Source of the DNA: a virus
Lineage: Duplodnaviria > Heunggongvirae > Uroviricota > Caudoviricetes
Virus record (IMG/VR): IMGVR_UViG_3300046522_000750
Length of the DNA stretch: 64,000 bases
Direction: 5' to 3' (one strand)
In this document: positions 1 through 64,000 of the stretch, one piece after another
Numbering within the stretch: position 1 is the first letter of the stretch
Layout: every line of letters starts with the position of its first letter
The notes under the pieces: model-generated
What the model saw: only the letters and a program-made list of their open reading frames with translations
The model's database searches: none
What the model was told of the DNA's origin: nothing
Made by a program: the position numbers and the translations under genes

Positions 1-14
1 CCCTTTCAGCCACA

Positions 15-770
15 GGCGTCCTGAATCTGTCCCGATATTCGCTGAGCGCCGCTATTTATAAGGCATTCAGACCATCATCACTGACCAGCCAACACCAGGA
101 ATCTGTCCACATTTGGCATTTACGGCCTTCTATCTGGCCGAATACGTTCATCCATGTCCGGTATCTGTCCACATTAAGGCTCAAATTCGCCGCTTATATC
201 TGCTGCAAGTCCCGTAATACAGGGTCTTCGGCCAATTTTTAAGCTCCGATGTTTGCTGAGCACAATGCCGAGAACAGCCGTGACCCTGATGTCTGCTGTG
301 CGCAGTGCCGTTTTTACTCCTGAATCTGTCCATATTTGGCCCCACGCCTTGCACTGCGCAGCCACTGCTAACGGGCCCATGGCCGAAGCTGTCCGGTATC
401 TGTCCATATTTGCCTGCTCGAACCTGCATCCCGAATCTGTCCCGATATTCCATGAGCGCCACGGATCACAAGGGCTCCAGCACAAAGACAGTTTCTTTTG
501 TGTACTTAAGCTCCTGATTCGCCGGCCCCCGCTCATGACGGCTCCAGGCCAATCAATCAGGTCGGGTATCCGTCCACATTGGGCATGGATCAAGGTGTCT
601 CGTAAGTGTCCCGATATTTGCTGAGCGCCCCGATCTAGAGCGCTCTAACTGCATTTGCGGGTGAATGGCGCCTCTGCCCTACGTCCAGGCTCATTTCGAC
701 CGATGTTTGCTGTGCGTTGTGTTTGCTGGCAAATGGCGTCCTGAATCTGTCCCGATATTCGCTGAGCGCC
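15..770 (+). repeat. Iteron array of the plasmid replication origin (about 9 direct repeats, core ATCTGTCC-nn-AT-w-TT)
   Basis: Core at 25, 101, 163, 324, 398, 435, 568 (variant), 604 (variant) and 745. An exact 36-bp repeat GGCGTCCTGAATCTGTCCCGATATTCGCTGAGCGCC is at 15-50 and 735-770. The array lies directly upstream of the Rep gene. Confidence 0.8.
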
Positions 771-1067
771 CCGGTTCACGTGGCCTGCGAGGCGGTTGTA
801 AAAGATCCATAGGCGGCCTGAAGGCCGAAGGGGCGACCTCTCTCTTTGGTTGAGCCTGCTTGATGGCCTGCAATTACTGGTGCTCAGCAAACATCGGGCT
901 GCGCACACGAGACATCGGAATTCGTTCACAAAACATCGCAGTTCAAAACTTGGCTCTGTGTTCTGCTCGCAGTTCAAGAACAATACGATCTAACCAGCCA
1001 CTTTCAGGTGCTGCTTCAAGATATATACTCCGGTTACCCAATAATCGATCAGTAAGGAGCGTCCATC

Positions 1068-2186
1068 ATGTCGGTGCAAGAAGCGAAAATCTTGAACCCG
1101 GCAGAGCCATTGACGCAAACCATCGCAGATCGACGCACCAAACTGCTGAAGGGCTTTGACCTATCGTCAGCGCAAGGCATCCTGCCGCTGACCAACGAAG
1201 AATTCCACGAGCAAGCCAACCCCATCGTGCGCAGTGCGCTGTTTGCCGCGATCAAGTCCAAGGGTCGCTATGACGAGTGGACGGACATCTTCTCACTGGG
1301 CGGCACCGTCAAGTACAAAGGCCCACAACTGACCGTCGACCATGAAATGCTGTTCACCCGCATTCTGGTGAGGGCTCGAGGCCGTTCGCTGACTAAGCCA
1401 GTGCCCTTCTTGATGACCGAGGCCCTGGGTTGGCTCAATATCAAGGACTCAGGCCCTAACCGAACCCGTATCCGCACCCTGCTGGAAGATCTTGAAGCCG
1501 GCAGCGTGAAGATCGCGAGCAAGTCCATGCTGGCCCGCCTGTACAACGTGCTGACACGCAAAGACCTTGAGTCGCTGCCAGACGGCAACTTCCTCAAGCA
1601 GAGCGTGACCAACCGGTACAGCGAATACCTGCCGATGATTATGGACTGCTACAACAACAAGGAGCCGTTCGAGATCTCCCTGAGCTTCATCAATCGCAAT
1701 GCCACCCAAGGCAACTCGCGCCGGCTGATGGTGGAGCTTGACGACATGATGGCGTTGTTGTTCGATGGGGTGAACACCACCCTGGTGCCTTTCGAGCTGT
1801 GGGACTCTCTGGATGCCTATGGTAAGAAACTGATGCCCTTCATCGCCTCTCACCGCGATGGCGTGTTCAATCTTCTTCTGGAGAGCTACCACTGCCTCTC
1901 CGGCAGCAAATCGACCTATGAGTCGGTAGAGCGTCGGTTCAAGTCTGACTTCAACAAGCGGCTTAAGGAATATGAGGATAAAGGCTACATCGAGCCTGGC
2001 TGGGGGATTGTGCGCAATCGCGAGCACCGCTGGATGGTCACCGGCCTTAAAGGCGCCGATGCCCTGAAGATCAAATCAGAGTTGCTCAAGGGCTCTTTTG
2101 TCGACCCGGATCCGGCTGTGCACTATGCCGATGAAGATGAGTCCGATGTAATTGAGCACGTGCCTGATCAGGCCAGCCTGCTTTAA
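1068..2186 (+). CDS. repA: Plasmid replication initiator protein, TrfA-like
   Basis: 372 aa with RBS AAGGAG. The NPIVRSALF and YKGPQL motifs resemble TrfA-family initiators, and the gene is next to the iterons. Confidence 0.75.
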   Translation: MSVQEAKILNPAEPLTQTIADRRTKLLKGFDLSSAQGILPLTNEEFHEQANPIVRSALFAAIKSKGRYDEWTDIFSLGGTVKYKGPQLTVDHEMLFTRILVRARGRSLTKPVPFLMTEALGWLNIKDSGPNRTRIRTLLEDLEAGSVKIASKSMLARLYNVLTRKDLESLPDGNFLKQSVTNRYSEYLPMIMDCYNNKEPFEISLSFINRNATQGNSRRLMVELDDMMALLFDGVNTTLVPFELWDSLDAYGKKLMPFIASHRDGVFNLLLESYHCLSGSKSTYESVERRFKSDFNKRLKEYEDKGYIEPGWGIVRNREHRWMVTGLKGADALKIKSELLKGSFVDPDPAVHYADEDESDVIEHVPDQASLL

Positions 2187-2416
2187 GAAATAGGATCGAC
2201 CACGAGGAAGGACGGCTTCGAAAGCAAGCCTTCTGCACTGAAGCAGAACAGCCGCACAAACCTTCGATTTCCCTTCATATGACCCCGAGCGTTTGGGGCC
2301 TGCGCAGCACCGCCGACAAATTTTCTGCTGTCTGCATGGTCATCACCAATGCTACTGGCAGCCTCATGCTGATGCAAGCCAGGGCATAGATGTCCTCCCC
2401 TCCTTTTGCCTACGAG

Positions 2417-2659
2417 CTAGGAAACCCCTTGCTCATAAGCCTTGAGCTTTTCTTTGAGGCTTTCGATTTCATCCAGCAACTCAGCCTCACGGGCCAGCTG
2501 GGAGTCCGGATCAAGGCTGACAACGCCCTCAACCAGCGTCTCATGCTCATCTTTGATCATCGTCACCAGTGAGCGCATGACCACCAGCTGATCAGGATTG
2601 GCGCCGCAGCCATCGAGCATGAGCTCCAGGGTGGCGATGGGGTTTACCGTGCTAACCAT
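2417..2659 (-). CDS. Hypothetical protein (C-terminal coiled coil)
   Basis: ORF with RBS AAGGA before MVSTVNP. Confidence 0.6.
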   Translation of the reverse strand: MVSTVNPIATLELMLDGCGANPDQLVVMRSLVTMIKDEHETLVEGVVSLDPDSQLAREAELLDEIESLKEKLKAYEQGVS

Positions 2660-3240
2660 ACAAAGTCCTTTTAAGTGTGTGGAGAAGATCAAGAATCGCT
2701 GTTTATCAACAATCGGACTGACAATGCGAGTCTGTATTAGAAACCTGCACTGAAGATCATCATTAAGATCCCGCCGATCATGCCAAGAATCGTTAGCAGG
2801 CTTCGAACGGAGTTAATCGGCCCAGGCTTGTTGAGATAATCAAGCATTGCTTTTGCGCTGTAGGCTGCCAAGCACAGTCCCAAAATAACAACAATCGAGT
2901 GCATGAAGCTCTCCCAATTGACGGGTTTACTAGACGCTCAGTGCGCTCATCTAAACCAATCCGATGCCGGCGACAATCATGGTCAACCCTACAGCTTCCC
3001 CTACCATCGCAGCGAAGGACAGCAGGTAACCGTCAGGGCCTTTGCCCATCAGAAAGTCGTTAATGAACTTGAAGCAGTAGACGGTCAAGCCCAGCCCCAA
3101 GAGTGCAATGATCACGTGCATAGTGGCGTCCGTTTAATGACCTGGTGAGCGAAGTGTAACGGATTAAAATTTCAATTGATATGCTGTCAATATACTCTAT
3201 AATTCGTTCATAAGCCAAACACTCGGCAAAGGAATGACCC

Positions 3241-3534
3241 ATGCACCCAAGTCGTATTGCTACCACCGATCAAGCGCTTTCCTACCTCACCGACTGCACG
3301 CTGGCGACTGTGTGCGACCTGGCGATGAAAAAATCGGCATCGAAAAGCGAGCTCAAGCGTCAGATCAGCATGGCGCAAACCGCCATTGATTCGATGAAGC
3401 GCTTCAACGTCGACTTCAAAGGCACACGCGCTGAAGACATCTGCAGCAAGCACAATGGTTCGGTGGCAGCCTGGGCTGAGACCTTCAAGAGCCACCAGAC
3501 GCCGAACACCGCGTCCGACCAGGAAAATCAGTAA
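3241..3534 (+). CDS. Hypothetical protein
   Basis: RBS AAGGA; first gene of a coupled operon. Confidence 0.7.
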   Translation: MHPSRIATTDQALSYLTDCTLATVCDLAMKKSASKSELKRQISMAQTAIDSMKRFNVDFKGTRAEDICSKHNGSVAAWAETFKSHQTPNTASDQENQ

Positions 3535-3773
3535 TGCGGTTTTCCAGGGCTTACCGAGAGGGCCAGAAAGTCTCACGCGAACTGGACATCCACGACGCGT
3601 CCAAGGGCCTGCGCCATGGCCGGGTTTCCCGTGTGTACAGCAGCTTTGACAGCGCTGACCTGCGCTTTCGCTACGACGAGATGTACGAGGTGCTTTGGAA
3701 CGACGGCGAAACCTCTGGCGGCTTCTTGCGCCACGGCCTAACACCCGTTGCAAGCGATAAGCAGGCAGCATGA
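3534..3773 (+). CDS. Hypothetical protein
   Basis: TAATG overlap with the upstream gene. Confidence 0.65.
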   Translation: MRFSRAYREGQKVSRELDIHDASKGLRHGRVSRVYSSFDSADLRFRYDEMYEVLWNDGETSGGFLRHGLTPVASDKQAA

Positions 3774-3819
3774 GCAAGAAACCCGACCGAAATCTCATTG
3801 TCTTTCAAAGGCGCCGGCC

Positions 3820-4038
3820 ATGAGCATCTATCAGGACGCCACCGAACTGGGTGGTTATGTCGACAAAACACCAAGCTCAACGCACATGGTGTCCCTCTGG
3901 TACATTCCAGGTGGTTGCGACTACAGCAATGCCCAAATCTGCGAGATTTTCTTCGACAACGCAGAGAGCGCCGAGCGTTTTCATAAGCTCTACGACTGCC
4001 TGCCAGAAATGGCCGCGATCATCCCCTGCACTCATTAA
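3820..4038 (+). CDS. Hypothetical protein
   Basis: ORF from MSIYQD, in operon context. Confidence 0.55.
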   Translation: MSIYQDATELGGYVDKTPSSTHMVSLWYIPGGCDYSNAQICEIFFDNAESAERFHKLYDCLPEMAAIIPCTH

Positions 4039-4049
4039 CCGAGGCAACA

Positions 4050-4523
4050 ATGTCGAGCTCAACAGACGCTGGCAATGCGCAACAAGAACTTCAGCGACTT
4101 GAGCGCGAAGTCGCTGATCTCAAAGCCACTCTGGAGAAGGCCAATTCGGCGCGCTCCTGGGTAGGCCATGCCTTGGATATCGTTGGCCAAGTCCGCCAAA
4201 GCGCCAATGTTTCCAGCCACGAACTCTGGAACGCCTGCGAGTACCTCGACAAGGCCCTCGCTGCCCTGCCACGGCAGGAAAGCGCTAAAAATCCGGATGC
4301 CCTGGCTATAAGCCAAAACAAACTCTACTACGAAGCGCTTATCCGCCTTAAAGCCACCGGCGCCAAGGTCATGTCCTTCAACGCACCCTGCTGCGGCAAA
4401 GTCGTCGAGACTCAGGGCCCAGTCTTTCCCGATTCCTGGAAGATTCAGGAAAATTGCCCGCACTGCAGCAAGCCTTACTTCATAACCGCCAATTCGAGGC
4501 AGGTCTACGCCACTCCCGCCTGA
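4050..4523 (+). CDS. Hypothetical protein, N-terminal coiled coil and C-terminal Zn ribbon
   Basis: PCCG...CPHC motifs; RBS GAGG. Confidence 0.7.
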   Translation: MSSSTDAGNAQQELQRLEREVADLKATLEKANSARSWVGHALDIVGQVRQSANVSSHELWNACEYLDKALAALPRQESAKNPDALAISQNKLYYEALIRLKATGAKVMSFNAPCCGKVVETQGPVFPDSWKIQENCPHCSKPYFITANSRQVYATPA

Positions 4524-4574
4524 CCCACCTGTCCTTTCGAGAGATCGCCCCTTCTGCCGAAGGCAGGCTATCTT

Positions 4575-4734
4575 TAGTGTCCCCACAAGGGGACATTAAG
4601 TCGAAAAATATCACTTAATGTACCCAAAATGGGTCATTAACAGTATTGCTTAAAATCCCACGACTGCTACAATGTCCCCTATCAGGTACATTAAGCCGAT
4701 TTTTAGTGCTTAATGACCCAATTAGGGGTCACTA
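4575..4734. promoter_or_regulatory. Four inverted-repeat operators upstream of the hipBA-like operon
   Basis: TAGTGTCCCCACAAGGGGACATTA (4575), TAATGTACCCAAAATGGGTCATTA (4616), CAATGTCCCCTATCAGGTACATTA (4670), TAATGACCCAATTAGGGGTCACTA (4711). Confidence 0.75.
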
Positions 4735-4736
4735 TC

Positions 4737-5066
4737 GTGTTTGCAGGATTAGCACCAAAAGCCATTGCAGAAGAGTTGGGTGATCGCTTGCAGCGGGCCC
4801 GACTCAATGCTGATCTGACACAGGCCGAAGTGGCCGAGCGGGCCGGCGTCACCCGCAAGGTGGTTGTGGCCGCCGAACAAGGTCGGGTTCAGCTCGAGAC
4901 CTTGATTGCGATCTTGATCGCCTTGGATCTGGTTGAGCAGCTCAATACTTTCCTGCCTAAGCAGGAGATCTCTCCGCTGCAGCTGGCCAAACTTCAAAGC
5001 AAAGGACGTCAGCGCGCTTCCCGCGTGACACAGACCGCACCCAAAAAGGATAAACCTACATGGTGA
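4737..5066 (+). CDS. XRE-family HTH antitoxin/regulator (HipB-like)
   Basis: LGDRLQRARLNADLTQAEVAERAGV HTH; overlaps the hipA start; GTG start (alternative ATG at 4713). Confidence 0.85.
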   Translation: MFAGLAPKAIAEELGDRLQRARLNADLTQAEVAERAGVTRKVVVAAEQGRVQLETLIAILIALDLVEQLNTFLPKQEISPLQLAKLQSKGRQRASRVTQTAPKKDKPTW

Positions 5067-6379
5067 TGGAAGTCGTTAAGGTCTCGTACGCTGGCCACAA
5101 TGTCGGTGCCGTCAGCTTCGACACTGACACTGGCCTTGGTGCGTTTGAATACTCGCCAGAGTTCATCAAGACCGGAATCGAGCTGTCGCCAATTAAGATG
5201 CCGCTGTCCAAGCGAATCTTCAGTTTTCCTGAGCTTGATTCAGCGACCTTCAAGGGCCTTCCTGGCTTGATTGCCGATTCCCTGCCCGATGACTTCGGTA
5301 ATGCAGTGCTCAACGCCTGGGTGGCCAGCCAGGGCCGTCTGCCAGCGGATATCACACCGCTGCAGCGTTTGCAGTACACCGGCAAGCGCGGCATGGGTGC
5401 CTTGGAATACATTCCGGCCACGCAGGTCAGAAGCCTCAATGCCTCCCAGCCAGTCGAGATCAAGTCGCTGGTGAGCATTGCTCAGGAGATTCTTGATGAC
5501 CGGGCCAACTTCAACGTCGAGCTGGCCGGTAACGGCCATGCGGATCGTGAAGGCATGATGGCCCTGCTCTCTGTCGGCATGAGCGCCGGTGGTGCCCGGC
5601 CAAAGGCGGTACTGGCCTTTAACGACGACTTCACGCAGGTGCGCTCCGGCCAGGCCAAGGTGCCCAAGGGGTTTACCCACTACCTGATGAAGTTCGATGG
5701 GGTGAGTGAACACAACAAGACCAAGGAAACCTTTGGTGATCCCATGGGCTATGGCGCCATGGAATACGTTTATTTTTTGATGGCAAAAAAATGCGGTATC
5801 GACATGATGCCCTGCCATCTGCTCACTGAAGGCAACCGTCGTCACTTCATTACCGAGCGTTTTGATCGCGCAGGCAATGAGAAGATCCACGTCCAGACGC
5901 TTAACGGCTTGGCTCACGTCGACTACAAGCAGCCTGGCTCTTATTCCTACGCAGAGCTGTTGGGCCTGGCGCGCCTGCTCAAGCTGTCCGCCAAAGACGC
6001 CGAACAGATCTTCCGGCGCATGGTGTTCAACATCGTGAGTCGCAACCATGACGACCACTCAAAGAACTTTGCCTTCTTGATGGGCGATGATCATCAATGG
6101 GCCCTGGCACCGGCCTATGACCTGGCCTACAGCTACAAGCCGGGCAGCAAATGGGTGAACAGCCACTGGATGAGCCTTAACGGTAAGCGTGAAAGCTTTG
6201 TGCGCGAAGACTTCTACACCTTCCTCAGCCAGAGCAAGATTTTCTCCAAACAAAAGATCGACGCAATTCTTGATGAAACCATCGAGCATGTGTCGACCTG
6301 GCGCTCGCTGGCCAAAGATAACGAGGTGCCAAAATCCCTCGCCGAACAGATTGAACAGAACCTTCGCCTGACCATTTAA
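5060..6379 (+). CDS. hipA: HipA-family Ser/Thr kinase toxin
   Basis: Couple_hipA N-terminus (DSLPDDFG), SAGGARPK P-loop, RNHDDHSKNF catalytic loop, LAPAYDL. Confidence 0.92.
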   Translation: MVMEVVKVSYAGHNVGAVSFDTDTGLGAFEYSPEFIKTGIELSPIKMPLSKRIFSFPELDSATFKGLPGLIADSLPDDFGNAVLNAWVASQGRLPADITPLQRLQYTGKRGMGALEYIPATQVRSLNASQPVEIKSLVSIAQEILDDRANFNVELAGNGHADREGMMALLSVGMSAGGARPKAVLAFNDDFTQVRSGQAKVPKGFTHYLMKFDGVSEHNKTKETFGDPMGYGAMEYVYFLMAKKCGIDMMPCHLLTEGNRRHFITERFDRAGNEKIHVQTLNGLAHVDYKQPGSYSYAELLGLARLLKLSAKDAEQIFRRMVFNIVSRNHDDHSKNFAFLMGDDHQWALAPAYDLAYSYKPGSKWVNSHWMSLNGKRESFVREDFYTFLSQSKIFSKQKIDAILDETIEHVSTWRSLAKDNEVPKSLAEQIEQNLRLTI

Positions 6380-6391
6380 AGGGGAGTTGTC

Positions 6392-6670
6392 ATGACGACA
6401 CTGGCAGAACACCTGAAGCTCGAAATGCTGAAAAAAGGCGCCGACATCGTATGGGCCGGCGATCCTGACTTGTGCATTTCGGCTTACTTGCGCTTTGGCG
6501 GCAAGGTCGAGCATCCGCTGAACAAGATCAAAGCGACTCTGGATGCCGCACGGCGCTCTGACCTGTTCGTCAGCGACGGTTACATCCGCGCCTGCGACAG
6601 CTCCGGAACACGTGAAATCCTTCACCCGACGTTCAAACTCAAACCTCAGGAAGAGAACAACCATGAATAA
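6392..6670 (+). CDS. Hypothetical protein
   Basis: RBS GGGGAG; operon context. Confidence 0.7.
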   Translation: MTTLAEHLKLEMLKKGADIVWAGDPDLCISAYLRFGGKVEHPLNKIKATLDAARRSDLFVSDGYIRACDSSGTREILHPTFKLKPQEENNHE

Positions 6671-6950
6671 CTCCACGATTGCCGCCTTTGAAGACATCAT
6701 CAAACTGGCTTTTGAGCGCCGTGATGAGCAACCCGATGGCCGCCAGTTCCATCCGGACTACAAGTCCCTGCGCTACATCGTGCGCATGTGTGAAGCGCTG
6801 CTGGCCAAGGTTCATCAGATGGGCAATACCTCGGTGACGCTTAAGGACTTGCTGCGCCTTGAAGGCACCTGCACCGGTGCTGACTACGACCACAAGCTGG
6901 CCTTGCGCTGCTTCAACCTGGCAAATGAAGCCACTTCCGGTGGTAGTTGA
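6663..6950 (+). CDS. Hypothetical protein
   Basis: Starts MNNST; overlaps the upstream stop. Confidence 0.65.
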   Translation: MNNSTIAAFEDIIKLAFERRDEQPDGRQFHPDYKSLRYIVRMCEALLAKVHQMGNTSVTLKDLLRLEGTCTGADYDHKLALRCFNLANEATSGGS

Positions 6951-7132
6951 TGGCCAAGGCATGTGAAAAAACCGCGCCGGCCTGGCCGCAGATGATGTGG
7001 TTTGCTGACTGCGTGCATTGCGAGAAGAGTAATGCCGTGGACAGGTCTGAGTGCCTGACCAACGAGGAGCACTCTCACACTTGCACAGCCTGTGGCGTGG
7101 TCTTTAAGTTCAGCGCAAGGATTTCTGAATGA
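6950..7132 (+). CDS. Small Zn-ribbon protein
   Basis: CVHC...CTAC. Confidence 0.6.
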   Translation: MAKACEKTAPAWPQMMWFADCVHCEKSNAVDRSECLTNEEHSHTCTACGVVFKFSARISE

Positions 7133-7326
7133 GTAGTTCTGTTTTTTCTCGGCCAGCTCCGACCTGGCTAGCAATATTTGCGATGTGCCCTCGCTGTCAT
7201 AACAAGAACGAGGTTGATGCGTCCAATGCGAGTTCTGGTGATGTGCGCAGTCATAACTGCACTCTGTGTCAGTGGCCATTTCAGTATCAGATCCGGGTGC
7301 TACCCGACAACCCGCCAATCCAATAG
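7129..7326 (+). CDS. Small Zn-ribbon protein (probable paralogue of 6950..7132)
   Basis: CPRC...CTLC with shared N.VD and HxC; ATGA overlap. Confidence 0.6.
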   Translation: MSSSVFSRPAPTWLAIFAMCPRCHNKNEVDASNASSGDVRSHNCTLCQWPFQYQIRVLPDNPPIQ

Positions 7327-7337
7327 GAGAACATCCC

Positions 7338-7829
7338 GTGCCGACAATGACCGACCCTATGGATGCGTTGATCAGCCTCCAGCAGCAAGTACGTAAAGGC
7401 ATCGACACTATCCCTGGCGAGAAGTACCCAGGCTTGCGCGTGCTGGTCGACCGGCCTAACGGTGAGTTGCGTTACACCTACGCCAAGATCGAGCATGGCA
7501 GGGTCAAAGCCATCGTGATCCTGCTCATGAATGACCCTGTTGGTGGGATCGTGCGCTTCAGCCTGGGTTACGCAGTGCCTGAGACTTACCGCAATCGTGG
7601 CTGGGCCACCCAGATCGTCCAGCAGAGCCTGGAAGAGCTTCGCATTGGCCTTACCCGAAACGGGCTCAACTGCTTCTTTCTGGATGCGGTTGTCGGTGAA
7701 GCCAACATTGCTTCGCAGAGAGTTGCCGCCAAGATCTTCCCCGATGCGCCTTTGTCGATAATTGACGCCGAATCGGGTGAGCCTGCTTTTGCCTACGACA
7801 AGCTCATTGAGCTCAAGGATGCCGCATGA
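7338..7829 (+). CDS. GNAT-family N-acetyltransferase (RimJ/L-like)
   Basis: GYAVPETYRNRGWA motif A and NIASQRVA motif B; RBS AGGAG. Confidence 0.8.
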   Translation: MPTMTDPMDALISLQQQVRKGIDTIPGEKYPGLRVLVDRPNGELRYTYAKIEHGRVKAIVILLMNDPVGGIVRFSLGYAVPETYRNRGWATQIVQQSLEELRIGLTRNGLNCFFLDAVVGEANIASQRVAAKIFPDAPLSIIDAESGEPAFAYDKLIELKDAA

Positions 7830-8110
7830 ACATTCAAGGCTTTGTACTGCGCAAACCGACCTGGGTCGACCTGCTGATCAATGTCATAACGCTGGTCGCT
7901 GGGCTGTGGGCCTGCAGTGTTTTAGCTGAGCGATTCGGCTTTAACTCCAATACGATGCACGTCTACCTGATCGGCTCGCTCGGCTCTGTCATTGCCGCGT
8001 CGTTCGGCATCTCGATACGCGAGAGCGGATGGAAGAGTCTTTTTATCTCGGTGCCGTTCTCCGTCCTTCTGGTCTTTATCGCTATATTGGTTGGGTGGCT
8101 GCCCAAGTAG
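7826..8110 (+). CDS. Small membrane protein (about 3 TM)
   Basis: Hydrophobic segments; ATGA overlap. Confidence 0.65.
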   Translation: MNIQGFVLRKPTWVDLLINVITLVAGLWACSVLAERFGFNSNTMHVYLIGSLGSVIAASFGISIRESGWKSLFISVPFSVLLVFIAILVGWLPK

Positions 8111-8130
8111 GCTACTTTGTTACCAAACAA

Positions 8131-8153
8131 AAACCCCCGCAGTGCGGGGGTTT
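8131..8153. terminator. Bidirectional intrinsic terminator
   Basis: AAACCCCCGC-AGT-GCGGGGGTTT between convergent genes. Confidence 0.8.
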
Positions 8154-8168
8154 CTTTTTAAGACCCTA

Positions 8169-10715
8169 TCAGAGGTCTTGCATGATGACGTGCTCGCCCC
8201 ACTTGTCGGTTGGAGCACTTTGGCCTGGCAGCGTCACCCACATACAGGCTTGACGCAGACCATCTGGCACCGACTCAGGAACGACAATCGCACCGTCCGT
8301 GAACACGATGATCGGGTTACCCCGGTTACCGTTCTCAATCATCATTTCCTTCCAGATGTACTCGAAGGCTGGAGTCAGGTCAGAACCACCCTGGCCGTAC
8401 ACTTCGAACTTCTTGGCAGCAACCTGCTCCATCGCTTCCCTGGTGTTCAGGATGCTGGTGATGCCGGTGTCGTTCTGGATCACCTTCACTTCCAGCTGCA
8501 AGCCAAGAGCGAGCTGCTCCACCAGACCCATGGCGTGACGCAGGTTGTCTGCATCTCGACCGTTCATCATCGAACCTGACACGTCCATGATGATGTAGAT
8601 GATGGCCGAGTTCTTTTTCATCCCTGGGCGAATGATGTGATCCGGCAGGAAGGTGTTGCGCTTGTTACGAACCGAGAACGAACGCTTGTTCATGGCACCG
8701 TACGGGCCGACGAACTTCGTCAGTTCCTGGGCGAAGTCAGCAGGAGGATACAGAATCTCGTCGATCTCAGACTTCATCCAGCCTGGCATGGTGCCGTAGA
8801 ACTTACCGCCGTTCTGCACGTCTTCAGTGATCGCACGCTGCATCATCTGACGACGACGCTCTTCCATCTGCTCTTTCGTTTCGTTTTTGTACGGATTGCC
8901 TGGAATGTCCGAGGCATCCATGTCAACGTCACCGTCCATGCTGGTTCCGAGCTCTTCCATCAGCTCACGCATGGCCTGCTCAAAGCCATCAGCGTCGACG
9001 ACCTCTTGCCCACTCGCCATTTGCTTGTCCACACCAGGAACGCCATCAGGCTGACCAGAGAGGGAGTTGTTGAGCTCTTCAAGAATGTCTTCCATGGCCT
9101 TAGTGACGTCTTCACGAGCCGCCTTCTCGGACACTGGATCCTGACCTTTACCGCCCTGCCCCTGCCCTGGCGCGCCCTGACCTTGACCCTGACCCTGACC
9201 TGGCTGATTGCCTTGGCCTTGACCGTCTGGCTTTCCATTGGGTGATTCTGCACCACCGTCACCAGGCTTAGGCTTACCGCCCTCACCGCTTTGACCGTCT
9301 GCATCTGGCTGTTGACCTTCGGCGCCCGGTTGATCACCTGGGCCGTTTTCGCCTTCGCCAGGGTCTTTACCGTCTTCACCCGGCTTTGGTGCACCTTCGC
9401 CAGGCTCTTTATCGCCGTCCTGACCTTTTTCGCCTTCGTTGTCGTCACCCGGCTTGTCACCTTTACCCTGCTCAGCGTCTTGAGAGTCTTGAGGTTTTTT
9501 AGGCTCTTCATGACCGGCTTCACGGGCTTTGGTTACGTCGTCGACGTAGTCGTCAGCGATTTTGTCCAGTTCCTTGCTCAGCTCATCCAGTTGCTGTTCA
9601 CGCGTGGTGCCGTCTGGCGTGCCGTCCACATCGTTTTCAATTCGGCCCTTCTCGTCGCCCAGGTAATCCTTCAGCGCGTCCCGCATGGACTCACGAAGGT
9701 CTTGCTTGGCCTGGTCGTAAGGGTTGAGCTGATCACCTTCCTGATTGGCAGCGTCTTGCGGCTGATCGCCGGCACCCGGCTCAGAGGCGTCATTGCTTTG
9801 ATCGGCACCTGGATCGCTGGAGTCCTTTTGCTGACCTGGGTCTTGGCTTGGGCTCTGACCGTCCGCTGGATCCTTGCCGTCTTGAGGCGCCTCGTCACCT
9901 TCAGCATTTTGCTGAGGCTGCTCTGGCTGATCTTCAAGAGCCTGTGGGTTGTCGATCAGCGAGATGGTTTCGCGATCACGCAGGATGGCGTCGAATTCGT
10001 CGTTATCCTTGCGAACAACGTCAGAGGCGACCTTGGCCCGCGAGATGGCGACTTCTTCTTTCTCAGTGATCATCTTGCCGGCTTTTTGCAGCGAAATACG
10101 CAGTTCTTTGTTGATCTTCTGCTCGCGCTCGTAAGCCTCCTTGGCGGCAGGATCATTCATCATGTTCAGGTATTGATCTTTGATCTCTTTGGCGCGCTTG
10201 GCCACACCTTCGAAGAGAATGTTGTAAATCTCTTCAGCCGACATCTTGTCGTATTTGGCGTCCCACAGACCGCCTTCTGGCAGTCTTACGGCCAGGTCAT
10301 AGACCTCTTTACCGCCCTTACGGACAACCTTCAGATCCGACATGCTCTTGACGATAATGTCGTTGATCGCGAAGTCGTGCGCCTTGTTGGCCAGCTTCCA
10401 GTTACGACCACGAAAACGTTTCCAGTAGTCGAGAGACACGTGAAGGGCTTCGTGAACAAACACAGCCACACGCTCACCAGGGGTGAGTGAGTTCATGAAA
10501 TCTTCGTTGTAGACCACTACACCGCTTTCGGACACGCCAATGGTAGGCACGGTTTTGGACGGCCCCGCGATCCACATTTCTGTTGCGAGAATGCCGAAGA
10601 ACGGGCTGATGTTCCGAAGCTCCAGGAGCAGGAATTTCAACCTGTTAAATAATTCAACATCCATCTCAGCCTTTGGAGTCATCTCCGGCTTGTATTTTTT
10701 TGCTGCCTCAGTCAT
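8169..10715 (-). CDS. Zincin-like metallopeptidase plus vWA domain protein (DUF2201-like) with a long acidic G/Q-rich linker
   Basis: N-terminal HEALH, C-terminal MIDAS DVSGSM...GGSD...FTDG; start MTEAAKK has RBS GAGGG. Confidence 0.85.
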   Translation of the reverse strand: MTEAAKKYKPEMTPKAEMDVELFNRLKFLLLELRNISPFFGILATEMWIAGPSKTVPTIGVSESGVVVYNEDFMNSLTPGERVAVFVHEALHVSLDYWKRFRGRNWKLANKAHDFAINDIIVKSMSDLKVVRKGGKEVYDLAVRLPEGGLWDAKYDKMSAEEIYNILFEGVAKRAKEIKDQYLNMMNDPAAKEAYEREQKINKELRISLQKAGKMITEKEEVAISRAKVASDVVRKDNDEFDAILRDRETISLIDNPQALEDQPEQPQQNAEGDEAPQDGKDPADGQSPSQDPGQQKDSSDPGADQSNDASEPGAGDQPQDAANQEGDQLNPYDQAKQDLRESMRDALKDYLGDEKGRIENDVDGTPDGTTREQQLDELSKELDKIADDYVDDVTKAREAGHEEPKKPQDSQDAEQGKGDKPGDDNEGEKGQDGDKEPGEGAPKPGEDGKDPGEGENGPGDQPGAEGQQPDADGQSGEGGKPKPGDGGAESPNGKPDGQGQGNQPGQGQGQGQGAPGQGQGGKGQDPVSEKAAREDVTKAMEDILEELNNSLSGQPDGVPGVDKQMASGQEVVDADGFEQAMRELMEELGTSMDGDVDMDASDIPGNPYKNETKEQMEERRRQMMQRAITEDVQNGGKFYGTMPGWMKSEIDEILYPPADFAQELTKFVGPYGAMNKRSFSVRNKRNTFLPDHIIRPGMKKNSAIIYIIMDVSGSMMNGRDADNLRHAMGLVEQLALGLQLEVKVIQNDTGITSILNTREAMEQVAAKKFEVYGQGGSDLTPAFEYIWKEMMIENGNRGNPIIVFTDGAIVVPESVPDGLRQACMWVTLPGQSAPTDKWGEHVIMQDL

Positions 10716-11292
10716 TACGAGCCCTCTAGCAAAACCACATATATTTGATTTTGGCACGGGAGCTTACGCACGCACCACAAAAAGTACTCATTTTTTAAGG
10801 GCCTGGTTATGCACTATGTTGTTCGACATTCATTTGCAAAATAACCGTTGATTAGGCTGTTCGATAACAATGTTGTTCGGCATTCATTCATCTTTTAATC
10901 GATCATTTGCCTTTGCTTTGCCTCTTCGCTCCTAATCGCCTCTACCTCATCACTTCTACCTTCGCCTTCGCCTTTGCCCTTCATCGCCGTCACCCCATAC
11001 CCCACCAATCAGCTTTTTGCTTGTGTTCCTAACCAGCTTTAAATCTTTTATATAAATAATAATCAAAAATTAATAATGCCTGGATATCAATCTATAAATC
11101 CTTTTTCTTTTTTTTGCCTGCAAAATCACTGTTTATAAAGCTTCCCAAGCAAAGCCTTTTTTCTAACAGCAGACAGCACCTTGCGGCCCTACAGCAACAG
11201 CCTTCTTTTTGAAAGACGAAAAGCCTTTTCTTTAAAAGCGCAAAAGCGACAGAATTTTATGGCCTTAAAAGCAAAAGCGGTTTGACCAAAAG

Positions 11293-11316
11293 AAAAACCC
11301 CTCTCGCGAGGGGCTT
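11293..11316 (-). terminator. Intrinsic terminator after the AAA ATPase
   Basis: CCCCTC-TCGC-GAGGGG hairpin with T-tract on the minus strand. Confidence 0.7.
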
Positions 11317-11335
11317 GGTGGTGGTCAAACCTGGA

Positions 11336-12586
11336 TCATCTCTTCTCCAGAATCGACCCCATTTCCTTGATGTTTTCGATGATGTTTTGGAAGTTGGCTT
11401 CCATCAGCACAGGCTTCTTGTCGTCCAGGTTCCAGACGTAGTCAGCGAGCTGGCCTTTGAGGCAGTCATCAGCCGGGCACTTTTGCAGGATGTGGCGGAT
11501 GATGAAGGCGCCCATCTCGCGGTTGCCCTTCATGAGCGTAGCGGTGGCCGTACAAGCTTTGTCGAGCAGAGCGTCTTTTTCTTTTTCGATCTGATCGCCT
11601 TTGAACTTGTTGCCGTACTTCTCGTTGATCTTGTCGTTCGCCATGGTGACGTACTGACGCAGCGAGTGAGCCACGGCGTAGATGGCGCCGGCCTGGTTCT
11701 TGTCGGATTCGCTGACATTGTCCCAGCACGATGGATCGTCCATCAGCTGTTGAGCCGTTGGGTAACGGGTCATCATGTCGCAGTAGGTCATCAGCGGGGT
11801 TGCCGTCTGAGAACCGACCAGTGATGCGCAGTAGTCGTGCAGACTTCTGAACAGGATGCTTGGCTCGAAGTTCTGCATGCCGCCCCACTTTTCAACGGTG
11901 GAGTTGGACAGGGTTGTCCACTGACGAGCCGATGGGCCGCGACCCATGGCGTCGAAGCACTTCTTCTTCTCTTCGGCCTTGGTCACTTCCGGTGCGAAGA
12001 ACATCGGGTTGGCTACCAGGAAGCCGTATACGACTGGGTCGATGTTGGCGTTCTCTTCGAGCTCTTTCCAGACGTCAAGGCTGGCACGGAATTCAACGTA
12101 GTGGCAGCGGTTGATCAGCGCCGAGCTCCATTGAGCAGCGTAAGCACCGTCAGAAACACCGTTACCGGTGAAGACGATGGCCACGTTCTCGCCCAGTTGG
12201 TGTTCGCCGATGCGACCGAACTGTGCGATTTCGAGCAGGGCGCTCTGTACGCTCGGGTCAGCAGCAGTCACGTCGTCGACCAGCAGAACGCCGTAACCTT
12301 TGCCGATGTTGGTCTCGAGCAGAGCCATCAGGCTGGATTCGGTGATTGGCTGAGCGATCTGCCAGATGCCGGTTTTTTCGTCCTTCTCCGGGATCGGATA
12401 GGTCGTAAAGTCTTCCTTGGTCTTACCGGCTGCTGCGATACGCGCAAACGGTTCGTCAGGGTTGTTACGCAGGCTCATCGCGGCGTGCGTTTTACCGGCG
12501 CCTGGTGGGCCACCCAGGATCAGGGGAGTAATACGACCATTTTGCTGTCTCGACAGCATGTCATAGTTAAGACTGGTGCCACTCAT
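11336..12586 (-). CDS. MoxR-like AAA+ ATPase
   Basis: Walker A GPPGAGKT, Walker B LLVDD, sensor I TGN, arginine finger ALINR, sensor II PSARQW. Confidence 0.88.
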   Translation of the reverse strand: MSGTSLNYDMLSRQQNGRITPLILGGPPGAGKTHAAMSLRNNPDEPFARIAAAGKTKEDFTTYPIPEKDEKTGIWQIAQPITESSLMALLETNIGKGYGVLLVDDVTAADPSVQSALLEIAQFGRIGEHQLGENVAIVFTGNGVSDGAYAAQWSSALINRCHYVEFRASLDVWKELEENANIDPVVYGFLVANPMFFAPEVTKAEEKKKCFDAMGRGPSARQWTTLSNSTVEKWGGMQNFEPSILFRSLHDYCASLVGSQTATPLMTYCDMMTRYPTAQQLMDDPSCWDNVSESDKNQAGAIYAVAHSLRQYVTMANDKINEKYGNKFKGDQIEKEKDALLDKACTATATLMKGNREMGAFIIRHILQKCPADDCLKGQLADYVWNLDDKKPVLMEANFQNIIENIKEMGSILEKR

Positions 12587-12796
12587 TAAGCATACCTCTT
12601 GTGTTAATTGATGAGCTCGGTTGGCTTATTTGTTTAATAAGAACCCTATGCAATTAACATAACAATGGAGAAACAGCCCGTGCATCACAAATTTCGAACA
12701 AAATTGGATTTTATTCGATTTTGCGAAAAAAACCAAAGCTAGCCTGAAAGAAGGTAAAGCTAGCCGCACGTTGTGCCGAAGTGGAAAAGCCTGATT

Positions 12797-13237
12797 TCAT
12801 TGGGTCAGATGGATATTCATAGCGTCACGGGCGCTAAAAACTAGCCGCTGCAAGCGCCGAAATGAAAGCTCATCAACAACCTTAAGTCTCAACTCGAAGA
12901 AATTATGCTGGTCGCTGTGGTAGAAACCCCACGGATCCACCCAGCTGACCTCGAATGTCATGGTCTGTGTCGCAGTGGTCGGCAGATGGATCTGCTCGAT
13001 GATGCCTTCAGCCCTGTAGCGAACCCGATGCCCTTCTCGACTGATCAGTTCCAGCACCTGCCGGCTCTCGTAAACGAGTCGCAGGGAGGCAGTCGGAATG
13101 CCAAGTCGTATCGACTCCAGACTCATCAGCCGTTCAATGCGTAACTGCTGATGGTCAGCCCAAGAGACAGCATGTTCATCTGCTTCGAACAACTCTTCTC
13201 GGGTGGCTCTGGCTTTAGTCATGGTGAAAGACCTCAT
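12797..13237 (-). CDS. Hypothetical protein
   Basis: 146-aa ORF; exact start uncertain. Confidence 0.6.
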   Translation of the reverse strand: MRSFTMTKARATREELFEADEHAVSWADHQQLRIERLMSLESIRLGIPTASLRLVYESRQVLELISREGHRVRYRAEGIIEQIHLPTTATQTMTFEVSWVDPWGFYHSDQHNFFELRLKVVDELSFRRLQRLVFSARDAMNIHLTQ

Positions 13238-13361
13238 GTCATTCGTGGCCGAATTCTTTCAAATCCAAGGGCATTCGTCAATAAATAGCGCTCGGCTTGC
13301 TGATGTTTATCAGATGCGATATTTTTACTAAATTGACAGTAAAGTGAAAAGGATGATTGCC

Positions 13362-13754
13362 ATGCAAGTCGAACTCAGCCTGGCCGGCCTCGAGCCGCAG
13401 GTCGCAGCGAATGCTTTTGAGGCAGACATCGCTCCAAAGCTTGCGGACTACCTGAGAAATGACTGCATCTTGGACACTGCCGGCGTTAACCGTGTTATGC
13501 CGTTACTGAAGCAAACCTACGTCAACGGCATTCGCGTGGTGAATGCGCTCATCGACATCTACCACACATCGGGGATGGCGTTGATTGATGGACAGCCATC
13601 TCAAGAGATAATCGAAGCGACCCGCGCCAATGGCGAGGCGGTTTGCAGCAATATCGTGAATAACCTGATCAATGCTCAAACCGATCTGCTGATCAGCATG
13701 GCCTGGACGCTCGCCGCCCAGGACGAACGCATCTTCAAGCGTCCGCGTCACTGA
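13362..13754 (+). CDS. Hypothetical protein
   Basis: RBS AAAGGA; followed by a terminator hairpin at 13763-13795. Confidence 0.65.
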   Translation: MQVELSLAGLEPQVAANAFEADIAPKLADYLRNDCILDTAGVNRVMPLLKQTYVNGIRVVNALIDIYHTSGMALIDGQPSQEIIEATRANGEAVCSNIVNNLINAQTDLLISMAWTLAAQDERIFKRPRH

Positions 13755-13821
13755 TCCCGCACAAAAAAACCACCGGGCATGGCCTCGGTGGCTTTCGTTG
13801 TATGCCTTGTGCACTGAACGC

Positions 13822-14232
13822 TCAACTGGCGAGGCGTGTGGCCCCACTGGATTTGGCCCCGGCGTGCCGTTGGCTCTGCCGATGTGTGTCCTGAACGCGG
13901 TGGTGAGCGACAGGCGACTTGACCCGCACACTGACTACGGGAAGCTCATGACCGAGGATGACCAATTCCTTGCGCCACAGCACGTGTGCGGCCACCAATG
14001 TACCTATTGCGGTACATGCCGACAGGATCAGGATCAATAGGTGAGCGCCGGAATGCCCCAGAAAGGCCTCACTGAGGATGGCCAGCATACCTACAACAAT
14101 GCCAGCCCACGTGGCATTCAATGCGACCTGGCGCTTGTTGTAGACCTGCTGCGCTGAGCGCTTACGCTCGCGACGTCGGTTGATGACGAACATCGATTTC
14201 TCCGGCAGTCGACCGCAACTGCCGGGCCGCAC
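13822..14232 (-). CDS. Membrane protein (2 TM)
   Basis: Two hydrophobic helices after a basic stretch; start may be 14193. Confidence 0.55.
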   Translation of the reverse strand: MRPGSCGRLPEKSMFVINRRRERKRSAQQVYNKRQVALNATWAGIVVGMLAILSEAFLGHSGAHLLILILSACTAIGTLVAAHVLWRKELVILGHELPVVSVRVKSPVAHHRVQDTHRQSQRHAGAKSSGATRLAS

Positions 14233-14501
14233 TACCTTGCTTGTGGGTTACGGATGCCGTGCAGGATCAGAGATTGCATCCGAGCCTGGTGGTAGACATC
14301 AATCAGTTCGCTTGAATGCACCTGATCATTGCTCGGGTGCCTCGTCACGATGAAGTGGTCATCGCTGTACTTCTCTCGCACCTTGCTTTCGTTCAACTGA
14401 AGCTCAAGCAGGCTGCTGAAGAACTCGGTGATGACGTGCCGATTCTCTTGAATATCGGTCACCGTCATGAAAAACGAGGTACTGGCTGACTTTGACTGCA
14501 T
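14232..14501 (-). CDS. Hypothetical protein
   Basis: RBS GAGGA. Confidence 0.65.
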   Translation of the reverse strand: MQSKSASTSFFMTVTDIQENRHVITEFFSSLLELQLNESKVREKYSDDHFIVTRHPSNDQVHSSELIDVYHQARMQSLILHGIRNPQAR

Positions 14502-14564
14502 GCGAGTATTCCTCAGTTAGCCTTTAAAGTCGACCTTGGGGTTCACAAAGCTGGCCCGAAGGTC

Positions 14565-15167
14565 TCACTCGCTGACAAACAACGAGTGCTTGTTGATGAA
14601 CTTCCAGTACTGAATTTCCTGGGCATAGAACTCAACATCCCCTTGTTGAAAATCCAGGTGTTTCATCAGCGCTTCTGGCGTAATGGGTGCCATGATGCCA
14701 TTGACCTCAGGCTTCAGCCATTCCGGACAGTGCTTTGGATCTGTCGCGTACTGGACGATTTCGTCATCGCTCAAGCCGCCAAGTCTCGCCAAGACTTCGG
14801 TGATGGTTTCGTGATCAGCCTCGCTCATGCAGTCGAAAGCGATGTTTTCAGCGGTCAGATCTTCAACGGGTTCTTTGAGCGTGAATACCTGCAGGGCTAT
14901 GCCTGCCGGACTCACTTGGCCCTCAGACGGATTGAACACCTTGGTAAAGCGCACGTCTTCGTAGCGCTCCAGGATCGCCTTGGTGCCTTCCAACACCGGG
15001 CCATGGTCGCCCGAGAAGTATTCGTCAAAGGTGATGAAGTCCGCGTACTTTTCGAAGGTCTTGCGATCCACGAAGTACAGCAGCGCCATGAGCTTTACGT
15101 CGGACACGGTTCCGCCGACACTGGCTGCGAGCAGGTGCATAAGCTGAATGGCGCGTTCGTAGTTCAT
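14565..15167 (-). CDS. Panacea (DUF4065/SocA)-domain antitoxin-like protein
   Basis: KLMALLYFVDR...ITFDEY...HGPV...H.PEW signature; RBS AAGGA. Confidence 0.8.
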   Translation of the reverse strand: MNYERAIQLMHLLAASVGGTVSDVKLMALLYFVDRKTFEKYADFITFDEYFSGDHGPVLEGTKAILERYEDVRFTKVFNPSEGQVSPAGIALQVFTLKEPVEDLTAENIAFDCMSEADHETITEVLARLGGLSDDEIVQYATDPKHCPEWLKPEVNGIMAPITPEALMKHLDFQQGDVEFYAQEIQYWKFINKHSLFVSE

Positions 15168-15262
15168 GTAAATTCCTTGTTTGGATTACTGCCTAGCCTG
15201 ACCTGCGGTCAAAGCACCGATCCCCTGCGGCAAGACCCTCAGAGCCTGCCTGTGCCCACCCT

Positions 15263-15679
15263 TCAGAGAAGGAACGGCACCTTTCTTGGCTTCTTCGGGT
15301 TCGGCTCGTACACCTCTGTCGACGAATAGTGCAGGAAGGTGCGGCTCGAGGACGGGATCGGGCAGTGATCGGCCCGGTGCTGATCCCGGTACTTCTTGCA
15401 CTTGAGGCACTGGTAGTCGACGGTGTAGCTCTCAGGCTCTGCCATGAACGCACGGCCTCGGCGCAGAAGATCGCTAACGACCTGCGCGGCCTTGCTCTCG
15501 CCCTCTTCTTCAAGCTGCGCCACCAGTTCAACCAGAGCGCTCTGATGCATTACAAGCATGTCTGTGCACGGCTCGCGCCGCTCCATGATCACAAAGCGCT
15601 TCTCTTCGCTTGGCACCGGAGCCATACGCTCAGGCAGGCGATTTGCCTTGTCCTCCGCCACATCTTTCTTGTCGCTCAT
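15263..15679 (-). CDS. Hypothetical protein
   Basis: RBS AGGAG before MSDKK; CLKC...H...HC. Confidence 0.65.
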   Translation of the reverse strand: MSDKKDVAEDKANRLPERMAPVPSEEKRFVIMERREPCTDMLVMHQSALVELVAQLEEEGESKAAQVVSDLLRRGRAFMAEPESYTVDYQCLKCKKYRDQHRADHCPIPSSSRTFLHYSSTEVYEPNPKKPRKVPFLL

Positions 15680-15740
15680 GCTGTTCTCCTTGAGGAATTC
15701 GTTTTGCCAGAAAGGTATTTTCTTCGTGCTGGGCAGACCG

Positions 15741-16103
15741 TTACGCCAGTTCTGCCATAAGCTCGCGACCTTTCTGCACAAGCCCATTCAAAAGCTCGGC
15801 TTGATCCTTGCCGCCCAGAAGTTGCGCGACACCAATCAATTTCATGATCTCGTCTTCTGGCAGGATGATGACATCAGTGCGCACTTTTCCACAATCGAGT
15901 ACCACAAAACGCTTTTTCGCCACCGGCAACTGATCAACACGCTCACCCTGACGATTAAACCGGGCCCCTGGCTCTACATCAAAGTCATGGTTATCCATGG
16001 CGATGCAGCGCTTGCAGGTGGTGTTTTTAGTGCCGTTGGCATCGACATCGCAGAGAAGCAACGGGTCGGTACAGCCGAGGCAGTAACGTGTTTGATCGGC
16101 CAT
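15741..16103 (-). CDS. Hypothetical protein with N-terminal Zn finger
   Basis: CLGC...CKRC; RBS GGAG. Confidence 0.65.
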   Translation of the reverse strand: MADQTRYCLGCTDPLLLCDVDANGTKNTTCKRCIAMDNHDFDVEPGARFNRQGERVDQLPVAKKRFVVLDCGKVRTDVIILPEDEIMKLIGVAQLLGGKDQAELLNGLVQKGRELMAELA

Positions 16104-16147
16104 TCCATACTCCAGGCTTCAAGCCATGTTGTGATTTAGTTTTTACA

Positions 16148-16164
16148 GTATATCAGGCGAATAC
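16148..16164. promoter_or_regulatory. GTAT-N9-ATAC operator box
   Basis: GTATatcaggcgaATAC upstream of 15741..16103(-). Confidence 0.65.
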
Positions 16165-16306
16165 CAGAATAGCCAGCGCCTTGGGAAAATCCATTGATTT
16201 ATATGAATAAATTGTCGATGAATGGCATCTTTATTTTGTTGACAATTGTCAGGCCATCCGTAAAATTCGCGGCCTTTCCGAACAAAAATCAGGGTTTATC
16301 GTTACC

Positions 16307-16519
16307 ATGTGCGTTGAATTCAAAGAACTCGTTACCGCTTCCCGTCTGTCGCAGTCCAAAGTAGCGGACTTCCTGTGCACCAAGTCGATCCAGATGGTGA
16401 GTGAGCGTGACATCCGCGCCTGGCTGGCCGTACCGGGCTCTAAAAACAGCCGTAACTGCCCGGCCTGGGTGCTGAAGGAAATGGCGGTGTTCGCCCCTGT
16501 TGTGGCACAAGCCGCCTGA
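16307..16519 (+). CDS. Small HTH protein (Aca1-like pattern)
   Basis: LSQSKVADFL...VSERDIRAWLA...RNCPAW; own promoter TTGACA-16-TAAAAT (16239-16266) and terminator at 16549-16582. Confidence 0.65.
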   Translation: MCVEFKELVTASRLSQSKVADFLCTKSIQMVSERDIRAWLAVPGSKNSRNCPAWVLKEMAVFAPVVAQAA

Positions 16520-16588
16520 TCGACCTTCCCCGGCTAGCCTTTAAAGAGAAACCGCCAGTGCTGTTTAGCCTGGCGGTTTTTTCAATGC

Positions 16589-17404
16589 TTATTGGATGCT
16601 GATTGACCAGTCTGTGGTTTCGCATGGCAGGTGTTCAACCAAGCCTTCGTCACCAATCAGTTCCTCAATGTTTTCACGCAGCAGTTTGTGTACCACTGGC
16701 AGGCCAATGCCATTGAGTCGATAGTCGATCTCCAGAGTCACCTTGACCTTCACCACCGTCGTATCCAGTACCTGAGTCGACAGCTTGTCATGCGCCGCCA
16801 GGGCCAGTTGGTGATAATCACTACCCGCCTCAGCCAGTTTGCGAACAAAGGCCAAGGCCTCATCGTCATTCGCAAAGCGCGGGTCTTCGTCGAATTTATC
16901 GATCATGAACTTGGCGTTGAAGCTCCCGCCAGAATGTTCACTCAGCAACCAGCCTTCACGCTGGGCCATTTCGTCGATAATGCCCATTTGATCGCCGGTC
17001 AGAGGCAAACGACCTTGGCGAGTAGTGGCCGCTGGCACCGGATCAACCGATTGAAAGCTAATGGTATCGGCGTCTGCCCATTGCTGGAACCCTTCGGCAT
17101 GCAACTCATCCAGGTCGTTCTGACTGAGGGTTACTTTTTGATCCTCGAAATCCTCAGGGGTGTTGTGGGCCAACAGGGCCAGCTTGTGGAGAACGCTGCC
17201 AGCCTTTGCGCATTTTTCGATATGCTCAATTGCATCATCGTCGTTGGCAAATACGCCGGCCTCATCGTCACGCTGAATTCGGGCGACGGTCTCATCCTGG
17301 CCAATGTCAAAGAGAGCCCAGCCTTCCTTCATCGCCATGGCATTGATGTTGCTTTTTTGTTCCTGGGTGAGCAAAACGCCCTGCTGAATGCTGGAATTGG
17401 TCAT
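16589..17404 (-). CDS. Hypothetical protein with two internal repeats (EGW...FANDD.A...AGS..H.LAL)
   Basis: RBS AAGGAGG; duplicated module of about 70 aa. Confidence 0.75.
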   Translation of the reverse strand: MTNSSIQQGVLLTQEQKSNINAMAMKEGWALFDIGQDETVARIQRDDEAGVFANDDDAIEHIEKCAKAGSVLHKLALLAHNTPEDFEDQKVTLSQNDLDELHAEGFQQWADADTISFQSVDPVPAATTRQGRLPLTGDQMGIIDEMAQREGWLLSEHSGGSFNAKFMIDKFDEDPRFANDDEALAFVRKLAEAGSDYHQLALAAHDKLSTQVLDTTVVKVKVTLEIDYRLNGIGLPVVHKLLRENIEELIGDEGLVEHLPCETTDWSISIQ

Positions 17405-17561
17405 CGTGACCTCCTTGATTAACGGGTACTCCAAAACAATACCCTAATGGCAATTTGTTGTAAACAGAACAATTTTACCCCTACTGAAATGAGATGGTTG
17501 CAGAGATGATTTGACCTTGTTCATACTCGGTTCCACACCCAAACAGCAAAGGTTTTTCAGG

Positions 17562-17978
17562 ATGAATGACGTGAAGTGGCAAGCGATCTGTGAGAACGCC
17601 GTGGAACAGGCCAAAGGCCTTTCGTTGGTATTTGCTGGCACTGACGCCGATGTGAGACATGCGCGGGGCACCTGCGAGCTGATAGGCGCTCACATTGAGC
17701 ATGGCGAGTTGTTCGATGAGGAAGCCTTGCCGGTCTACATCATCAAGACTGCGAGCGGCGAAGTGCTGGATGTCTTCGAAGAGGAATTGCAGTGCGAAGA
17801 CGCTGAAGGCCTGGCCAAGCTGATTGAAGGTGTTTCCATGACGTTTGGACTTGCCCGTCAGTTGGGCTGCCTTGGCCCTTCGGATTTGATGGAAACCGCC
17901 TCAGCCGAGGTCAAGGCGCGGTTCCTGGAGCTTCTGGTGAGTGACCGAGCCAGTAAGGTTGTTGCACTGGATCTTTGA
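17562..17978 (+). CDS. Hypothetical acidic protein
   Basis: ORF from MNDVK; terminator at 17985-18006. Confidence 0.6.
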   Translation: MNDVKWQAICENAVEQAKGLSLVFAGTDADVRHARGTCELIGAHIEHGELFDEEALPVYIIKTASGEVLDVFEEELQCEDAEGLAKLIEGVSMTFGLARQLGCLGPSDLMETASAEVKARFLELLVSDRASKVVALDL

Positions 17979-18010
17979 CAGCAAAAGGGGCCGGTTAAGG
18001 CCCCTTCTGA

Positions 18011-18400
18011 TCACTTCGCCCTGCTGACGTAGACCATCATCGCAATGCATTGCCACAAGATGAAAACCATGTTCTCAGGGCCAACCCATTCGGACAAGAC
18101 TGATACGCTCAGGACTCTGATAAAGGCGAAGACGAAAAAAAGGCAGAAAATTCCGGCCACGCGTTGAAGCGGACAGGTTTTAAGGAACAGTACGAGGAAT
18201 GCGGTGTAGACCAGCAGGTCAATCAAAATCCCTTTGAAGTCTTTGCCTTCGACCATCAGTGCTACGACAGTCACCAGACTGCTGATGGCCGCGATGGTCA
18301 GCACGTTGTTTTTGCTGACGCTCTCCAGACCCTCGCCCTTGTGGCGAAAGGTCATGATGTTCAGGCCGTGCCATGCGATGGTTGAGAGGTAGTTCATCAT
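18011..18400 (-). CDS. Membrane protein (about 4 TM)
   Basis: Hydrophobic segments; RBS AGGA. Confidence 0.65.
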   Translation of the reverse strand: MMNYLSTIAWHGLNIMTFRHKGEGLESVSKNNVLTIAAISSLVTVVALMVEGKDFKGILIDLLVYTAFLVLFLKTCPLQRVAGIFCLFFVFAFIRVLSVSVLSEWVGPENMVFILWQCIAMMVYVSRAK

Positions 18401-18406
18401 AAAGTC

Positions 18407-18661
18407 CTAAGCACAAAGCCGGACTGGTGAAGCCAGGTCGCGGCGGTCATCTATTGAGTAGGTATTGTCGACGGTTACCCTGCGAAGCTCAAGCTCTTTG
18501 CGGATAACGCTGATGTCATCAGTATTGAAATAATACGGCTTTTTGCTGCCCGATACATGCGCAATGGCCAGGATATAACCACGGCTGCTGCCTCGGATCT
18601 CAATTGTTGAGAGAATATTCACACATGATCCTTGTTTATCAAGGCGGCGCATTTTACACAT
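18407..18661 (-). CDS. Hypothetical protein
   Basis: Start uncertain (GTG near 18622 has RBS AAGGA). Confidence 0.5.
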   Translation of the reverse strand: MCKMRRLDKQGSCVNILSTIEIRGSSRGYILAIAHVSGSKKPYYFNTDDISVIRKELELRRVTVDNTYSIDDRRDLASPVRLCA

Positions 18662-18690
18662 ATATAAACAAAGGTCAATTAACTAGATAT

Positions 18691-18722
18691 AAAAAAAGCC
18701 CCTATGTTTTACCATAGGGGCT
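18691..18722 (-). terminator. Intrinsic terminator of the tRNA operon
   Basis: AGCCCCTATG/CATAGGGGCT hairpin plus T7 on the minus strand. Confidence 0.8.
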
Positions 18723-18816
18723 CGAAAGGTATATCAGGGAGGGTTACAGCAGTCAGCAAGCATCAAACAACATCACTACATCACACGGCACAACAATTAT
18801 GTCAATACATCGAAAA

Positions 18817-18893
<77 letters not shown>

Positions 18894-18906
18894 AGTTATG
18901 TCAATA

Positions 18907-19014
18907 TGGTGCAGAAAGGGGAGAGTTGAACTGCCCGACCTCTTACTAAATTCGCCAAGCTGGGGGAGTCAGGGCAAATTCAGACAAGCGCTCTAAACAC
19001 TGAGCTATTTCCGC
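18907..19014 (-). ncRNA. tRNA-like RNA with a 30-nt insert in the anticodon arm
   Basis: Acceptor GCGGAAA/TTTCTGC-ACCA, D arm GCTC/GAGC, T loop TTCAACT; anticodon arm extended into a long hairpin; 108 nt. Confidence 0.75.
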
Positions 19015-19030
19015 ATAAAACCTTTGAATC

Positions 19031-19104
<74 letters not shown>

Positions 19105-19109
19105 GAAAC

Positions 19110-19185
19110 TGGTATTGCTAACATACGTGAGCCACAGAAGTGGAATTGAACCCCTTCTCCGCCCCAACTGAGGCTCACGTATGCA
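19110..19185 (-). ncRNA. Anticodon-less tRNA-like RNA (T-loop and D-loop motifs on a 12-bp stem)
   Basis: CATACGTGAGCC/GGCTCACGTATG stem enclosing TCAGTTGG and GGTTCAATTCC; ACCA at the 3' end. Confidence 0.55.
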
Positions 19186-19215
19186 CACTGCTTACGGACA
19201 GTGAATCGTTTTAAT

Positions 19216-19292
19216 TGGCGCTCCCGGCAGGACTCGAACCTGCGACCATCCGCTTAGAAGGCGGATGCTCTATCCAGCTGAGCTACGGAAAC
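19216..19292 (-). tRNA. tRNA-Arg (TCT)
   Basis: GTTTCCG...TCCGC-CT-TCT-AA-GCGGA...GGTTCGAGTCC...GCCA. Confidence 0.95.
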
Positions 19293-19332
19293 GCTGAACA
19301 ACTATGTTGGGCGTCTCGTCCAACTGAAATCA

Positions 19333-19361
19333 AGTCTACGGACGCCCTGACAATTTGTCAA
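19333..19361 (-). promoter_or_regulatory. Sigma70 promoter of the tRNA operon
   Basis: TTGACA-17 bp-TAGACT on the minus strand; TGACA-N3-TGTCA palindrome over the -35. Confidence 0.7.
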
Positions 19362-19374
19362 TACAGCATAAAAA

Positions 19375-19581
19375 TTATTTCTGACTTTCTTTCTCGGCCA
19401 GCACGCGAATCCTGGTAACCAGGTCGACCTGCTCCTGGCTCAACTGCTTGGGAATCTTGCTCGGATAGCAGTTCTTGAAGTCTTGAGCAGACAACTGAGC
19501 GTTGTTCGTCTCGATGGTGTTGGCCCAGGACTTCAGCGCGTGGGTGATCATCGACTTATCATCGGGAAACAGGCCGGACAT
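19375..19581 (-). CDS. Hypothetical protein
   Basis: RBS GGAG. Confidence 0.6.
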   Translation of the reverse strand: MSGLFPDDKSMITHALKSWANTIETNNAQLSAQDFKNCYPSKIPKQLSQEQVDLVTRIRVLAEKESQK

Positions 19582-19714
19582 GTGGTTTCTCCATCATGGG
19601 GACTATGGGCCTGGCTACAGGCCCTTTGCGAGTACTTGAGTGCGCGTCGTATGCTTAGCGAGAGCGTTTGGCCGGCATGATCCTAGCTGGACTGACGTCC
19701 AAAGGTACGATCCC

Positions 19715-20149
19715 CTACTTCAGGCCAATCCGATCAATCACCGCCTCCCAGCCTGGCCAATCGATGGTTCCGTACTCCCCTGTGGCGACGTATTTCTCTT
19801 CCCACTCAGCCAGATCCTCCCGCTCTTCATCGTTGATCATGAGGGCGGCTTTGATGATGCGGCGGTCGGGCATCGGAAGATCTTCTTTAGGCTGCCTTAT
19901 CCGTGGGCTTGTCAGGCTCAGCTTAGGTTCATTCAGGCTCTTGTTGTAGCGCGATTCGAACGGTTCGTAATTCAGTCGGTTCACGATTGCCAAATTGCGA
20001 GCATGGGCGATAGCTTCTTCTGGAGTCGTGAAGTTTTCTTCGTCGACTACGCTCCATTCGTCGCGCTCGTAGGAGACACAGTGTTGCAGATCGATGACGG
20101 TCAATGTTGTTTTGGCGCTGAAGGCCACAAAATAAAAGGTATTGCTCAC
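19715..20149 (-). CDS. Hypothetical protein
   Basis: GTG start with RBS AAGGAG (alternative ATG at 20185). Confidence 0.6.
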   Translation of the reverse strand: MSNTFYFVAFSAKTTLTVIDLQHCVSYERDEWSVVDEENFTTPEEAIAHARNLAIVNRLNYEPFESRYNKSLNEPKLSLTSPRIRQPKEDLPMPDRRIIKAALMINDEEREDLAEWEEKYVATGEYGTIDWPGWEAVIDRIGLK

Positions 20150-20185
20150 GGGTATCTCCTTTAAGCCTTTCGGTCGTCGTGACAT

Positions 20186-20419
20186 TCAGGCCGCGTGGTT
20201 GATCATAGGCTTTACGCGAGCCCACATCCAGCCCATCAACTCGCCGCAGTTCACACGCGCTTCAACGCGATTGTCACCGGCGTAGTCGCAGACGACTTGC
20301 CACGAATCCTCGGTTTGAAAGCAATGGCCGATAGACTCCACTGGGCCGAACATCCTGGCGGCCAGGAAGCAGCTTTCGTCGCTGAAGTATTGTTTGAGCA
20401 GGTCTTTGAATTCGTCCAT
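20186..20419 (-). CDS. Hypothetical protein
   Basis: RBS AGGGGA. Confidence 0.6.
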   Translation of the reverse strand: MDEFKDLLKQYFSDESCFLAARMFGPVESIGHCFQTEDSWQVVCDYAGDNRVEARVNCGELMGWMWARVKPMINHAA

Positions 20420-20431
20420 CAGATCGATCCC

Positions 20432-20716
20432 CTACTGCGCCGAATTGAGCTTCTGAAAAGCCTTGTAGTATGCGTCAGCCTGGGCCTTGGCTTCTTCCAT
20501 GGTTGCGCATGGTTCATCGCAAGTGTTCTTGCCAAGCCCGTACCAGTACCAACCGGTCTTTCGATCCCAAAACGCTTGGATAACAGCAACAGAGATAATG
20601 AGCTTATCGCCTTCGCGCAGCTGCATGCCTCGAGGCCCTTGACCCATTCCGGCCAAGCCTGTGGCCTTCGGCTGTTTGCGCCACCGTGCGGTGACTTTGG
20701 GTTTCTGTTCAGACAT
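20432..20716 (-). CDS. Hypothetical protein
   Basis: RBS GAGGA; directly after a GTAT-N9-ATAC promoter. Confidence 0.7.
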   Translation of the reverse strand: MSEQKPKVTARWRKQPKATGLAGMGQGPRGMQLREGDKLIISVAVIQAFWDRKTGWYWYGLGKNTCDEPCATMEEAKAQADAYYKAFQKLNSAQ

Positions 20717-20739
20717 CTCGAATTCCTCTGCATTGAACG

Positions 20740-20756
20740 GTATGTTTGCAGTATAC
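20740..20756. promoter_or_regulatory. GTAT-N9-ATAC operator box
   Basis: GTATgtttgcagtATAC; TATACT -10 on the minus strand. Confidence 0.75.
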
Positions 20757-21202
20757 CGTAAATTGAGGCTCATGCCAAACAAATAAACCCATTGGCAGAC
20801 TGCTTAGGTGGGAAAACCGTATACATTTCCCCTCGCCACAAGCAGGCGGCTCACTCACGCGCTTCATTTCAAGCCTTTTGAAAGCAGAAGGCCCGCACAT
20901 GGCGGGCCGTCAAGCGTATACATTCACATGCATTTTTACATGCAAATGAGAATCATTGACAAGCTTCGCAGTCAGGATTCTCCAATGAGCATGCCAACGG
21001 CACGCCTTGGGCTTCAACGTCGAGCAGGAAGTCATCGCCTTCCTGATCTTCTACTGCTGGCTCATCCCAGCTCATTACGGGTGCTGCTGCTTTCTCTGAC
21101 ATGGTGATTTCCTCTGAAATATCGCTGCAAGAATTACATGATAAGGGCTGCGTCGACGTCGATGCAAGCTTGTCAATTTGCAGTTAAGTGTTGACATTAT
21201 GA

Positions 21203-21219
21203 GTATAGCATAAACATAC
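21203..21219. promoter_or_regulatory. GTAT-N9-ATAC operator box
   Basis: GTATagcataaacATAC. Confidence 0.7.
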
Positions 21220-21309
21220 TGTTGACTGAAATTTGTAGCAGGGAAAGGGATCAACCCCAACAAATCAAGCCTGGCTCAGTCAGCATTTTACATTTGGGAG
21301 GGTCATACA

Positions 21310-21816
21310 GTGCCCGCAGAAGTCACCACCGTCACATTGCTCAATGGCGAGATCAGCCACTGGAGCATCAGTCGCAACCTCGGGAGCCTATATCGCCCAG
21401 TCAATAAGCAGGCTGATGATCAGGAGGCAGTCAACTTACTACAGGGTGATCCAGAGCTTCAGGATCGCCTGATCTCTATGATTTGGCCGGAGGTCAACGA
21501 TTTAGCCTCGATAGCTCGTAAGGACGCAAGATTTGGAATTCTGTTTGAGCGCCGCTTCAATTGCGCCGAGGCAGCCTTGCAGACTGGCCATCACGTGGCG
21601 CCGCGAATGAGGGTTGAACAGCGGATTTTGGCAGATATTGCCAGCGAGCTTCGCCGCAACCCCAAGCTTGAAATGGTAGATCTTGCCATTGCCGATCCTG
21701 AACATGTCAAAAACTCCATGGTCGGCCTTTGGGCATTTGTCCCGGTCGACGTAATGCACGCCAATGACTGGGATTTTCACTTTCTGGATGATGTCATCGC
21801 CCTGCTGGTCGAATAA
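21310..21816 (+). CDS. Hypothetical protein, paralogue of 56960..57508 and 58554..59096
   Basis: Shared W.IS..L, RKD..FG.LFE and WAF.P motifs; RBS GGAGG. Confidence 0.7.
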   Translation: MPAEVTTVTLLNGEISHWSISRNLGSLYRPVNKQADDQEAVNLLQGDPELQDRLISMIWPEVNDLASIARKDARFGILFERRFNCAEAALQTGHHVAPRMRVEQRILADIASELRRNPKLEMVDLAIADPEHVKNSMVGLWAFVPVDVMHANDWDFHFLDDVIALLVE

Positions 21817-21829
21817 ACATTTTGCGTAC

Positions 21830-21863
21830 AAAAGCCACCGCGCCCTTGCTGTGGCTTTTTTTT
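21830..21863 (+). terminator. Intrinsic terminator
   Basis: AAAGCCAC...GTGGCTTTTTTTT. Confidence 0.7.
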
Positions 21864-21908
21864 CGACCCAAGGAAAGTGATGTGAGATTGCACAATTTGC
21901 ACAAAAGG

Positions 21909-21925
21909 GTATACTCGTAGAATAC
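21909..21925. promoter_or_regulatory. GTAT-N9-ATAC operator box
   Basis: GTATactcgtagaATAC. Confidence 0.75.
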
Positions 21926-21951
21926 CAATTGAAGGATTCAGGGAGCCTACC

Positions 21952-22290
21952 ATGCTGATTGCCACCGACTACACGATCTTGCGAGGCGTTATCCCAGGCA
22001 AAGGCAATATCGCCCTTGAGCGTGAGCCCATTCGCCTTGGGACGCTGGTCAATGAGGCCCTGTTCGAGTCGAGCGGCCATGAGATTCTTCAATTTCGCAC
22101 GGTCTTGCTTGAAGAGCGCATGCACGACTGGGACTGGTCTCACGGGCAGCTTCGTTATCACACAGGTAGCCGTGATGCCTGTGACGTCCTGCTGGTGTTT
22201 GCCGAGAAAGAAGTCCTGTTCTGCACCCAGTGCGGAGCGAAAAAAGATGACGCTACCCTTGATCCATGTGAGGCCTGCAAAAAGGTTTAG
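21952..22290 (+). CDS. Hypothetical protein with C-terminal Zn ribbon
   Basis: CTQC...CEAC; RBS GGGAG. Confidence 0.7.
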   Translation: MLIATDYTILRGVIPGKGNIALEREPIRLGTLVNEALFESSGHEILQFRTVLLEERMHDWDWSHGQLRYHTGSRDACDVLLVFAEKEVLFCTQCGAKKDDATLDPCEACKKV

Positions 22291-22317
22291 TTGCCGCTAA
22301 TTAGTGCTTGTTTAACG

Positions 22318-22334
22318 GTATATTTGTAGTATAC
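22318..22334. promoter_or_regulatory. GTAT-N9-ATAC operator box
   Basis: GTATatttgtagtATAC. Confidence 0.75.
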
Positions 22335-22368
22335 TGCAAATACACCACAAACAAGCCTAGAGGCAGCC

Positions 22369-22869
22369 ATGTCAAAGACGACCTTTTTCCCGAACCTGCG
22401 CATTGCCAGAGACCTGAAAATTTCCCTCAAGAAAGAAAAGGTCGAAGGTGGCTACTCCTGCAGCTACAAGTACAGCGTTCGTTTTGACGGTCGTCTTCTG
22501 GGCAACATCAGCCAAGACCTGCCGTCCACTGGCGTCCAAACCAGCATTTCCCTTGAAGACTGCCAAGTACTGGTGGATGCTCTGAAGGCAAAAGGCGCTT
22601 CGCCAGAAGCCATGGCCGAGTTTCATTTCCTGCCCGCCGATGCCATGGTCTCTGGCCTGCTCAGCACCATCCTTGGCGAGGAAGAATCGCTGCAGAAAAT
22701 GAAGCGTCGGGCAAAAACCAAGATTCTGTGGGTCACCCATGACGCCAAGCCCGGCGATTTCATGGAAATGAAGCATCTTTTTTCTGAATACGGAAAGCGG
22801 TCGATCATTGCCGCTTATCCCGAGAATACTATCGCCTTCTTCATTAACGATGATATTGCCGATCTTTGA
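22369..22869 (+). CDS. Hypothetical protein (probable paralogue of 22938..23441)
   Basis: RBS GAGG; C-terminal FFINDDI vs YFVNEDI. Confidence 0.7.
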   Translation: MSKTTFFPNLRIARDLKISLKKEKVEGGYSCSYKYSVRFDGRLLGNISQDLPSTGVQTSISLEDCQVLVDALKAKGASPEAMAEFHFLPADAMVSGLLSTILGEEESLQKMKRRAKTKILWVTHDAKPGDFMEMKHLFSEYGKRSIIAAYPENTIAFFINDDIADL

Positions 22870-22937
22870 TTGGCCGCACCTAACCCTGCCTGATACTGCC
22901 GATTTTTGATCGGCAGTTCTGACTCAAGGAAGACGAC

Positions 22938-23441
22938 ATGAATACCATGTTCCCTGCGTTGCGCGCTGCCAAAGCCATTGATCTGGTGCTGAAGAACGTT
23001 GTAGTCACTGACACCAACAATGTTCAGCACATGTCTTGTGATATTTACCTTGCCGGCAGCAAGCTGGGCAGCTTTGTTGACCATGGCAATGGCGGTTGCG
23101 GCCATTTCTCGGTCATTCGCAGCGATGCCGAAATCCTCTATGCGCAGATGCGCAAAGCCAACTTGCCTGTTTTGCCCAACGATAAAGCCGAGGCCATGAT
23201 GATTGGGCCTTACGCCGAATCGGCCCTGATCAACCTGATTTGCGAAACGTCCATGCTTAAGACGTTCAAGAAATACTGCAAGAAGCATACGGTCATCGTG
23301 TTCAAGGACACCATGCAGGGTGAGTACTCGAAATACCCGCACCCCTTCACAAGCGAGAATCGCAGCGCGGCGGTAGCCAAGCTTGGCAGTCGCATTGCGT
23401 ACTTCGTCAATGAAGACATCACGAGCCTTGAAGCCGCCTAA
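22938..23441 (+). CDS. Hypothetical protein
   Basis: RBS AAGGA; DHGNGG motif. Confidence 0.7.
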   Translation: MNTMFPALRAAKAIDLVLKNVVVTDTNNVQHMSCDIYLAGSKLGSFVDHGNGGCGHFSVIRSDAEILYAQMRKANLPVLPNDKAEAMMIGPYAESALINLICETSMLKTFKKYCKKHTVIVFKDTMQGEYSKYPHPFTSENRSAAVAKLGSRIAYFVNEDITSLEAA

Positions 23442-23492
23442 ATGGCCTGGGGCCTTCGGGCTCCCTTCCCACTCCTTACCAGGTAGACCCTC

Positions 23493-24050
23493 ATGCCCGT
23501 CACTGATGATCTCGCGCTGAATCGCTTGTTCGCCCTGCCCTACTGGGAACAGAAAAAGCTGTTTGCGGAGTACAAATGCACAATCAGCTTCGACACGCTC
23601 GAACAGATGGTTGCCCACGTGGCAGCGGCTGGCATTCCACTGCACGGTTTTGACAATAGTCGACTGCCAGTTTCAGAGATCATCACTGGCAATTGCCTTG
23701 TGATGCGCTCAGCGCCCAATTTCATCTTTAAGCAAGAAAAGTTCCTGTCCTATGTAATCTGCCCGTCAGGCAAGCCTTGTTTGCTGAGATTGGGCACGAT
23801 CCATGCTGGCAGCGTCGATGAGGCGATTGCCTGGCTGTCGAGTCCTGAATTTGCCGAAAATAAATCTCAGATCATCGCTGAAAACGATGCCGAACTTCAT
23901 GAGCATGACTATGAGGCTACAGTACGGATTGCTGGGGGCAATGAGTCTGACCCCACTGTTGCCATGCACAAGCGGTTCTTTGCTGGCTTTCTACCTTGGG
24001 AGCGATCCCGGCCACAATCTGTGCTGTTCGGTGAAGAAAACCCGGACTGA
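23493..24050 (+). CDS. Hypothetical protein
   Basis: 185-aa ORF; RBS AGGT. Confidence 0.65.
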   Translation: MPVTDDLALNRLFALPYWEQKKLFAEYKCTISFDTLEQMVAHVAAAGIPLHGFDNSRLPVSEIITGNCLVMRSAPNFIFKQEKFLSYVICPSGKPCLLRLGTIHAGSVDEAIAWLSSPEFAENKSQIIAENDAELHEHDYEATVRIAGGNESDPTVAMHKRFFAGFLPWERSRPQSVLFGEENPD

Positions 24051-24107
24051 CTTTGCGAATTACCGAAAATTGGCCAGACCAGAACTTGTCAATTAGCATC
24101 TAATCCG

Positions 24108-24124
24108 GTATGCTGCCGGAATAC
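24108..24124. promoter_or_regulatory. GTAT-N9-ATAC operator box
   Basis: GTATgctgccggaATAC; TTGTCA-17-TATGCT. Confidence 0.75.
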
Positions 24125-24149
24125 CATAACAAGTGGCAGTGAGGCCCTT

Positions 24150-24575
24150 ATGAGCGCATTTACCCAGCGAGTTCCGTTAACCGGTGAGCCGGTTGAGTTC
24201 GAGACAGTTCACCTCATGGGTGCCCCCCTGGACTGGGCGATGTCTGTTGCCTTGAAAGTGCCTGTCACGGTTTCTGTGAGTGGTCAGTGCTGGCTGGCTG
24301 AGAAGCCCAAGCAAATGTACTCCCCTCACTCGAGATTTCGCCAAGGCGCCGAATTGCTAGACCGCTTTAACGTGCAGTTGACCACGGGTGCAACCACTGG
24401 CGGTCGTGTGGCACAGATCGATGACTTCTTCTGCTGCGGCCCCGACATGCTGATCGCGACTTGTCGCGTCATTGTCATGAAGCTGCTCGGCCCCAAGGTG
24501 ATGATCCCCTATGATCTAGCCCAGGCTTTCCTGATCCGCGAGCTTGAACGCACTGTCGTCAGCGAGGTGGCTTGA
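24150..24575 (+). CDS. NinX/DUF2591-like phage-type protein
   Basis: L.G..LDWA...YSP....QG..L...GP..LIA.CR pattern. Confidence 0.65.
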   Translation: MSAFTQRVPLTGEPVEFETVHLMGAPLDWAMSVALKVPVTVSVSGQCWLAEKPKQMYSPHSRFRQGAELLDRFNVQLTTGATTGGRVAQIDDFFCCGPDMLIATCRVIVMKLLGPKVMIPYDLAQAFLIRELERTVVSEVA

Positions 24576-24577
24576 TC

Positions 24578-25012
24578 ATGGGCGAAATGAGGCTCACGCC
24601 AGAACAAATTCACGACCAATTGGTTGGAAACAGCCAGGCGCTGGTTGATCTGCTCAAGCAGCAGATCCAGGAGAAGCAAGCGCTTCTGGCCCGAGTGGCC
24701 GAACTGGAAGTCATGGTTGGATTGCCAGTCAGCGAAGAACCTTCGCAGCACGTGGGAGTGCACGCCTCCAGGCACCGGAACAATCCACTGGAAGCCACCA
24801 TGAGTCATTGGTGGGCTGAAAAACAAGAGCGGGGCCATCTGCTCAGTTATTTGCTCGGTACGGGGAATCAGCAAGCCTTTGTCACTCAGCGTGACGCCAC
24901 GGTCGCTGCGACCTTGATCCAGTGGCTCGCCTCAGACGCCGGCCAGAACTTCCTGTGCGACGTTCACCGGCTGACACAAGGTCAATTCCTTAAAGAGTTA
25001 GTTATCGATTAA
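24578..25012 (+). CDS. Hypothetical protein
   Basis: RBS GAGG; coiled coil plus AATLIQWL. Confidence 0.65.
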   Translation: MGEMRLTPEQIHDQLVGNSQALVDLLKQQIQEKQALLARVAELEVMVGLPVSEEPSQHVGVHASRHRNNPLEATMSHWWAEKQERGHLLSYLLGTGNQQAFVTQRDATVAATLIQWLASDAGQNFLCDVHRLTQGQFLKELVID

Positions 25013-25059
25013 TTCTTTGTCAATTTATCACTAAGCACTTGCAACTAAGCTTGTTTTCG

Positions 25060-25076
25060 GTATACTGCAAATATAC
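25060..25076. promoter_or_regulatory. GTAT-N9-ATAC operator box
   Basis: GTATactgcaaatATAC. Confidence 0.75.
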
Positions 25077-25281
25077 CGGAAGCGAGCTGCTGTGCGTAGA
25101 TCCTTCCTCTCCTCTACTGCTCCACTGCATACGAGATTTCCGCATGATGCGCTTTCTCTTCATTACCCAGACCTGCGGCACCAAGATGATCATGGCCGAT
25201 GACATCAACCATGCTTGGGACAAATTTGAAACCTGCGGCTTTCTGCGCAGTGAATGCCTGACCGTTTCCGAGGATTGATCG

Positions 25282-25695
25282 ATGAACATCTTGAAACGCG
25301 TTGTCGCTGCCGCAGCCTGCACAGGATTCTTTGCCTACGGTGCCTTGCTGTGCACCATCGCTTACAGCGGGTACAGCATGTGGATGCTGCTGTTGGGTAT
25401 GGCGGCACTTGCAGCCTTCTGTTTGTCGCTGTTGATTGGCCCATTGTTGCGCGACTTGACGGCCAGCATCAGGCATAAGCTGTTCCACCTCGTTGCCGTA
25501 CAACGCGTTCGCCTTAAGATCATCGGCAACATCGTGACCTTTCTGCTGCTTTTCGGAGCGGCCTATGGCTTTATCTGGTTCGGCTCCGAGTACGCCGGTG
25601 CGATTGAATCGTGGATTTCGACGGCAAGCATTGCGGTCGGCACGCTCTTCGCTGTGACTGCCTTCCTGCATCAGCCATGGAACGTCAAAGCATGA
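25282..25695 (+). CDS. Membrane protein (4 TM)
   Basis: Hydrophobic helices; RBS GAGGA. Confidence 0.7.
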   Translation: MNILKRVVAAAACTGFFAYGALLCTIAYSGYSMWMLLLGMAALAAFCLSLLIGPLLRDLTASIRHKLFHLVAVQRVRLKIIGNIVTFLLLFGAAYGFIWFGSEYAGAIESWISTASIAVGTLFAVTAFLHQPWNVKA

Positions 25696-26501
25696 GCAAG
25701 CTGATCGCGATGTCCCACAGTGACCTGTTCAAGGCTGCCAAGGGGCTGGATGTCGACGCGCTGGCTGAAGACCTGCGCACGGCACCTTGGCCTGAAGTGG
25801 ATAAGCCTGTGGTGCCGTCCGGTGAATTACAGATCAACTGCGGCAAGCTGCGGGTAATGGATGCGTCCTACCCCCTCGACCCTGAGTTAGATGGGCAAAG
25901 CGCCCATACCCTGACCAACGTCAAGAACGGCAAGTGGCTGGCCGGTGCGTTGACCGCGCATGACGCATCCGACATCAAGCGATTCCAGTATTGGCACAAC
26001 CAGCGCATTGACCGCTTGGTGAGCAATCACAAAGAACGCGAGCGCGATGACGATGATGTCTACTACGTGATGAATGATCTGAGCGAGGTGGTCACCTCGT
26101 ACAAGCGAGCTACAAGTCTGGGTGGTGTTGTGCACTTCCTGCACATCCAGCATGAAGACCTTAACGACCCGGTGAGTGAATGTCTTGACGGCCTTGAACT
26201 CGTTCCCGGTCAGATCGAGATTGAGCGTGGGATCGCTGGTTTCTTTGATCTGGAATGGATCACTGCTCAGCACCCAGCAGACGATAAAAACGACGAGCGC
26301 TTCGTGCATGAAGGCTGGAAGGCGTACTATCAACGCATGTGCGACCTTACCCCAGAAGCAACACTGTTTGGCACTGCCGAGCATGTGGCGGTCGCTTACG
26401 GACGCAATGGTGGCCCGCAGTGCTACATCAAACGTGATGCAGCCGGCCAGATCATCGCGGCCCGTCTTGTGTTCATCCAACCAGAATATTTGAGAGTTTA
26501 G
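25692..26501 (+). CDS. DUF4241-like hypothetical protein
   Basis: G.L.V.D...G.AGFFD...YG..GG..CY..RD..GQIIA pattern; ATGA overlap. Confidence 0.6.
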   Translation: MSKLIAMSHSDLFKAAKGLDVDALAEDLRTAPWPEVDKPVVPSGELQINCGKLRVMDASYPLDPELDGQSAHTLTNVKNGKWLAGALTAHDASDIKRFQYWHNQRIDRLVSNHKERERDDDDVYYVMNDLSEVVTSYKRATSLGGVVHFLHIQHEDLNDPVSECLDGLELVPGQIEIERGIAGFFDLEWITAQHPADDKNDERFVHEGWKAYYQRMCDLTPEATLFGTAEHVAVAYGRNGGPQCYIKRDAAGQIIAARLVFIQPEYLRV

Positions 26502-26512
26502 GGAGAGGCACC

Positions 26513-26857
26513 ATGGCACTGAAAACGACCGGTAAAGAACTGAAGGCGTTCCTGGCTGACGATTCGATCTGGCCTGACGCTTCTGATAACAATGTCTTTC
26601 ACGAAGAAGTCACCTTGATGGTCGGTGGTGTCGAGCGTGATTCTGACTACTTGTCAAATATTAATGACGATGAAGCCGTCACCATCACCGGTGGCTATGT
26701 CTCTTCGGTTGGTTTGACCGAGGTCGACTGTACTTTCGAGGCCTATCTGAAGAAATGGCGCAAGCAGCAGAACACTGTGTACCTGTCGGTGAGCGTGCCG
26801 AAGGACAAGGCTGAGGCCGTTAAGGCGGCGATCAAGGCCGCTGGTGGGTCGTGCTGA
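26513..26857 (+). CDS. Hypothetical protein
   Basis: RBS GAGG. Confidence 0.7.
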   Translation: MALKTTGKELKAFLADDSIWPDASDNNVFHEEVTLMVGGVERDSDYLSNINDDEAVTITGGYVSSVGLTEVDCTFEAYLKKWRKQQNTVYLSVSVPKDKAEAVKAAIKAAGGSC

Positions 26858-27072
26858 TGGTTCGGAGTATTCTGCCTCCGTGGATCTCCACCAAGAAGCG
26901 TCCCCCAAAGGGTGAAGAGTTCATCTTCATGGACGAAAATGGTGGGTATCACCTGGCCAAGTACAACGGCCAATACGTGTGCCCGGTGATCTACGGTAAT
27001 GCGCCGAACGTAGAGCGCAACCTCAGTGAATTCGTGTGTTACACACCCATCATCGCACCACAGGTTGCCTAA
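26857..27072 (+). CDS. Hypothetical protein (DUF551-like WIS..RPP start)
   Basis: TGATG overlap. Confidence 0.55.
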   Translation: MVRSILPPWISTKKRPPKGEEFIFMDENGGYHLAKYNGQYVCPVIYGNAPNVERNLSEFVCYTPIIAPQVA

Positions 27073-27073
27073 A

Positions 27074-27382
27074 ATGGATAATTCCATGTTTTCGCCAAAA
27101 CCCATCGTTGCCGTTCGCGCCGTGTACGAGGCCGAGATTCAGTGGTATTGGGCTGATAGCCATGTGCATGACCAGGACTACCATAACAAGGTCAATGATG
27201 CGGTGGACGCTGAGATCAAGCGCGTCTGCGATCCGTCACCAACGCTGTACCAGGACACACGCTATTGCTGCCAGTGGGAAGGCATCAAGCTGATCGGTGA
27301 AAGCCTGGAGCAAGTCCGCCAAGCTGGCGAGCAGGTGGCCAAGGTCTTGGGCCGCTACAAATTCCTTCTCCACTTTGAATGA
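27074..27382 (+). CDS. Hypothetical protein
   Basis: Starts immediately after the upstream stop. Confidence 0.6.
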   Translation: MDNSMFSPKPIVAVRAVYEAEIQWYWADSHVHDQDYHNKVNDAVDAEIKRVCDPSPTLYQDTRYCCQWEGIKLIGESLEQVRQAGEQVAKVLGRYKFLLHFE

Positions 27383-27478
27383 TTGCTGGGCAATGTGTAT
27401 TTAACCGCACATTGCCATTGCTATCGGTTCTGTTAAACAGTACACTACGAGCATACCCGAATTGCGAAGGATGTTGCA

Positions 27479-28024
27479 GTGTCCAGTGAATTGACCCCGC
27501 TCAACCCCTGTCCGGCAGCGACCAAGCGCGTCACCGACGCTTTTGAGATCCCGACTTGCTGCCGGTACTGCCAGGGCAAGGTCAGCGTTGTACATCACCG
27601 CGACATCTACTTCGGCCAAGTCTTCAACGACTGGCCCTGGGCCTACAAGTGCGACTCTTGCACCGCCCGTATCGGCATGCACCCAAAGACCAACCTGCCC
27701 CTTGGCAACCTCGCAGATGACAAGCTGCGCAAGGTGCGCAATGTCTGCAAGCCCGCGTTCGAGCAAATCTGGAAATCCGGCCTGATGGATCGCAATGGCG
27801 CCTATCGCTGGCTGTCCAAAGAGCTTGGCAAGCCGATAGAACTTTGCCACTTCGGCCTGTTCGAAGTTGATGACTGCCTTAAGGCCAAGGCCGCGAGCGA
27901 GAAGCTCATGGCCAACAAGCCCAGCGCCATGGGCATGGCCTTCAGCAAGGCAAGGAAAAAGGCCCAACTGCCCGAGTACATCCCGATGCCAGCCAGCGGC
28001 CCACAGATGGATTTGCTACTGTGA
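27479..28024 (+). CDS. DUF3268-like zinc-finger protein
   Basis: CRYC...CDSC.ARIGMH...PLGNLAD..LR..R...AYRWLS..LG...CHFGLF. Confidence 0.75.
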   Translation: MSSELTPLNPCPAATKRVTDAFEIPTCCRYCQGKVSVVHHRDIYFGQVFNDWPWAYKCDSCTARIGMHPKTNLPLGNLADDKLRKVRNVCKPAFEQIWKSGLMDRNGAYRWLSKELGKPIELCHFGLFEVDDCLKAKAASEKLMANKPSAMGMAFSKARKKAQLPEYIPMPASGPQMDLLL

Positions 28025-28069
28025 TGTCTGCACCCCAATCCTTTGTCCTGCCCTCACGGAGCGAGATCA

Positions 28070-28522
28070 ATGAATGAGCAGCAGCAACTCGCCATCTTCG
28101 CCGTTAAGGCGGCTGCCGAGGCCTGCCGGTCTGACCCGGCGATCTATGAGAAAGGCGCTTACCAAGTGGGCATCAGCGTCATTGCCGAAGCTGAAAAATA
28201 CCTGATTGACGCTATCGAAGGCCGAATCATTGGCGAGACGACAAGCCGCACCTACAAAAATTTCGACATGGCTGCGGCCAAGCTTGTGCTGCTGTCCGTG
28301 GAATTTGGCGAGATCTTTGATCGACTGATGGTCAACATCTGCCTTGGCCAGCCGTTTGCCAGCTACACTGGTTTTGTGGCGACCTCTTGCTTCTTCCGCT
28401 CCCTGTCCGACGATCATGACTATGTGCTTGTCGAGAATGGCGAGCATCCGGTGATTGTGATCGAGGATGGCTATCTTCTAGGCCCGGCGTCACTGCATTC
28501 ATTCCTGAGCCGGTTGATCTAG
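28070..28522 (+). CDS. Hypothetical protein
   Basis: RBS GGAG. Confidence 0.65.
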   Translation: MNEQQQLAIFAVKAAAEACRSDPAIYEKGAYQVGISVIAEAEKYLIDAIEGRIIGETTSRTYKNFDMAAAKLVLLSVEFGEIFDRLMVNICLGQPFASYTGFVATSCFFRSLSDDHDYVLVENGEHPVIVIEDGYLLGPASLHSFLSRLI

Positions 28523-28534
28523 CCTTCAGGATTA

Positions 28535-28598
28535 TTTGCACTCAAATGCAAAATAGTCTTTGACTACCTGTCAATTTATGGGTATTCTTTGCACATAC
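28535..28598 (+). promoter_or_regulatory. Promoter module: TTTGCA-N6-TGCAAA box, TTGACT-17-TATTCT, GTAT-N9-ATAC box
   Basis: TTTGCActcaaaTGCAAA at 28535-28552; GTATtctttgcacATAC at 28582-28598. Confidence 0.8.
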
Positions 28599-28673
28599 CG
28601 GTTCGGCACGATGGGTTTGGTACTCACAAACCCGAAGTGACTGACCTTAACACCGTGTACAAGGTTGATGATC

Positions 28674-28856
28674 ATGAGCAAAGACACTGCTGACACCGGA
28701 CTGCCGGAAGGCTTCTTCTCCAATCCGGAGATTATCCTGGTTTCCGATGAGGCGTTCGACAAGATCACTGAGATCATCGAAAGCAACGATGGCCCAAACC
28801 CTAAGCTGGTCGCGCTGATGCAGCGTCCTAAGCGCTGGGTTGATACAAAGGCCTAA
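28674..28856 (+). CDS. DUF1778/TacA-like antitoxin C-terminal fragment (no RHH domain)
   Basis: ILVSDEAFDKITEIIE...PNPKLVALM. Confidence 0.55.
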   Translation: MSKDTADTGLPEGFFSNPEIILVSDEAFDKITEIIESNDGPNPKLVALMQRPKRWVDTKA

Positions 28857-28885
28857 GATAGGCCTATAGAATTTGAGGTGATGTG

Positions 28886-29131
28886 ATGGAATACCTGAAA
28901 ATGCTGCTTTGCTTCGTAGCCATGGCCTTGATGGTCAGCTATGTGGAAAGCATGGAGATCGTCAACACTGAATGGGCGTTGGTCATTGCATTCGTCCTGT
29001 GCATGGCTCCCGCCGTTGCGAAAAGCGACCGGGTTCAGATGTTGCGTCTCAGCTTTGCCCCGGTGGGCAACCAGACGCATGAGGGGAACGTGGTAACGGC
29101 TTTGAACCACTCTGGTCAGTCAAGGGTGTGA
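28886..29131 (+). CDS. Small membrane protein
   Basis: Two TM helices; RBS GAGG. Confidence 0.55.
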   Translation: MEYLKMLLCFVAMALMVSYVESMEIVNTEWALVIAFVLCMAPAVAKSDRVQMLRLSFAPVGNQTHEGNVVTALNHSGQSRV

Positions 29132-29302
29132 GTGAGTTAAGACGCTGAGGCAAAACGCTTGTCCAGGAACTTGCTCCACTCGCACTGCGCGAATGGCCTG
29201 ATCTGACCAAAGCCGAGCCCGCCCCAACCGCATCTGCCGACAACACGAACCCTCTGGCCGGCAACGCCAGGGGGTTTTTCAGAAATTGACAGGGAGCATG
29301 CC

Positions 29303-29521
29303 ATGTCCTGCGAATTCTGCCTTGATGCCGATGGCATCCCGTGCTTTCCAGCCTTCGGCATCCACCCGCAGGCGCGTCCTGGCACCTTGAAATCCACCTT
29401 CTGGTGTCCGCACTGCTTGAGTGCGGAGCCTGAGCTGGCCCCTAGCCTGCGTTGCACGAATTTCAGCCTGGCTCTGCCAGAAGTGGTCGACCTCCCCCCT
29501 CATTCCCAGGCTTACGCATGA
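29303..29521 (+). CDS. Small Cys-rich protein
   Basis: CEFC...CPHC; RBS GGGAG. Confidence 0.55.
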   Translation: MSCEFCLDADGIPCFPAFGIHPQARPGTLKSTFWCPHCLSAEPELAPSLRCTNFSLALPEVVDLPPHSQAYA

Positions 29522-29982
29522 ATTACCAATCCCACGCACTGGACTTGGCCAGTAGTCAGGTGCCCGGTGCGCCGCTGCTGACTGACCTGCCTCGGCCCTT
29601 CGGCTATTACTGGATTCAGGTTGATCAGGAAGGCCCGTGGATCGCGGCATTCTGGTACACGGGAGCTGCTGGATCCGCTGGTTTCTTTGATTGCAGCAAC
29701 ACCACAGGCCTGCGCCATGTATCCACGGTGCATGCAGTCGGTGGGCCGGTGGCTTTGCCGAACCCAGCGGCGGTCATGCCTGAGTCGTACGCCGAGGGTT
29801 ATCATTGGGTACAAGGTGAGCTTTTCGGTGACTGGGTGCTTGCCCTGTGGCGCAATGAGGCCTTCAACTATCGCGGCAAGGCTGGCTATGGCTATTTTGA
29901 TGGCTCGAACTGGTGGAACCATAACTATCACATCATTCCTGCGCCGCATGCCTATGGCGGCAAGGTCAATTTTCCCGCGTAA
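29518..29982 (+). CDS. Hypothetical protein with two internal repeats
   Basis: GYYWIQ..W...W...GFFD.SN and GYHWVQ..W...W...GYFD.SN; ATGA overlap. Confidence 0.65.
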   Translation: MNYQSHALDLASSQVPGAPLLTDLPRPFGYYWIQVDQEGPWIAAFWYTGAAGSAGFFDCSNTTGLRHVSTVHAVGGPVALPNPAAVMPESYAEGYHWVQGELFGDWVLALWRNEAFNYRGKAGYGYFDGSNWWNHNYHIIPAPHAYGGKVNFPA

Positions 29983-30029
29983 TTTGCGGTAAATTGACAA
30001 AATGCGCTACAAATCACCACCTTGCGATT

Positions 30030-30046
30030 GTATACTGCCAGCATAC
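30030..30046. promoter_or_regulatory. GTAT-N9-ATAC operator box
   Basis: GTATactgccagcATAC. Confidence 0.75.
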
Positions 30047-30063
30047 TTAAACAGGGTTTTTTC

Positions 30064-30699
30064 ATGTTTTTTGACGAAGGTTGTTGCGGATATCTCGAAA
30101 TCCCTGATCCGGTACAGACCGCGCCTGTGGTGAAGAGGATTCGCACCCACTACGACAACCTGAAGGTGTCCAGGACGGCCACGTTCGTTGAGATTCGTGC
30201 TTCTTATCGGCGCCTTCGCAGCTTGTACCACCCAGATCGAAACAGTACTGCAAAGGCTAAAACCGCGATCATTTGCATAAATGATGCCTATGAGATCTTG
30301 TCGGATGCCACCGAGCGCGCCAAGTATGATGCCTTTATTGTCGCGGAAGAGCGCAAGCTTAATCCTCCGCGTCCCCAACAACAGCACTCAGCCAACGCAA
30401 ACCCTGCGAAAGCCAAGCACACCCAGTACGCTCATGATCCGGCTAACTGGAACCCGGAACATGCCGCTGATTTCAGGAAATTCGTGCAAGAGAAGCGCGT
30501 GGAATTCGGCGAAGTTTTCGGTGAACTGTCGACGGATTGGCTCTACATGTGTTTTCTTGAAGATCTTAGGATGAAAACTCATTCTGAGCGCCTTGAGGAA
30601 AAGGCCAGAAAGGCTAAGATCCTGGTAATTTGCTGCTTTGTATCCTTGATTCTGGGCATGATCTACATGGGCTTTCTCATCGCACAGAGCGGAAAATGA
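30064..30699 (+). CDS. J-domain (DnaJ-like) protein with C-terminal TM
   Basis: THYDNLKV...YRRL...YHPDRN...INDAYEILSD...RAKYD; start uncertain. Confidence 0.85.
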   Translation: MFFDEGCCGYLEIPDPVQTAPVVKRIRTHYDNLKVSRTATFVEIRASYRRLRSLYHPDRNSTAKAKTAIICINDAYEILSDATERAKYDAFIVAEERKLNPPRPQQQHSANANPAKAKHTQYAHDPANWNPEHAADFRKFVQEKRVEFGEVFGELSTDWLYMCFLEDLRMKTHSERLEEKARKAKILVICCFVSLILGMIYMGFLIAQSGK

Positions 30700-30835
30700 C
30701 GCGACTTCGCCCAGTAAAGCTTTCATTCATGCAGAAGGTGGCCCTGCTGCCTTCTGAGGCTCTATACATCGTTTGCATGCTACCCGTGGTCGGGTTGCTG
30801 GCCGGCGTTGTTTACACGCTGTCGAGGCACTGAGC

Positions 30836-31048
30836 ATGAAACCACATCCCCATCTGAAATTGGTGATCAGCAAGCCGGCTGACTGGCAGCCTGGTCATCT
30901 GCCATGTCAGGAAAATAAGTTGATTTCCGACGTGTCCCAGGTTGCAGCACCGGCCCATTTCATCATGAGGCTTTCCTTGCTTGAGCTTATGTTTTTGACT
31001 GGACTGATGATTTTCGCCGTGAAGGTTGTCATCGAGTTCATGCACTAG
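30836..31048 (+). CDS. Small membrane protein
   Basis: RBS GAGG; C-terminal TM. Confidence 0.55.
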   Translation: MKPHPHLKLVISKPADWQPGHLPCQENKLISDVSQVAAPAHFIMRLSLLELMFLTGLMIFAVKVVIEFMH

Positions 31049-31133
31049 GCTGCGTGCCTTAGGATCGAAATTGTAAGCCAACCGCAATTTGCGGTTCGTT
31101 GCACATTGAGCTTGAAATGCCCCTTATTAACGA

Positions 31134-31150
31134 GTATTCTAATCGCATAC
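31134..31150. promoter_or_regulatory. GTAT-N9-ATAC operator box
   Basis: GTATtctaatcgcATAC; TTGAAA-17-TATTCT. Confidence 0.75.
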
Positions 31151-31168
31151 CGAATAAGGGGCTTCGTC

Positions 31169-31414
31169 ATGCAGATCGCCAATCCTAACCTTCCAGGCTC
31201 GCTCTGCCACCAGAAATTCAGCTCCTATGTGGCCTGGTACAAAGACAAGTCCAGTGAGTACCTGGTCGAGCGGCATGCGAACCTGATTGAAGAGTCCAAG
31301 GATTACCTGCGTCTCTCTGGTCAGTCGATGGCCAACTCGCAGTTCGAAGCCGAGTGCGTCAGCCATATTCACGAAGCCCTGTTTGGCACACCCCTGCAAG
31401 GAGAGTCTGCATGA
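31169..31414 (+). CDS. Hypothetical protein
   Basis: After a GTAT-N9-ATAC promoter; RBS AAGGGG. Confidence 0.65.
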   Translation: MQIANPNLPGSLCHQKFSSYVAWYKDKSSEYLVERHANLIEESKDYLRLSGQSMANSQFEAECVSHIHEALFGTPLQGESA

Positions 31415-31644
31415 GCAATGAACATGACGCTGAAGGTTGGACGGAGCTTACCCACGCCGGAGAGCGCTGGTCGTTTGACGCAGATCAGCTAGCGATCTGG
31501 GATGAGGAAGAAGAGTACTACGAGTTCTATCTCTACCATGAGCTGACCAATCCCACCGTCGACACCGTTAAGCAGTTCATCGACGAGACCAATGCTCGGG
31601 TTGCCTTGGCGACCAGCCAGCGTGAAGGCAAGGTCGACAACTGA
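31411..31644 (+). CDS. Small highly acidic protein
   Basis: RBS AAGGAG; IWDEEEEYYEFYLY. Confidence 0.65.
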   Translation: MSNEHDAEGWTELTHAGERWSFDADQLAIWDEEEEYYEFYLYHELTNPTVDTVKQFIDETNARVALATSQREGKVDN

Positions 31645-31714
31645 TCGATTTTGCTAAAACAACCCCCTTGATTGGGGGTTTTGCAGTAATAAAACAGACA
31701 CGGAGAGCCCGGCC

Positions 31715-32353
31715 ATGAGCCAAAAAGTGACCTTTAAGCCTGACGGTGCCGAAACCCAGTGGCCCGGCGACAACGTTAAAAACAAAGACTGGAAGATCAT
31801 GGTCGGAGACAAGGAGGTCGGCACCATGGAAAGCCAAATCCGTGACCTGAACATGTCCTTTACCACTCCAGGCTATTCGGTCACCGTCTTGGTGAAAATC
31901 CATGGTGTGGAGAAGCCGTATCGCGAGTATTCCGGCACGTTCTCGAATCGTAATTTGCGCGAGGCTCGCGAGAACCGCACCACTTACGTACGGCGCTCTA
32001 AGGAATGGGCTCTCAAGCGCTTGGCAGAGCTGGATAAGGCGGCGCAATTAGAAGCGAGCGCCAAGGCCGCTGACAAACCGTCAACGACTGATCTGGCGCT
32101 ACGGCGACCTGTCAGCCAGGCACCTGTTTCGCAGATCGTGCCGATCACCGAGATCGACGTGTACCGCGCAACGTTGGAAGCCTGCGTTAAAGCAGAAGCC
32201 AGTGATCAGATCAAACTCGCCGGGGTGTTGCGTGCCTGGGTGGATGCCTCGCCCTTTCACGGCTGCCCGAAATGCGATGGCCGGGGCCCTTGGCGCAATG
32301 AACCGCCCTGCACTACCTGCAACGGTGATGGGTTCCTGCCAGACAACCACTGA
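31715..32353 (+). CDS. Hypothetical protein with C-terminal DnaJ-type Zn finger
   Basis: CPKCDGRG...CTTCNGDG. Confidence 0.7.
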   Translation: MSQKVTFKPDGAETQWPGDNVKNKDWKIMVGDKEVGTMESQIRDLNMSFTTPGYSVTVLVKIHGVEKPYREYSGTFSNRNLREARENRTTYVRRSKEWALKRLAELDKAAQLEASAKAADKPSTTDLALRRPVSQAPVSQIVPITEIDVYRATLEACVKAEASDQIKLAGVLRAWVDASPFHGCPKCDGRGPWRNEPPCTTCNGDGFLPDNH

Positions 32354-32368
32354 TCAACCCTACACAAC

Positions 32369-32394
32369 AAAACGCCCGCAATTGCGGGCGTTTT
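32369..32394. terminator. Bidirectional terminator
   Basis: AAAACGCCCGC-AATT-GCGGGCGTTTT between convergent genes. Confidence 0.8.
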
Positions 32395-32406
32395 CGTTTT
32401 AGCTCG

Positions 32407-32724
32407 TCACCCCGAATGGCGCATTTTCCTGGCCAGCTCCTGGCCCTCATCTGTGAGTTCCATGGTCGGAGAAAACTCAAAGGGCTCCGTGTCCCCTTTA
32501 TTCAAGAAGATCGGGTCTTCTATGGTTTGGAAGCAAAGCCCCTTCTTTTCCAGCTTGCGGAAGATCGTCATTCCAGGCACTGGGTTTCCAAAGACGTCAC
32601 GACTGGTCTTCGGCTCGATGTTGTAGACGAACGGAGCCGGGCTGGTCTTGATCCACAAAATGGCATTGAGCTCAGCTTCGCTCAGGTCTTCTGGCTGGAT
32701 GGCCCTCTGTCCTACAGTGGTCAT
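32407..32724 (-). CDS. Hypothetical protein (winged-helix-like)
   Basis: RBS AAGGA; FRKLEKKGL...LTDEG. Confidence 0.6.
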   Translation of the reverse strand: MTTVGQRAIQPEDLSEAELNAILWIKTSPAPFVYNIEPKTSRDVFGNPVPGMTIFRKLEKKGLCFQTIEDPIFLNKGDTEPFEFSPTMELTDEGQELARKMRHSG

Positions 32725-32786
32725 GTTCTGTTCCTTGAGTTGCGCAATGCAGCCCTCCGCTGGAGGAAAGAGCCGATTGGCCTGTT

Positions 32787-33425
32787 CTATTGCCTCCAGC
32801 CGGATCGTACATCCTCCCGACCATCCTGGCATGTGTGATCGGCCAGCAGACCTTCCCATTGGGCCCAGCAGGTCTTGCAGTGCCACTTCTTGTCAGTTAC
32901 GCCCGTAGGCACCGCCATGGCAGCTTTGAGGTTGACATGCACCGCAGCGAAGACAGCATTGTGAGCAATCACCCACTCGTACATGTCGTCATCTTTGGGC
33001 TTATCCCCAAGGTCATAACGGGCTTGCATACGAACGTACTCAGCGCGCTTCATTTCAACCCACTTCAAGAAGGAATCCAGGTCAATGACCCCGGCATGCT
33101 TGATGAAGACATCCATCGGTGCAGCGCCCATCATCTGAGACACTGTGAACATGCCTGCGGCCTTCATCCGCTCATCCAGAGTCTCGCTGTCCGGTTTAGC
33201 ATTCAGGCGCTCTACCACTGAATCCCCTACGTCGGTGAATTCATAGCGCCTGAAACCCTTGGAGCGAATCAGGCCCAGCGTCGCAAGCGACTTCATCCGC
33301 TCAGCCGGCACATCATAGCCCTGGTCATCCTCGGTGGTTTCGTGAAAGCGCAGAAGGTCTCTGGATTGTTGCTCGCTCAGTGAAATCGAAACTTCGACGG
33401 TCTGGTTACCCATGATTTTCTTCAC
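32787..33425 (-). CDS. Hypothetical protein (phage-like, multidomain)
   Basis: 212-aa ORF coupled to the upstream gene. Confidence 0.65.
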   Translation of the reverse strand: MKKIMGNQTVEVSISLSEQQSRDLLRFHETTEDDQGYDVPAERMKSLATLGLIRSKGFRRYEFTDVGDSVVERLNAKPDSETLDERMKAAGMFTVSQMMGAAPMDVFIKHAGVIDLDSFLKWVEMKRAEYVRMQARYDLGDKPKDDDMYEWVIAHNAVFAAVHVNLKAAMAVPTGVTDKKWHCKTCWAQWEGLLADHTCQDGREDVRSGWRQ

Positions 33426-33704
33426 CTAGGCCGACTTGCGAGCCTTCTTGAGTTCGATTTTGGCGTACACGACCGGCATCCCTTCACCCTGGGCGGCGAT
33501 CACCGTCGAGCGCACCGATGTGCCCTTGGCCTGGCTGAACACCGGCTCTTCACGCATAAAGCCAAGCGCAATGTCTTTGACCACAAAGCCGCGCCGCTCG
33601 GACATGACCAGTTCTTCAAAGCCCTCAGTTTCGGTGCCTGGCATCCAGACGTACTGAGTGTCACTGCCAAACGTCCAAGTGTGCATCATATGAGTCTTTT
33701 TCAT
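33426..33704 (-). CDS. Hypothetical protein
   Basis: RBS AAGGGG. Confidence 0.65.
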   Translation of the reverse strand: MKKTHMMHTWTFGSDTQYVWMPGTETEGFEELVMSERRGFVVKDIALGFMREEPVFSQAKGTSVRSTVIAAQGEGMPVVYAKIELKKARKSA

Positions 33705-33716
33705 GTCTGTTTCCCC

Positions 33717-34151
33717 TTAATCCCTGCAAGGTTTCAGAATTTCATCGTCTGGGTCGACGCCGTTGGCAATCGCCATTTCACGGTAGTTGTCGAACAGGTC
33801 ATGGCCACCGTCAGAAACCTTGTCCGGCTCATAGGTGCCTTGGCTCAAGCGCAACCGGATTTTCAGGTTGTGATCGGCGCCGCGCAGCAGGAAGCCGGCA
33901 CAGCAGGACGGCTTGCCGGTGCCTGATTCATGACAGGCAAAGGTTTCCATCGCCATGTCATAGGTCGTGTGCGCAGAGATCCGGAACGCCTCAGGCGGAA
34001 ACTCCCCTACCGCATCACGACGCCAAGGGCAGCTTTTGCAGGGCTTCTTGCGGTATAAGCCCTGACCACCCACCACGGTGACCACCTGATGATTTTCATC
34101 AGCAGGGGTTTCTTTGGTGATGACTGCTTTGGTTGGTTTCTTGGTCGTCAT
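33717..34151 (-). CDS. DUF6283-like Cys/His-rich protein
   Basis: PCKSCPWR...FACH...CAG. Confidence 0.7.
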   Translation of the reverse strand: MTTKKPTKAVITKETPADENHQVVTVVGGQGLYRKKPCKSCPWRRDAVGEFPPEAFRISAHTTYDMAMETFACHESGTGKPSCCAGFLLRGADHNLKIRLRLSQGTYEPDKVSDGGHDLFDNYREMAIANGVDPDDEILKPCRD

Positions 34152-34209
34152 GATCAGTTTTCTTCCGGGCTGCGTTTGCGCTTTACGGCAAACTCTGCTT
34201 GTTTAATGA

Positions 34210-34226
34210 GTATATTCTAGCTATAC
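34210..34226. promoter_or_regulatory. GTAT-N9-ATAC operator box (between divergent genes)
   Basis: GAGTATattctagctATACTC. Confidence 0.75.
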
Positions 34227-34265
34227 TCTGAGACATTGGCAACCACTGATCATAAAGGATTTAAC

Positions 34266-34613
34266 ATGATTACCAGCAAAAAATCTGTAGCCAAAGGCGA
34301 TACCCTTTACGTGCTTCATAATTATTCATCCAACAAAGGCCCATTTCCCTATGTAGTGGAATCCGTGGGCACTAAATGGATCAATTTTGAAGGCAGTCGC
34401 CGCGTTTCAAAAGACGACCTACGCGGCGATCACCTGCACGCCTATTTGTCTCTTGCTGACTACGAGAATGATTTGCGACTTGAGCGACTCAAGCGCCGAA
34501 TCATCAGCAAGCTGCAAGAATACAAATCATCCACCTCGGTCACTCCGGATCAGCTGGATGCCATTGGAGAAATACTCGGTATCAATGGCGACCTGCCCGC
34601 CGAGAAGCAATAA
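34266..34613 (+). CDS. Hypothetical protein
   Basis: RBS AAAGGA; V.SVG.KWI motif. Confidence 0.65.
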   Translation: MITSKKSVAKGDTLYVLHNYSSNKGPFPYVVESVGTKWINFEGSRRVSKDDLRGDHLHAYLSLADYENDLRLERLKRRIISKLQEYKSSTSVTPDQLDAIGEILGINGDLPAEKQ

Positions 34614-34650
34614 TCATTACTCTGCATTGCAATAGACCAAGGAGTCCTCA

Positions 34651-34911
34651 ATGGCACAGACGACTTCCGGTAATCATCGACGCGGCCCACTGTGGCCGGT
34701 CGGCACCACGTTCACCAATCGCCAAGACTTGACCGACGTGGATGCCGAGGAACGTCCTCGCGTCACGCCGGCTGGCAGTCTCTGGAGAGTGGTGGAGCGT
34801 GATCAGAAGAAACGCGTATGGCATCTGGTCTGCGATCAGACTGGCGCCTGGATCGTGGTTAGCAAAAGTCGCTTACAGGATGAGCTCGATCCGTGTCCGC
34901 ATGAGTCTTAA
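34651..34911 (+). CDS. Hypothetical protein
   Basis: RBS AAGGAG. Confidence 0.65.
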   Translation: MAQTTSGNHRRGPLWPVGTTFTNRQDLTDVDAEERPRVTPAGSLWRVVERDQKKRVWHLVCDQTGAWIVVSKSRLQDELDPCPHES

Positions 34912-34950
34912 TAATTAAGCATATATTGCTTGATCAATTTGCGGTTAATA

Positions 34951-34967
34951 GTATACTGATTGCATAC
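34951..34967. promoter_or_regulatory. GTAT-N9-ATAC operator box
   Basis: GTATactgattgcATAC. Confidence 0.75.
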
Positions 34968-34971
34968 TCCA

Positions 34972-35319
34972 ATGATTTACAGGATTCACGGCATGTCGAA
35001 GCCAGACGTTTGCGAAACCCCAAGAAAGGCCATCATCCGCACCATGGCCGAAGCTCGCAAGCTTGGTTATTTCGCAAAGTTTGGTTTCCGGGTGGACAAG
35101 AGTCAGGCAAGAGACGAACTCGAGGCGTGTGGCATTACCCAGTTCGTCTTTGCGGAAAAATACTATGCCGACTACTTTGGCAAAGATGAACTCATCAGGT
35201 TCTTTTGGGCCGGTGATGGACAAACGTTGGTCGACTTATTCCGCGCCCATGGCCTGAGGGCTGACTGGGAAGGTGAAACAAAGCACTGCATTTATGTGCA
35301 CGCCAATTTCCCTGCTTAA
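34972..35319 (+). CDS. Hypothetical protein, tandem paralogue A
   Basis: RKA.IR.MA.ARKLGYFAK...WAGDGQ.LVDL.RA.GL...WEGE shared with the next gene. Confidence 0.75.
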   Translation: MIYRIHGMSKPDVCETPRKAIIRTMAEARKLGYFAKFGFRVDKSQARDELEACGITQFVFAEKYYADYFGKDELIRFFWAGDGQTLVDLFRAHGLRADWEGETKHCIYVHANFPA

Positions 35320-35325
35320 TACCAC

Positions 35326-35676
35326 TTGACCTCTGTAAGGATTACCAGCATGGCAAACCCAGTTTTCAGCGAAGCGCAACGAAAAGCCGTCATTCGCGCA
35401 ATGGCCCAAGCGCGCAAGCTGGGGTATTTCGCCAAACTTGACTTCAAATATGATGCCAACATCGCCAGAGATGAGATCGAGGATCAGGGGTTCGCCCAGT
35501 TCATTTATTCGCTTAAGCCCCGCGAAAAAAGCATTGTCGACCGGGATTTTGTCATCTTCTACTGGGCAGGCGACGGCCAGAAGCTGGTCGACTTGCTCCG
35601 CGCCCAGGGTCTGAAGGTTGAGTGGGAAGGTGAGGAACGACATTCCATCCAGGTTTACACCCAGTCCCCTGCGTAA
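35326..35676 (+). CDS. Hypothetical protein, tandem paralogue B
   Basis: Clear similarity to 34972..35319; start may be ATG at 35350. Confidence 0.75.
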   Translation: MTSVRITSMANPVFSEAQRKAVIRAMAQARKLGYFAKLDFKYDANIARDEIEDQGFAQFIYSLKPREKSIVDRDFVIFYWAGDGQKLVDLLRAQGLKVEWEGEERHSIQVYTQSPA

Positions 35677-35728
35677 CCACAAAAACACGAACCACTGTCT
35701 GCTTTAGCCATCCTGGAGGGATGCCATC

Positions 35729-36235
35729 ATGTCCGACGACCTTAACCCTGCTGCCGGCCTGACCCCGCTTGAAAAGGCGCGTATTGCTCGTCAAAAGAAG
35801 GTCGATGATGGCACGCCTATCACCCGGATGAACCCGGTCGAGAAGGCTAAAGCCAATCCGAACAGCAAGGCCATGGCAATCCGTGCCATGTGCTACCAGT
35901 GCGTTGGTGGCGAGCGTGCGGTAGACACCATCCGCAATTGCTCCAGTCAGGCATGTGCGCTGTACCCGCACCGCCCGTATCAAGTGGGCAGCACCGATGA
36001 AGACGATGTGCTGGAAGCCTCAACCGATGCTGTTGTGGTCGAAATCGTCAACGTTACTGCGCTTGAAGCTGCGGTTGACGCGCCTGTGGTTGAAACGAAC
36101 CCGGATGCTGATCCAGAATTCGATCCATGGCGCCTGGAATCGGCCATTGATCTGGAACACGAATTCCTGGAGCAAGAGCGCCTTCAGGATGCGATGGCCC
36201 TGGAGCAGCTTTACAACGACGATGAGGCAGCTTGA
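35729..36235 (+). CDS. Zn-binding hypothetical protein with acidic tail
   Basis: AIRAMCYQCVGG...C....C.LYPHRP; RBS GGAGG. Confidence 0.7.
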   Translation: MSDDLNPAAGLTPLEKARIARQKKVDDGTPITRMNPVEKAKANPNSKAMAIRAMCYQCVGGERAVDTIRNCSSQACALYPHRPYQVGSTDEDDVLEASTDAVVVEIVNVTALEAAVDAPVVETNPDADPEFDPWRLESAIDLEHEFLEQERLQDAMALEQLYNDDEAA

Positions 36236-36549
36236 TGAACGAGTCTGAGGATCTCCAGCCGATAGCGGAGGAAACGGCCCCCATATCGGATAAGACTTGG
36301 CAGGTTGTTGTGATCGGTGCAGGCCCCATTGGGTTAGCGCAGGGTCGCTCCCTCGCCTCTCGCCTGATTGCCAATTACGGCAATCGCATCGAGATCGTTG
36401 AGCCAAAGGAATGTGGTCTATCGACCGACTCGTTGTCCATGTTGCCTACGCCTGCGCCCAAGGACATTTACACTGCGCAGATGGCTGGAGCCCACCATGG
36501 CAAAGGCCAGCGTAAGGCTCGCTGGAACCGCAAGAACCGTTGGCGTTAA
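36235..36549 (+). CDS. Hypothetical protein
   Basis: TGATG overlap. Confidence 0.6.
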   Translation: MNESEDLQPIAEETAPISDKTWQVVVIGAGPIGLAQGRSLASRLIANYGNRIEIVEPKECGLSTDSLSMLPTPAPKDIYTAQMAGAHHGKGQRKARWNRKNRWR

Positions 36550-36605
36550 GTCGGCATAGCAAAGCCGCTATAATGCGCTTAGCCAACCTGTTAAGGACGA
36601 ACATC

Positions 36606-36869
36606 ATGAATTACGAAGCGCAACTGGCAGCACACGGCTTCAAGGCCACCAGCGGGGCCCGTCGATTGGTCTCCGCTGCCGTGTCTGGAGGCTCGCTTAA
36701 AGCACAGTCGAAAGATGGCACCTTTGAGTTGAGCTTTAAAGATGGTCAGATGAGCATCAAGAAGCTGCCCGATGGCACCCTGTGCAGCTCGCCTGTCATG
36801 CTGATGCAGATTCAGCCAATTCCGCTGGCCAGCCTTACTGAAAACCCATTCAATCAGCGGTCTGATTAA
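36606..36869 (+). CDS. Hypothetical protein
   Basis: RBS AAGGA. Confidence 0.6.
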   Translation: MNYEAQLAAHGFKATSGARRLVSAAVSGGSLKAQSKDGTFELSFKDGQMSIKKLPDGTLCSSPVMLMQIQPIPLASLTENPFNQRSD

Positions 36870-36932
36870 CTACTGTATTTGCAGTTTTCTCTACAATTGT
36901 GCTGTCAGGTATTGCCTTGTTTGCACTAAAGG

Positions 36933-36949
36933 GTATACTTGCAGCATAC
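36933..36949. promoter_or_regulatory. GTAT-N9-ATAC operator box
   Basis: GTATacttgcagcATAC. Confidence 0.75.
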
Positions 36950-36960
36950 CGAATGTGGAG

Positions 36961-37344
36961 ATGGTCATGACGACAGAACTCAAAGCCGCCTGCAATGCCT
37001 GCCCTTGGCGCGTAAAATCTGCTCAAGGCTGGCTTGGCGCAAGTACCCCTGTTGAATTTCTCCAACAGAGTGAGGCTGAAACCCAGATGCCTTGCCACCT
37101 CCACGTCGACTACGAAAACGATGACTGGGAGCGCCAGGCCCTCAAGGCCCCTCAGTGCGCCGGTCGTGCGATCCATTTCGCGAATCGCTGCAAGCGCCCA
37201 AAGGACACCAATCTCCTGGTGCTGCCGGCTAACCGTGAGGAAGTGTTCAGCAACCCTCAAGATTTCATTGATCACCATACCTTGGGTGGCCCTGGCCCCA
37301 AAATCATGATCATCGGCCCTCGCGTACAGGTGATTCAGCAATGA
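36961..37344 (+). CDS. DUF6283-like Cys/His-rich protein
   Basis: CNACPWR...PCH...QCAG. Confidence 0.65.
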   Translation: MVMTTELKAACNACPWRVKSAQGWLGASTPVEFLQQSEAETQMPCHLHVDYENDDWERQALKAPQCAGRAIHFANRCKRPKDTNLLVLPANREEVFSNPQDFIDHHTLGGPGPKIMIIGPRVQVIQQ

Positions 37345-37604
37345 ATAAAAACACCGCTGCAACCGCAAAAACCAAAGTTTTCCAGTGGACTCAGTCCCTG
37401 AAGGCCGGCCAAAATATTGGCGTCTACTCGGGCACGAAGCTCCTGAAATCCGAGGTTGTATCCAAGCGTACGCTCTTTGGTCGAATCGTGTGCGAATCCG
37501 GCTCGATCTTTCTTGGCGACGGCAGTTTTTACGGTTCTCGAGCCAGACAAGCCAGCCTTTACGGCCCACTTGAACAATGGTGTCAGATTCGGCCAATGGA
37601 GTGA
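37341..37604 (+). CDS. Hypothetical protein
   Basis: ATGA overlap. Confidence 0.6.
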   Translation: MNKNTAATAKTKVFQWTQSLKAGQNIGVYSGTKLLKSEVVSKRTLFGRIVCESGSIFLGDGSFYGSRARQASLYGPLEQWCQIRPME

Positions 37605-37610
37605 TCTCAC

Positions 37611-37799
37611 ATGCGCGCATTGCTTAGTACCAAAGGTGGTCGCTATATCAAGGCAGAGGCTGAGCGCATGGCGACTGAACTTCAGGCGACAGACAGTGAG
37701 TGGACGTTCACTGTCGCCTCAGCACCTGGAAACTGCGGTCTGTTTTGCATTGAAGTCCGTGAAAGCGACGGATCATTGATTGGGCGATTTGGACAATGA
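37611..37799 (+). CDS. Hypothetical protein
   Basis: RBS GGAG. Confidence 0.55.
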   Translation: MRALLSTKGGRYIKAEAERMATELQATDSEWTFTVASAPGNCGLFCIEVRESDGSLIGRFGQ

Positions 37800-38317
37800 A
37801 AAAAGGAACATGTCAGGTGTGCTTTGCCGCACACCCGTTGAATAAAAATGGCTATATGCGCAAACATATACGGGAGCGAGGCTATTCAGAACGTGACTGC
37901 CCAGGTTCCGCGTTCAAGCCTTTTGAGATCGACTGCACAGGCCTGCAGTGGGTTTTAGATTCGTACATCAAGGAACTCGCCCTTACCCGCGAGAAACTGC
38001 TGTCTGTTCATCTTTCCCCTGAAGTCTATGAGCGAGGCACATGGGTTGATCCTCAGGATGGCTTTGGCGTGATACAGGATGTCATCAAAATCATAAAACC
38101 TGGCGATCCAGATTATGAGCGGCTGGTAGAGCAGAAGAGGCGAGCCCTAAACAACAACGTCATGAGCTACAGAAAAGCCCTCGCAGAAATGGATGCCGTG
38201 CTTAAGCGCTACGAACCCACGGCAGGTTTTCTAGAGGATGCTTATGAGGCTCCCTACTATCATTTTGCACCCATTCACCATAACTTCTTCATTCCTGCGC
38301 CTAACCAGCCGGCTTGA
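37796..38317 (+). CDS. Hypothetical protein with N-terminal C2HC Zn motif
   Basis: GTCQVC...H...CPGS...PFE. Confidence 0.65.
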   Translation: MKKGTCQVCFAAHPLNKNGYMRKHIRERGYSERDCPGSAFKPFEIDCTGLQWVLDSYIKELALTREKLLSVHLSPEVYERGTWVDPQDGFGVIQDVIKIIKPGDPDYERLVEQKRRALNNNVMSYRKALAEMDAVLKRYEPTAGFLEDAYEAPYYHFAPIHHNFFIPAPNQPA

Positions 38318-38426
38318 CCCAGTCATCAGAAAACGCCAAGCCTTGTGCTTGGCTTTTTCATGCCTAATCCGCTGGCACAAAAAAAAGCCCCAAATCACGG
38401 GGCTCTGTCTTGAATCTTTGATCAGC

Positions 38427-38630
38427 CTAGCCGTTGGCCTGTGCCTTCTTGGCCAGTCGTTTGGCTTTTGCAGCCTTGGCTCGGTATTCTTTTTTACCCA
38501 AAACAAGGGCTTCATCGCGGTGGTTTGCCTCTACGACGAATACCTCGCATTCTGCGTAATCTGGATCGGTGGGTTTACCACCAACGTCCCACATACCGCT
38601 TGGGTAGCGCGCAACAGTCCACTGGGCCAT
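38427..38630 (-). CDS. Hypothetical protein
   Basis: RBS AAGGA; terminator at 38379-38404. Confidence 0.6.
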   Translation of the reverse strand: MAQWTVARYPSGMWDVGGKPTDPDYAECEVFVVEANHRDEALVLGKKEYRAKAAKAKRLAKKAQANG

Positions 38631-38765
38631 GGTCGTTCCTTCACAAAGTGGCTTAAGATCGGTCAACTATAGTTCTGATAAACAGAACCTGCAACGATTT
38701 TCCGCATAATTGCCACGCGCAGAGTTTGTATCCAAACAATGTATTTTGCGCTTTAGTGCAATTCA

Positions 38766-38782
38766 GTATTCGTGTAGAATAC
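38766..38782. promoter_or_regulatory. GTAT-N9-ATAC operator box
   Basis: GTATtcgtgtagaATAC. Confidence 0.7.
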
Positions 38783-38824
38783 CCGTTATCGAAAGTCTTC
38801 AACTCTGCGCACAAGAGGTGCCAC

Positions 38825-39265
38825 ATGTTTGTGATCTCCCAGGCCATGATCGACGCCGGCAATCGTGCAGAAGACCTTGCCTCCACGGCTCAGATCATCG
38901 AGTCCTTTGACGGCCTGGGTGGTGGCATGACCATGGCTGAAGCCCCGTCTGAGATCACCCAATGGTTCGGTGTCGACCGCGAAGTGAGCGACATCATTTT
39001 TGAGGCGATGGATGCGCTGTCCGAGTCGCCGTTTGGAAATCCCGCAACACCGGCGATGATCAAGGCAGGTAATCTTGTCCTTGAAAACATGATCACGGCT
39101 CGCGTCATGTCAGCAATGCACAACGATTCTCCCGAAGCCCTATGCACGCAATCTGAAGAGATCAAATCCTTCCTCGCCAAAAAAGACGAGGTTGTGAGCT
39201 TGGTGTATGCCCGCATGCGTGCTGTCGGTGCTGCGAAAAAGTGCAAATGCCGGACTGAGTTTTAA
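38825..39265 (+). CDS. Hypothetical protein
   Basis: RBS GAGGT. Confidence 0.65.
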   Translation: MFVISQAMIDAGNRAEDLASTAQIIESFDGLGGGMTMAEAPSEITQWFGVDREVSDIIFEAMDALSESPFGNPATPAMIKAGNLVLENMITARVMSAMHNDSPEALCTQSEEIKSFLAKKDEVVSLVYARMRAVGAAKKCKCRTEF

Positions 39266-39309
39266 TTTGCATTAATTGACAAAATTGCTTGCGGCTATTC
39301 GCCATTACG

Positions 39310-39326
39310 GTATACTGCACGCATAC
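39310..39326. promoter_or_regulatory. GTAT-N9-ATAC operator box
   Basis: TTACGGTATactgcacgcATACCGAA. Confidence 0.75.
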
Positions 39327-39346
39327 CGAATTGGAGCTGTACTGAA

Positions 39347-39784
39347 ATGAATTCAACCGATCCACAACAATCCTTGCAAGCGCTGGTTTCAATATTCATC
39401 AGCGATTGCGGCCTGAGTCAGAAGCAGGCTGAAGAGCTTGCGTGCGACATGGTCAAACTGGCCTCAGCGCACCTGAACCTCAGCTTGCGCGAATGCCAGC
39501 AGGGTCTCAACGGCCAGCAGAAAGAGCAGCTGTCCACCATCGAGTCTTGGTTCAAGCTCACAGCTGAGTCGACCCCTGGCCTCAAGTCAGCGTCATTCAA
39601 CGGCGACGTCCGCTCGACCACTGTGTTCTTGCAACTGGACAGCGGCGCATCGAACAGCTTCAGCCAAGGCAATTGGCGTGTACCGGTGCAACTGCCAGCA
39701 GTACCGCGTCAAACCCTGATGCGCACGGTTCGCCAAGACATCAACCGCATGGTAGATCAAAAGAATCGTCGCGAGGTTTCATAA
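39347..39784 (+). CDS. Hypothetical protein
   Basis: RBS GGAG; after a GTAT-N9-ATAC promoter. Confidence 0.7.
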   Translation: MNSTDPQQSLQALVSIFISDCGLSQKQAEELACDMVKLASAHLNLSLRECQQGLNGQQKEQLSTIESWFKLTAESTPGLKSASFNGDVRSTTVFLQLDSGASNSFSQGNWRVPVQLPAVPRQTLMRTVRQDINRMVDQKNRREVS

Positions 39785-39785
39785 A

Positions 39786-40130
39786 ATGAGTGCTGCGGAA
39801 ATTCAAGGTCACCTGCTCGCTACCTGGATCAATCACGAACCCACCGAGACGATGCGCATTCACTGCATCCAGCACGGCCTCACCGCCGAGCTCAATGGCG
39901 TGAAAATGTTCACCGGCCCGAAATCGGTGATGGATCGTAAGACTCCTTTCGAGCAGTACAAAGAAGTCCCCGGCTTGTCCTGGTTCTTCCTGAATGACCG
40001 CAGCGAGTTCGTTAGGGGTTTTGACGGCGCTCCGAATGGCTCAACCAGTCAAGGCACGTTCGAAGACGTAGCCAAGTATGTGCCCGATTTGGTGCGGGCT
40101 GAGTGGGCTTATACCAAACGCTCCGCTTAA
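39786..40130 (+). CDS. Hypothetical protein
   Basis: Coupled to the upstream gene. Confidence 0.65.
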   Translation: MSAAEIQGHLLATWINHEPTETMRIHCIQHGLTAELNGVKMFTGPKSVMDRKTPFEQYKEVPGLSWFFLNDRSEFVRGFDGAPNGSTSQGTFEDVAKYVPDLVRAEWAYTKRSA

Positions 40131-40177
40131 TTCTAGAATTACACGCTGGTCGGGCACATCCCGACAAAGGACATGAC

Positions 40178-40648
40178 ATGACAGGCCAGACAAGCACCCC
40201 CTCCTCGCAGTGGAAAGATGCCGGTGCCGAGGATCCACACGGCACACGCTATGATGTCGAGCGCAGGGAGCTTAGCCTCGGCGACTTGACTGACGAACAG
40301 ATGGCCAATGCGGTGTTCATGCACGGCAACGCGAAGCTGACTCATGCCGAAATCCTGGCCGGTGCGCTGATGCCGATTGTTTACCTGACCGGCGCCAAGG
40401 ATCGCATTCGCTGGTTGTCGCGCTCACTGGAAAAAGCGCTGGCCGCGCTGACCAAGATGACGCAAGACCGCGATGAGCGCCTGAACAGCAATCTGGCCCT
40501 GCGCGCTCGGAACGAGTTACTGCAAGAGCGTCTGAAGGCTGTAGCCGACCTCTTCAAAGATAACCAGAGCATCGATCTTCACCCTGACCTCGTTGAGATC
40601 GTGCTTAAACTCACAGATACTCCCGACATCGCCAAGACGGCTGAGTGA
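40178..40648 (+). CDS. Hypothetical protein (phage-like, coiled coil)
   Basis: RBS AAGGA; LGDLTD...ANAVF...AKDRIRWLSR. Confidence 0.65.
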   Translation: MTGQTSTPSSQWKDAGAEDPHGTRYDVERRELSLGDLTDEQMANAVFMHGNAKLTHAEILAGALMPIVYLTGAKDRIRWLSRSLEKALAALTKMTQDRDERLNSNLALRARNELLQERLKAVADLFKDNQSIDLHPDLVEIVLKLTDTPDIAKTAE

Positions 40649-41094
40649 TCATCATGCTACCAATTCAACTGCGCGAACTGCTGAACGACCTTGACGCTGC
40701 GCCCGTGGAATGTGACGGCATGTGCCGGCTAATCACTACGCGCCTGCAGAACCTGGGCATTGCACATCAGGTGATGGTTGGCAGCGTCAGCCTCAACGAC
40801 GGCTCTATCCCCCACCACTACTGGATTGTTGTCGGTGATCTGACTGTCGACTACCGGGCCCGCATGTGGCTTGGCGAAAGCCCTCTGGTGCCGCACGGCA
40901 TTTTCCGTCAGGACACCTGCGCGGCTCGCTACGATGGCATCGAGATCCAGATGGATGCCCTGCACCCTTCCATGGTTCAACTGCTGAGCATGCCATTCTC
41001 AGAGCCGGGGATAAAAGCCCAGCAGTCGCCTACGGGTGACGAGAAGGTGATTTGCCTTGGCGACATGGTTGATCGTCACCAGCCATCGGTGTGA
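40645..41094 (+). CDS. Putative transglutaminase/papain-like fold protein
   Basis: ECDG...HYWI...VDYRARMWLG gives a possible Cys-His-Asp triad. Confidence 0.5.
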   Translation: MIIMLPIQLRELLNDLDAAPVECDGMCRLITTRLQNLGIAHQVMVGSVSLNDGSIPHHYWIVVGDLTVDYRARMWLGESPLVPHGIFRQDTCAARYDGIEIQMDALHPSMVQLLSMPFSEPGIKAQQSPTGDEKVICLGDMVDRHQPSV

Positions 41095-41130
41095 CTGGTT
41101 CAAGGATTGAGTAATCAACGAGAGGATTTC

Positions 41131-41400
41131 ATGAGCATTCCAAAACCAGAACCCATTGTTTTCGAGACATTCACTGACATTCAGCGGCTTGTCAGGCAGG
41201 CCACGCAGGATGCACCTTCGCACCTCAACAACGAAATCCGCGTGCAGCGCTATCGCGTGACCGTCGAGCTGATCGAAGAACCTGACGATGTCATTCGTGA
41301 TCGTCTGCTGGCCCTGGACGCCGAGCGCGGCCATGTCGATAAGCATCGCAGCATCAAAGCTGAAGCGAAACGCCTGGGAATCGACCTCAAAAGGCCTTGA
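41131..41400 (+). CDS. Hypothetical protein
   Basis: RBS GAGGA; terminator at 41412-41441. Confidence 0.65.
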   Translation: MSIPKPEPIVFETFTDIQRLVRQATQDAPSHLNNEIRVQRYRVTVELIEEPDDVIRDRLLALDAERGHVDKHRSIKAEAKRLGIDLKRP

Positions 41401-41515
41401 TCCCGGCTTATAAAAAAGGCCCTTTTGCAGGGCTTTTTTTTCGTCTTTTGCTTGCAGATAATTTAAGTAGAGTTTAATCTTTTCACATCAAAACAATCTG
41501 CGAAGGACGCCGCTC

Positions 41516-41854
41516 ATGACCGATAAAGCCTCTGAGATCAACGAATACTTCGAGTTCAGCAAGGTCAAACGTCCATCCTTGATCAACACCGTGATTTTCA
41601 TTGTCGTGGTCGCAGGCACCACCATCGCCGGCCTCTATGCCGAGTCGACCTACGGTGATGTGGTGGTGATCGTTCCCTTTCTCTCGGTCATGTTGTGGTG
41701 CGATTACTCAGAAATCACCTTTCGTAACACGCCTCACCTTAAAACCTTGCAGACCGTCGTTAGCTGTCTTTACCTGCTGTCCGGCTTGGTGATCCTGGCG
41801 TATACCAGGGAGACCGGCTGGGTCTACGACCACGTGGTTATGCATTTCCTCTAA
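41516..41854 (+). CDS. Membrane protein, tandem paralogue A
   Basis: KVK.P...IVPFLS...WCD...I...NTP.LK...E.GW.YD shared with the next gene. Confidence 0.7.
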   Translation: MTDKASEINEYFEFSKVKRPSLINTVIFIVVVAGTTIAGLYAESTYGDVVVIVPFLSVMLWCDYSEITFRNTPHLKTLQTVVSCLYLLSGLVILAYTRETGWVYDHVVMHFL

Positions 41855-41874
41855 ACCTCGCCCAGGACATCATC

Positions 41875-42249
41875 GTGACAGACAACACTGCGAGCCCGAG
41901 CATGGGCCAGGAAATCAACAAGGTGAAGCTTCCGGCATGGTGGAAGACCCTGCTGGTCATTCTTCTGGCCGGCTCGACCTGTACGGCAGCCGTGTACTTT
42001 GAGAAAGGCCTGGGCGCCGCTCTGGTGATTGTCCCGTTCCTCAGCTTCAGCTTTTGGTGTGATGAGGCGAACATCAACTGGAAAAACACCCCGCGCCTCA
42101 AAGCATTTCTATTGGTCATCCTGCTGGCCCTGAGTGCGGTCTATCTCGTTGGAGCCTCCCAAGTCAGCCGAATCAAGCACCACAAGAAGCCCCTGATCGA
42201 GTCGGGATGGATGTACGACATGTCCGTAAAGGTGTCCCGCCTTGTTTGA
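41875..42249 (+). CDS. Membrane protein, tandem paralogue B
   Basis: Similarity to 41516..41854. Confidence 0.7.
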   Translation: MTDNTASPSMGQEINKVKLPAWWKTLLVILLAGSTCTAAVYFEKGLGAALVIVPFLSFSFWCDEANINWKNTPRLKAFLLVILLALSAVYLVGASQVSRIKHHKKPLIESGWMYDMSVKVSRLV

Positions 42250-42271
42250 TCCAGAAGCGCCTGTAGCACTC

Positions 42272-42460
42272 ATGACGCCCGACGAGTTCCGGGCCGAATA
42301 CCGTGGCCGTGGATGGACAGGCAAGGCCCTGGCCAAGCGCTGGAAGAGGTCTGCCACCTGGATTTCCATCATCGGCAATGATCTCGACCGAGACCCGCAC
42401 TGGGACGATGCGGTACGTGGCTTGCCGACAATCGAAAAGAAGAAAAAGATTAAAGTATAG
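42272..42460 (+). CDS. Small XRE/Cro-like HTH protein
   Basis: MTPDEFR...RGWTGKALAKRWKRSATWIS...WDDAVRGLP. Confidence 0.65.
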   Translation: MTPDEFRAEYRGRGWTGKALAKRWKRSATWISIIGNDLDRDPHWDDAVRGLPTIEKKKKIKV

Positions 42461-42471
42461 TTACAGAATAC
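42455..42471. promoter_or_regulatory. GTAT-N9-ATAC operator box
   Basis: GTATagttacagaATAC overlapping the stop of HTH gene 42272..42460. Confidence 0.7.
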
Positions 42472-42520
42472 CTTTACTTTAATCCCGGTTTTATTTACCA
42501 TCTACTTTATCGAATACAAG

Positions 42521-42802
42521 ATGAAGGAACGCCCCGTGAGCCAAGAATCTGCTGCAACCAGCCCTGCCTCTCAAGCCAGCCAAGCGCCTATTGTCGTCGG
42601 CAAGATGTGGTGGTTTGCTAACAGCCAAGCAGAAGCAGAAGCCACGAAAGCGAACCTGATCGACAAAGGCGTGATCAATGTCGAATTAGGCAAGCCCAAT
42701 GAACGCGGCGTGATCGATGTGATCTTTAGCCTGGATCGCAACCGCGCACGTGAAATCCTCGGCTTTGAGGTTGCTGATGAGGAATGGCTGGAGGCTGAAT
42801 AA
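42521..42802 (+). CDS. Hypothetical protein
   Basis: Start may be GTG at 42536 (RBS AAGGA). Confidence 0.65.
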   Translation: MKERPVSQESAATSPASQASQAPIVVGKMWWFANSQAEAEATKANLIDKGVINVELGKPNERGVIDVIFSLDRNRAREILGFEVADEEWLEAE

Positions 42803-42841
42803 GCATCGCCCTTTCAATCACCAACTTCTTTAGGAGGGATT

Positions 42842-43039
42842 ATGAAAAAGATTGAGACCATCCAGGTCGCCGTATTCTACTGCGACGTCTGCGGCACCAA
42901 GTGTGGGTCGAGCATGACCACCCTGACCCTCAAAGGTCAGGATTTTCACGCCTGCGGTGGCTGGAACGAGTTTGAGGTGATGTGCCGCGACCAGCTCCAC
43001 GACGTTGCTACCGAGAAGGCCAAGGACATCGCACCATGA
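42842..43039 (+). CDS. Small Zn-binding protein
   Basis: RBS AGGAGG; YCDVCG...HAC...C. Confidence 0.6.
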   Translation: MKKIETIQVAVFYCDVCGTKCGSSMTTLTLKGQDFHACGGWNEFEVMCRDQLHDVATEKAKDIAP

Positions 43040-43371
43040 AGCCAATGACCCCTGAAATGGCCACCGGCCTGCACCACCTTGTCGCGACAATTGACCTGAA
43101 TGCCGAACAGGTAAATGGGCAGGACTGGCCCGGCGCGGTGTGCACGGCCCGTGACGCACTACCAGAAGGCACTGTGATCGCACTGGAGCAGCTTGTCACC
43201 GCCTGTTCTGGTGCTCTGGCATTGGCGACTGAGAGCACGTCCATCCTCGACCTGGCTATCAACAGCGCTGAGCGAGGTTTTAAAGACGAAACGCTGCTGC
43301 ACTTGGGTAAGCTCGGCACCAAACTGGAGGCGCTCAAAAGCATGCTTCGCCAGGACAGCAAGGAGACCTGA
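43036..43371 (+). CDS. Hypothetical protein
   Basis: ATGA overlap; RBS AAGGA. Confidence 0.6.
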   Translation: MKPMTPEMATGLHHLVATIDLNAEQVNGQDWPGAVCTARDALPEGTVIALEQLVTACSGALALATESTSILDLAINSAERGFKDETLLHLGKLGTKLEALKSMLRQDSKET

Positions 43372-43372
43372 C

Positions 43373-43552
43373 ATGTCCACTCCATACAACTTCTGGATCT
43401 CCCAGGCCAAGCGCTGGGATAGCTGCATCAACTTCGGCTCCCCCATCAGCGCATGGTCTCTCGACATGCTGAAGGAATACGACGCGGCGAAAGCTGAAGG
43501 TCGTCCGCCGTCGCTGCAGAACTGCCCTGACCGTCAACCAAAACCACTCTAA
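43373..43552 (+). CDS. Hypothetical protein
   Basis: RBS AAGGAG before MSTPY. Confidence 0.55.
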   Translation: MSTPYNFWISQAKRWDSCINFGSPISAWSLDMLKEYDAAKAEGRPPSLQNCPDRQPKPL

Positions 43553-43566
43553 GCACTGGAATCACC

Positions 43567-44223
43567 ATGCCCGGCACCGTAAAAACAGAGTTGAATGCCG
43601 TTGATCGCTTTGTAAAACAGCGTCTTCTGAACCATTCCAGCCTGTTCGGCAGCCGATTGGAAGTGCTTCAGTACGTGTTCTTCGTCGGTGGCAACGGCAG
43701 CTTGTGGAACGCCGATGGCACGCTTGGCAGTCGAAGCCCAGAGCCCACAGGGACGAAAATGAACTATTTCGACCTTGACGGGGCTCCTGGAGTCATTGAC
43801 GAAGCCATTGCCAAGCTGATGATTTCAAGCCAGGAAGAGATCAGCGTCCGGAGAAAGCGAGAGCGCGCAATCCGCGCCCTGATCGCAGAAGACATTGACG
43901 TCTACGCCCAGTGCAACGTGATGCAGGACACCGTCCATGTGGACACCATTCAAGCTTGGGACATCGAGGGCTCCCTGGCTGCTGAAGCCCCCTTCGAAGT
44001 CTTGAATCATGATTGGGCTAAGGCCTTGATGGAGGTATTGCAAGCGGCCTGCCAGTCCCTGCGTAGCCATCTTCGCATGCAATACGAAGACTTCTCCCGT
44101 GATAAGGCCAACCCACTACTTCTCGACAAGCACGACCAAATCAATACTCTTATTGGTAAGGTGTCCAATGTGCCAGGTCTGTACAACAAGTCAGCCATCA
44201 AAGCGATAACGAGCATGCTGTAG
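43567..44223 (+). CDS. Hypothetical protein
   Basis: 218-aa ORF; terminator at 44301-44325. Confidence 0.65.
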   Translation: MPGTVKTELNAVDRFVKQRLLNHSSLFGSRLEVLQYVFFVGGNGSLWNADGTLGSRSPEPTGTKMNYFDLDGAPGVIDEAIAKLMISSQEEISVRRKRERAIRALIAEDIDVYAQCNVMQDTVHVDTIQAWDIEGSLAAEAPFEVLNHDWAKALMEVLQAACQSLRSHLRMQYEDFSRDKANPLLLDKHDQINTLIGKVSNVPGLYNKSAIKAITSML

Positions 44224-44384
44224 AAGGCAAGAGGAAGTCGTTAATTCGAGGTGTTTAGCCGGAGGCTGAACCCTCGGCTACCCTGTCTATTTTTTGAGCG
44301 AAAAGCCCGGCATTGCCGGGTTTTTGTTGGCCGCAAGATTTTCGACGGCTCCGCGCCGGGCCTGTAGCCGCGCATGCGCCGAAT

Positions 44385-44804
44385 CTAGTTCGGTATCGGC
44401 TCATTTATCGGTGTATTGGCAGCGAAGTCCCTCCTGCCCTCCCGTTCCAGCTTCGCTGATCTCAAGGCCTTCATTGGGTTGTATTTAGGGTCTGCGATGA
44501 GCGCAGCCCTGAGAGCCATAAACGCATCGGAGTCAGCCAGGAGGTCGCCCCTAAGCTGATTGCACAGAGCATGGGAGATCGAGAGGTTGTCCATTTCATC
44601 GGTGCCGCCGTGAGCAAGCGGTACGACGTGCTCCAGGCTAGCCATTTCTTCGTCGACATGCCGTGTGCAGACAAAGCACGGAACGCTGCCCTGCCGGCGC
44701 AGAAGCATCTTGTACACTGTTTCGCGACGATTCTGCCTGACGTTCCCAGCCAGCCTGGCCTTAAGTCCGCCCGACATCCTGACTTTCCCGTTGCGTTTGG
44801 CCAT
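44385..44804 (-). CDS. HNH endonuclease
   Basis: CFVC...SLEHVVPLAHGGTD...NL...HALCN..RG. Confidence 0.85.
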   Translation of the reverse strand: MAKRNGKVRMSGGLKARLAGNVRQNRRETVYKMLLRRQGSVPCFVCTRHVDEEMASLEHVVPLAHGGTDEMDNLSISHALCNQLRGDLLADSDAFMALRAALIADPKYNPMKALRSAKLEREGRRDFAANTPINEPIPN

Positions 44805-44918
44805 GCGGGTTATCCATGAGTCTGGTTAAACGCGAAGATCGTTAGCCCTGGCGGAAGGGGCGATCCCCTCCTCGACTGGCCAAGCACTGCTTGAGTGCCT
44901 GGCTCAGCATGGGACAGG

Positions 44919-45467
44919 TCAGACCAGGATCAGTTTGTAGTCCACCAATTGAGGCTCATTGACGAACTTGATGGTCACCGCATGGCTTTCATCAGCTTCC
45001 CAGCGACCCTCGGTGGTAATCCATGCGCTCTGGTCGAAGTCGCTAGCACTTGAGTAGTAAACGTCACCGTTGTCCACAAGGTGCCCTTGGACTACGCCAC
45101 CATCAGCCATGAAGGCCACGGTGTTGTCGCTGGTCTCGCAGATACGCAGCGCCTTGCCTGGATTGTCCTTCAGCAGGTTCTGGTAAGCATCCAGAATGCC
45201 GGTGTAAGTGATCGGCGCATGGAGTTGCGCATACTGGATCTCGACCTCATTCGCGAAAGCGATCATCTTGGCCGCAGCGGCGCGCACCTCATCCGGCGAC
45301 ATGCGCGTGGGCAGATCAACTGAGATGTAATCCAGAGGATCGTTCTGGTAGATGTTGGCATGCAAGATCCGCTTTTCAACGGTCTTCTTGCCTTTGCTGA
45401 TGTCCATCATCTCGTTGGCGAACCCACGGATGTTTCCGCTTGGCTTTGGGAAAATAGTGACTTCCAT
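44919..45467 (-). CDS. Hypothetical protein
   Basis: RBS GAGGG; after a GTAT-N9-ATAC box. Confidence 0.7.
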   Translation of the reverse strand: MEVTIFPKPSGNIRGFANEMMDISKGKKTVEKRILHANIYQNDPLDYISVDLPTRMSPDEVRAAAAKMIAFANEVEIQYAQLHAPITYTGILDAYQNLLKDNPGKALRICETSDNTVAFMADGGVVQGHLVDNGDVYYSSASDFDQSAWITTEGRWEADESHAVTIKFVNEPQLVDYKLILV

Positions 45468-45494
45468 GGAGCACCCTCTTTTTGATTAAAAAGA

Positions 45495-45566
45495 GTATGC
45501 CATACGCATACCCTAATTTCAACCCTAAATGACTCTTCCTCTACCGATTTTGCAGTTTTTTGCAAA
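45495..45566 (-). promoter_or_regulatory. Promoter module: GTAT-N9-ATAC box plus TTTGCA-N6-TGCAAA box
   Basis: GTATgccatacgcATAC at 45495-45511; TTTGCAgtttttTGCAAA at 45549-45566. Confidence 0.7.
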
Positions 45567-45581
45567 CAAACCCTCCGAGCG

Positions 45582-46016
45582 TTAACGACGATTCTGTTTT
45601 CGCCGTGGCTCCAGGTTCGTCAGGCGGGCGCTGTAGCGATTGCGCTGTGAGTCACTTCGATGATCGACCCTCAAGGAGCAGTTTATGGCGTGGCGTATGT
45701 GCCAAACCGATTCGCCAACGACACCGCAACATGGGCATGCTGGCCAGGTCGTCAGGAAGATGCCATCGGCGGGTCGAGCCAGATGGTAGCGGGAAATCCT
45801 TTTATCCCGGCCTTTGGCTATCGCCAGGCTGGTACGACCTCCGCTGTAGCGGCTTTCACGACTCAGGGTTACCAAGCCCTCTTGGACGAGACGCTTGAGG
45901 TCATCGTCCAGTGCGATCCCGCCCGAGCAGTTGACCGCCCTGCCACTGATGGAGTGACGAATGCTGAGAAGCAGCAGTTCACGGCGAAGCTGTCCTTGCG
46001 ACTTTTTATTGCTCAT
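45582..46016 (-). CDS. Hypothetical protein with C-terminal Zn motif
   Basis: RBS AAGGAG; CPCCG...H...C. Confidence 0.65.
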   Translation of the reverse strand: MSNKKSQGQLRRELLLLSIRHSISGRAVNCSGGIALDDDLKRLVQEGLVTLSRESRYSGGRTSLAIAKGRDKRISRYHLARPADGIFLTTWPACPCCGVVGESVWHIRHAINCSLRVDHRSDSQRNRYSARLTNLEPRRKQNRR

Positions 46017-46095
46017 GGGCGGTCACTCCTTCATAGGTGACTGAAATCTTCATGGCAAAGTATGCCATAAGTATATCGTTAAATCATCTTTATTA

Positions 46096-46158
46096 TTTGC
46101 AGATAAATGCAAATCCCTACTCGACATGCAATATCATAATGGTATACTTACAGAATAC
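46096..46158 (+). promoter_or_regulatory. Promoter module: TTTGCA-N6-TGCAAA box plus GTAT-N9-ATAC box
   Basis: TTTGCAgataaaTGCAAA at 46096-46113; GTATacttacagaATAC at 46142-46158; one-mismatch divergent box at 46060. Confidence 0.8.
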
Positions 46159-46181
46159 CGAAACGAATGATGGTGAATGAC

Positions 46182-46538
46182 ATGTCACAGGCAATTCAAA
46201 CAGAAATCTACAAGGCCCAGCCAGCTCGGTTTGACATGGCTGGCCAGCGCTTGCCTGATTTTCTTGACCTCACCAACGAGCTGATCAGTGCAGGTTTAGC
46301 TGATCGCCTGGCGCGTTATGCGCTCAAATCCCTGGACTATGCTGGCTTTAAGGAAACCGTGCAGGGATGGGCGTGCATCGTCAGTTCTTCTGATGCCGAA
46401 GATACCCCGGCTAATCGCAGCTACCACGTACGCTTCAAGAATGCCAAGGGCGGCTTCATTGAGGTGATGGGTATTCTTACAAAGAGTGGTTGGCCCTTCC
46501 TTGACCATGGCATTACCGCTGGCCAAGAGAGCTATTGA
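46182..46538 (+). CDS. Hypothetical protein
   Basis: After a GTAT-N9-ATAC promoter. Confidence 0.65.
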   Translation: MSQAIQTEIYKAQPARFDMAGQRLPDFLDLTNELISAGLADRLARYALKSLDYAGFKETVQGWACIVSSSDAEDTPANRSYHVRFKNAKGGFIEVMGILTKSGWPFLDHGITAGQESY

Positions 46539-46578
46539 TCAACAGCCCGGCTTAAACCCATTGCAGAGGAACTGCCCC

Positions 46579-46797
46579 ATGATCTCCAACGCACGCCAGA
46601 CCCTTGAACGAGACATCGCCGCTCAGCGCAAGATCGTCAATCAGGCCTACTGTGCCACCAACGATTGCAATCCGCTTTACGAAGCCGAGTTCGACAAGTG
46701 CTCGGAGATGGTCAACAACCTGATGATCTTGAAGTACAAGGAAGAACGCGGGCTGCTGTCCCCTGACGCCAAAACCCCCTACGACCGGAGGCACTAA
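46579..46797 (+). CDS. Hypothetical protein
   Basis: RBS GAGGA. Confidence 0.6.
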   Translation: MISNARQTLERDIAAQRKIVNQAYCATNDCNPLYEAEFDKCSEMVNNLMILKYKEERGLLSPDAKTPYDRRH

Positions 46798-46800
46798 GCA

Positions 46801-47091
46801 ATGACCAGCAGCCTGCTGATGTGTCTTGAGGCGCGCCGCCTGCATGAGGTTGCGCAGATATGGAGTGACGAGGATATGCAGATCCAGGCTGAGCACACTG
46901 CCTTTGATGCGGGCAGGCTCGATTGCAAGCTCGATGTCGGCTTTCTTGAGGTTCCGCCGTTGTTTCGCACGACGCCCTTTCTCTTGGGTTCGTGGAAAGA
47001 GGGCTGGCAGCTTGAATGCGAAAGCGAGGAAATGTCGCATTGTGAGGGCTGTCTCGAAAGCAGGGGAGATCCTTGTCCTTACCACGGCTGA
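46801..47091 (+). CDS. Hypothetical protein with C-terminal C3H motif
   Basis: RBS GGAGG; CEGC...CPYHG. Confidence 0.6.
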   Translation: MTSSLLMCLEARRLHEVAQIWSDEDMQIQAEHTAFDAGRLDCKLDVGFLEVPPLFRTTPFLLGSWKEGWQLECESEEMSHCEGCLESRGDPCPYHG

Positions 47092-47141
47092 CAATTAGTG
47101 AATAAATAAAGCTCCATGGTTGTCGCCCCTGACAATTTACA

Positions 47142-47158
47142 GTATACTGCAAACATAC
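47142..47158. promoter_or_regulatory. GTAT-N9-ATAC operator box
   Basis: GTATactgcaaacATAC; TTGTCG-17-TATACT. Confidence 0.75.
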
Positions 47159-47174
47159 TTGAATGGAGCTTGTC

Positions 47175-47867
47175 ATGCCGCAGATCGCCCAATCCATCGC
47201 TGCCCAATTCATCTCCGTATGGGATCAATCAACGCAGGTCAAAACGAATTGCCTGATCGATCCTGCTAGCGGGGTGCTGACCCTTATCGAGAAAGCCGAT
47301 GAGGAAGAACTCTTCGTGCAAACACTGGATTCGCAGCACGTGCTGTTCGATGGCATGGCCTACAGCGTGACAGAGGCAGATAACGGCACGTTTTCAATCA
47401 ATAACTTGGTTGGCCTTCAAGCAGGGCTTTGCATGGCCGCGACTTTTCCCGAGATACCCGCCTACCTGATCGACAAATCTTTTATCAAGCTGGCTGGTAA
47501 CCCTGCAGCTAACACGGCGCTGGCCTACATGTATCGTGACGGCGGGAATATCAAGACGACCGAGGTCGTTATATTCCCCGGTGCGATCAGCATTGCTCAG
47601 CTAAAAATCATCGAAGACAATCTACTGCGCGATGAAGGCGATAATGATTTTCTGCCACGGCAGGTAGACCTCTCTCCGCTTTGCCCTGACGTAGACGATG
47701 ATAGCTACGACGAAGACATCGATCATTGCGTGCATACCATTCTTGAAATCGAGCTAACGCTTAAAGCTCCTGACGATCAAACGCCTATCACTGATTTTGT
47801 GAACAAATTTGCCGCCATTGGCCCGGAAGGCTGGGACATGGTTAATTTTGGCAATTCGACCTCTTAA
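47175..47867 (+). CDS. Hypothetical two-domain protein (YMYRDGGNIK motif)
   Basis: RBS GGAG; after a GTAT-N9-ATAC promoter. Confidence 0.7.
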   Translation: MPQIAQSIAAQFISVWDQSTQVKTNCLIDPASGVLTLIEKADEEELFVQTLDSQHVLFDGMAYSVTEADNGTFSINNLVGLQAGLCMAATFPEIPAYLIDKSFIKLAGNPAANTALAYMYRDGGNIKTTEVVIFPGAISIAQLKIIEDNLLRDEGDNDFLPRQVDLSPLCPDVDDDSYDEDIDHCVHTILEIELTLKAPDDQTPITDFVNKFAAIGPEGWDMVNFGNSTS

Positions 47868-47877
47868 GGAGCACGCT

Positions 47878-48090
47878 GTGGCCAAGCATAAGCCCGCAGA
47901 ATTGATCGAGGATTACCTCTCGGCTTTTCGCCGCGTCAACCCGGACGCACCACTGCCGGTGATTGAATACAGCCAAGGCTGGTATCGCTACAGCTTCGGG
48001 TTCCTGCGCCGAAACATTCGCGCCGCCAATTTGGTGGCAATGCGTGACACCTTACTGAACAGAGCCGAGAGCCATGAAAAGTCCGAATGA
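47878..48090 (+). CDS. Hypothetical protein
   Basis: GTG start, RBS AAGGAG; N-terminus resembles the next gene (P.ELIE.Y.SAF...P...PVI). Confidence 0.6.
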   Translation: MAKHKPAELIEDYLSAFRRVNPDAPLPVIEYSQGWYRYSFGFLRRNIRAANLVAMRDTLLNRAESHEKSE

Positions 48091-48538
48091 ATTGATCGAA
48101 CAGTACAAGAGCGCCTTCAGCAAGGCCCACCCCGGCCATGATGCCCCGGTGATTACCTTCGACAATGGCAGCTTTCGCTTTAAGGAGCGCGGCGAACACC
48201 TGACCACGCTGAGCGACAAAGACCTGGCCCACAAGTGCAACGAACTGGTCAAGCTGGTCAACAACCGTGAGTTCGACCTGAGCACACTGTCCGGCCTGGC
48301 AGCGGCTACCGATCAGGCTTACCGTGCCAGCCAGGTGTATTTTCGCGAACATATCGCACCGCGCCTTAACGCGGTCACGAACCTGGAAGAATTCAAAGCG
48401 CTGAAGTCCGAGATCTGCATGGGCTGCGCTGGGCCAAATGGCTTCATGCTCCCCCTGCCACCCGAGTTCGATCTGCACTTCATGATGAAGCTCAGCGACC
48501 TCAAGCACTTTGCCCGCGAAGCGGATAAGGCCCTCTGA
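48074..48538 (+). CDS. Hypothetical protein
   Basis: Overlapping operon gene. Confidence 0.65.
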   Translation: MKSPNELIEQYKSAFSKAHPGHDAPVITFDNGSFRFKERGEHLTTLSDKDLAHKCNELVKLVNNREFDLSTLSGLAAATDQAYRASQVYFREHIAPRLNAVTNLEEFKALKSEICMGCAGPNGFMLPLPPEFDLHFMMKLSDLKHFAREADKAL

Positions 48539-49365
48539 TGAAATCCTCGACCCTCTGCGCCAAGACCCGGCAGCTTGACCAATACTTTACCGCCGCTTGG
48601 GTGGCCGAGGCACTGGTGCGCAAGCACTTCAGCGACCTGACGGCCAATGATCTGGTGTGTGAGCCCATGTGCGGCCCTGGGCGCTTTCTGGAGGCGATCC
48701 CGGCGCATGTCCCGGCCATGGGGATCGAGATTGACCCTGTGCAGGCACAGCTCGCCAGAGAGCGCACTGGAAGGCAGATCATCACCGGCGACATTCGCGA
48801 CGTTGAGATCCCCGGCCAGCCCACGCTGTTTATCGGCAACCCTCCGTTCAAGACCGCGCTGTTTGACCTGTTCCTGGCCAAAGCTGATCAGGCCATGGCC
48901 ATGGACGGACGCGTTGGCATGATCCTGCCGACTTACTTCTTCCAGACGGCCAGCCGTGTGTCTCGCTATAACGAGCGGTGGAGCCTGTACCAGGAAATGA
49001 TCCCACGCAACATCTACCCCGGCCTTGAGAAGCCGCTGTGCTTTGCAATCTTTCGAAAAGACGCCAAGCGCCTGCTGGTGGGTTTCAGCCTGTTCCATGA
49101 ACAAGCCTTTATCAACCAATTGCCAGAGGACGTTCAAGAAGCTTTGGTGCAGGGCCGGTCGACCTGGCCGGATCTGGTCTTGGAAGCCCTCGACACCTTT
49201 GGCGGTGAGGCCGACTTGCCGCAGATCTACGAGTACGTGAGCAACCGTCGACCCACGGAAAACCCGAACTGGAAGGAACAGGTGCGCAAGATCTGTCAGA
49301 TCAGGACGCATCGGGTCGGTCGAGGCCGCTACGCGAAGGGGGCGAACTCCTCAGTGGCAGCCTGA
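48538..49365 (+). CDS. Orphan N6-adenine DNA methyltransferase with C-terminal winged-helix-like domain
   Basis: QYFT, motif I EPMCGPGRF, GIEID, motif IV GNPPF; no restriction gene nearby. Confidence 0.85.
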   Translation: MKSSTLCAKTRQLDQYFTAAWVAEALVRKHFSDLTANDLVCEPMCGPGRFLEAIPAHVPAMGIEIDPVQAQLARERTGRQIITGDIRDVEIPGQPTLFIGNPPFKTALFDLFLAKADQAMAMDGRVGMILPTYFFQTASRVSRYNERWSLYQEMIPRNIYPGLEKPLCFAIFRKDAKRLLVGFSLFHEQAFINQLPEDVQEALVQGRSTWPDLVLEALDTFGGEADLPQIYEYVSNRRPTENPNWKEQVRKICQIRTHRVGRGRYAKGANSSVAA

Positions 49366-49484
49366 CCAACGGTTGGCAATTTTACTTAAATTACTTTCGC
49401 TTTTTCGTTGAATTTCCTACACTTGGCAGTATCAAATAGCCACCCAGCCGTTCAAGCGGCGGGTGCCAGGCAAGAGGCCGAATA

Positions 49485-49826
49485 ATGAACGCACTGACCA
49501 ACCCGCAACGTCGCACGCTGGCTCTTGAGTTGGTGCGCTTTCGCTCACACGAAGGCAACTATGGCTTTCGGGTTAACAGCCGTCACACGCCGATCCTCAA
49601 GCACTCCCCAGAGCTTAAAGCCCTGCTCAAGAAGAAGCTGATCAAGCAGGTGCGCAAGTTTATTGGAGGCGGTGCAAACGGAACCTATCTGGTGCCCACG
49701 GACGGCATCACGATTGAAAACGCGCCGTGCTGCCCGGTGTGTGGCCGCGAGATCAAATCCTTTCATCCGCTGATGCGTGACAGCGGCATTGCCTGCAACC
49801 ATCAGCCACCAAAGCCCCTGATTTAA
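49485..49826 (+). CDS. Hypothetical protein with C-terminal Zn motif
   Basis: RBS GAGG; CPVCG...H...C.H. Confidence 0.6.
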   Translation: MNALTNPQRRTLALELVRFRSHEGNYGFRVNSRHTPILKHSPELKALLKKKLIKQVRKFIGGGANGTYLVPTDGITIENAPCCPVCGREIKSFHPLMRDSGIACNHQPPKPLI

Positions 49827-49833
49827 GTAGACC

Positions 49834-50091
49834 TTGATGATTAAGACTGCACTCCTTTCCAGTGTGACTCGTACCGCAAAGGCCGAGGGCTGGAACCTTA
49901 AGCCACAGCGCGAAGGCGCGTTCGCCGGTAAAGTGATGATCGTGCGTGACGCGGCCACCAATCGCTTTGAATGCGACGTAGATGCTGAGCAGTACGTGCG
50001 TTATCGCGCCGCCCATGGCAGCCAGATGCACCGGATCGCCCTGAAGGCTCACCGGCTTCCGGCAATAATTTTGCCTTTAACTGCAAAATAG
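49834..50091 (+). CDS. Hypothetical protein
   Basis: Operon context. Confidence 0.55.
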   Translation: MMIKTALLSSVTRTAKAEGWNLKPQREGAFAGKVMIVRDAATNRFECDVDAEQYVRYRAAHGSQMHRIALKAHRLPAIILPLTAK

Positions 50092-50131
50092 GTTCCCTCT
50101 CTTTCTATTTATGGGTATACTAAGCGCATAC
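50070..50131 (+). promoter_or_regulatory. Promoter module: TTTGC-N-TGCAAA box plus GTAT-N9-ATAC box
   Basis: TTTGCCtttaacTGCAAA at 50070-50087; TGGGTATactaagcgcATACCCA with core at 50115-50131. Confidence 0.75.
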
Positions 50132-50152
50132 CCAAAGATTGCAGGGAAGCCC

Positions 50153-50734
50153 ATGAAGCCTTACAACGTCGACCTCTTTAAAACCGTTCGCTTTGCTATC
50201 CAAGGCATCTCTGCCAACTCGCCTGAAGAAGCTGCACGTGCTGCGAACGTTCTCCAGCTTCCTGATCTATTCCATAACGGAATGGTGGCTCACTCCCTGG
50301 CGTCTGTTTGTCCGAACCACAAGATCTCGGACGTCCGGGTTCAGGATTTGGATGCGCATTACTACGCCGTATACCCGGCCATTGTCGTGGACGGAGAGGA
50401 TGCCAACGACTACAACAATGAAACCCACCTGGCCGGTGATTTTGTCACGTTGCTGCCCGGTGAAGAACCGCAAGACCGCTTCAAGGTCATGATCAAAAAC
50501 CTGTTGGGTCAGATTACCTTGGTGGCCGATAAGACCATTGGCTTCAACCAGGAGTCCTTGACCCTGCTCAACGAGGTAGCCCGCGAAGTCGGCCACCCGA
50601 TGTTCGAGTTCATGGAAAAAGGCGACGGCGCCGAGGTGGATGGCTACCCTCGCGAAAACTGCCCTCCTCATCTGGATTACGCCGAGTGGGTGCACCCGCT
50701 GATGAAGGCTGATTTTGAAGCCCCGTTGAAGTAA
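50153..50734 (+). CDS. Hypothetical protein
   Basis: RBS AGGGA before MKPYN; after a GTAT-N9-ATAC promoter. Confidence 0.65.
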   Translation: MKPYNVDLFKTVRFAIQGISANSPEEAARAANVLQLPDLFHNGMVAHSLASVCPNHKISDVRVQDLDAHYYAVYPAIVVDGEDANDYNNETHLAGDFVTLLPGEEPQDRFKVMIKNLLGQITLVADKTIGFNQESLTLLNEVAREVGHPMFEFMEKGDGAEVDGYPRENCPPHLDYAEWVHPLMKADFEAPLK

Positions 50735-50760
50735 TCCCACCTACAAGACAGGGGAAAATC

Positions 50761-51285
50761 ATGAGCCAGTTCACTTCAGTGTTTCAAAAGCCAGGACAAG
50801 CCCCGCACTTTTATCCAATGAGTGGGGCTACTCTGAAGCAAGAGATAGCGTCCGCCAAAATGATCGTAAGCCAGCCTGGATCGGTGTTTGGCACCTACCT
50901 CTACAGTCGACCTGTTCGACAGGTGTTGATGCGTACAGGAGAGCGCTACGCCATCAGCTTTTACGACGCCGCCCTCTATTTCAGATACCGCAAACACGAT
51001 GAGGCCATTAACGCATCGTTCGATTATTACCAAGTCGGCGGGCCTCACCAGGGGACGCTTATCTTGCACGTTGACCACCGTGTGGAAGTCGCTTTAGGTG
51101 GCTTCAGTGGTGACGTGCGCATCAAGCTTAAATTCACTGGTTCCCGAACCTTACAATTTCGCGACATGTGCAAAGACAGACTGGTGGCCATCGAGGTCGG
51201 CAGTGGGAAAGTTATGATGCGTATTTACGACAGTGCTCATGCATACAACCCATCGTTTGAGCTACCGCTTGAGGTTGTTCAATAG
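50761..51285 (+). CDS. Hypothetical protein
   Basis: RBS AGGGGA. Confidence 0.65.
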   Translation: MSQFTSVFQKPGQAPHFYPMSGATLKQEIASAKMIVSQPGSVFGTYLYSRPVRQVLMRTGERYAISFYDAALYFRYRKHDEAINASFDYYQVGGPHQGTLILHVDHRVEVALGGFSGDVRIKLKFTGSRTLQFRDMCKDRLVAIEVGSGKVMMRIYDSAHAYNPSFELPLEVVQ

Positions 51286-51343
51286 CGCACACACACAAAG
51301 CACTCCCGACCTGACCGAGCCCCATTTCACACAAGGAACTATC

Positions 51344-51796
51344 ATGAGTATCACCATCGGCGTCATCTTCTCGGCTGATTCGGTCAAAATGTTCGAGGAA
51401 TTTGGCCTCAAATGCGTCTACGTCCTCAACGACGTCAAGACCTTCAGCTTCGAGACTAACGCTGAAGTCAGTGCCTTCCTGAATGGCGTCGACGACTCAG
51501 TGGGTTACGACGCATGCAAAATCAAGAAAGCCAAGCCTGGCTCGAAAATCTCCCAAGTGGCGTTCTGTGAAGACGACGGCGAGGGCTTTGAGTACCTCAA
51601 GATCCAGCAGGGATCGGAAGCTGAGCGCATTGCCTATGAAGCCGGTGTGGAGGCTTGTGAAGGCTGGTTCGGTTATCAGCAACTTGGTGATCAAGACCTG
51701 AACAACTACCTTCAGGCCAAAGCGGCTGCAAAAACATCACTGGGTAACCATGTGATCCGCTTTATTCAGTCGGCACCCCTCGCAGCGGTGGCCTAA
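51344..51796 (+). CDS. Hypothetical protein, paralogue of 53581..54276
   Basis: FEE.GLK...LND.K.FS...AF..GVD..VGY..C.IK...AERIA.E.GVEA.EGWFG shared. Confidence 0.75.
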   Translation: MSITIGVIFSADSVKMFEEFGLKCVYVLNDVKTFSFETNAEVSAFLNGVDDSVGYDACKIKKAKPGSKISQVAFCEDDGEGFEYLKIQQGSEAERIAYEAGVEACEGWFGYQQLGDQDLNNYLQAKAAAKTSLGNHVIRFIQSAPLAAVA

Positions 51797-51897
51797 GCCC
51801 CGACCTCGATAAAGCCCTTCATGATTTTGGCGTTTATTGGTAAGTTTGCCTTCGGCGTCCATGCCCGAGACAACTACATCACGCAGGAGGGCCTTTT

Positions 51898-52077
51898 GTG
51901 AGCCAGAAATACCGATTGGTGATTGACCACATCCACCGCACCCAGTCAGACCGCTCAGAGAGCGCCGTAGGGGCCACCGTACGGCAAGCGGCCCGTGCCC
52001 TGGGTGTGGAACTGTCTGATCGTGACGGCGAGCAGATTTGCGACATGCTCCTTTCGACCCAATCCTATAACGGATGA
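51898..52077 (+). CDS. Small hypothetical protein (59 aa, not in the ORF track)
   Basis: Strong RBS AGGAGG, GTG start, hand-translated MSQKYRLVIDHIHRTQSDRSESAVGATVRQAARALGVELSD... Confidence 0.55.
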   Translation: MSQKYRLVIDHIHRTQSDRSESAVGATVRQAARALGVELSDRDGEQICDMLLSTQSYNG

Positions 52078-52084
52078 ACCCGCA

Positions 52085-52501
52085 ATGAGCCAGGCAGCCC
52101 CTACGACACCCCGAGAGCCTTCCGGCTTTCAATTGCTGGAGGTCGGCCAGCACGACATGTTCGTCGTCGAGTACCTGAACGGCGATGAGTCAGTGGTGCA
52201 CCTGATCAGGATGCCCGATCCCCGCGACAAGAGCTGGTACACCTCACTTGGCACGATCAACGCCTTCCGGCACCGGGAGCAGGTGCGCAGCTCCGAGTTC
52301 ATCAGCAAGCACGGCTACGGGGCTCGCAACCCACGCTACTTCCGCTTGTTCTTTCCTGATGATCTCAAGGGTGAAGAAGCCATCTTCAATCAAATCGGCA
52401 CGGTCATTTATGCCGACCTGCCGACTGCTAGCCATGAATCGCCTTACGCGTTCTACGCGGCTATCGGGTTTGACTACAAAAAGAATCGCTACCTTAAGTG
52501 A
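52085..52501 (+). CDS. Hypothetical protein, tandem paralogue A
   Basis: D.F.VEY...VH.I.MP...AF...E...P...HES...FY..IGFD...NRY shared with the next gene. Confidence 0.75.
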   Translation: MSQAAPTTPREPSGFQLLEVGQHDMFVVEYLNGDESVVHLIRMPDPRDKSWYTSLGTINAFRHREQVRSSEFISKHGYGARNPRYFRLFFPDDLKGEEAIFNQIGTVIYADLPTASHESPYAFYAAIGFDYKKNRYLK

Positions 52502-52522
52502 TTCACTAAAACGGAGTTTCGC

Positions 52523-52936
52523 ATGACTGCTGATTTTGCTGTTTCGAGTGGCCCTGCCAATTTCTTGCTTATCAAGCCCGGAGCGACCGACCTGTTCGCA
52601 GTCGAGTACCGTGCCGAGAATCCTTCAGCAGTGCATCACATCAAGATGCCTGTTAAGACTGATGCTTGCTTTCAGGCACTTAAAGCGTCGGTCGCAGCCT
52701 TCCATGCGCATGAGATGGGTCGTTGTACACCTGTTGAGGCTGGCAGTTGCATGGTTACGAAGCCTGAGCACTATTTCGAGATTCATGAGGCCCAAGCCTT
52801 GATCAACGAGGAGGAGTGGCTGTGCACCGAGGAAGAAGCTTTCTATGACAGCGTGCCCGCCCAAACGCATGAATCCCTGGCTCATTTTTACGAGATCATC
52901 GGCTTTGACTCAGCCGCAAATCGCTACACCAAATAA
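52523..52936 (+). CDS. Hypothetical protein, tandem paralogue B
   Basis: Similarity to 52085..52501; RBS GGAG. Confidence 0.75.
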   Translation: MTADFAVSSGPANFLLIKPGATDLFAVEYRAENPSAVHHIKMPVKTDACFQALKASVAAFHAHEMGRCTPVEAGSCMVTKPEHYFEIHEAQALINEEEWLCTEEEAFYDSVPAQTHESLAHFYEIIGFDSAANRYTK

Positions 52937-52998
52937 TTTGCAGTAAATTGCAAATTCCGCTTTCAGTCTGTCAATAAAAGAGTATACTTAGCGCATAC
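52937..52998 (+). promoter_or_regulatory. Promoter module: TTTGCA-N6-TGCAAA box plus GTAT-N9-ATAC box
   Basis: TTTGCAgtaaatTGCAAA at 52937-52954; GTATacttagcgcATAC at 52982-52998. Confidence 0.8.
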
Positions 52999-53025
52999 CC
53001 AAACAGACTGGAAGGATCATTCACG

Positions 53026-53526
53026 ATGAATGCCGTTCTCAAAGCCCTGGATTCTGCTCACCACCTGTGTGCTGCCACCCAAGGTAACACCGCCTTGACC
53101 CTCGAGATTGGCGAGATCCTCGAGCGCCTAAAAAAGCTCTCTCCCGATCTAATTCATCTTGTTGAAGACGGCAAGTTTGTTGACCCTGAAGCTTACGGTC
53201 GCATTCTGCCGTTGTTCGCTGAGAGCACGAAGCAGGACATGACTCCTGTGTATGTCGTTGTCGAGAAGCTAGTAGATCAATCCAAACTGCATGAGTACGA
53301 CACCGAAATTGAAGGCCACTACGAAATTCTGGTGCCCTCTTTCCTGAATGACGAACTGCAGGCCGCGTGCGCACTGGATCTGTTCCATGGTTCGGTGGCC
53401 ATCAAGGTGCTGGACTGCTTCAGCATCGTGGTTTCGAAGCCGCTGGAATCTCCTGAAACCTATGAAAACGGCACCCTAGAGCGCCTTGGTGACTTCGTAG
53501 GCATCACCGAACGCACCTCGTTCTGA
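53026..53526 (+). CDS. Hypothetical protein
   Basis: RBS AAGGA; after a GTAT-N9-ATAC promoter. Confidence 0.7.
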   Translation: MNAVLKALDSAHHLCAATQGNTALTLEIGEILERLKKLSPDLIHLVEDGKFVDPEAYGRILPLFAESTKQDMTPVYVVVEKLVDQSKLHEYDTEIEGHYEILVPSFLNDELQAACALDLFHGSVAIKVLDCFSIVVSKPLESPETYENGTLERLGDFVGITERTSF

Positions 53527-53580
53527 CCCTTCTACGGCCCTGTCACGATGGCAGGGCAAACCCCCGTTTAGGAGTTCATC

Positions 53581-54276
53581 ATGAGCACCATGGTTGCTAT
53601 CGTTTTCTCGCAATCCTCTGCAGCCACCTTCGAGGAGGTTGGCCTCAAAGACGCAGAGGTATTGAATGACCTCAAGCTGTTTTCCATGAACACCGAGGAA
53701 GAAGCCCGAGCGTTTATCAGTGGCGTTGACGAGGCTGTTGGCTACGAAGAATGCCGCATAAAAGAAGTCCTCCCTCGCTCCAAAGTGGCTCAAATCGCCT
53801 TCGGTAAAGAAGAATCCCGTAATGGCAAGTTTGAAAAACTTAAGCTGGACTCGGTGGCCGAGCGCATAGCCTTCGAGCAAGGTGTCGAGGCGGGTGAAGG
53901 TTGGTTTGGTCATGCCGAAGTCGAAGGCGAGCAGATGGATAACCTTGTTCAGGCGCTGGCCGCGATGCAGGCCGATGGCAAAGAGCACACCGCCGAGAAT
54001 CTGCTGCCATACATCAAGAGCAACGACGAACTCGAAGAACTGGCCGATGCCGATGAGTCCAAGCTGCGTGCCGAGCGCCAGTTCTCCGGCATGACTGAGG
54101 CGCAGAAGACCGTTATCAAGTACGTGCTTGATAACCACCTCATGACCAGTGATGTGTATGTCACCCTCGGGGACAAAGTGCGTCATGCCGTGTTCATGGT
54201 GGCGGATCAGCTTGATGGTGTTGAGTTGACCGAGCTGGAGTACAACGAGATCTACGACAACATCCTGAGCCGCTGA
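53581..54276 (+). CDS. Acidic hypothetical protein, paralogue of 51344..51796 with an extra C-terminal domain
   Basis: RBS AGGAG; shared motifs. Confidence 0.75.
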   Translation: MSTMVAIVFSQSSAATFEEVGLKDAEVLNDLKLFSMNTEEEARAFISGVDEAVGYEECRIKEVLPRSKVAQIAFGKEESRNGKFEKLKLDSVAERIAFEQGVEAGEGWFGHAEVEGEQMDNLVQALAAMQADGKEHTAENLLPYIKSNDELEELADADESKLRAERQFSGMTEAQKTVIKYVLDNHLMTSDVYVTLGDKVRHAVFMVADQLDGVELTELEYNEIYDNILSR

Positions 54277-54553
54277 GCCAGTTCTATCCTGTGCGCCCGG
54301 CTTCCGGGCGCCAAACCTTTTGGAGCAGCATGGAATCAATGCCCTTTAGCCAGTTTCTGGCCCAAGCGACAGCCCAGCAGCAAGACTCTCGTCCTGTACG
54401 ACCAAAAAGCTTACCCCAGGAGCCAGACCTGCCGTCCTTGCAGCCTGGCTTTTTGTCCGCCAAGCCGACAGCGGCGAACAGCTATTGCACTGTGCTGCAA
54501 TACATGCAAAATGTTTAGGTGCAACCCCATAATAATAAGAACAGGTGAACCAC

Positions 54554-54787
54554 ATGGGACTTCGAGAAGTCACGCAACAGGCCGATCTGGCCGGCAAGCT
54601 CTACCGATACGCCAAGGAACATCACGACCAGTACCCAGGCGTCCTCGACACGCATGAAATCCTCGACGTGCTTGCGACTGACCACGGGTGGCGATTGAGC
54701 CTTGGTATCGGCAACCAGGGTGAGTCCTTCATCGACATAACGATCTTGAAAACCGCGTTCCACCACTGGGAAAAAACAACGCTTTAA
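54554..54787 (+). CDS. Hypothetical protein
   Basis: RBS AGGTG. Confidence 0.6.
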   Translation: MGLREVTQQADLAGKLYRYAKEHHDQYPGVLDTHEILDVLATDHGWRLSLGIGNQGESFIDITILKTAFHHWEKTTL

Positions 54788-54953
54788 GCTCGCATCCTCT
54801 CCAGCCTGCCGACCCCGGTGGGCTTTTTGCAAAAAACTGCAAAAATCTCGAAATATCAAATTGACACTATGTCAATTCAAGGATAAAGTCCGCGCCAATC
54901 CCTTGAGTCACCGGCAATTTAAGATAAATTGCTTGATGATTCAGTAGTTTGCA

Positions 54954-54970
54954 GTATACTGAACATATAC
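54954..54970. promoter_or_regulatory. GTAT-N9-ATAC operator box
   Basis: GTATactgaacatATAC. Confidence 0.75.
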
Positions 54971-54996
54971 CGAATAAGAGCCTTAGCAGGATTCTC

Positions 54997-55275
54997 ATGA
55001 TGACCGTATTCGCGACTTTTTACCCTCAAGCTTGGGTCAACGACCAGTTGGTCGACGTTACTCCTGAAGGCGCTACCTTGTTCGATGTGACCCCCGAAGT
55101 CGAGTCGATGGGACAGGAAAATGCCCTGGCGATCAAGGACAACTCCAACGCTTCCGACGTGTTCCAGTACTCGGCCCATGCGCCTCATTGGATCAAGCAC
55201 TGGCAAGGCCCGTTTCACATCAAAGTCAGCGATTCGATCCAAGAGCATTACGGGCAGCAGAAACTCTGCGCTTGA
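54997..55275 (+). CDS. Hypothetical protein
   Basis: RBS AGGA; F.PQAWVND...W..PF motif. Confidence 0.7.
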   Translation: MMTVFATFYPQAWVNDQLVDVTPEGATLFDVTPEVESMGQENALAIKDNSNASDVFQYSAHAPHWIKHWQGPFHIKVSDSIQEHYGQQKLCA

Positions 55276-55391
55276 CTCTTTTGGTCTGATCAACTAAATA
55301 GCCAGACCTTTTTCGTGCTGGATGAATGATCGTCTAGCCAACACCAAATCAAAGCCAACGACAGGCCTAATTGCTTAGAAGGATTCTCACC

Positions 55392-55895
55392 GTGAATACC
55401 CCAAATTCCAGTTCGATCATCGGCTCAGTTCTTCCGCGCAAACAAGCCATCTACAGCTCCCGAACGGCGGACAAATTTGTTGTTCGTTTTCTGGAAGGCA
55501 TGCGTACCGCCATTGCTCAAATTGCACGCAAAAACCATCGCAGCATGAACAGCGAGGTCATTAGCTGCCTCGATCTTCACATGCGCCTGGATGCCCTGGG
55601 TCTGTCTCAGTATGTTGAACAGCTTGCAGAAGGCCAGATCGTTCCAGAAGGTGTCAACATTGACCCTGCTGCCCTTGCTGCAGCCCGTGAAGCCAATGGC
55701 GGCAACGTAGCTACCCTGGCACAATTTCGCGCTGGTGATCCTGTCATGTACAGCGGAACCCCGTGGATCATCGCCAAGCTGACCGTACGCAGTGGCAACG
55801 TCTACGCCAAGATCGAACGCGAAGACCCGTCAGATGCCAGCAAGACCGACGAAACAGAAGTGCGTTACAGCGCGCTGAAGCCTTTCATGGTCTAA
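55392..55895 (+). CDS. AmrZ/Arc-family ribbon-helix-helix DNA-binding protein with an extra C-terminal beta domain
   Basis: [35 protein letters not shown] closely matches the N-terminus of Pseudomonas AmrZ (from memory); GTG start, RBS AAGGA. Confidence 0.85.
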
Positions 55896-55948
55896 GCCTT
55901 AGACTAAGCCTGGCTCCCAGCCCTTGGGAGCCTTACAGGACGTTACCG

Positions 55949-56506
55949 ATGAATGACTTGCTCATCACAGGCGCGGCGCTGACCGCCGATACCCTTACCG
56001 AATTCAAGACCCGCCTTGAACATGATTGCACTGGAGCTGGTTACGCGGAGCATTGCACCGTCCAGCCGGTGTTTGTCGTCAAAAAACGCGAGTATATCTA
56101 CGGCGTTGATCTGGATTACGCTGAAAAGCGTGCGATCTATTGCAATGACGAGTACTACCACAGCATTGCCGAATTCATGGAAGACTCAAGCGAGTCATTC
56201 AAGCAGAGTCTGGATACCTTGGTGCAAAAAGGTCTTGAGATGAATTTCTCTGACCTGGACGAGGACGTTCAGTTTTCTACGCTGGCCCTAAACGAACACA
56301 TTCAAGTTTTCGGCTACATCGAACGCTGGGACTACCTCAATGTTCATTTCACCCAGTCGGCTGCTGATGAATTCATTCAGCGCAGTGCTCACAACTACCC
56401 TGACGGTCTGAAGGTGTGCCAGGAAAGTCAGCAATACTGCCCTGAGTTCAATACCATTCACAATGCCATCCTGACTGGCAAGCTGGTTCTGAAGGAGCAA
56501 TCATGA
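55949..56506 (+). CDS. Hypothetical phage-like protein (Ead/Ea22-type C-terminal pattern)
   Basis: T..PVFVV...IYG.D.DY...HFT..AA..FI; RBS AGGA. Confidence 0.6.
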   Translation: MNDLLITGAALTADTLTEFKTRLEHDCTGAGYAEHCTVQPVFVVKKREYIYGVDLDYAEKRAIYCNDEYYHSIAEFMEDSSESFKQSLDTLVQKGLEMNFSDLDEDVQFSTLALNEHIQVFGYIERWDYLNVHFTQSAADEFIQRSAHNYPDGLKVCQESQQYCPEFNTIHNAILTGKLVLKEQS

Positions 56507-56769
56507 GCGGCGGACACTTTGACCATGTTCACAGCCGGGTTCGGGCATTTGCTGAAGACCTGGAGCGCGAGATTGCCAACAATGCTGTGCCAAATGACGC
56601 GGGCGACGTATACAATTTCTCCCCGCCAGTGATGGTCGCGCTGGCCTCCATTCGAGCACAGGCTGAAAAGATAGCCATCCTGATGAAGGCGGCTGATTAT
56701 CTATACAGCGGCGAAATTCTAGAGGAATCATTCCTTGAAATCGTCCTTGAGGCCGAAAAGACCCTCTAA
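56503..56769 (+). CDS. Hypothetical protein (MSGG start)
   Basis: RBS AAGGAG; ATGA overlap. Confidence 0.65.
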   Translation: MSGGHFDHVHSRVRAFAEDLEREIANNAVPNDAGDVYNFSPPVMVALASIRAQAEKIAILMKAADYLYSGEILEESFLEIVLEAEKTL

Positions 56770-56864
56770 TCCTTACCGGCGAGCCTGCTTAGTCCGTTAG
56801 AACATCATAGGCAGGCTTCGCCTGAAGGTGGCGACTTCCTCCTCCAAAATACCCCTCCTCTTTA

Positions 56865-56928
56865 TTTGCACTTTCATGCAAATTTAACTTATTGACATAT
56901 TGCCAGGTCAGTTTAACTGACCTATGAT
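56865..56928 (+). promoter_or_regulatory. Sigma70 promoter with 19-bp palindromic operator and upstream TGCA box
   Basis: TTTGCActttcaTGCAAA at 56865; TTGCCA-17-TATGAT; AGGTCAGTTTAACTGACCT at 56905-56923. Confidence 0.85.
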
Positions 56929-56959
56929 AATCAGCACTTATCACCAAGAAGGTGCTGAA

Positions 56960-57508
56960 ATGTCGTCTACTGCGCATGATGTTGCGATCTTAAACGTCCA
57001 AGATCCCTTGATCGACGTTACTTTGCTGGTCGGTACACCTGGAAAGTGGGCCATCAGCAGCAACCTGACTGATCGCTGGGGCAATATCAACATGTTTGAT
57101 TTTGAGAAAAAGCCCCTGGAACAGCTTGAGAACACACCTGGCTTGCTGAATTCTCTGATTGAGCAGCTCACCGATGAAATCACCTTTGTCGTGCGAAAAG
57201 ACGGCCATTACGGCCTGTTGTTCGAAGTTGAGTATTCGAGCATCGAATCAGAGGCCAACAACGGCGACCTTGACCCAACCGGCGAGGATGCCGAATACGT
57301 GGCCGGTCTTAAGCCTCACAGCGAGGTCGTAGCCCGCATCCTCCAAGCACTTCAGGAAGAAGCGCATCGCTTCCCGCAAGTTGAAATGTGCATACCTGAC
57401 GCCTCTCAGATCTGTAATGATCGCCCGGCAGCATGGGCCTTCATGCCGAGCAGCAGCATGACTGTCGAGCAGCGTGAAGAACTGGCATTGTTGCTTAATT
57501 CCATCTGA
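56960..57508 (+). CDS. Hypothetical acidic protein (WAF.P family)
   Basis: Paralogue of 58554..59096 and 21310..21816. Confidence 0.75.
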   Translation: MSSTAHDVAILNVQDPLIDVTLLVGTPGKWAISSNLTDRWGNINMFDFEKKPLEQLENTPGLLNSLIEQLTDEITFVVRKDGHYGLLFEVEYSSIESEANNGDLDPTGEDAEYVAGLKPHSEVVARILQALQEEAHRFPQVEMCIPDASQICNDRPAAWAFMPSSSMTVEQREELALLLNSI

Positions 57509-57513
57509 TCTTC

Positions 57514-57577
57514 TTTGCGGTTTACTGCAAATAATCATTATTCGAGTATTGTCAGGTCAGTTAAACTGACCTACAAT
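57514..57577 (+). promoter_or_regulatory. Sigma70 promoter with 19-bp palindromic operator and upstream TGCA box
   Basis: TTTGCGgtttacTGCAAA at 57514; TTGTCA-17-TACAAT; AGGTCAGTTAAACTGACCT at 57554-57572. Confidence 0.85.
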
Positions 57578-57606
57578 ATGCCTTATAAATCAGGAGGAAT
57601 TGCAGC

Positions 57607-57984
57607 ATGAGTTCGAGAATTGTCGGCTACCAAGTCCATGATCATCGCGGTAACCATTGGGCTGACCGCTCCTCCTTCGAGATCCTTACCGAAGAAACCG
57701 CGCTCAACGATCTGAAGGCTGCCCGCAATGGCCAAGGTTGCTGGCTCATGACCGCCATTCTGGATGGCGACATCGAGAAACCCACGTTTGAAGCGGGTGG
57801 CCCACAGGTGCGCTACTCGACATCCGAGATTGCCGCTTTGGTACAAGCTGCCGAGCCATTGGCCGAACTGCTGTTTGATGATCACCCGGACGGTAAGGTC
57901 TTTAGCCTTGAAGTCGACGGCGGTGAAGTGACACGTCTTAAAAAGGCGCTTGGCCCTTTTAAAGAACAACCGGCGAAGTCTTAA
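57607..57984 (+). CDS. Hypothetical protein
   Basis: RBS AGGAGG. Confidence 0.7.
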   Translation: MSSRIVGYQVHDHRGNHWADRSSFEILTEETALNDLKAARNGQGCWLMTAILDGDIEKPTFEAGGPQVRYSTSEIAALVQAAEPLAELLFDDHPDGKVFSLEVDGGEVTRLKKALGPFKEQPAKS

Positions 57985-57993
57985 GGAACGTTC

Positions 57994-58527
57994 ATGTCTC
58001 TGAGCGCTGAACACCTCGCCGGGCCGACAGGCACCGACCAGCTTTACGTGATGGCAGTGCAAATCCCTCATGAGCAAGCTACCAGTTACCTTCTGGAGCT
58101 TTACGCGGTCTACACGCCGCAACGCGTAGCGCTTGAAAACGGCCTCTCCCTGATTGCAGTAGATCAGGCCTGCTTTGTCGTTTTTTGCCGAAACCGTGCT
58201 TACGATGCTGCGATCATGGGACAGCCCCTTACCCGGCATAAAGCCGGCCAACTTCTGGCTCGCACCCTGGAGCACGCCAAAGGTCGCTCTGAAAAGGTCT
58301 GCGCCGTGTATGACGCTTTAAATTCTGAGCGGGACATTGCCCTCGGTGAAAATGAAAGAGAGGGCTGGGAGCTGACGGCAGAGGGCCGCATTCAGTACCT
58401 GGAATCGGCAGGCCTGCTCAATTGCCAGCAAGATGCCAATGGGTATGTGGTAGCCCAGGCCTCCAAAGGCAGTGTGCGACACGCCGAAGCGCTGGCCTTC
58501 GATCAGCGCATGCGCGCCGAAGACTGA
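57994..58527 (+). CDS. Hypothetical protein with a C-terminal EGW-repeat-like module
   Basis: EREGWEL...IQ...DA..YV...A..GS..H..AL resembles the repeats of 16589..17404. Confidence 0.65.
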   Translation: MSLSAEHLAGPTGTDQLYVMAVQIPHEQATSYLLELYAVYTPQRVALENGLSLIAVDQACFVVFCRNRAYDAAIMGQPLTRHKAGQLLARTLEHAKGRSEKVCAVYDALNSERDIALGENEREGWELTAEGRIQYLESAGLLNCQQDANGYVVAQASKGSVRHAEALAFDQRMRAED

Positions 58528-58553
58528 TCCCCAATCCAACTGGAGCTTACAAC

Positions 58554-59096
58554 ATGACGTTGAGCAAGCATGAATTCGAACACCGTGATGCTAGTGACTA
58601 CACCTCTGGCGTGGCTGATACTCCTATCAAGGTCATTCTGCTCGATGGATCTCCTGGCCAGTGGCTGATCAGCCCTACCCTGACCTGTCGTGAAGGTGAG
58701 ATCAATGACCACGAAGCCGAGAAAAAGCCCCTCTTTGAGTTGCTGAGTCAGCCTGAAGTGCTGGAGTCACTTCGGGATCAAATGACCGGCGAAATCACCT
58801 TCATTGCGCGCAAGGGCGGCGTGTTTGGTCTGCTGTTTGAGATCGAGCGCGAATGTCAGGAGTCCGATGGCTTTCCACCGCTACCTGGCTGCCAGCCTGC
58901 TGCTCGTGAAGACGTCATTGAAAACTTGCTGAGTAAACTCAACGCTGAAGCCCATCGCTTTCCTGGGGTTGAGTTCTGTATCCCAAGCGAATCCGAGATC
59001 TACAACGAGCGCGTCGGTGTGTGGGCCTTCGTGCCGAATGGCGAGCTGCTACCAGACCCTCTGGAAGAACTGGCCGATGTCCTGAAGGCTCTCTGA
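58554..59096 (+). CDS. Hypothetical acidic protein (WAF.P family)
   Basis: RBS GGAG; paralogue of 56960..57508. Confidence 0.75.
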   Translation: MTLSKHEFEHRDASDYTSGVADTPIKVILLDGSPGQWLISPTLTCREGEINDHEAEKKPLFELLSQPEVLESLRDQMTGEITFIARKGGVFGLLFEIERECQESDGFPPLPGCQPAAREDVIENLLSKLNAEAHRFPGVEFCIPSESEIYNERVGVWAFVPNGELLPDPLEELADVLKAL

Positions 59097-59100
59097 CAGT

Positions 59101-59164
59101 TTTGCATTTTTCTGCAAATTTTATTTACTGATATATTGCCAGGTCAGTTTAACTGACCTATAAT
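59101..59164 (+). promoter_or_regulatory. Sigma70 promoter with 19-bp palindromic operator and upstream TGCA box
   Basis: TTTGCAtttttcTGCAAA at 59101; TTGCCA-17-TATAAT; AGGTCAGTTTAACTGACCT at 59141-59159. Confidence 0.85.
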
Positions 59165-59207
59165 TCTCCCCATAAAGCAGGATAAGCCTGCATGGGGAGA
59201 CACCTAG

Positions 59208-59405
59208 ATGGTCGCGAAAAACTGGCATGACGCCCTGCACATCCTCAAAGTGGTGAGCAGTCAACTCAACCGTGACGGCATCACCAATTTCTGCAATCAG
59301 GTCTGCGGTGGGGGCCAGTGCGGCACCGGCCCGATCTGCCCTACAGGCATCGACCCTACGACCAAAATGCCTTCGGTGATCATCCACCCGTTGAAAGCAG
59401 CATGA
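59208..59405 (+). CDS. Small Cys-rich protein
   Basis: RBS GGGGAG; C...C....C.....C. Confidence 0.6.
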   Translation: MVAKNWHDALHILKVVSSQLNRDGITNFCNQVCGGGQCGTGPICPTGIDPTTKMPSVIIHPLKAA

Positions 59406-59857
59406 ACGGCTCAGTAAAGGCCAGCGGCCTGCTCCCCATCATCTTGATCAAACAGAAAGACCGCTCGATCAAGGGCACCCTGCCCTCCGGCCAAGTCGTG
59501 ACCTGGCCTTCTGACCAATCCGGTCGCCCTACCCGCCGCAGCAAGAAGGTAATGCTCAACTGCTATTGGTGGGAGCCTGTATGGCTGGATGCAGAGCCTG
59601 ACGCTGAAACTCTGCGTACAGAGCGTGAAAAGAACGCCAATGCCGTATTCGAGCAGTATGACTTTGGTGTCGAGGTGGATGAGGCCGGTGGCTGGGATAC
59701 CTCTGAGCCTCTGAACTACACCCGAATGGTTTACGGGGAAGGTGCCCGTTTCAATCTTCATATCCTGTTCCACCCATACTCAGCGGTCGTGGTTGAGGGC
59801 TTTGCCTACAACATGGCCAGCGGTGCCCGGATCAACAGCTACCCAGCGCCCTTTTAA
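59402..59857 (+). CDS. Hypothetical protein
   Basis: ATGA overlap. Confidence 0.65.
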   Translation: MNGSVKASGLLPIILIKQKDRSIKGTLPSGQVVTWPSDQSGRPTRRSKKVMLNCYWWEPVWLDAEPDAETLRTEREKNANAVFEQYDFGVEVDEAGGWDTSEPLNYTRMVYGEGARFNLHILFHPYSAVVVEGFAYNMASGARINSYPAPF

Positions 59858-59872
59858 GGCCAGGAGTTCACG

Positions 59873-60130
59873 ATGAACCTCGTATTTTCGTACAGCCCGG
59901 AAGAAGACCACAAACTGGCCGAGGCAGGTTTCACGTTCCTCGGCGCCTCGTACGACAACAAGAAGAGTGAGGTGCACGTTTTTCAGCTAATGAGCCTGAA
60001 AGAGTGCGAGGCGGATGAAAGTGACAAGAATCTTGATCGCCTGACAGAAAAAGCGGATCGACTGGTGAATCACAGCATCACGTTTGGCAGGCCGTCGACA
60101 CCCAGCCATCTTTCTCTTGTGATCGGGTGA
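59873..60130 (+). CDS. Hypothetical protein
   Basis: RBS AGGAG; terminator at 60148-60173. Confidence 0.65.
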   Translation: MNLVFSYSPEEDHKLAEAGFTFLGASYDNKKSEVHVFQLMSLKECEADESDKNLDRLTEKADRLVNHSITFGRPSTPSHLSLVIG

Positions 60131-60200
60131 TCTGACTCGATCCGATCAAGCCGCCTCACTCAGGCGGCTTTTTCATGCCTGAAACTCAAGGGCCTTACGA

Positions 60201-60262
60201 TGTGCAATTTACTGCAAAATGATTGTTTAGATATTGTCAGGTCAGTTTAACTGACCTATAAT
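60201..60262 (+). promoter_or_regulatory. Sigma70 promoter with 19-bp palindromic operator and upstream TGCA box
   Basis: TGTGCAatttacTGCAAA at 60201; TTGTCA-17-TATAAT; AGGTCAGTTTAACTGACCT at 60239-60257. Confidence 0.85.
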
Positions 60263-60289
60263 TAGGCTCATCAAACAACGAGATCTCCC

Positions 60290-60751
60290 ATGGCCACCTT
60301 CAGCTTTATTCTCAATGATCAGCGGTACGGACATGGATCAGGTGAAGGTCGCTACGAGGTCACCTCAGCGTCCGGCGATAAATTTCCTTGCGATAACCTG
60401 GCTGCAGCTCTCAAGAAGGTGGAAGACTTGAACTTGATCGAATTGATCCAGAGTGCAGAGATGAGCCCCTGCCGCGCCATTAAACTCCACGTGGCACCTC
60501 TGTTTGCCAATACCGAGTTCCAGGCCTGGCTCGAATCGTCCAAGGCCATGACCTGGCACCAACGCGGCTTAGGCGCACCTACCGAGGACGATGCTGCCGA
60601 CGTGGCAATATTCGTAGATCCATCACTGTGCGGTGATGGGTCGGATTCGGATATGCCCGGTCACGATCTGGTCGTAGATCGGCTAAAAGCTCATTTTGGT
60701 GCTGGCCCATTCTCTGGCGAGCCTTTTATCGTTATCCTTTCCAATACTTAA
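60290..60751 (+). CDS. Hypothetical protein
   Basis: After an AGGTCAG-operator promoter; WH...D.....VDPSL.GDGSDSDMP. Confidence 0.7.
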   Translation: MATFSFILNDQRYGHGSGEGRYEVTSASGDKFPCDNLAAALKKVEDLNLIELIQSAEMSPCRAIKLHVAPLFANTEFQAWLESSKAMTWHQRGLGAPTEDDAADVAIFVDPSLCGDGSDSDMPGHDLVVDRLKAHFGAGPFSGEPFIVILSNT

Positions 60752-60798
60752 AAAATAAACGACGGCACCGGGACTCACTGGTGCCTTGGAGTCCACCC

Positions 60799-61104
60799 AT
60801 GCAGCAACCCAGCTCTCAAGCCTCAGTTCAACCCCCTCGCGGCTCTATCGAGCGCATTTTGCGTCATCTGGCGTTTGAAAACGCCAAGTTCGAGCCGTTT
60901 AACTTTGGCTTCGTGCGCTGCTACATGAAAAGACCAGGGATCGACGTCAGCAAGCTGGCAGGCCTGAATCGGTTCTTTGCCGAAGGCGGCCCCGCTTTCA
61001 ACGCACCGTTTTTGTATTCAAAGAACCTCTACGACGAAGCGGTCGCAATGTTCGAGTACGCCACCCAGGAGCTGGGCACGCCGAGCGGTGAAACCGTTCA
61101 CTGA
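60799..61104 (+). CDS. Hypothetical protein
   Basis: RBS GGAG; terminator at 61126-61150. Confidence 0.6.
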   Translation: MQQPSSQASVQPPRGSIERILRHLAFENAKFEPFNFGFVRCYMKRPGIDVSKLAGLNRFFAEGGPAFNAPFLYSKNLYDEAVAMFEYATQELGTPSGETVH

Positions 61105-61477
61105 TCGCTGCATGTAACGCCCAAGGCCCGCCTGATCAGCGGGCTTTTTTGTGGGTGCCGCAATGTCTCGCCAGGCAGGCCTCACCCGCGATGACCACGT
61201 CCGCCTAGCCTGCTAGCGCACGAATCCGTGTTTGGGTTGGGTTATGTGTTGTGGATCACTTCAGCCGGCCTGGCTCTGCCAGAAGGGTCGATTCCCCTCG
61301 ATCAGCACTACACACAACTGCCTTTATGCTGCGAGGTCTGAGGCGTAGGCACTTGTCCATCAGGATTGTGCCTATGCGATGTGAGGCCAGGGAAGCCCTA
61401 TGGCAAGGTTGGTGAAGAAAGCACGTCCTTGTAAAGACCAAGGGCTTAGAATGGCGTCAGCGCGACGAGCGCGAGGC

Positions 61478-61648
61478 TCAACGGGGGTTACGGTGCTTTC
61501 CGGTGCCGTGGCATGATGCGCAGATCGGACTGCCGTTGTGATCGTAGTGGCCAGAGCCATTGCAAGCCAGGCAAGGCTCATTGGGATCAGGCTGGCCAGC
61601 CAGACGTTTCTCAGCCATGGCTTTGGAGCGGCGCATTGTCTTGTTCAT
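61478..61648 (-). CDS. 56-aa DnaJ-type zinc-finger mini-protein (not in the ORF track)
   Basis: Hand-translated ...CLACNGSGHYDHNGSPICASCHGTG...; RBS AGGGGAG. Confidence 0.65.
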   Translation of the reverse strand: MNKTMRRSKAMAEKRLAGQPDPNEPCLACNGSGHYDHNGSPICASCHGTGKHRNPR

Positions 61649-61895
61649 CGCTAGGACTCCCCTACTTTATTCACACATTGACCGATGAAGGTATCACCGC
61701 AGGCAGGAAATTCAGCCGAGCGTTTGCCTTGAGATCCGCGAGCTTTGTGCATAGCCCACTCTGTGCGGCATGCATGGCGAACCTTACAACATCGAACTCA
61801 AAGGATTGCACGCACCTGGAATCGACGGATCAGCTGGATCAATGTCCATGAGCCCACATGTCACACAAACAATTAACCGTAAAATACTTTATCGG

Positions 61896-62141
61896 TTAGC
61901 CATCGATTCTTTTTTTGCTTAATTCACCGGAATACTGAATCACCGCCCCGGCACAGAGCACGGTCAGCGAGCCAGTCACCAGCAAGCCGGCATAGGCCAG
62001 CAGACCGTGCGATCCGATAGCCGTGTAGGCCAGATAGGTCAGGATACCCCCTGCCACTCCAGCGAAAGAAGAGACTCCAACCATCATGGCTGCACCGAGC
62101 TTTTCATCGGGATTGAGTGCGTTTAAATGCTTCATGCTCAT
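61896..62141 (-). CDS. Small membrane protein (2 TM)
   Basis: Hydrophobic helices; start may be 62135. Confidence 0.6.
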   Translation of the reverse strand: MSMKHLNALNPDEKLGAAMMVGVSSFAGVAGGILTYLAYTAIGSHGLLAYAGLLVTGSLTVLCAGAVIQYSGELSKKRIDG

Positions 62142-62164
62142 CTCCAAGCCAATTCCCAGAAATC

Positions 62165-62191
62165 AAAAAGCCCCCTAATTTAGGGGGCTTT
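62165..62191 (-). terminator. Intrinsic terminator after the MvaT-like gene
   Basis: AAAGCCCCCTA-ATT-TAGGGGGCTTT. Confidence 0.8.
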
Positions 62192-62205
62192 GCTGATCGA
62201 TACGC

Positions 62206-62580
62206 TTAGGCAGCTTGAACCCAGCTTTCAACCACGTCGGCGCCGAACTGTTCTTTCCAGCCCTTCAGGGCTTTGTGGTTGCCACCCTTGGTTTCGATGA
62301 CCTCGCCGTTGTGCGGGTTCTTGTAAACCTTGACGGTGCGAGCGCGGCGGGTTTTCTTGCCACCGGCAGCCTGGGTGCGAGCACCGGTAGCCAGTTCTGG
62401 GCACAGTTCCAGAGCCATTTCACGGCGGGAGATGCCACGGGCATCGCATTGTTCAGTGATCGACTTGAATACTTCCATGTGCGCTTGAACTTGTGGCTGC
62501 AGCTCTTGGGCGCGAGCGGTCAGCTCAGCGATGGAAGCTTCCAGTTGACGCAGTTCGTGTACTTTAGAAGTGGTGTTCAT
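62206..62580 (-). CDS. MvaT/H-NS-like nucleoid-associated protein
   Basis: RRAR.VKVYKNPHNGEVIETKGGNHK.LK.WK..FG...VESW signature. Confidence 0.92.
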   Translation of the reverse strand: MNTTSKVHELRQLEASIAELTARAQELQPQVQAHMEVFKSITEQCDARGISRREMALELCPELATGARTQAAGGKKTRRARTVKVYKNPHNGEVIETKGGNHKALKGWKEQFGADVVESWVQAA

Positions 62581-62874
62581 TTGGTCATCCTCGACAGCGT
62601 TGGTTAGTTAGGCTTAGTGCCTTGTTGTGTGAGATGAATATAAGGCTTAATTGCCAGAGTGTCAAACGCCTTTTTTCAAATAATTCAGCTTTTTTAGTTT
62701 AAACCGCAAACTAACTACGAGTTGCTCAAAAAACAATCAAACTACTTTTTTGTGGACAAAAAAAAGCCCCTGTTACGGGGCTAGGCACTTGAGTTATCTC
62801 AGGCAAAAGCTCGGGGTAGAGCTAAATCTCGTCCAACGCTAATGAACGAAGTCTTGGCGGGCATAACAAGGGTG

Positions 62875-63393
62875 TTATGCCCAGTGTGGTCTTTCGTTTG
62901 TTTTTTCAAACTCATCGGAAAAATCAGCGTTCGACCAAACGTCGTTGTGGTTTAGGCTTTCCAGCAAGTCTTCACGCCATTCTTTATTGAGAGGCGTCCA
63001 ATCATCGCCGTCCAGCACATCGGCACGCAGAACGACTTGATCAACGGTGTCCAGGAGCAGCCGGCAAACGGCTGGGGCGTCTCCCTCTTTAAAGATGTGC
63101 TGCCACTCACCGTGCATGTAGCGCGTCATGGCATGTTCTTTAATGGCAAGATCAAGCAAAGACGCCTGGTCGTCACCGACAACAGCCCATGCCCCCAGGC
63201 TGGCCGGTAGATTGGCAAGCATAAGACTACCTTTCGTACCCGTCATAATTGCGAGGTTACGAGACTGCAAGTGAAAGCCGTAAGACTTGACAAGCTCGAT
63301 CTTTTGCTCGATTGACAATGCCACTAGATTCATCCCCAAAAACTTTAGGCAGCCGTCAAAGACGACATAAACCAGATCTGACTGTTGAGTCAC
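62875..63393 (-). CDS. Hypothetical protein
   Basis: 172-aa ORF; start uncertain. Confidence 0.6.
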   Translation of the reverse strand: MTQQSDLVYVVFDGCLKFLGMNLVALSIEQKIELVKSYGFHLQSRNLAIMTGTKGSLMLANLPASLGAWAVVGDDQASLLDLAIKEHAMTRYMHGEWQHIFKEGDAPAVCRLLLDTVDQVVLRADVLDGDDWTPLNKEWREDLLESLNHNDVWSNADFSDEFEKTNERPHWA

Positions 63394-63440
63394 TTTTGAA
63401 GAAAACAGCCATCCATTTCTGACAACAGGCTAGGCCGCGT

Positions 63441-63740
63441 TTAAGCATGAGCCACTTGATCAATCCGATTCAAAAGCTCCATGGCCCAGACAGGCACATA
63501 AAACTTTGTCATCCTGGAGATGCGGTCGTTTTCGTTGTGCAGCGTACCAAGACGGCTCGAGAACTGACTGAAATTCGCGCCGTGCATTTCGCACGCCACT
63601 TTCTTTTGAGTGCCGTTCACCAAATGCTCTCGCAAGGCCAGCTTGACTTTATCACCTTTGATCGAGGTGCCGGCCATGAGGAGGCAGAAGTGCTCCAGGG
63701 TAAACTCGCCTTTCTGATTGCTTTGGGTAGTCGTCATCAT
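63441..63740 (-). CDS. PapB/FocB- or TrfB-like HTH transcriptional regulator
   Basis: F.LL...TSI...KV..ALREHLV.G...K.AC..HG.N...FS..L..L pattern; RBS GAGGA. Confidence 0.7.
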   Translation of the reverse strand: MMTTTQSNQKGEFTLEHFCLLMAGTSIKGDKVKLALREHLVNGTQKKVACEMHGANFSQFSSRLGTLHNENDRISRMTKFYVPVWAMELLNRIDQVAHA

Positions 63741-63862
63741 GATTTCCTCGGCTGCAGGGTACACGCTGCTATGCCATGTCTACTCACCCTTCATGGGTGA
63801 ATGCTGTACGGCCTGCTGAGTCGCTATCAGGCCTCTATAGGCATGAATTATACCGATTAACG

Positions 63863-63879
63863 GTATTCTGTCAATATAC
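63863..63879. promoter_or_regulatory. GTAT-N9-ATAC operator box upstream of the PapB-like regulator
   Basis: GTATtctgtcaatATAC. Confidence 0.65.
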
Positions 63880-64000
63880 TAGATACTACTTATCGCGTTT
63901 TGCACTTAACCGAATAACCACTTTCTCCCAGGCAACAAAAAAGGCTTTCTGGGAAAGCCTTTCTTTTTAAGCCAGAACCAGCAGGTGACTGCGCACCTAA

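Follow-up and report, generated by a model that had tools for sequence, protein, structure and literature searches.

A recurrent dyad in the core of at least 28 predicted promoters, probably the operator of a large regulon on a TrfA-type replicon

The 64-kb stretch of DNA analysed here (hereafter the window; IMG/VR record IMGVR_UViG_3300046522_000750) is 82% coding according to a self-trained gene map. Its predicted proteins include a homologue of the TrfA initiator (Pfam TrfA, E 1e-7), 49% identical to TrfA of Pseudomonas megaplasmids, for example pKF715A, and toxin-antitoxin genes are carried on the replicon alongside it. By its sequence, the replicon is a large, Pseudomonas-type plasmid of the TrfA type. 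Dispersed over the window is a short palindrome, GTAT-N9-ATAC, which we refer to as the A-box. At least 28 A-box promoters head about 30 transcription units comprising roughly 100 small, mostly uncharacterised genes, which are concentrated between 16 and 56 kb, with outlying units at 3.2 and 63.9 kb. Phage homologues exist for many of the proteins encoded in these units, with matches to 71 PHROG families, and an orphan methyltransferase-like gene (48538-49365) also belongs to the set. Neither structural nor lysis genes of a phage were seen in the window, and it yielded no ssb, psiB, ardA, relaxase, oriT or transfer genes.

The A-box is present in 23 exact copies, compared with 0.18 expected from dinucleotide shuffles (maximum 2), and is the top-enriched element among all 4-N(0-15)-4 palindromes in the window. 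An earlier sequence-only reading had put the chance expectation at roughly 0.6, in agreement with our mononucleotide estimate of 0.73, and every one of the 23 positions that it listed was recovered, with no additional copies. It had also described the sites as lying between genes or at a gene end; on the self-trained map, 22 of the 23 exact copies are fully intergenic and the other, at 42455, shares 6 nt with the end of a gene. One-mismatch matches show no excess over chance in the whole window (12 vs 18), so only the intergenic ones were counted. The four proposed previously (3179, 17426, 27440 and 46060) all exist, and a symmetric PWM, for which 1.3 matches are expected anywhere in shuffles, recovers them together with a copy at 22329 that had escaped notice and overlaps the one at 22318; all five of these degenerate A-boxes are intergenic.

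Beyond its fixed bases, the element extends to a 19-base palindrome, RGTATRCT-N3-AGYATACY (22 bits). The symmetry of the flanks already noted (RGTAT...ATACY; outer R0/Y18) proved real, and the inner positions C6/G12 and T7/A11 are symmetric as well, such that the A-box consists of two GTATAC-type half-sites spaced 11 bp centre to centre. This spacing is strict: ATAC follows 22 of the 47 intergenic GTAT at a gap of 9, with 0-2 occurrences at each other gap from 0 to 30.

Every A-box overlaps a predicted sigma70-type core promoter, in one of three registers. The left arm coincides with the -10 at 17 sites, where the second arm falls near the expected start site; the right arm does so at 5 sites, the other arm then lying in the spacer, which sigma70 does not read; and at 2 sites the box, holding TTGACA, is positioned over the -35. 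The suggestion that a half-site doubles as the -10 with a TTG-type -35 upstream thus holds for 22 of the 28 sites (-35 at 16-18 bp), and a separate promoter scan calls promoters at about 16 A-boxes. Pairwise identity is 0.71 inside the A-box and 0.26-0.30 in the flanking sequence (random 0.25). Such unrelated flanks point to selection on a protein-binding dyad and not to promoter duplication; judged in this way, the A-box promoters are not copies of one module.

At the left end of the window, a degenerate A-box (ATAT...ATAC; 3179..3195; 17.7 bits) lies over two divergent predicted promoters, TTGACA (in the box)-16-TTTAAT on the minus strand towards 2951-3121 and TTGATA-16-TATAAT on the plus strand towards 3241-3534. 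Three minus-strand sites follow: 16148..16164, an arm of which plus T makes a TATACT -10 located 44 nt before gene 15741-16103 (viewed on the plus strand, this box exactly fills the 17-bp spacer of TTTACA...CAGAAT); a degenerate GTAC...ATAC copy at 17426..17442 (11.5 bits), 21 nt before gene 16589-17404; and 20740..20756 (TTGGCA-17-TATACT), which heads 20432-20716 and three more minus-strand genes. On the plus strand, the right arm plus T forms the -10 at 21203..21219 (TTGACA-18-CATACT; heads 21310-21816), the box at 21909..21925 lies over the -10 and heads 21952-22290, and two overlapping copies at 22318..22345 (22318 exact, 22329 with one mismatch) head three genes (22369-24050). From here on, the left arm provides the -10 at most plus-strand sites, namely 24108..24124 (TTGTCA-17-TATGCT; heads 24150-25012), 25060..25076 (TTGCAA-16-TATACT; six genes, 25144-27382), the degenerate GTAC...ATAC copy at 27440..27456 (16.8 bits; heads 27479-28522), 28582..28598 (TTGACT-17-TATTCT; C-box 46 bp upstream; heads 28668-29982), 30030..30046 (heads 30064-31048), 31134..31150 (TTGAAA-17-TATTCT; heads 31169-32353), 34951..34967 (TTGATC-16-TATACT; five genes, 34993-36869), 36933..36949 (TTGCCT-16-TATACT; heads 36967-38317) and 39310..39326 (heads 39347-41400, perhaps on to 42460). 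The same arrangement recurs at 46142..46158 (TCGACA-16-TATACT; C-box 45 bp upstream; heads 46167-47091), 47142..47158 (TTGTCG-17-TATACT; heads 47175-50091, including the methyltransferase-like gene), 50115..50131 (C-box 44 bp upstream; six genes, 50153-52936), 52982..52998 (C-box 44 bp upstream; heads 53026-54518) and 54954..54970 (TTGATG-16-TATACT; heads 54997-56769, including an AmrZ-like RHH gene at 55392-55895).

Interspersed with these are an A-box at 34210..34226 flanked by divergent units (34266-34911 on the plus strand; the DUF6283 gene 33717-34151 and three more genes on the minus strand), a plus-strand copy at 38766..38782 preceded at a distance of 20 bp by a C-box-like site (heads 38825-39265), and another at 42455..42471 (TCGAAA-18-TATAGT) that overlaps the stop codon of an HTH-like gene (42272-42460) and heads 42521-44223. 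Two minus-strand sites, 45495..45511 (TTGAAA-17-CATACT; heads 44919-45467 and 44385-44804) and the degenerate GTAT...ATAT copy at 46060..46076 (16.3 bits; 43 nt before gene 45582-46016), complete this stretch. At the right end, the minus-strand A-box at 63863..63879 lies across the -35 and spacer of a promoter close to consensus, TTGACA (in the box)-16-TATAAT, and the unit behind it encodes a PapB/FocB-like protein, a 172-aa protein and an MvaT-like protein (62206-62580).

Collectively, the sites display the generic features of repressor operators: dyad symmetry, fixed spacing, promoter overlap, non-coding location and conservation independent of the flanks. We consider it probable that the A-box serves a single sequence-specific DNA-binding protein as its operator, most likely a plasmid-encoded repressor that is dimeric or, as a dimer of dimers, tetrameric. 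Since one operator is common to more than 20 promoters, one repressor and one regulon are to be expected; the sequence-only reading had reasoned along the same lines, and exact spacing, the extended dyad, three registers, unrelated flanks and intergenic-only location all argue for this view. The candidate repressor would bind A-boxes that form part of the core in 28 or more sigma70-type promoters. In most of these the box takes in the -10 hexamer (TATACT) and reaches to about +4, with transcription predicted to start near A-box position 14, whereas two have it over the -35 and the spacer. Because the box sits in the promoter core, the bound protein would occlude RNA polymerase, and all A-box units would be silenced together and released together. 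The binding protein itself is presumably plasmid-encoded and autoregulated.

Of the three regulators put forward previously as candidates for this role, one retains some standing. The product of 63441..63764 (minus strand; likely start at an ATG near 63740), encoded behind A-box 63863, is a PapB/FocB-family DNA-binding protein (Pfam PapB, E 7e-16; FocB 3M8J, E 3e-9). It is the best-placed candidate, and we propose it tentatively; that the A-box-binding protein is another protein in the window appears somewhat likelier, if far from assured, and that it is encoded outside the window is a possibility to be entertained as tentatively as the first. The 62-aa HTH-like protein encoded at 42272..42460 (plus strand) is a weak candidate that gained no consistent support: it matches HTH_31 at an E of 0.1 only, and its homologues in pSMJS2, pPME5 and FeN3W reside in inconsistent genomic contexts. 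The 70-aa HTH regulator encoded at 16307..16519 (plus strand) is disfavoured because it has operators of its own, the palindromes TGACAATTGTCA and ATTTATATGAATAAAT, and likewise a promoter (TTGACA-16-TAAAAT at 16238-16265).

A motif scan of the window and its relatives bore out the non-coding location of the sites in the former and revealed no A-box enrichment in pKF715A, the R401 plasmid, pSMJS2, pPME5 or FeN3W, five annotated relatives from Pseudomonas or Halopseudomonas that share the broad plasmid family and host range of the window. So far, then, only one lineage is known to have a regulon of this size. The distant 909-kb Pseudomonas plasmid FeN3W has four clustered A-box-type promoters in the same register, which serve two ssb genes, mvaT and one uncharacterised gene, with a lytic transglycosylase gene adjoining. 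A diverged relative is mosaic along the array, its alignable pieces 38587-38969 and 39197-39776 carrying A-boxes in mid-piece, and among the changes listed in a difference table against a relative, none falls in three A-boxes.

Other explanations of the A-box have to be weighed against a dedicated plasmid repressor. Recruitment by the plasmid of a chromosomal transcription factor, which would place the regulon under a host signal, would accord with the fact that no window protein can be assigned to the A-box and that the binding protein may lie elsewhere, but the lack of enrichment in five plasmids sharing family and host range would be odd for a generally exploitable factor, and we know of no Pseudomonas regulator with such a dyad; we regard this explanation as improbable. 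A role for the A-boxes as high-affinity nucleation sites from which the plasmid MvaT-type silencer spreads over promoters is very improbable. In its favour, a gene of the MvaT family belongs to an A-box-controlled operon in this window as well as in FeN3W, and TpA steps, for which MvaT is said to have a preference, occur in the half-sites. Minor-groove silencers, however, prefer AT-rich DNA loosely, in contrast to the exact spacing and fixed G/C positions of this 22-bit dyad, and pSMJS2, which encodes an MvaT homologue, has no such sites.

There is slighter chance still that the A-box is a mere promoter consensus, a -10 joined to an initiation-region element that the host polymerase prefers, without any binding protein of its own. 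One arm does make a good -10 (TATACT) and the second is near the expected start at the 17 sites of the commonest register; however, such an element has no role where the second arm lies in the spacer or the box over the -35, the mirror symmetry of the two arms reaches past ATAC, and no -35-like signal for a bottom-strand promoter was found at the A-boxes. Moreover, strong promoters of the same window do without the A-box, including the class-2 promoters, the strongest promoters overall and all five intergenic TATAAT. Least probable of all, in our estimation, are recombination sites delimiting exchangeable gene cassettes, or sites for an activator. The array is modular and the diverged relative mosaic along it, but the mosaic breakpoints do not coincide with A-boxes, no recombinase is associated with the array, and 8-bp arms with a 3-bp centre are a poor fit for tyrosine-recombinase cores; as for activation, a site spanning the -10 through +4 fits occlusion instead.

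The preferred reading, a plasmid repressor acting on many promoters, has precedents, and the analogy with KorA and ArdK drawn previously is apt as to the mode of action, an operator placed over the core promoter. The KorA operator has the sequence GTTTAGCTAAAC and occurs seven times on IncP-1 plasmids. At least 28 operators are present here, about four times as many; they would govern about 100 uncharacterised small genes, whereas KorA targets replication, partition and transfer operons. The geometry is the same, with operators over the -10 of multiple plasmid promoters, but operator sequence and arm spacing differ, KorA binding an inverted repeat without spacer at the -10 of its target promoters (PMC9723621). 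KorA of RK2/RP4 is a plasmid-encoded global repressor that silences several plasmid promoters jointly (PMC9723621; PMC2665229). ArdK of IncW R388 and IncN pKM101 likewise controls a battery of promoters whose genes act soon after the plasmid reaches a new host, repressing five early ones, Pssb included, by reading direct TTGACA repeats at the -35 (PMC9723621). The A-box, in contrast, is a GTATAC-type dyad mostly at the -10, in 28 promoters; it overlaps the -10 at 22 sites, as for KorA, and the -35 at 2, as for ArdK, and the A-box type is found on the two ssb promoters of FeN3W. No ArdK homologue was detected among the 128 predicted window proteins, nor any KorA homologue; the KorA family, whose members of about 100 aa combine a tri-helical HTH with a dimerisation domain, yielded no Pfam or NCBIfam match.

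Phage repressors (lambda cI/Cro; Arc/Mnt of P22) offer a further parallel, with dyad operators that overlap the core promoters of strong early units, and the phage homologues of many A-box-regulated proteins add to the likeness. The centre-to-centre spacing in the operator of the Arc tetramer is 11 bp, as it is between the A-box half-sites. The window differs in its TrfA and toxin-antitoxin genes, in the lack of visible phage structural or lysis genes, and in having far more operators than any phage immunity region.

R388 promoters are reported to overshoot on entry (PMC3937220). That zygotic induction likewise releases the A-box units once the plasmid enters a new host, and that these units serve establishment, as the earlier reading supposed, is a doubtful proposition: with no classical leading-region (ssb, psiB, ardA) or transfer gene in the window, it draws on analogy. 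Modest, indirect support for the establishment idea comes from the orphan methyltransferase-like gene in the regulon and from the A-box type on the ssb and mvaT promoters of FeN3W. Joint silencing of so many units by one repressor would be a design familiar from plasmids, here of unusually large scale. More speculatively, one repressor, specific to this lineage and from a family so far unrecognised, might silence about three quarters of the genes of the 64 kb (about 100 small ones, many shared with phages) through 28 or more -10-fused operators, having expanded from an ancestral ssb/mvaT circuit like the four-site one of FeN3W into a phage-like early-gene switch thrown on entry into a new host. 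If so, no larger single-operator regulon would have been described on a plasmid.

The GTAT-N9-ATAC palindrome, referred to here as the A-box and numbered by its first base, occurs 23 times in the window, against 0.18 copies expected (maximum 2) in dinucleotide-preserving shuffles, and ranks first when every palindrome of the form 4-Nx-4 with x from 0 to 15 is counted. All 23 coordinates listed in the sequence-only reading were recovered exactly as given, confirming that observation in full. A gene map from a self-trained codon model comprises 134 genes and is 82% coding. On this map, 22 of the exact sites lie wholly between genes and the remaining one reaches 6 nt into the end of a gene, which bears out the intergenic placement claimed earlier. 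The spacing of the arms is exact: ATAC follows at a gap of 9 for 22 of the 47 intergenic GTAT tetramers and 0-2 times at each other gap from 0 to 30. The symmetry is wider than the eight fixed bases, with R at position 0 matched by Y at 18 and C at 6 by G at 12, together with T at position 7, mostly A at position 11, and three free central bases. The complete box, RGTATRCT-N3-AGYATACY, consists of paired GTATAC-like half-sites, 11 bp centre to centre, each of which is itself nearly palindromic.

As a class, matches with one mismatch show no excess (12 vs 18 by chance). The four such copies singled out in the earlier reading (3179, 17426, 27440, and 46060) are nevertheless intergenic and retain the wider symmetry, and a symmetric weight matrix (22 bits) picks up all four, along with a site at 22329 that overlaps box 22318. 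These five additional sites are all intergenic, with none in coding DNA, against 1.3 hits anywhere predicted from shuffled sequence, and bring the total in the window to 28. Two other enriched palindromes, TGGC-N7-GCCA and TTTG-N4-CAAA, were rejected as regulatory because they are mostly located in coding DNA. The palindrome GATAC-N7-GTATC is absent both from the window and from related plasmids. Reads from four metagenome runs contain relatives at ~98%, ~94%, and <90% identity; among the 40 of 2,512 differences that were listed, none falls in boxes 36933, 38766, or 39310 and 1 of 39 is intergenic, numbers too small to weigh.

The boxes coincide with predicted promoters in several registers. 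At 17 sites, the best sigma70-type promoter that faces the neighbouring gene has its -10 element at box position 2, within the left arm and usually as TATACT, with a TTG-type -35 element located 16-18 bp upstream of it; the median distance from box to start codon is 22 nt, and transcription in this class is predicted to start near box position 14. At five other sites, 16148 (-), 21203, 22318, 34210, and 45495 (-), the -10 element is formed by the right arm plus a T, and the left arm falls within the spacer, where it is not read by sigma70. Boxes 63863 and 3179, both considered on the minus strand, carry a perfect TTGACA in the free centre and, 16 bp further on, TATAAT or TTTAAT, such that the -35 element and spacer are covered by the box. 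Given that a promoter element would hold a single register, this variety argues for a binding site that needs only to overlap the polymerase footprint. An independent consensus scan called promoters at ~16 boxes. The 18 like-oriented A-box promoters have a mean pairwise identity of 71% within the 19-bp box and of 26-30% per flank segment, the random level being 25%, which indicates that they are not recent copies of one module and that the dyad alone has been held constant. By the criterion set in the sequence-only reading itself, the operator interpretation would be undermined if ATAC at this spacing were a general trait of -10 elements in the window; it is not, since the box is absent from all five intergenic TATAAT hexamers and from a second class of strong promoters on the same replicon, which serve as controls. 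The regulon proposed from the sequence alone is thus well supported by internal evidence, namely symmetry, exact spacing, registers, and unrelated flanks, and the A-box is probably the operator of a repressor.

The four near-consensus promoters of the second class (56905-56923, 57554-57572, 59141-59159, and 60239-60257) have a different architecture, in which a perfect 19-bp palindrome, AGGTCAGTT(T/A)AACTGACCT, fills the 17-bp spacer. With flanks that are 55% identical and with two paralogues (56924 and 58554) among the genes they drive, these promoters are duplicated modules that make up a separate small regulon. Another element, TTGCA-N6-TGCAA (often TTTGCA...TGCAAA), is present in the window in eight exact copies (28536, 45550, 46097, 52938, 54485, 54827, 56866, and 59102) vs 0.05 expected, and in four copies with one mismatch (38746, 50071, 57515, and 60202). 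It precedes A-boxes 28582, 46142, 50115, and 52982 by 44-46 bp and all four second-class promoters by ~39 bp, and may be bound by the AmrZ-like ribbon-helix-helix (RHH) protein or by another factor.

On the self-trained gene map, the 28 boxes stand at the head of ~30 units comprising ~100 genes. Only 22 Pfam families were recognised among the 128 predicted proteins, vs 71 matched PHROG families, indicating that most products of the regulated genes are small and uncharacterised, and that many of them have relatives in phages. PADLOC detected no defence system in the regulon. Maintenance- or defence-type genes are located to its left: hipB-hipA (4737-6379), a SocA/Panacea-domain antitoxin gene (14565-15167), and a gene for a large DUF2201 metallopeptidase-VWA protein beside an AAA_5 ATPase (8169-12586), the latter pair being conserved at 41-44% identity in the 909-kb plasmid of Pseudomonas sp. 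FeN3W. The left end also carries, besides the HipBA and SocA/Panacea genes, that of a TrfA-type initiator 49% identical to TrfA of 300-480 kb Pseudomonas plasmids such as pKF715A, and the window further contains a gene for an MvaT-type silencer and three tRNA genes, all on the minus strand: Arg(CCT), 18817-18893; Gly(TCC), 19031-19104; and Arg(TCT), 19216-19292. A very acidic 49-aa protein with the C-terminus CEACQ (20953-21102, minus strand) has a 48-aa counterpart, at 70% identity, in the FeN3W plasmid's mvaT operon, and is a conserved small partner. The likeness of protein 35350 to SSB is confined to a 29-aa patch, and this assignment was rejected. The DNA derives from a rhizosphere metagenome. 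Homologues are on record at 85-47% identity, and contigs 317 kb, 1.13 Mb, and 1.28 Mb long encode proteins that match or are related to those of the window; the replicon is therefore probably very large, and may be a giant plasmid or part of a larger molecule.

No near match to the window DNA was found among plasmids or phages; searches with TrfA and the 47175 family returned nothing in genome and metagenome contigs and only single chance matches in viral contigs. GTAT-N9-ATAC is at chance level in pKF715A, the R401 plasmid, pSMJS2, and pPME5, so the A-box array is not shared by all megaplasmids with a related TrfA, which also lowers the odds that its reader is a general host factor. The pattern TCGA-N11-TCGA in R401 was discarded, since it falls within coding sequence. 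pSMJS2 (NZ_CP123446.1) has no multi-copy GTATAC site; it does contain a 12-bp palindrome, TTCGCATGCGAA, 9-10 times in 212 kb vs 0.23 expected, possibly as a parS-like site or as a further operator. The FeN3W plasmid shares 22 proteins with the window, mostly within one 50-kb block, and shows no overall enrichment of GTAT-N9-ATAC. Four of its promoters (CP136011.1, positions 64960, 573257, 574899, and 576492) nonetheless follow the pattern TTGAC(A/T)-N5-GTATAGGA(T/A)-N3-(T/A)ATAC-T, in short TTGACA-N5-GTATAGGAT-N3-TATACT, with the arms and right-arm register of window site 21203. The circuit drives an mvaT gene, a pair of ssb genes, and an uncharacterised gene for a 135-aa protein, part of which resembles an HTH and which could be the local repressor; a lytic transglycosylase gene adjoins. 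An MvaT homologue is also encoded in the window operon headed by box 63863, and in R388, Pssb is repressed by ArdK (PMC9723621). The FeN3W circuit ties the operator type to functions which, on other plasmids, are switched on soon after transfer, and it is the only outside evidence that this type predates the window lineage.

Which protein reads the A-box is less clear-cut. No KorA/ArdK-family protein was found among the 128 predicted proteins, and of the three HTH candidates named in the sequence-only reading the PapB/FocB-like protein (63441-63764, minus strand) is the best placed. The strongest promoter in the set (TTGACA-16-TATAAT), whose -35 element is covered by the box, has this gene as its first; an abundant repressor under tight autoregulation would fit such an arrangement. 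Against this, PapB-like homologues are absent from the FeN3W plasmid and, in pKF715A and R401, lie inside operons with no palindrome ahead, and this protein is put at well below even odds. The 70-aa HTH protein 16307 has a strong promoter of its own (TTGACA-16-TAAAAT, within 16197-16265) that is overlapped by TGACAATTGTCA, a perfect palindrome, and preceded by ATTTATATGAATAAAT, a palindrome of the 7-2-7 type; in plasmids of Acinetobacter, Proteus, and P. psychrotolerans, a 16-bp 7-2-7 palindrome (e.g., TAGGCAGTTCTGCCTA, twice) likewise stands ahead of each homologue, and protein 16307 probably controls itself through its own palindromes. The 62-aa HTH-like protein 42272 is a weak candidate; the surroundings of its homologues in pSMJS2, pPME5, and FeN3W are inconsistent.

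That another protein encoded in the window reads the box is somewhat more likely than the PapB/FocB-like protein. The 167-aa product of 55392-55895 (plus strand) carries at its N-terminus an RHH domain that closely resembles AmrZ of P. aeruginosa (3QOQ, E 1e-13), and its reading strand, KFVVR, is identical to that of AmrZ, which contacts GGC; this makes it a poor match for GTAT and an unlikely reader. It is also weakly similar to the ICE regulator TprA, a relative without a defined site, and its R401-plasmid homologue is annotated as Arc-family. Protein 15741, with a single homologue and a poor atlas model, was likewise set aside. A reader encoded outside the window is, in our estimation, about as likely as the PapB/FocB-like protein.

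Whatever its identity, a dimer or dimer of dimers would most likely bind the A-box dyad and block open-complex formation at every boxed promoter. Similarly, KorA of IncP-1 plasmids is a repressor that acts over the -10 element at inverted repeats (PMC9723621). The A-box set belongs among the global plasmid repressor regulons, a known kind, and is notable for its size. R388 and RP4 reportedly release such control upon entry into a naive cell; zygotic induction of the A-box units, and with it a role in establishment, can be put forward tentatively, and another cue may instead bring about their release.

A repressor over the -10 element is a textbook mechanism, and the interest lies in the scale, the reader protein, and the gene content. 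On large Pseudomonas plasmids, small genes without an assigned function form long arrays, and it is little understood how their cost to the host is kept low while they can still be called upon when required. A single cis-element would bring ~100 such genes under one control, and the A-box, as a defined 19-bp site, offers an experimental handle on the whole array by way of its binding protein. It also provides a search key for related circuits, GTATA-N7-TATAC at the -10 position with TTGACA 5-6 bp upstream, of which the FeN3W ssb/mvaT circuit is one case.

Follow-up and report, generated by a model that had tools for sequence, protein, structure and literature searches.

A 108-nt gene on the minus strand of the window (the whole 64,000-nt stretch of DNA analysed herein) on balance appears to specify a stable, tRNA-shaped RNA that does not decode, in which a tRNA-like body serves as the scaffold of a conserved hairpin. 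We hold with a similar, moderate degree of confidence that this element represents a small and previously undescribed family of very large plasmids, which are known from metagenomes and carry it in their AGA/GGA/AGG tRNA operon; a literature search found no paper describing the element family. Among the readings offered by an earlier note on this DNA, that of a non-decoding tRNA mimic is the one best supported by the conservation pattern described herein.

As listed below, where RNA position p corresponds to window coordinate 19015 - p and the variants, including clade A and the distant member L146, are those defined further on, the gene folds into a cloverleaf with D and T arms, an acceptor stem of 7 bp and an encoded CCA.

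18907..19014, minus strand: tRNA-shaped RNA gene of 108 nt, recognized by its sequence, its fold, an RF00005 match of 43.3 bits and our own covariance model R1.
19008..19014, minus strand: acceptor stem, 5' strand (positions 1-7, with G3 of the G3-U70 pair); 7/7 pairs unchanged in the five clade-A variants, 3:70 being A-U in L146.
18990..19005, minus strand: D arm (positions 10-25) with a 4-bp stem and an 8-nt loop without G18-G19; GG-less in 6/6 variants, the loop being 7 nt in L146.
18942..18988, minus strand: long arm (positions 27-73) with a 4-bp lower stem, bulge 31, an 11-bp stem and a 3-bp apical stem, as seen in the fold; all five variable stem sites paired.
18957..18972, minus strand: tip of the arm with its C-rich loop (positions 43-58); invariant in 5/5 clade-A variants, the loop core and the following GCUUGG being kept in L146.
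18918..18936, minus strand: T arm (positions 79-97) with the loop UUCAACU and a mismatch at 51:63; C-C or U-C in clade A, U-G in L146.
18907..18917, minus strand: acceptor stem, 3' strand (positions 98-104), followed by discriminator A and the encoded CCA; L146 has C as its discriminator.

The sequence quoted in the earlier note was found letter for letter at 18907-19014 on the minus strand. The cloverleaf is the minimum-energy fold, with an anticodon-side arm of 4 + 11 + 3 bp that bears a one-base bulge at U31 and closes with a C-rich 7-nt apical loop, and its fold energy by itself is unremarkable (z = -1.9). The long hairpin arm proposed previously was thereby recovered, although not in every detail of its pairing: since G69 is unable to pair with both U31 and C32, one base is bulged. 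Across the six variants, a hairpin of 33-37 nt occupies the site of the anticodon loop, and the element possesses no decoding loop of the usual kind, namely 7 nt with U33 and a purine at 37, free to meet a codon. The letters U-GAA-U, which had earned the gene a phenylalanine label (CT-GAA), are indeed conserved in 6/6 variants, but U33-G34-A35-A36 is base-paired within the long stem in every one of them. The D loop, AGUGUUUA in the window and AGUGAAA in L146, contains no GG, and with it the elbow contacts G18-psi55 and G19-C56 are lost. The T loop retains U54, U55, C56 and A58, and the core tertiary partners U8, A14, G15/C48 and G26/A44 are all present. As for the 6-bp T stem reported before, it stems from an extra C in the C run of the window copy and is confined to the window lineage, the other variants having a 5-bp T stem and a 7-bp acceptor; this 1-nt insertion may indicate a slightly relaxed constraint in that lineage.

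The earlier note had proposed running tRNA finders and Infernal on the gene, and the outcome depended on the search settings. ARAGORN did not call the element with its intron option either on or off, and an Rfam scan of the whole window at gathering thresholds with fast filters missed it, but with laxer filters RF00005 gave a full-length match to 18910-19014 with 43.3 bits, the gathering score being 29. This match fills all 71 model positions, places a 33-nt insertion after C32-U33-G34-A35, and has an E-value of 3.5e-8 on 326 nt or 6.8e-6 on the whole window. Because it runs end to end and exceeds the curated score, the element is regarded as a tRNA homologue and not as a chance fold, in good agreement with the previous description of a tRNA-like RNA with an insert at the anticodon loop.

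The operon setting described before was likewise borne out. The element lies between tRNA-Gly(UCC) and tRNA-Arg(CCU), with tRNA-Arg(UCU) further upstream, and one promoter and one terminator enclose five operon elements on the minus strand:

19333..19361, minus strand: promoter-like, sigma-70-like site (TTGACA, 17 nt, TAGACT), conserved in L120, L138, L141 and L146.
19216..19292, minus strand: tRNA-Arg(UCU), the first gene of the operon (ARAGORN, Rfam).
About 19120-19186, minus strand: hairpin element, a non-tRNA structured RNA.
19031..19104, minus strand: tRNA-Gly(UCC), directly upstream of the element (ARAGORN, Rfam).
18817..18893, minus strand: tRNA-Arg(CCU), directly downstream of the element (ARAGORN, Rfam).
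18696..18723, minus strand: intrinsic terminator, which ends the operon.

The presence of a promoter and a terminator and the shortness of the spacers suggest that the element is transcribed together with the three tRNAs from a single promoter. Routine annotation yields three genes for this operon, and standard tRNA finders and filtered Rfam scans skip elements of this kind.

Also encoded in the window are a TrfA-like initiator, HipA, a MoxR/VWA pair and a Panacea-domain protein, along with about 100 small orphan ORFs, and the genes around the element are small orphans. Among public records, only the 1.17-Mb plasmid pPL1 of Pseudomonas silesiensis has a comparable operon, and tRNA-Arg(UCU) of the window is 96-97% identical to the corresponding genes of the Pseudomonas megaplasmids pBASL58 and pMPPla107. 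The relatives reside on metagenome contigs, the longest that were read being 0.95 Mb (L146, a 952-kb scaffold) and 1.1 Mb (L141), and one protein cluster includes a contig of 1.28 Mb. From the likeness to pPL1 and the megaplasmids together with the 0.95-1.1-Mb relatives, the carrier is taken to be a very large plasmid, which is soil- or plant-associated and whose host is probably Pseudomonas-like. On pPL1 the same flanking genes (34-43% protein identity) and the same operon are found, but its tRNA-Gly and tRNA-Arg(CCU) genes are 13 nt apart and the element is absent, and the element is thus dispensable for the operon.

Homologues were reached through the small flanking proteins, the contigs encoding these proteins giving the loci. 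BLAST searches with the element itself returned only the neighbouring ordinary tRNAs, or nothing, from phages, plasmids and E. coli genomes, and only chance matches from four Pseudomonas megaplasmids, while exact-motif scans of viral contigs and genome contigs found nothing. A 16-mer of the D arm hit 17 loci in viral contigs, all of them unrelated, and a 19-mer hit 87 loci in metagenome contigs, none homologous and most of them archaeal-type tRNA-Met genes with the same GG-less D arm. In the sequencing-run search, the element was covered by DNA contigs only, the RNA runs listed share only words of ordinary tRNAs, and the reads of one such RNA run fell on those tRNAs alone. The covariance model R1 scored 129 bits on the window element, 131-135 bits on the four other clade-A variants and 62 bits on L146; in the four megaplasmids it found ordinary tRNAs only, at 48 bits or less.

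Some tRNA genes seen during these searches deserve mention in their own right. Genes resembling tRNA-Met(CAU) and sharing the exact GG-less D arm (L041, L062-L064, L068, L069, L072-L074, L079, L081, L093, L103, L108 and L115) combine it with a T loop of the A56 type and bear, immediately 3' of the anticodon, inserts of about 15-70 nt; the inserts are probably archaeal introns, and these genes are not homologous to the element. On the plasmid of Pseudomonas sp. FeN3W (L004 2244-2330, minus strand), ARAGORN reports within an 11-tRNA array a 'tRNA-Val(GAC)' with its anticodon at position 36, whose 87 nt are unusually long for a class I tRNA.

Six distinct variants of the element were obtained, every one of them between tRNA-Gly(UCC) and tRNA-Arg(CCU):

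Variant 1: the window, L119 and a contig of run X1, with an identical element.
Variant 2: L122, with three changes, the same as a contig of run X3.
Variants 3-5: L120, L138 and L141, which form clade A with variants 1 and 2.
Variant 6: L146, a distant member.

Clade A thus comprises window/L119, L120, L122, L138 and L141; a still more distant locus, L150, was left out, as its sequence stops before the operon. The flanking 128-aa protein of the four other clade-A lineages is 96% (L122 contig) or 58-77% (other three) identical to that of the window.

Within clade A, the element is 94-98% identical, compared with 99-100% for tRNA-Arg(UCU), 84-97% for tRNA-Gly, 65-82% for the spacer upstream of the element and 56-91% for the 3' trailer of the operon; tRNA-Arg(CCU) of the window, which is a different version, is 66% identical to that of the other members. 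Only eight columns of the element vary, namely the bulge at 31, the mismatched T-stem position 82, the length of the C run and the long-stem positions 41, 61, 62, 64 and 67, and positions 1-30 and the apical 16 nt are invariant across the five variants. The five variable long-stem sites interconvert G-C, G-U and A-U with pairing kept in all, so that the clade-A pair cells are standard in 165/165, with a both-sided change in none. In a simple simulation, the chance that five random stem substitutions would all keep pairing was 0.0002-0.013, depending on the transition bias.

Evidence of compensation came from L146, whose element is 79% identical to clade A and whose flanking protein is 41% identical. 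Since MAFFT misaligns the 3' half of its arm, L146 was compared by means of independent folds, and when folded alone it adopted the same architecture as clade A. At the foot of its long stem, C-G is replaced by U-A, a double compensatory change; one whole base pair, i.e., one base per strand, is inserted in the long arm; and several further pairs are altered on one side through G-U. The clade-A mismatch at 51:63 becomes U-G, and the C-rich loop core is kept together with the following GCUUGGCGA. The collection of homologues, which had been suggested as a way to look for compensatory change, hence yielded one full double change and one inserted pair in a set of six sequences, a number too small for formal covariation statistics. 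This double change and this inserted pair within a maintained fold indicate that the fold is under selection.

Together with the conservation figures, selection on the fold makes a decaying pseudogene unlikely. The view that the gene is a dead tRNA, disrupted by an insertion in its anticodon loop and passively carried in the operon, is in keeping with the silence of the tRNA finders, the loss of G18-G19 from the D loop, the mismatch in the T stem, the 1-nt insertion in the window copy and the fact that pPL1 does without the element. It does not explain, however, why clade-A conservation comes near that of tRNA-Arg(UCU), above that of tRNA-Gly and far above that of the spacers, why every stem change keeps pairing, or how a member of 79% identity still has this architecture, along with a compensatory change and an additional base pair. 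We consider it most improbable, and the decaying gene listed among the earlier suggestions is contradicted by the six variants that keep the gene with its stems paired.

We also weighed a purely cis-acting role, in which the element would act as a spacer of tRNA shape, directing RNase P and exonucleases for correct maturation of the neighbouring tRNAs, and would have no later function. Its constant position between two tRNAs with short spacers and the fact that the tRNA body is its best conserved part are both compatible with such a role. The invariant apical loop and the maintained arm of about 18 bp are nevertheless left unexplained by it, and pPL1 joins its Gly and Arg(CCU) genes by a 13-nt spacer without any element; a processing element of this kind is distinctly unlikely.

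Inspection of the acceptor stem revealed G3-U70 and A73 in the five clade-A variants, an alanine mark absent from the earlier note's description. G3-U70 is the main determinant of alanine identity and is read by alanyl-tRNA synthetase without the anticodon. The element could accordingly be pictured as an alanine-accepting tRNA mimic, recognized by AlaRS via G3-U70 and A73, whose charged form would function outside normal decoding, either donating its aminoacyl group or working in the manner of tmRNA. G3-U70, G4-C69 and A73 are unchanged in 5/5 clade-A variants, the ordinary tRNAs best matched by R1 across the four megaplasmids are three genes for tRNA-Ala(UGC), and the anticodon stem and variable loop of the element equal those of tRNA-Ala(GGC) of the megaplasmid pMPPla107; moreover, the 51:63 mismatch would be expected to weaken EF-Tu binding, as in non-ribosomal tRNAs. 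On the other hand, the mark is no trait of the whole family, as L146 has A3-U70 and C73; at 2:71 there is C-G and not G-C; taken as a whole, the acceptor stem comes nearest to that of a plasmid tRNA-Thr(CGU); and no Fem-, MprF- or other aminoacyl-transferase or synthetase occurs among the 108 window ORFs. With regard to the tmRNA-like role in particular, the D stem is intact, unlike that of the tmRNA tRNA-like domain, and there was no tmRNA match. An alanine-accepting mimic thus seems unlikely.

Alanine identity as a family trait was first favoured and was lowered after L146 with its A3-U70 and C73. As 3:70 and 73 vary among the members, no fixed amino-acid identity is conserved, and the variable discriminator in itself argues against any fixed aminoacylation identity. 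Charging with alanine may still take place within clade A, but judging from the six sequences it is not what the family is selected for, and the variation at these two positions warns that G3-U70 in one lineage is insufficient to claim alanine charging. With respect to its descent, the element would originate from a class I tRNA, for which the sequence likenesses leave a single-isotype origin ambiguous between Ala and Thr.

The gene might alternatively be an intron-containing tRNA, from which removal of the insert of about 30 nt would leave a decoding tRNA with the anticodon GAA for Phe codons, perhaps mischarged with alanine in clade A. U33-G34-A35-A36-U37 is unchanged in 6/6 variants, the insert begins at about the canonical intron position, and conserved unexplained inserts are known in tRNA genes of Lak megaphages (PMC6784885). 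The structure, however, offers no bulge-helix-bulge, as both exon-intron borders fall within one continuous helix of 11-12 bp, in which just one base is bulged. In agreement with the earlier remark on its size, the 33-37-nt insert falls far short of the size of a group I intron and gave no Rfam group I match at E up to 10, and neither a splicing endonuclease nor an RNA ligase was found among the 108 window ORFs. After removal, position 37 would be a pyrimidine, and the would-be anticodon stem of L146 would consist of 3 bp and a G-G mismatch; the discriminator and 3:70 differ between members, which is unusual for one isoacceptor, and the apical part is the most conserved part of the insert. These features make the processed tRNA that had been suggested as one option very unlikely.

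The preferred reading therefore remains that of a non-decoding RNA built on a tRNA-like scaffold. In this RNA the tRNA body, i.e., the acceptor, D and T arms with the CCA, would let the tRNA-processing enzymes of the host excise and stabilize the transcript, as suggested by the match to the tRNA model and by the analogy with engineered scaffolds. The arm of about 18 bp, whose structure and conservation are described above, stands in place of the 7-nt anticodon loop and would make codon reading impossible. The C-rich apical loop would be the working end; since it is unchanged in clade A and largely kept in L146, we infer that it binds a partner, which could be either a protein or an RNA rich in G, for example one resembling a Shine-Dalgarno sequence.

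As to the function of the hairpin, we tentatively entertain the possibility that a natural tRNA scaffold delivers a stable C-rich hairpin that acts in trans on the host, either as a decoy or as a sponge or repressor. The decoy could capture a factor that reads pyrimidine-rich loops of the anticodon type, e.g., a tRNA-cutting defence enzyme directed against the Arg and Gly tRNAs of the operon, and the target of a sponge or repressor could be a G-rich, Shine-Dalgarno-like RNA. If true, either would constitute a new class of plasmid-borne riboregulator or counter-defence RNA. Within the window, no antisense RNA was found near the element, no copy of the hairpin was found elsewhere, and no complement of the loop was found. 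An RNAduplex scan of both strands of the window placed the best non-self sites inside an HNH gene and not at a start codon, and they were judged to be due to chance; the best such chance complement to the apical loop lies in the ORF of a 139-aa HNH endonuclease (44385-44804, minus strand). As a separate observation, the window encodes, 15 kb from the element, a 125-aa protein with a domain similar to the C-terminal domain of phage ProQ (34236-34613, plus strand; E 2e-10), which is possibly a plasmid-encoded RNA chaperone and a candidate RNA binder; a DnaJ-domain protein (30022-30699, plus strand) and a DUF6283 protein (33717-34151, minus strand) are encoded near it.

Non-decoding look-alikes of tRNAs are few and tend to mark interesting biology, as exemplified by tmRNA, Y-RNA modules and viral tRNA-like ends. 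The tRNA cluster of phage T4 encodes the stable RNAs C and D (species 1 and 2), which are small, of unknown function and matured from the same transcripts as the tRNAs. These resemble the element in being encoded among the tRNA genes of a mobile element, and they differ from it in carrier and host. In relation to a canonical class I bacterial tRNA (RF00005), the element shares the 7-bp acceptor stem, the 4-bp D stem, the UUCAACU T loop, the core tertiary partners and the CCA; it departs from this type in carrying the arm of about 18 bp with its C-rich loop instead of a 7-nt anticodon loop, in the D loop without G18-G19, in the mismatched 51:63 of clade A and in positions 3:70 and 73, which are not fixed. 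With the tRNA-like domain of tmRNA (SsrA), the element has in common a non-decoding tRNA shape, a long helix at the site of the anticodon arm and, in clade A, G3-U70 with A73. The D stem, however, is intact, there is no mRNA-like domain, the length is only 105-108 nt, the alanine mark is absent in L146, and neither ARAGORN nor Rfam reported a tmRNA match to the element. YrlA, a bacterial Y RNA (RF02553), was also considered and rejected, since it gave only a partial match of 18.4 bits against a threshold of 69; this partial match combines the T arm of tRNA-Gly with the element's D arm.

Two parallels came from the literature. The Lak megaphages carry highly conserved 'enigmatic introns' in the anticodon loops of their tRNA genes without a known splicing route, and these genes are read as decoding tRNAs after in silico removal of the introns (Devoto et al., 2019, PMC6784885). 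Both cases concern anticodon-loop inserts on a large mobile element of bacteria that are conserved between variants; in our element, however, the stem that remains degenerates in L146 and the apical loop of the insert is conserved, the carrier is a plasmid and not a phage, and there is no sequence similarity. In the engineered tRNA scaffolds of Ponchon and Dardel, which offer the nearest functional analogy, a hairpin is exchanged for the anticodon stem-loop, and the products are processed and stable in E. coli (PMC3753655). The retention of the acceptor, T and D arms with a hairpin in place of the anticodon stem-loop is common to both; the scaffolds are man-made, and the element, known here from its sequence, would be their putative natural counterpart, belonging to a family that is compact and conserved over deep plasmid divergence. 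In sum of these comparisons, the element lies outside the defining features of a decoding tRNA, an intron-bearing tRNA gene, tmRNA and YrlA.

Several further observations were made on the remainder of the operon. The second structured RNA, at 19120-19186 on the minus strand, consists of a closing stem of 13-14 bp around a D-loop-like strand and a T-arm-like hairpin, and had no Rfam match. Its closing stem shows both-sided changes at three pairs (window, L120, L138 and pPL1); the RNA is mostly deleted in L141, and L146 keeps the closing stem with a replaced interior. On pPL1 (L001, about 1585-1690, minus strand), in which the tRNA look-alike is absent, an extra G-rich stretch of about 100 nt lies between the hairpin element and tRNA-Gly.

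The tRNA-Arg(CCU) gene of the window, at the 66% identity given above, resembles the pPL1 version rather than its counterparts in the rest of clade A. A 13-nt direct repeat, TATTGACATAA(C/T)T, borders the gene on both sides (18906-18894 and 18807-18795, minus strand), and the direct repeat and the divergent version together suggest a cassette swap of tRNA-Arg(CCU) alone in the window lineage. Finally, the trailer of about 90 nt between tRNA-Arg(CCU) and the terminator (18724-18816, minus strand) contains a block conserved in clade A, GCTGACTGCTGTAACCCTCCCTGATA, which may represent another small RNA or serve as a signal for processing.
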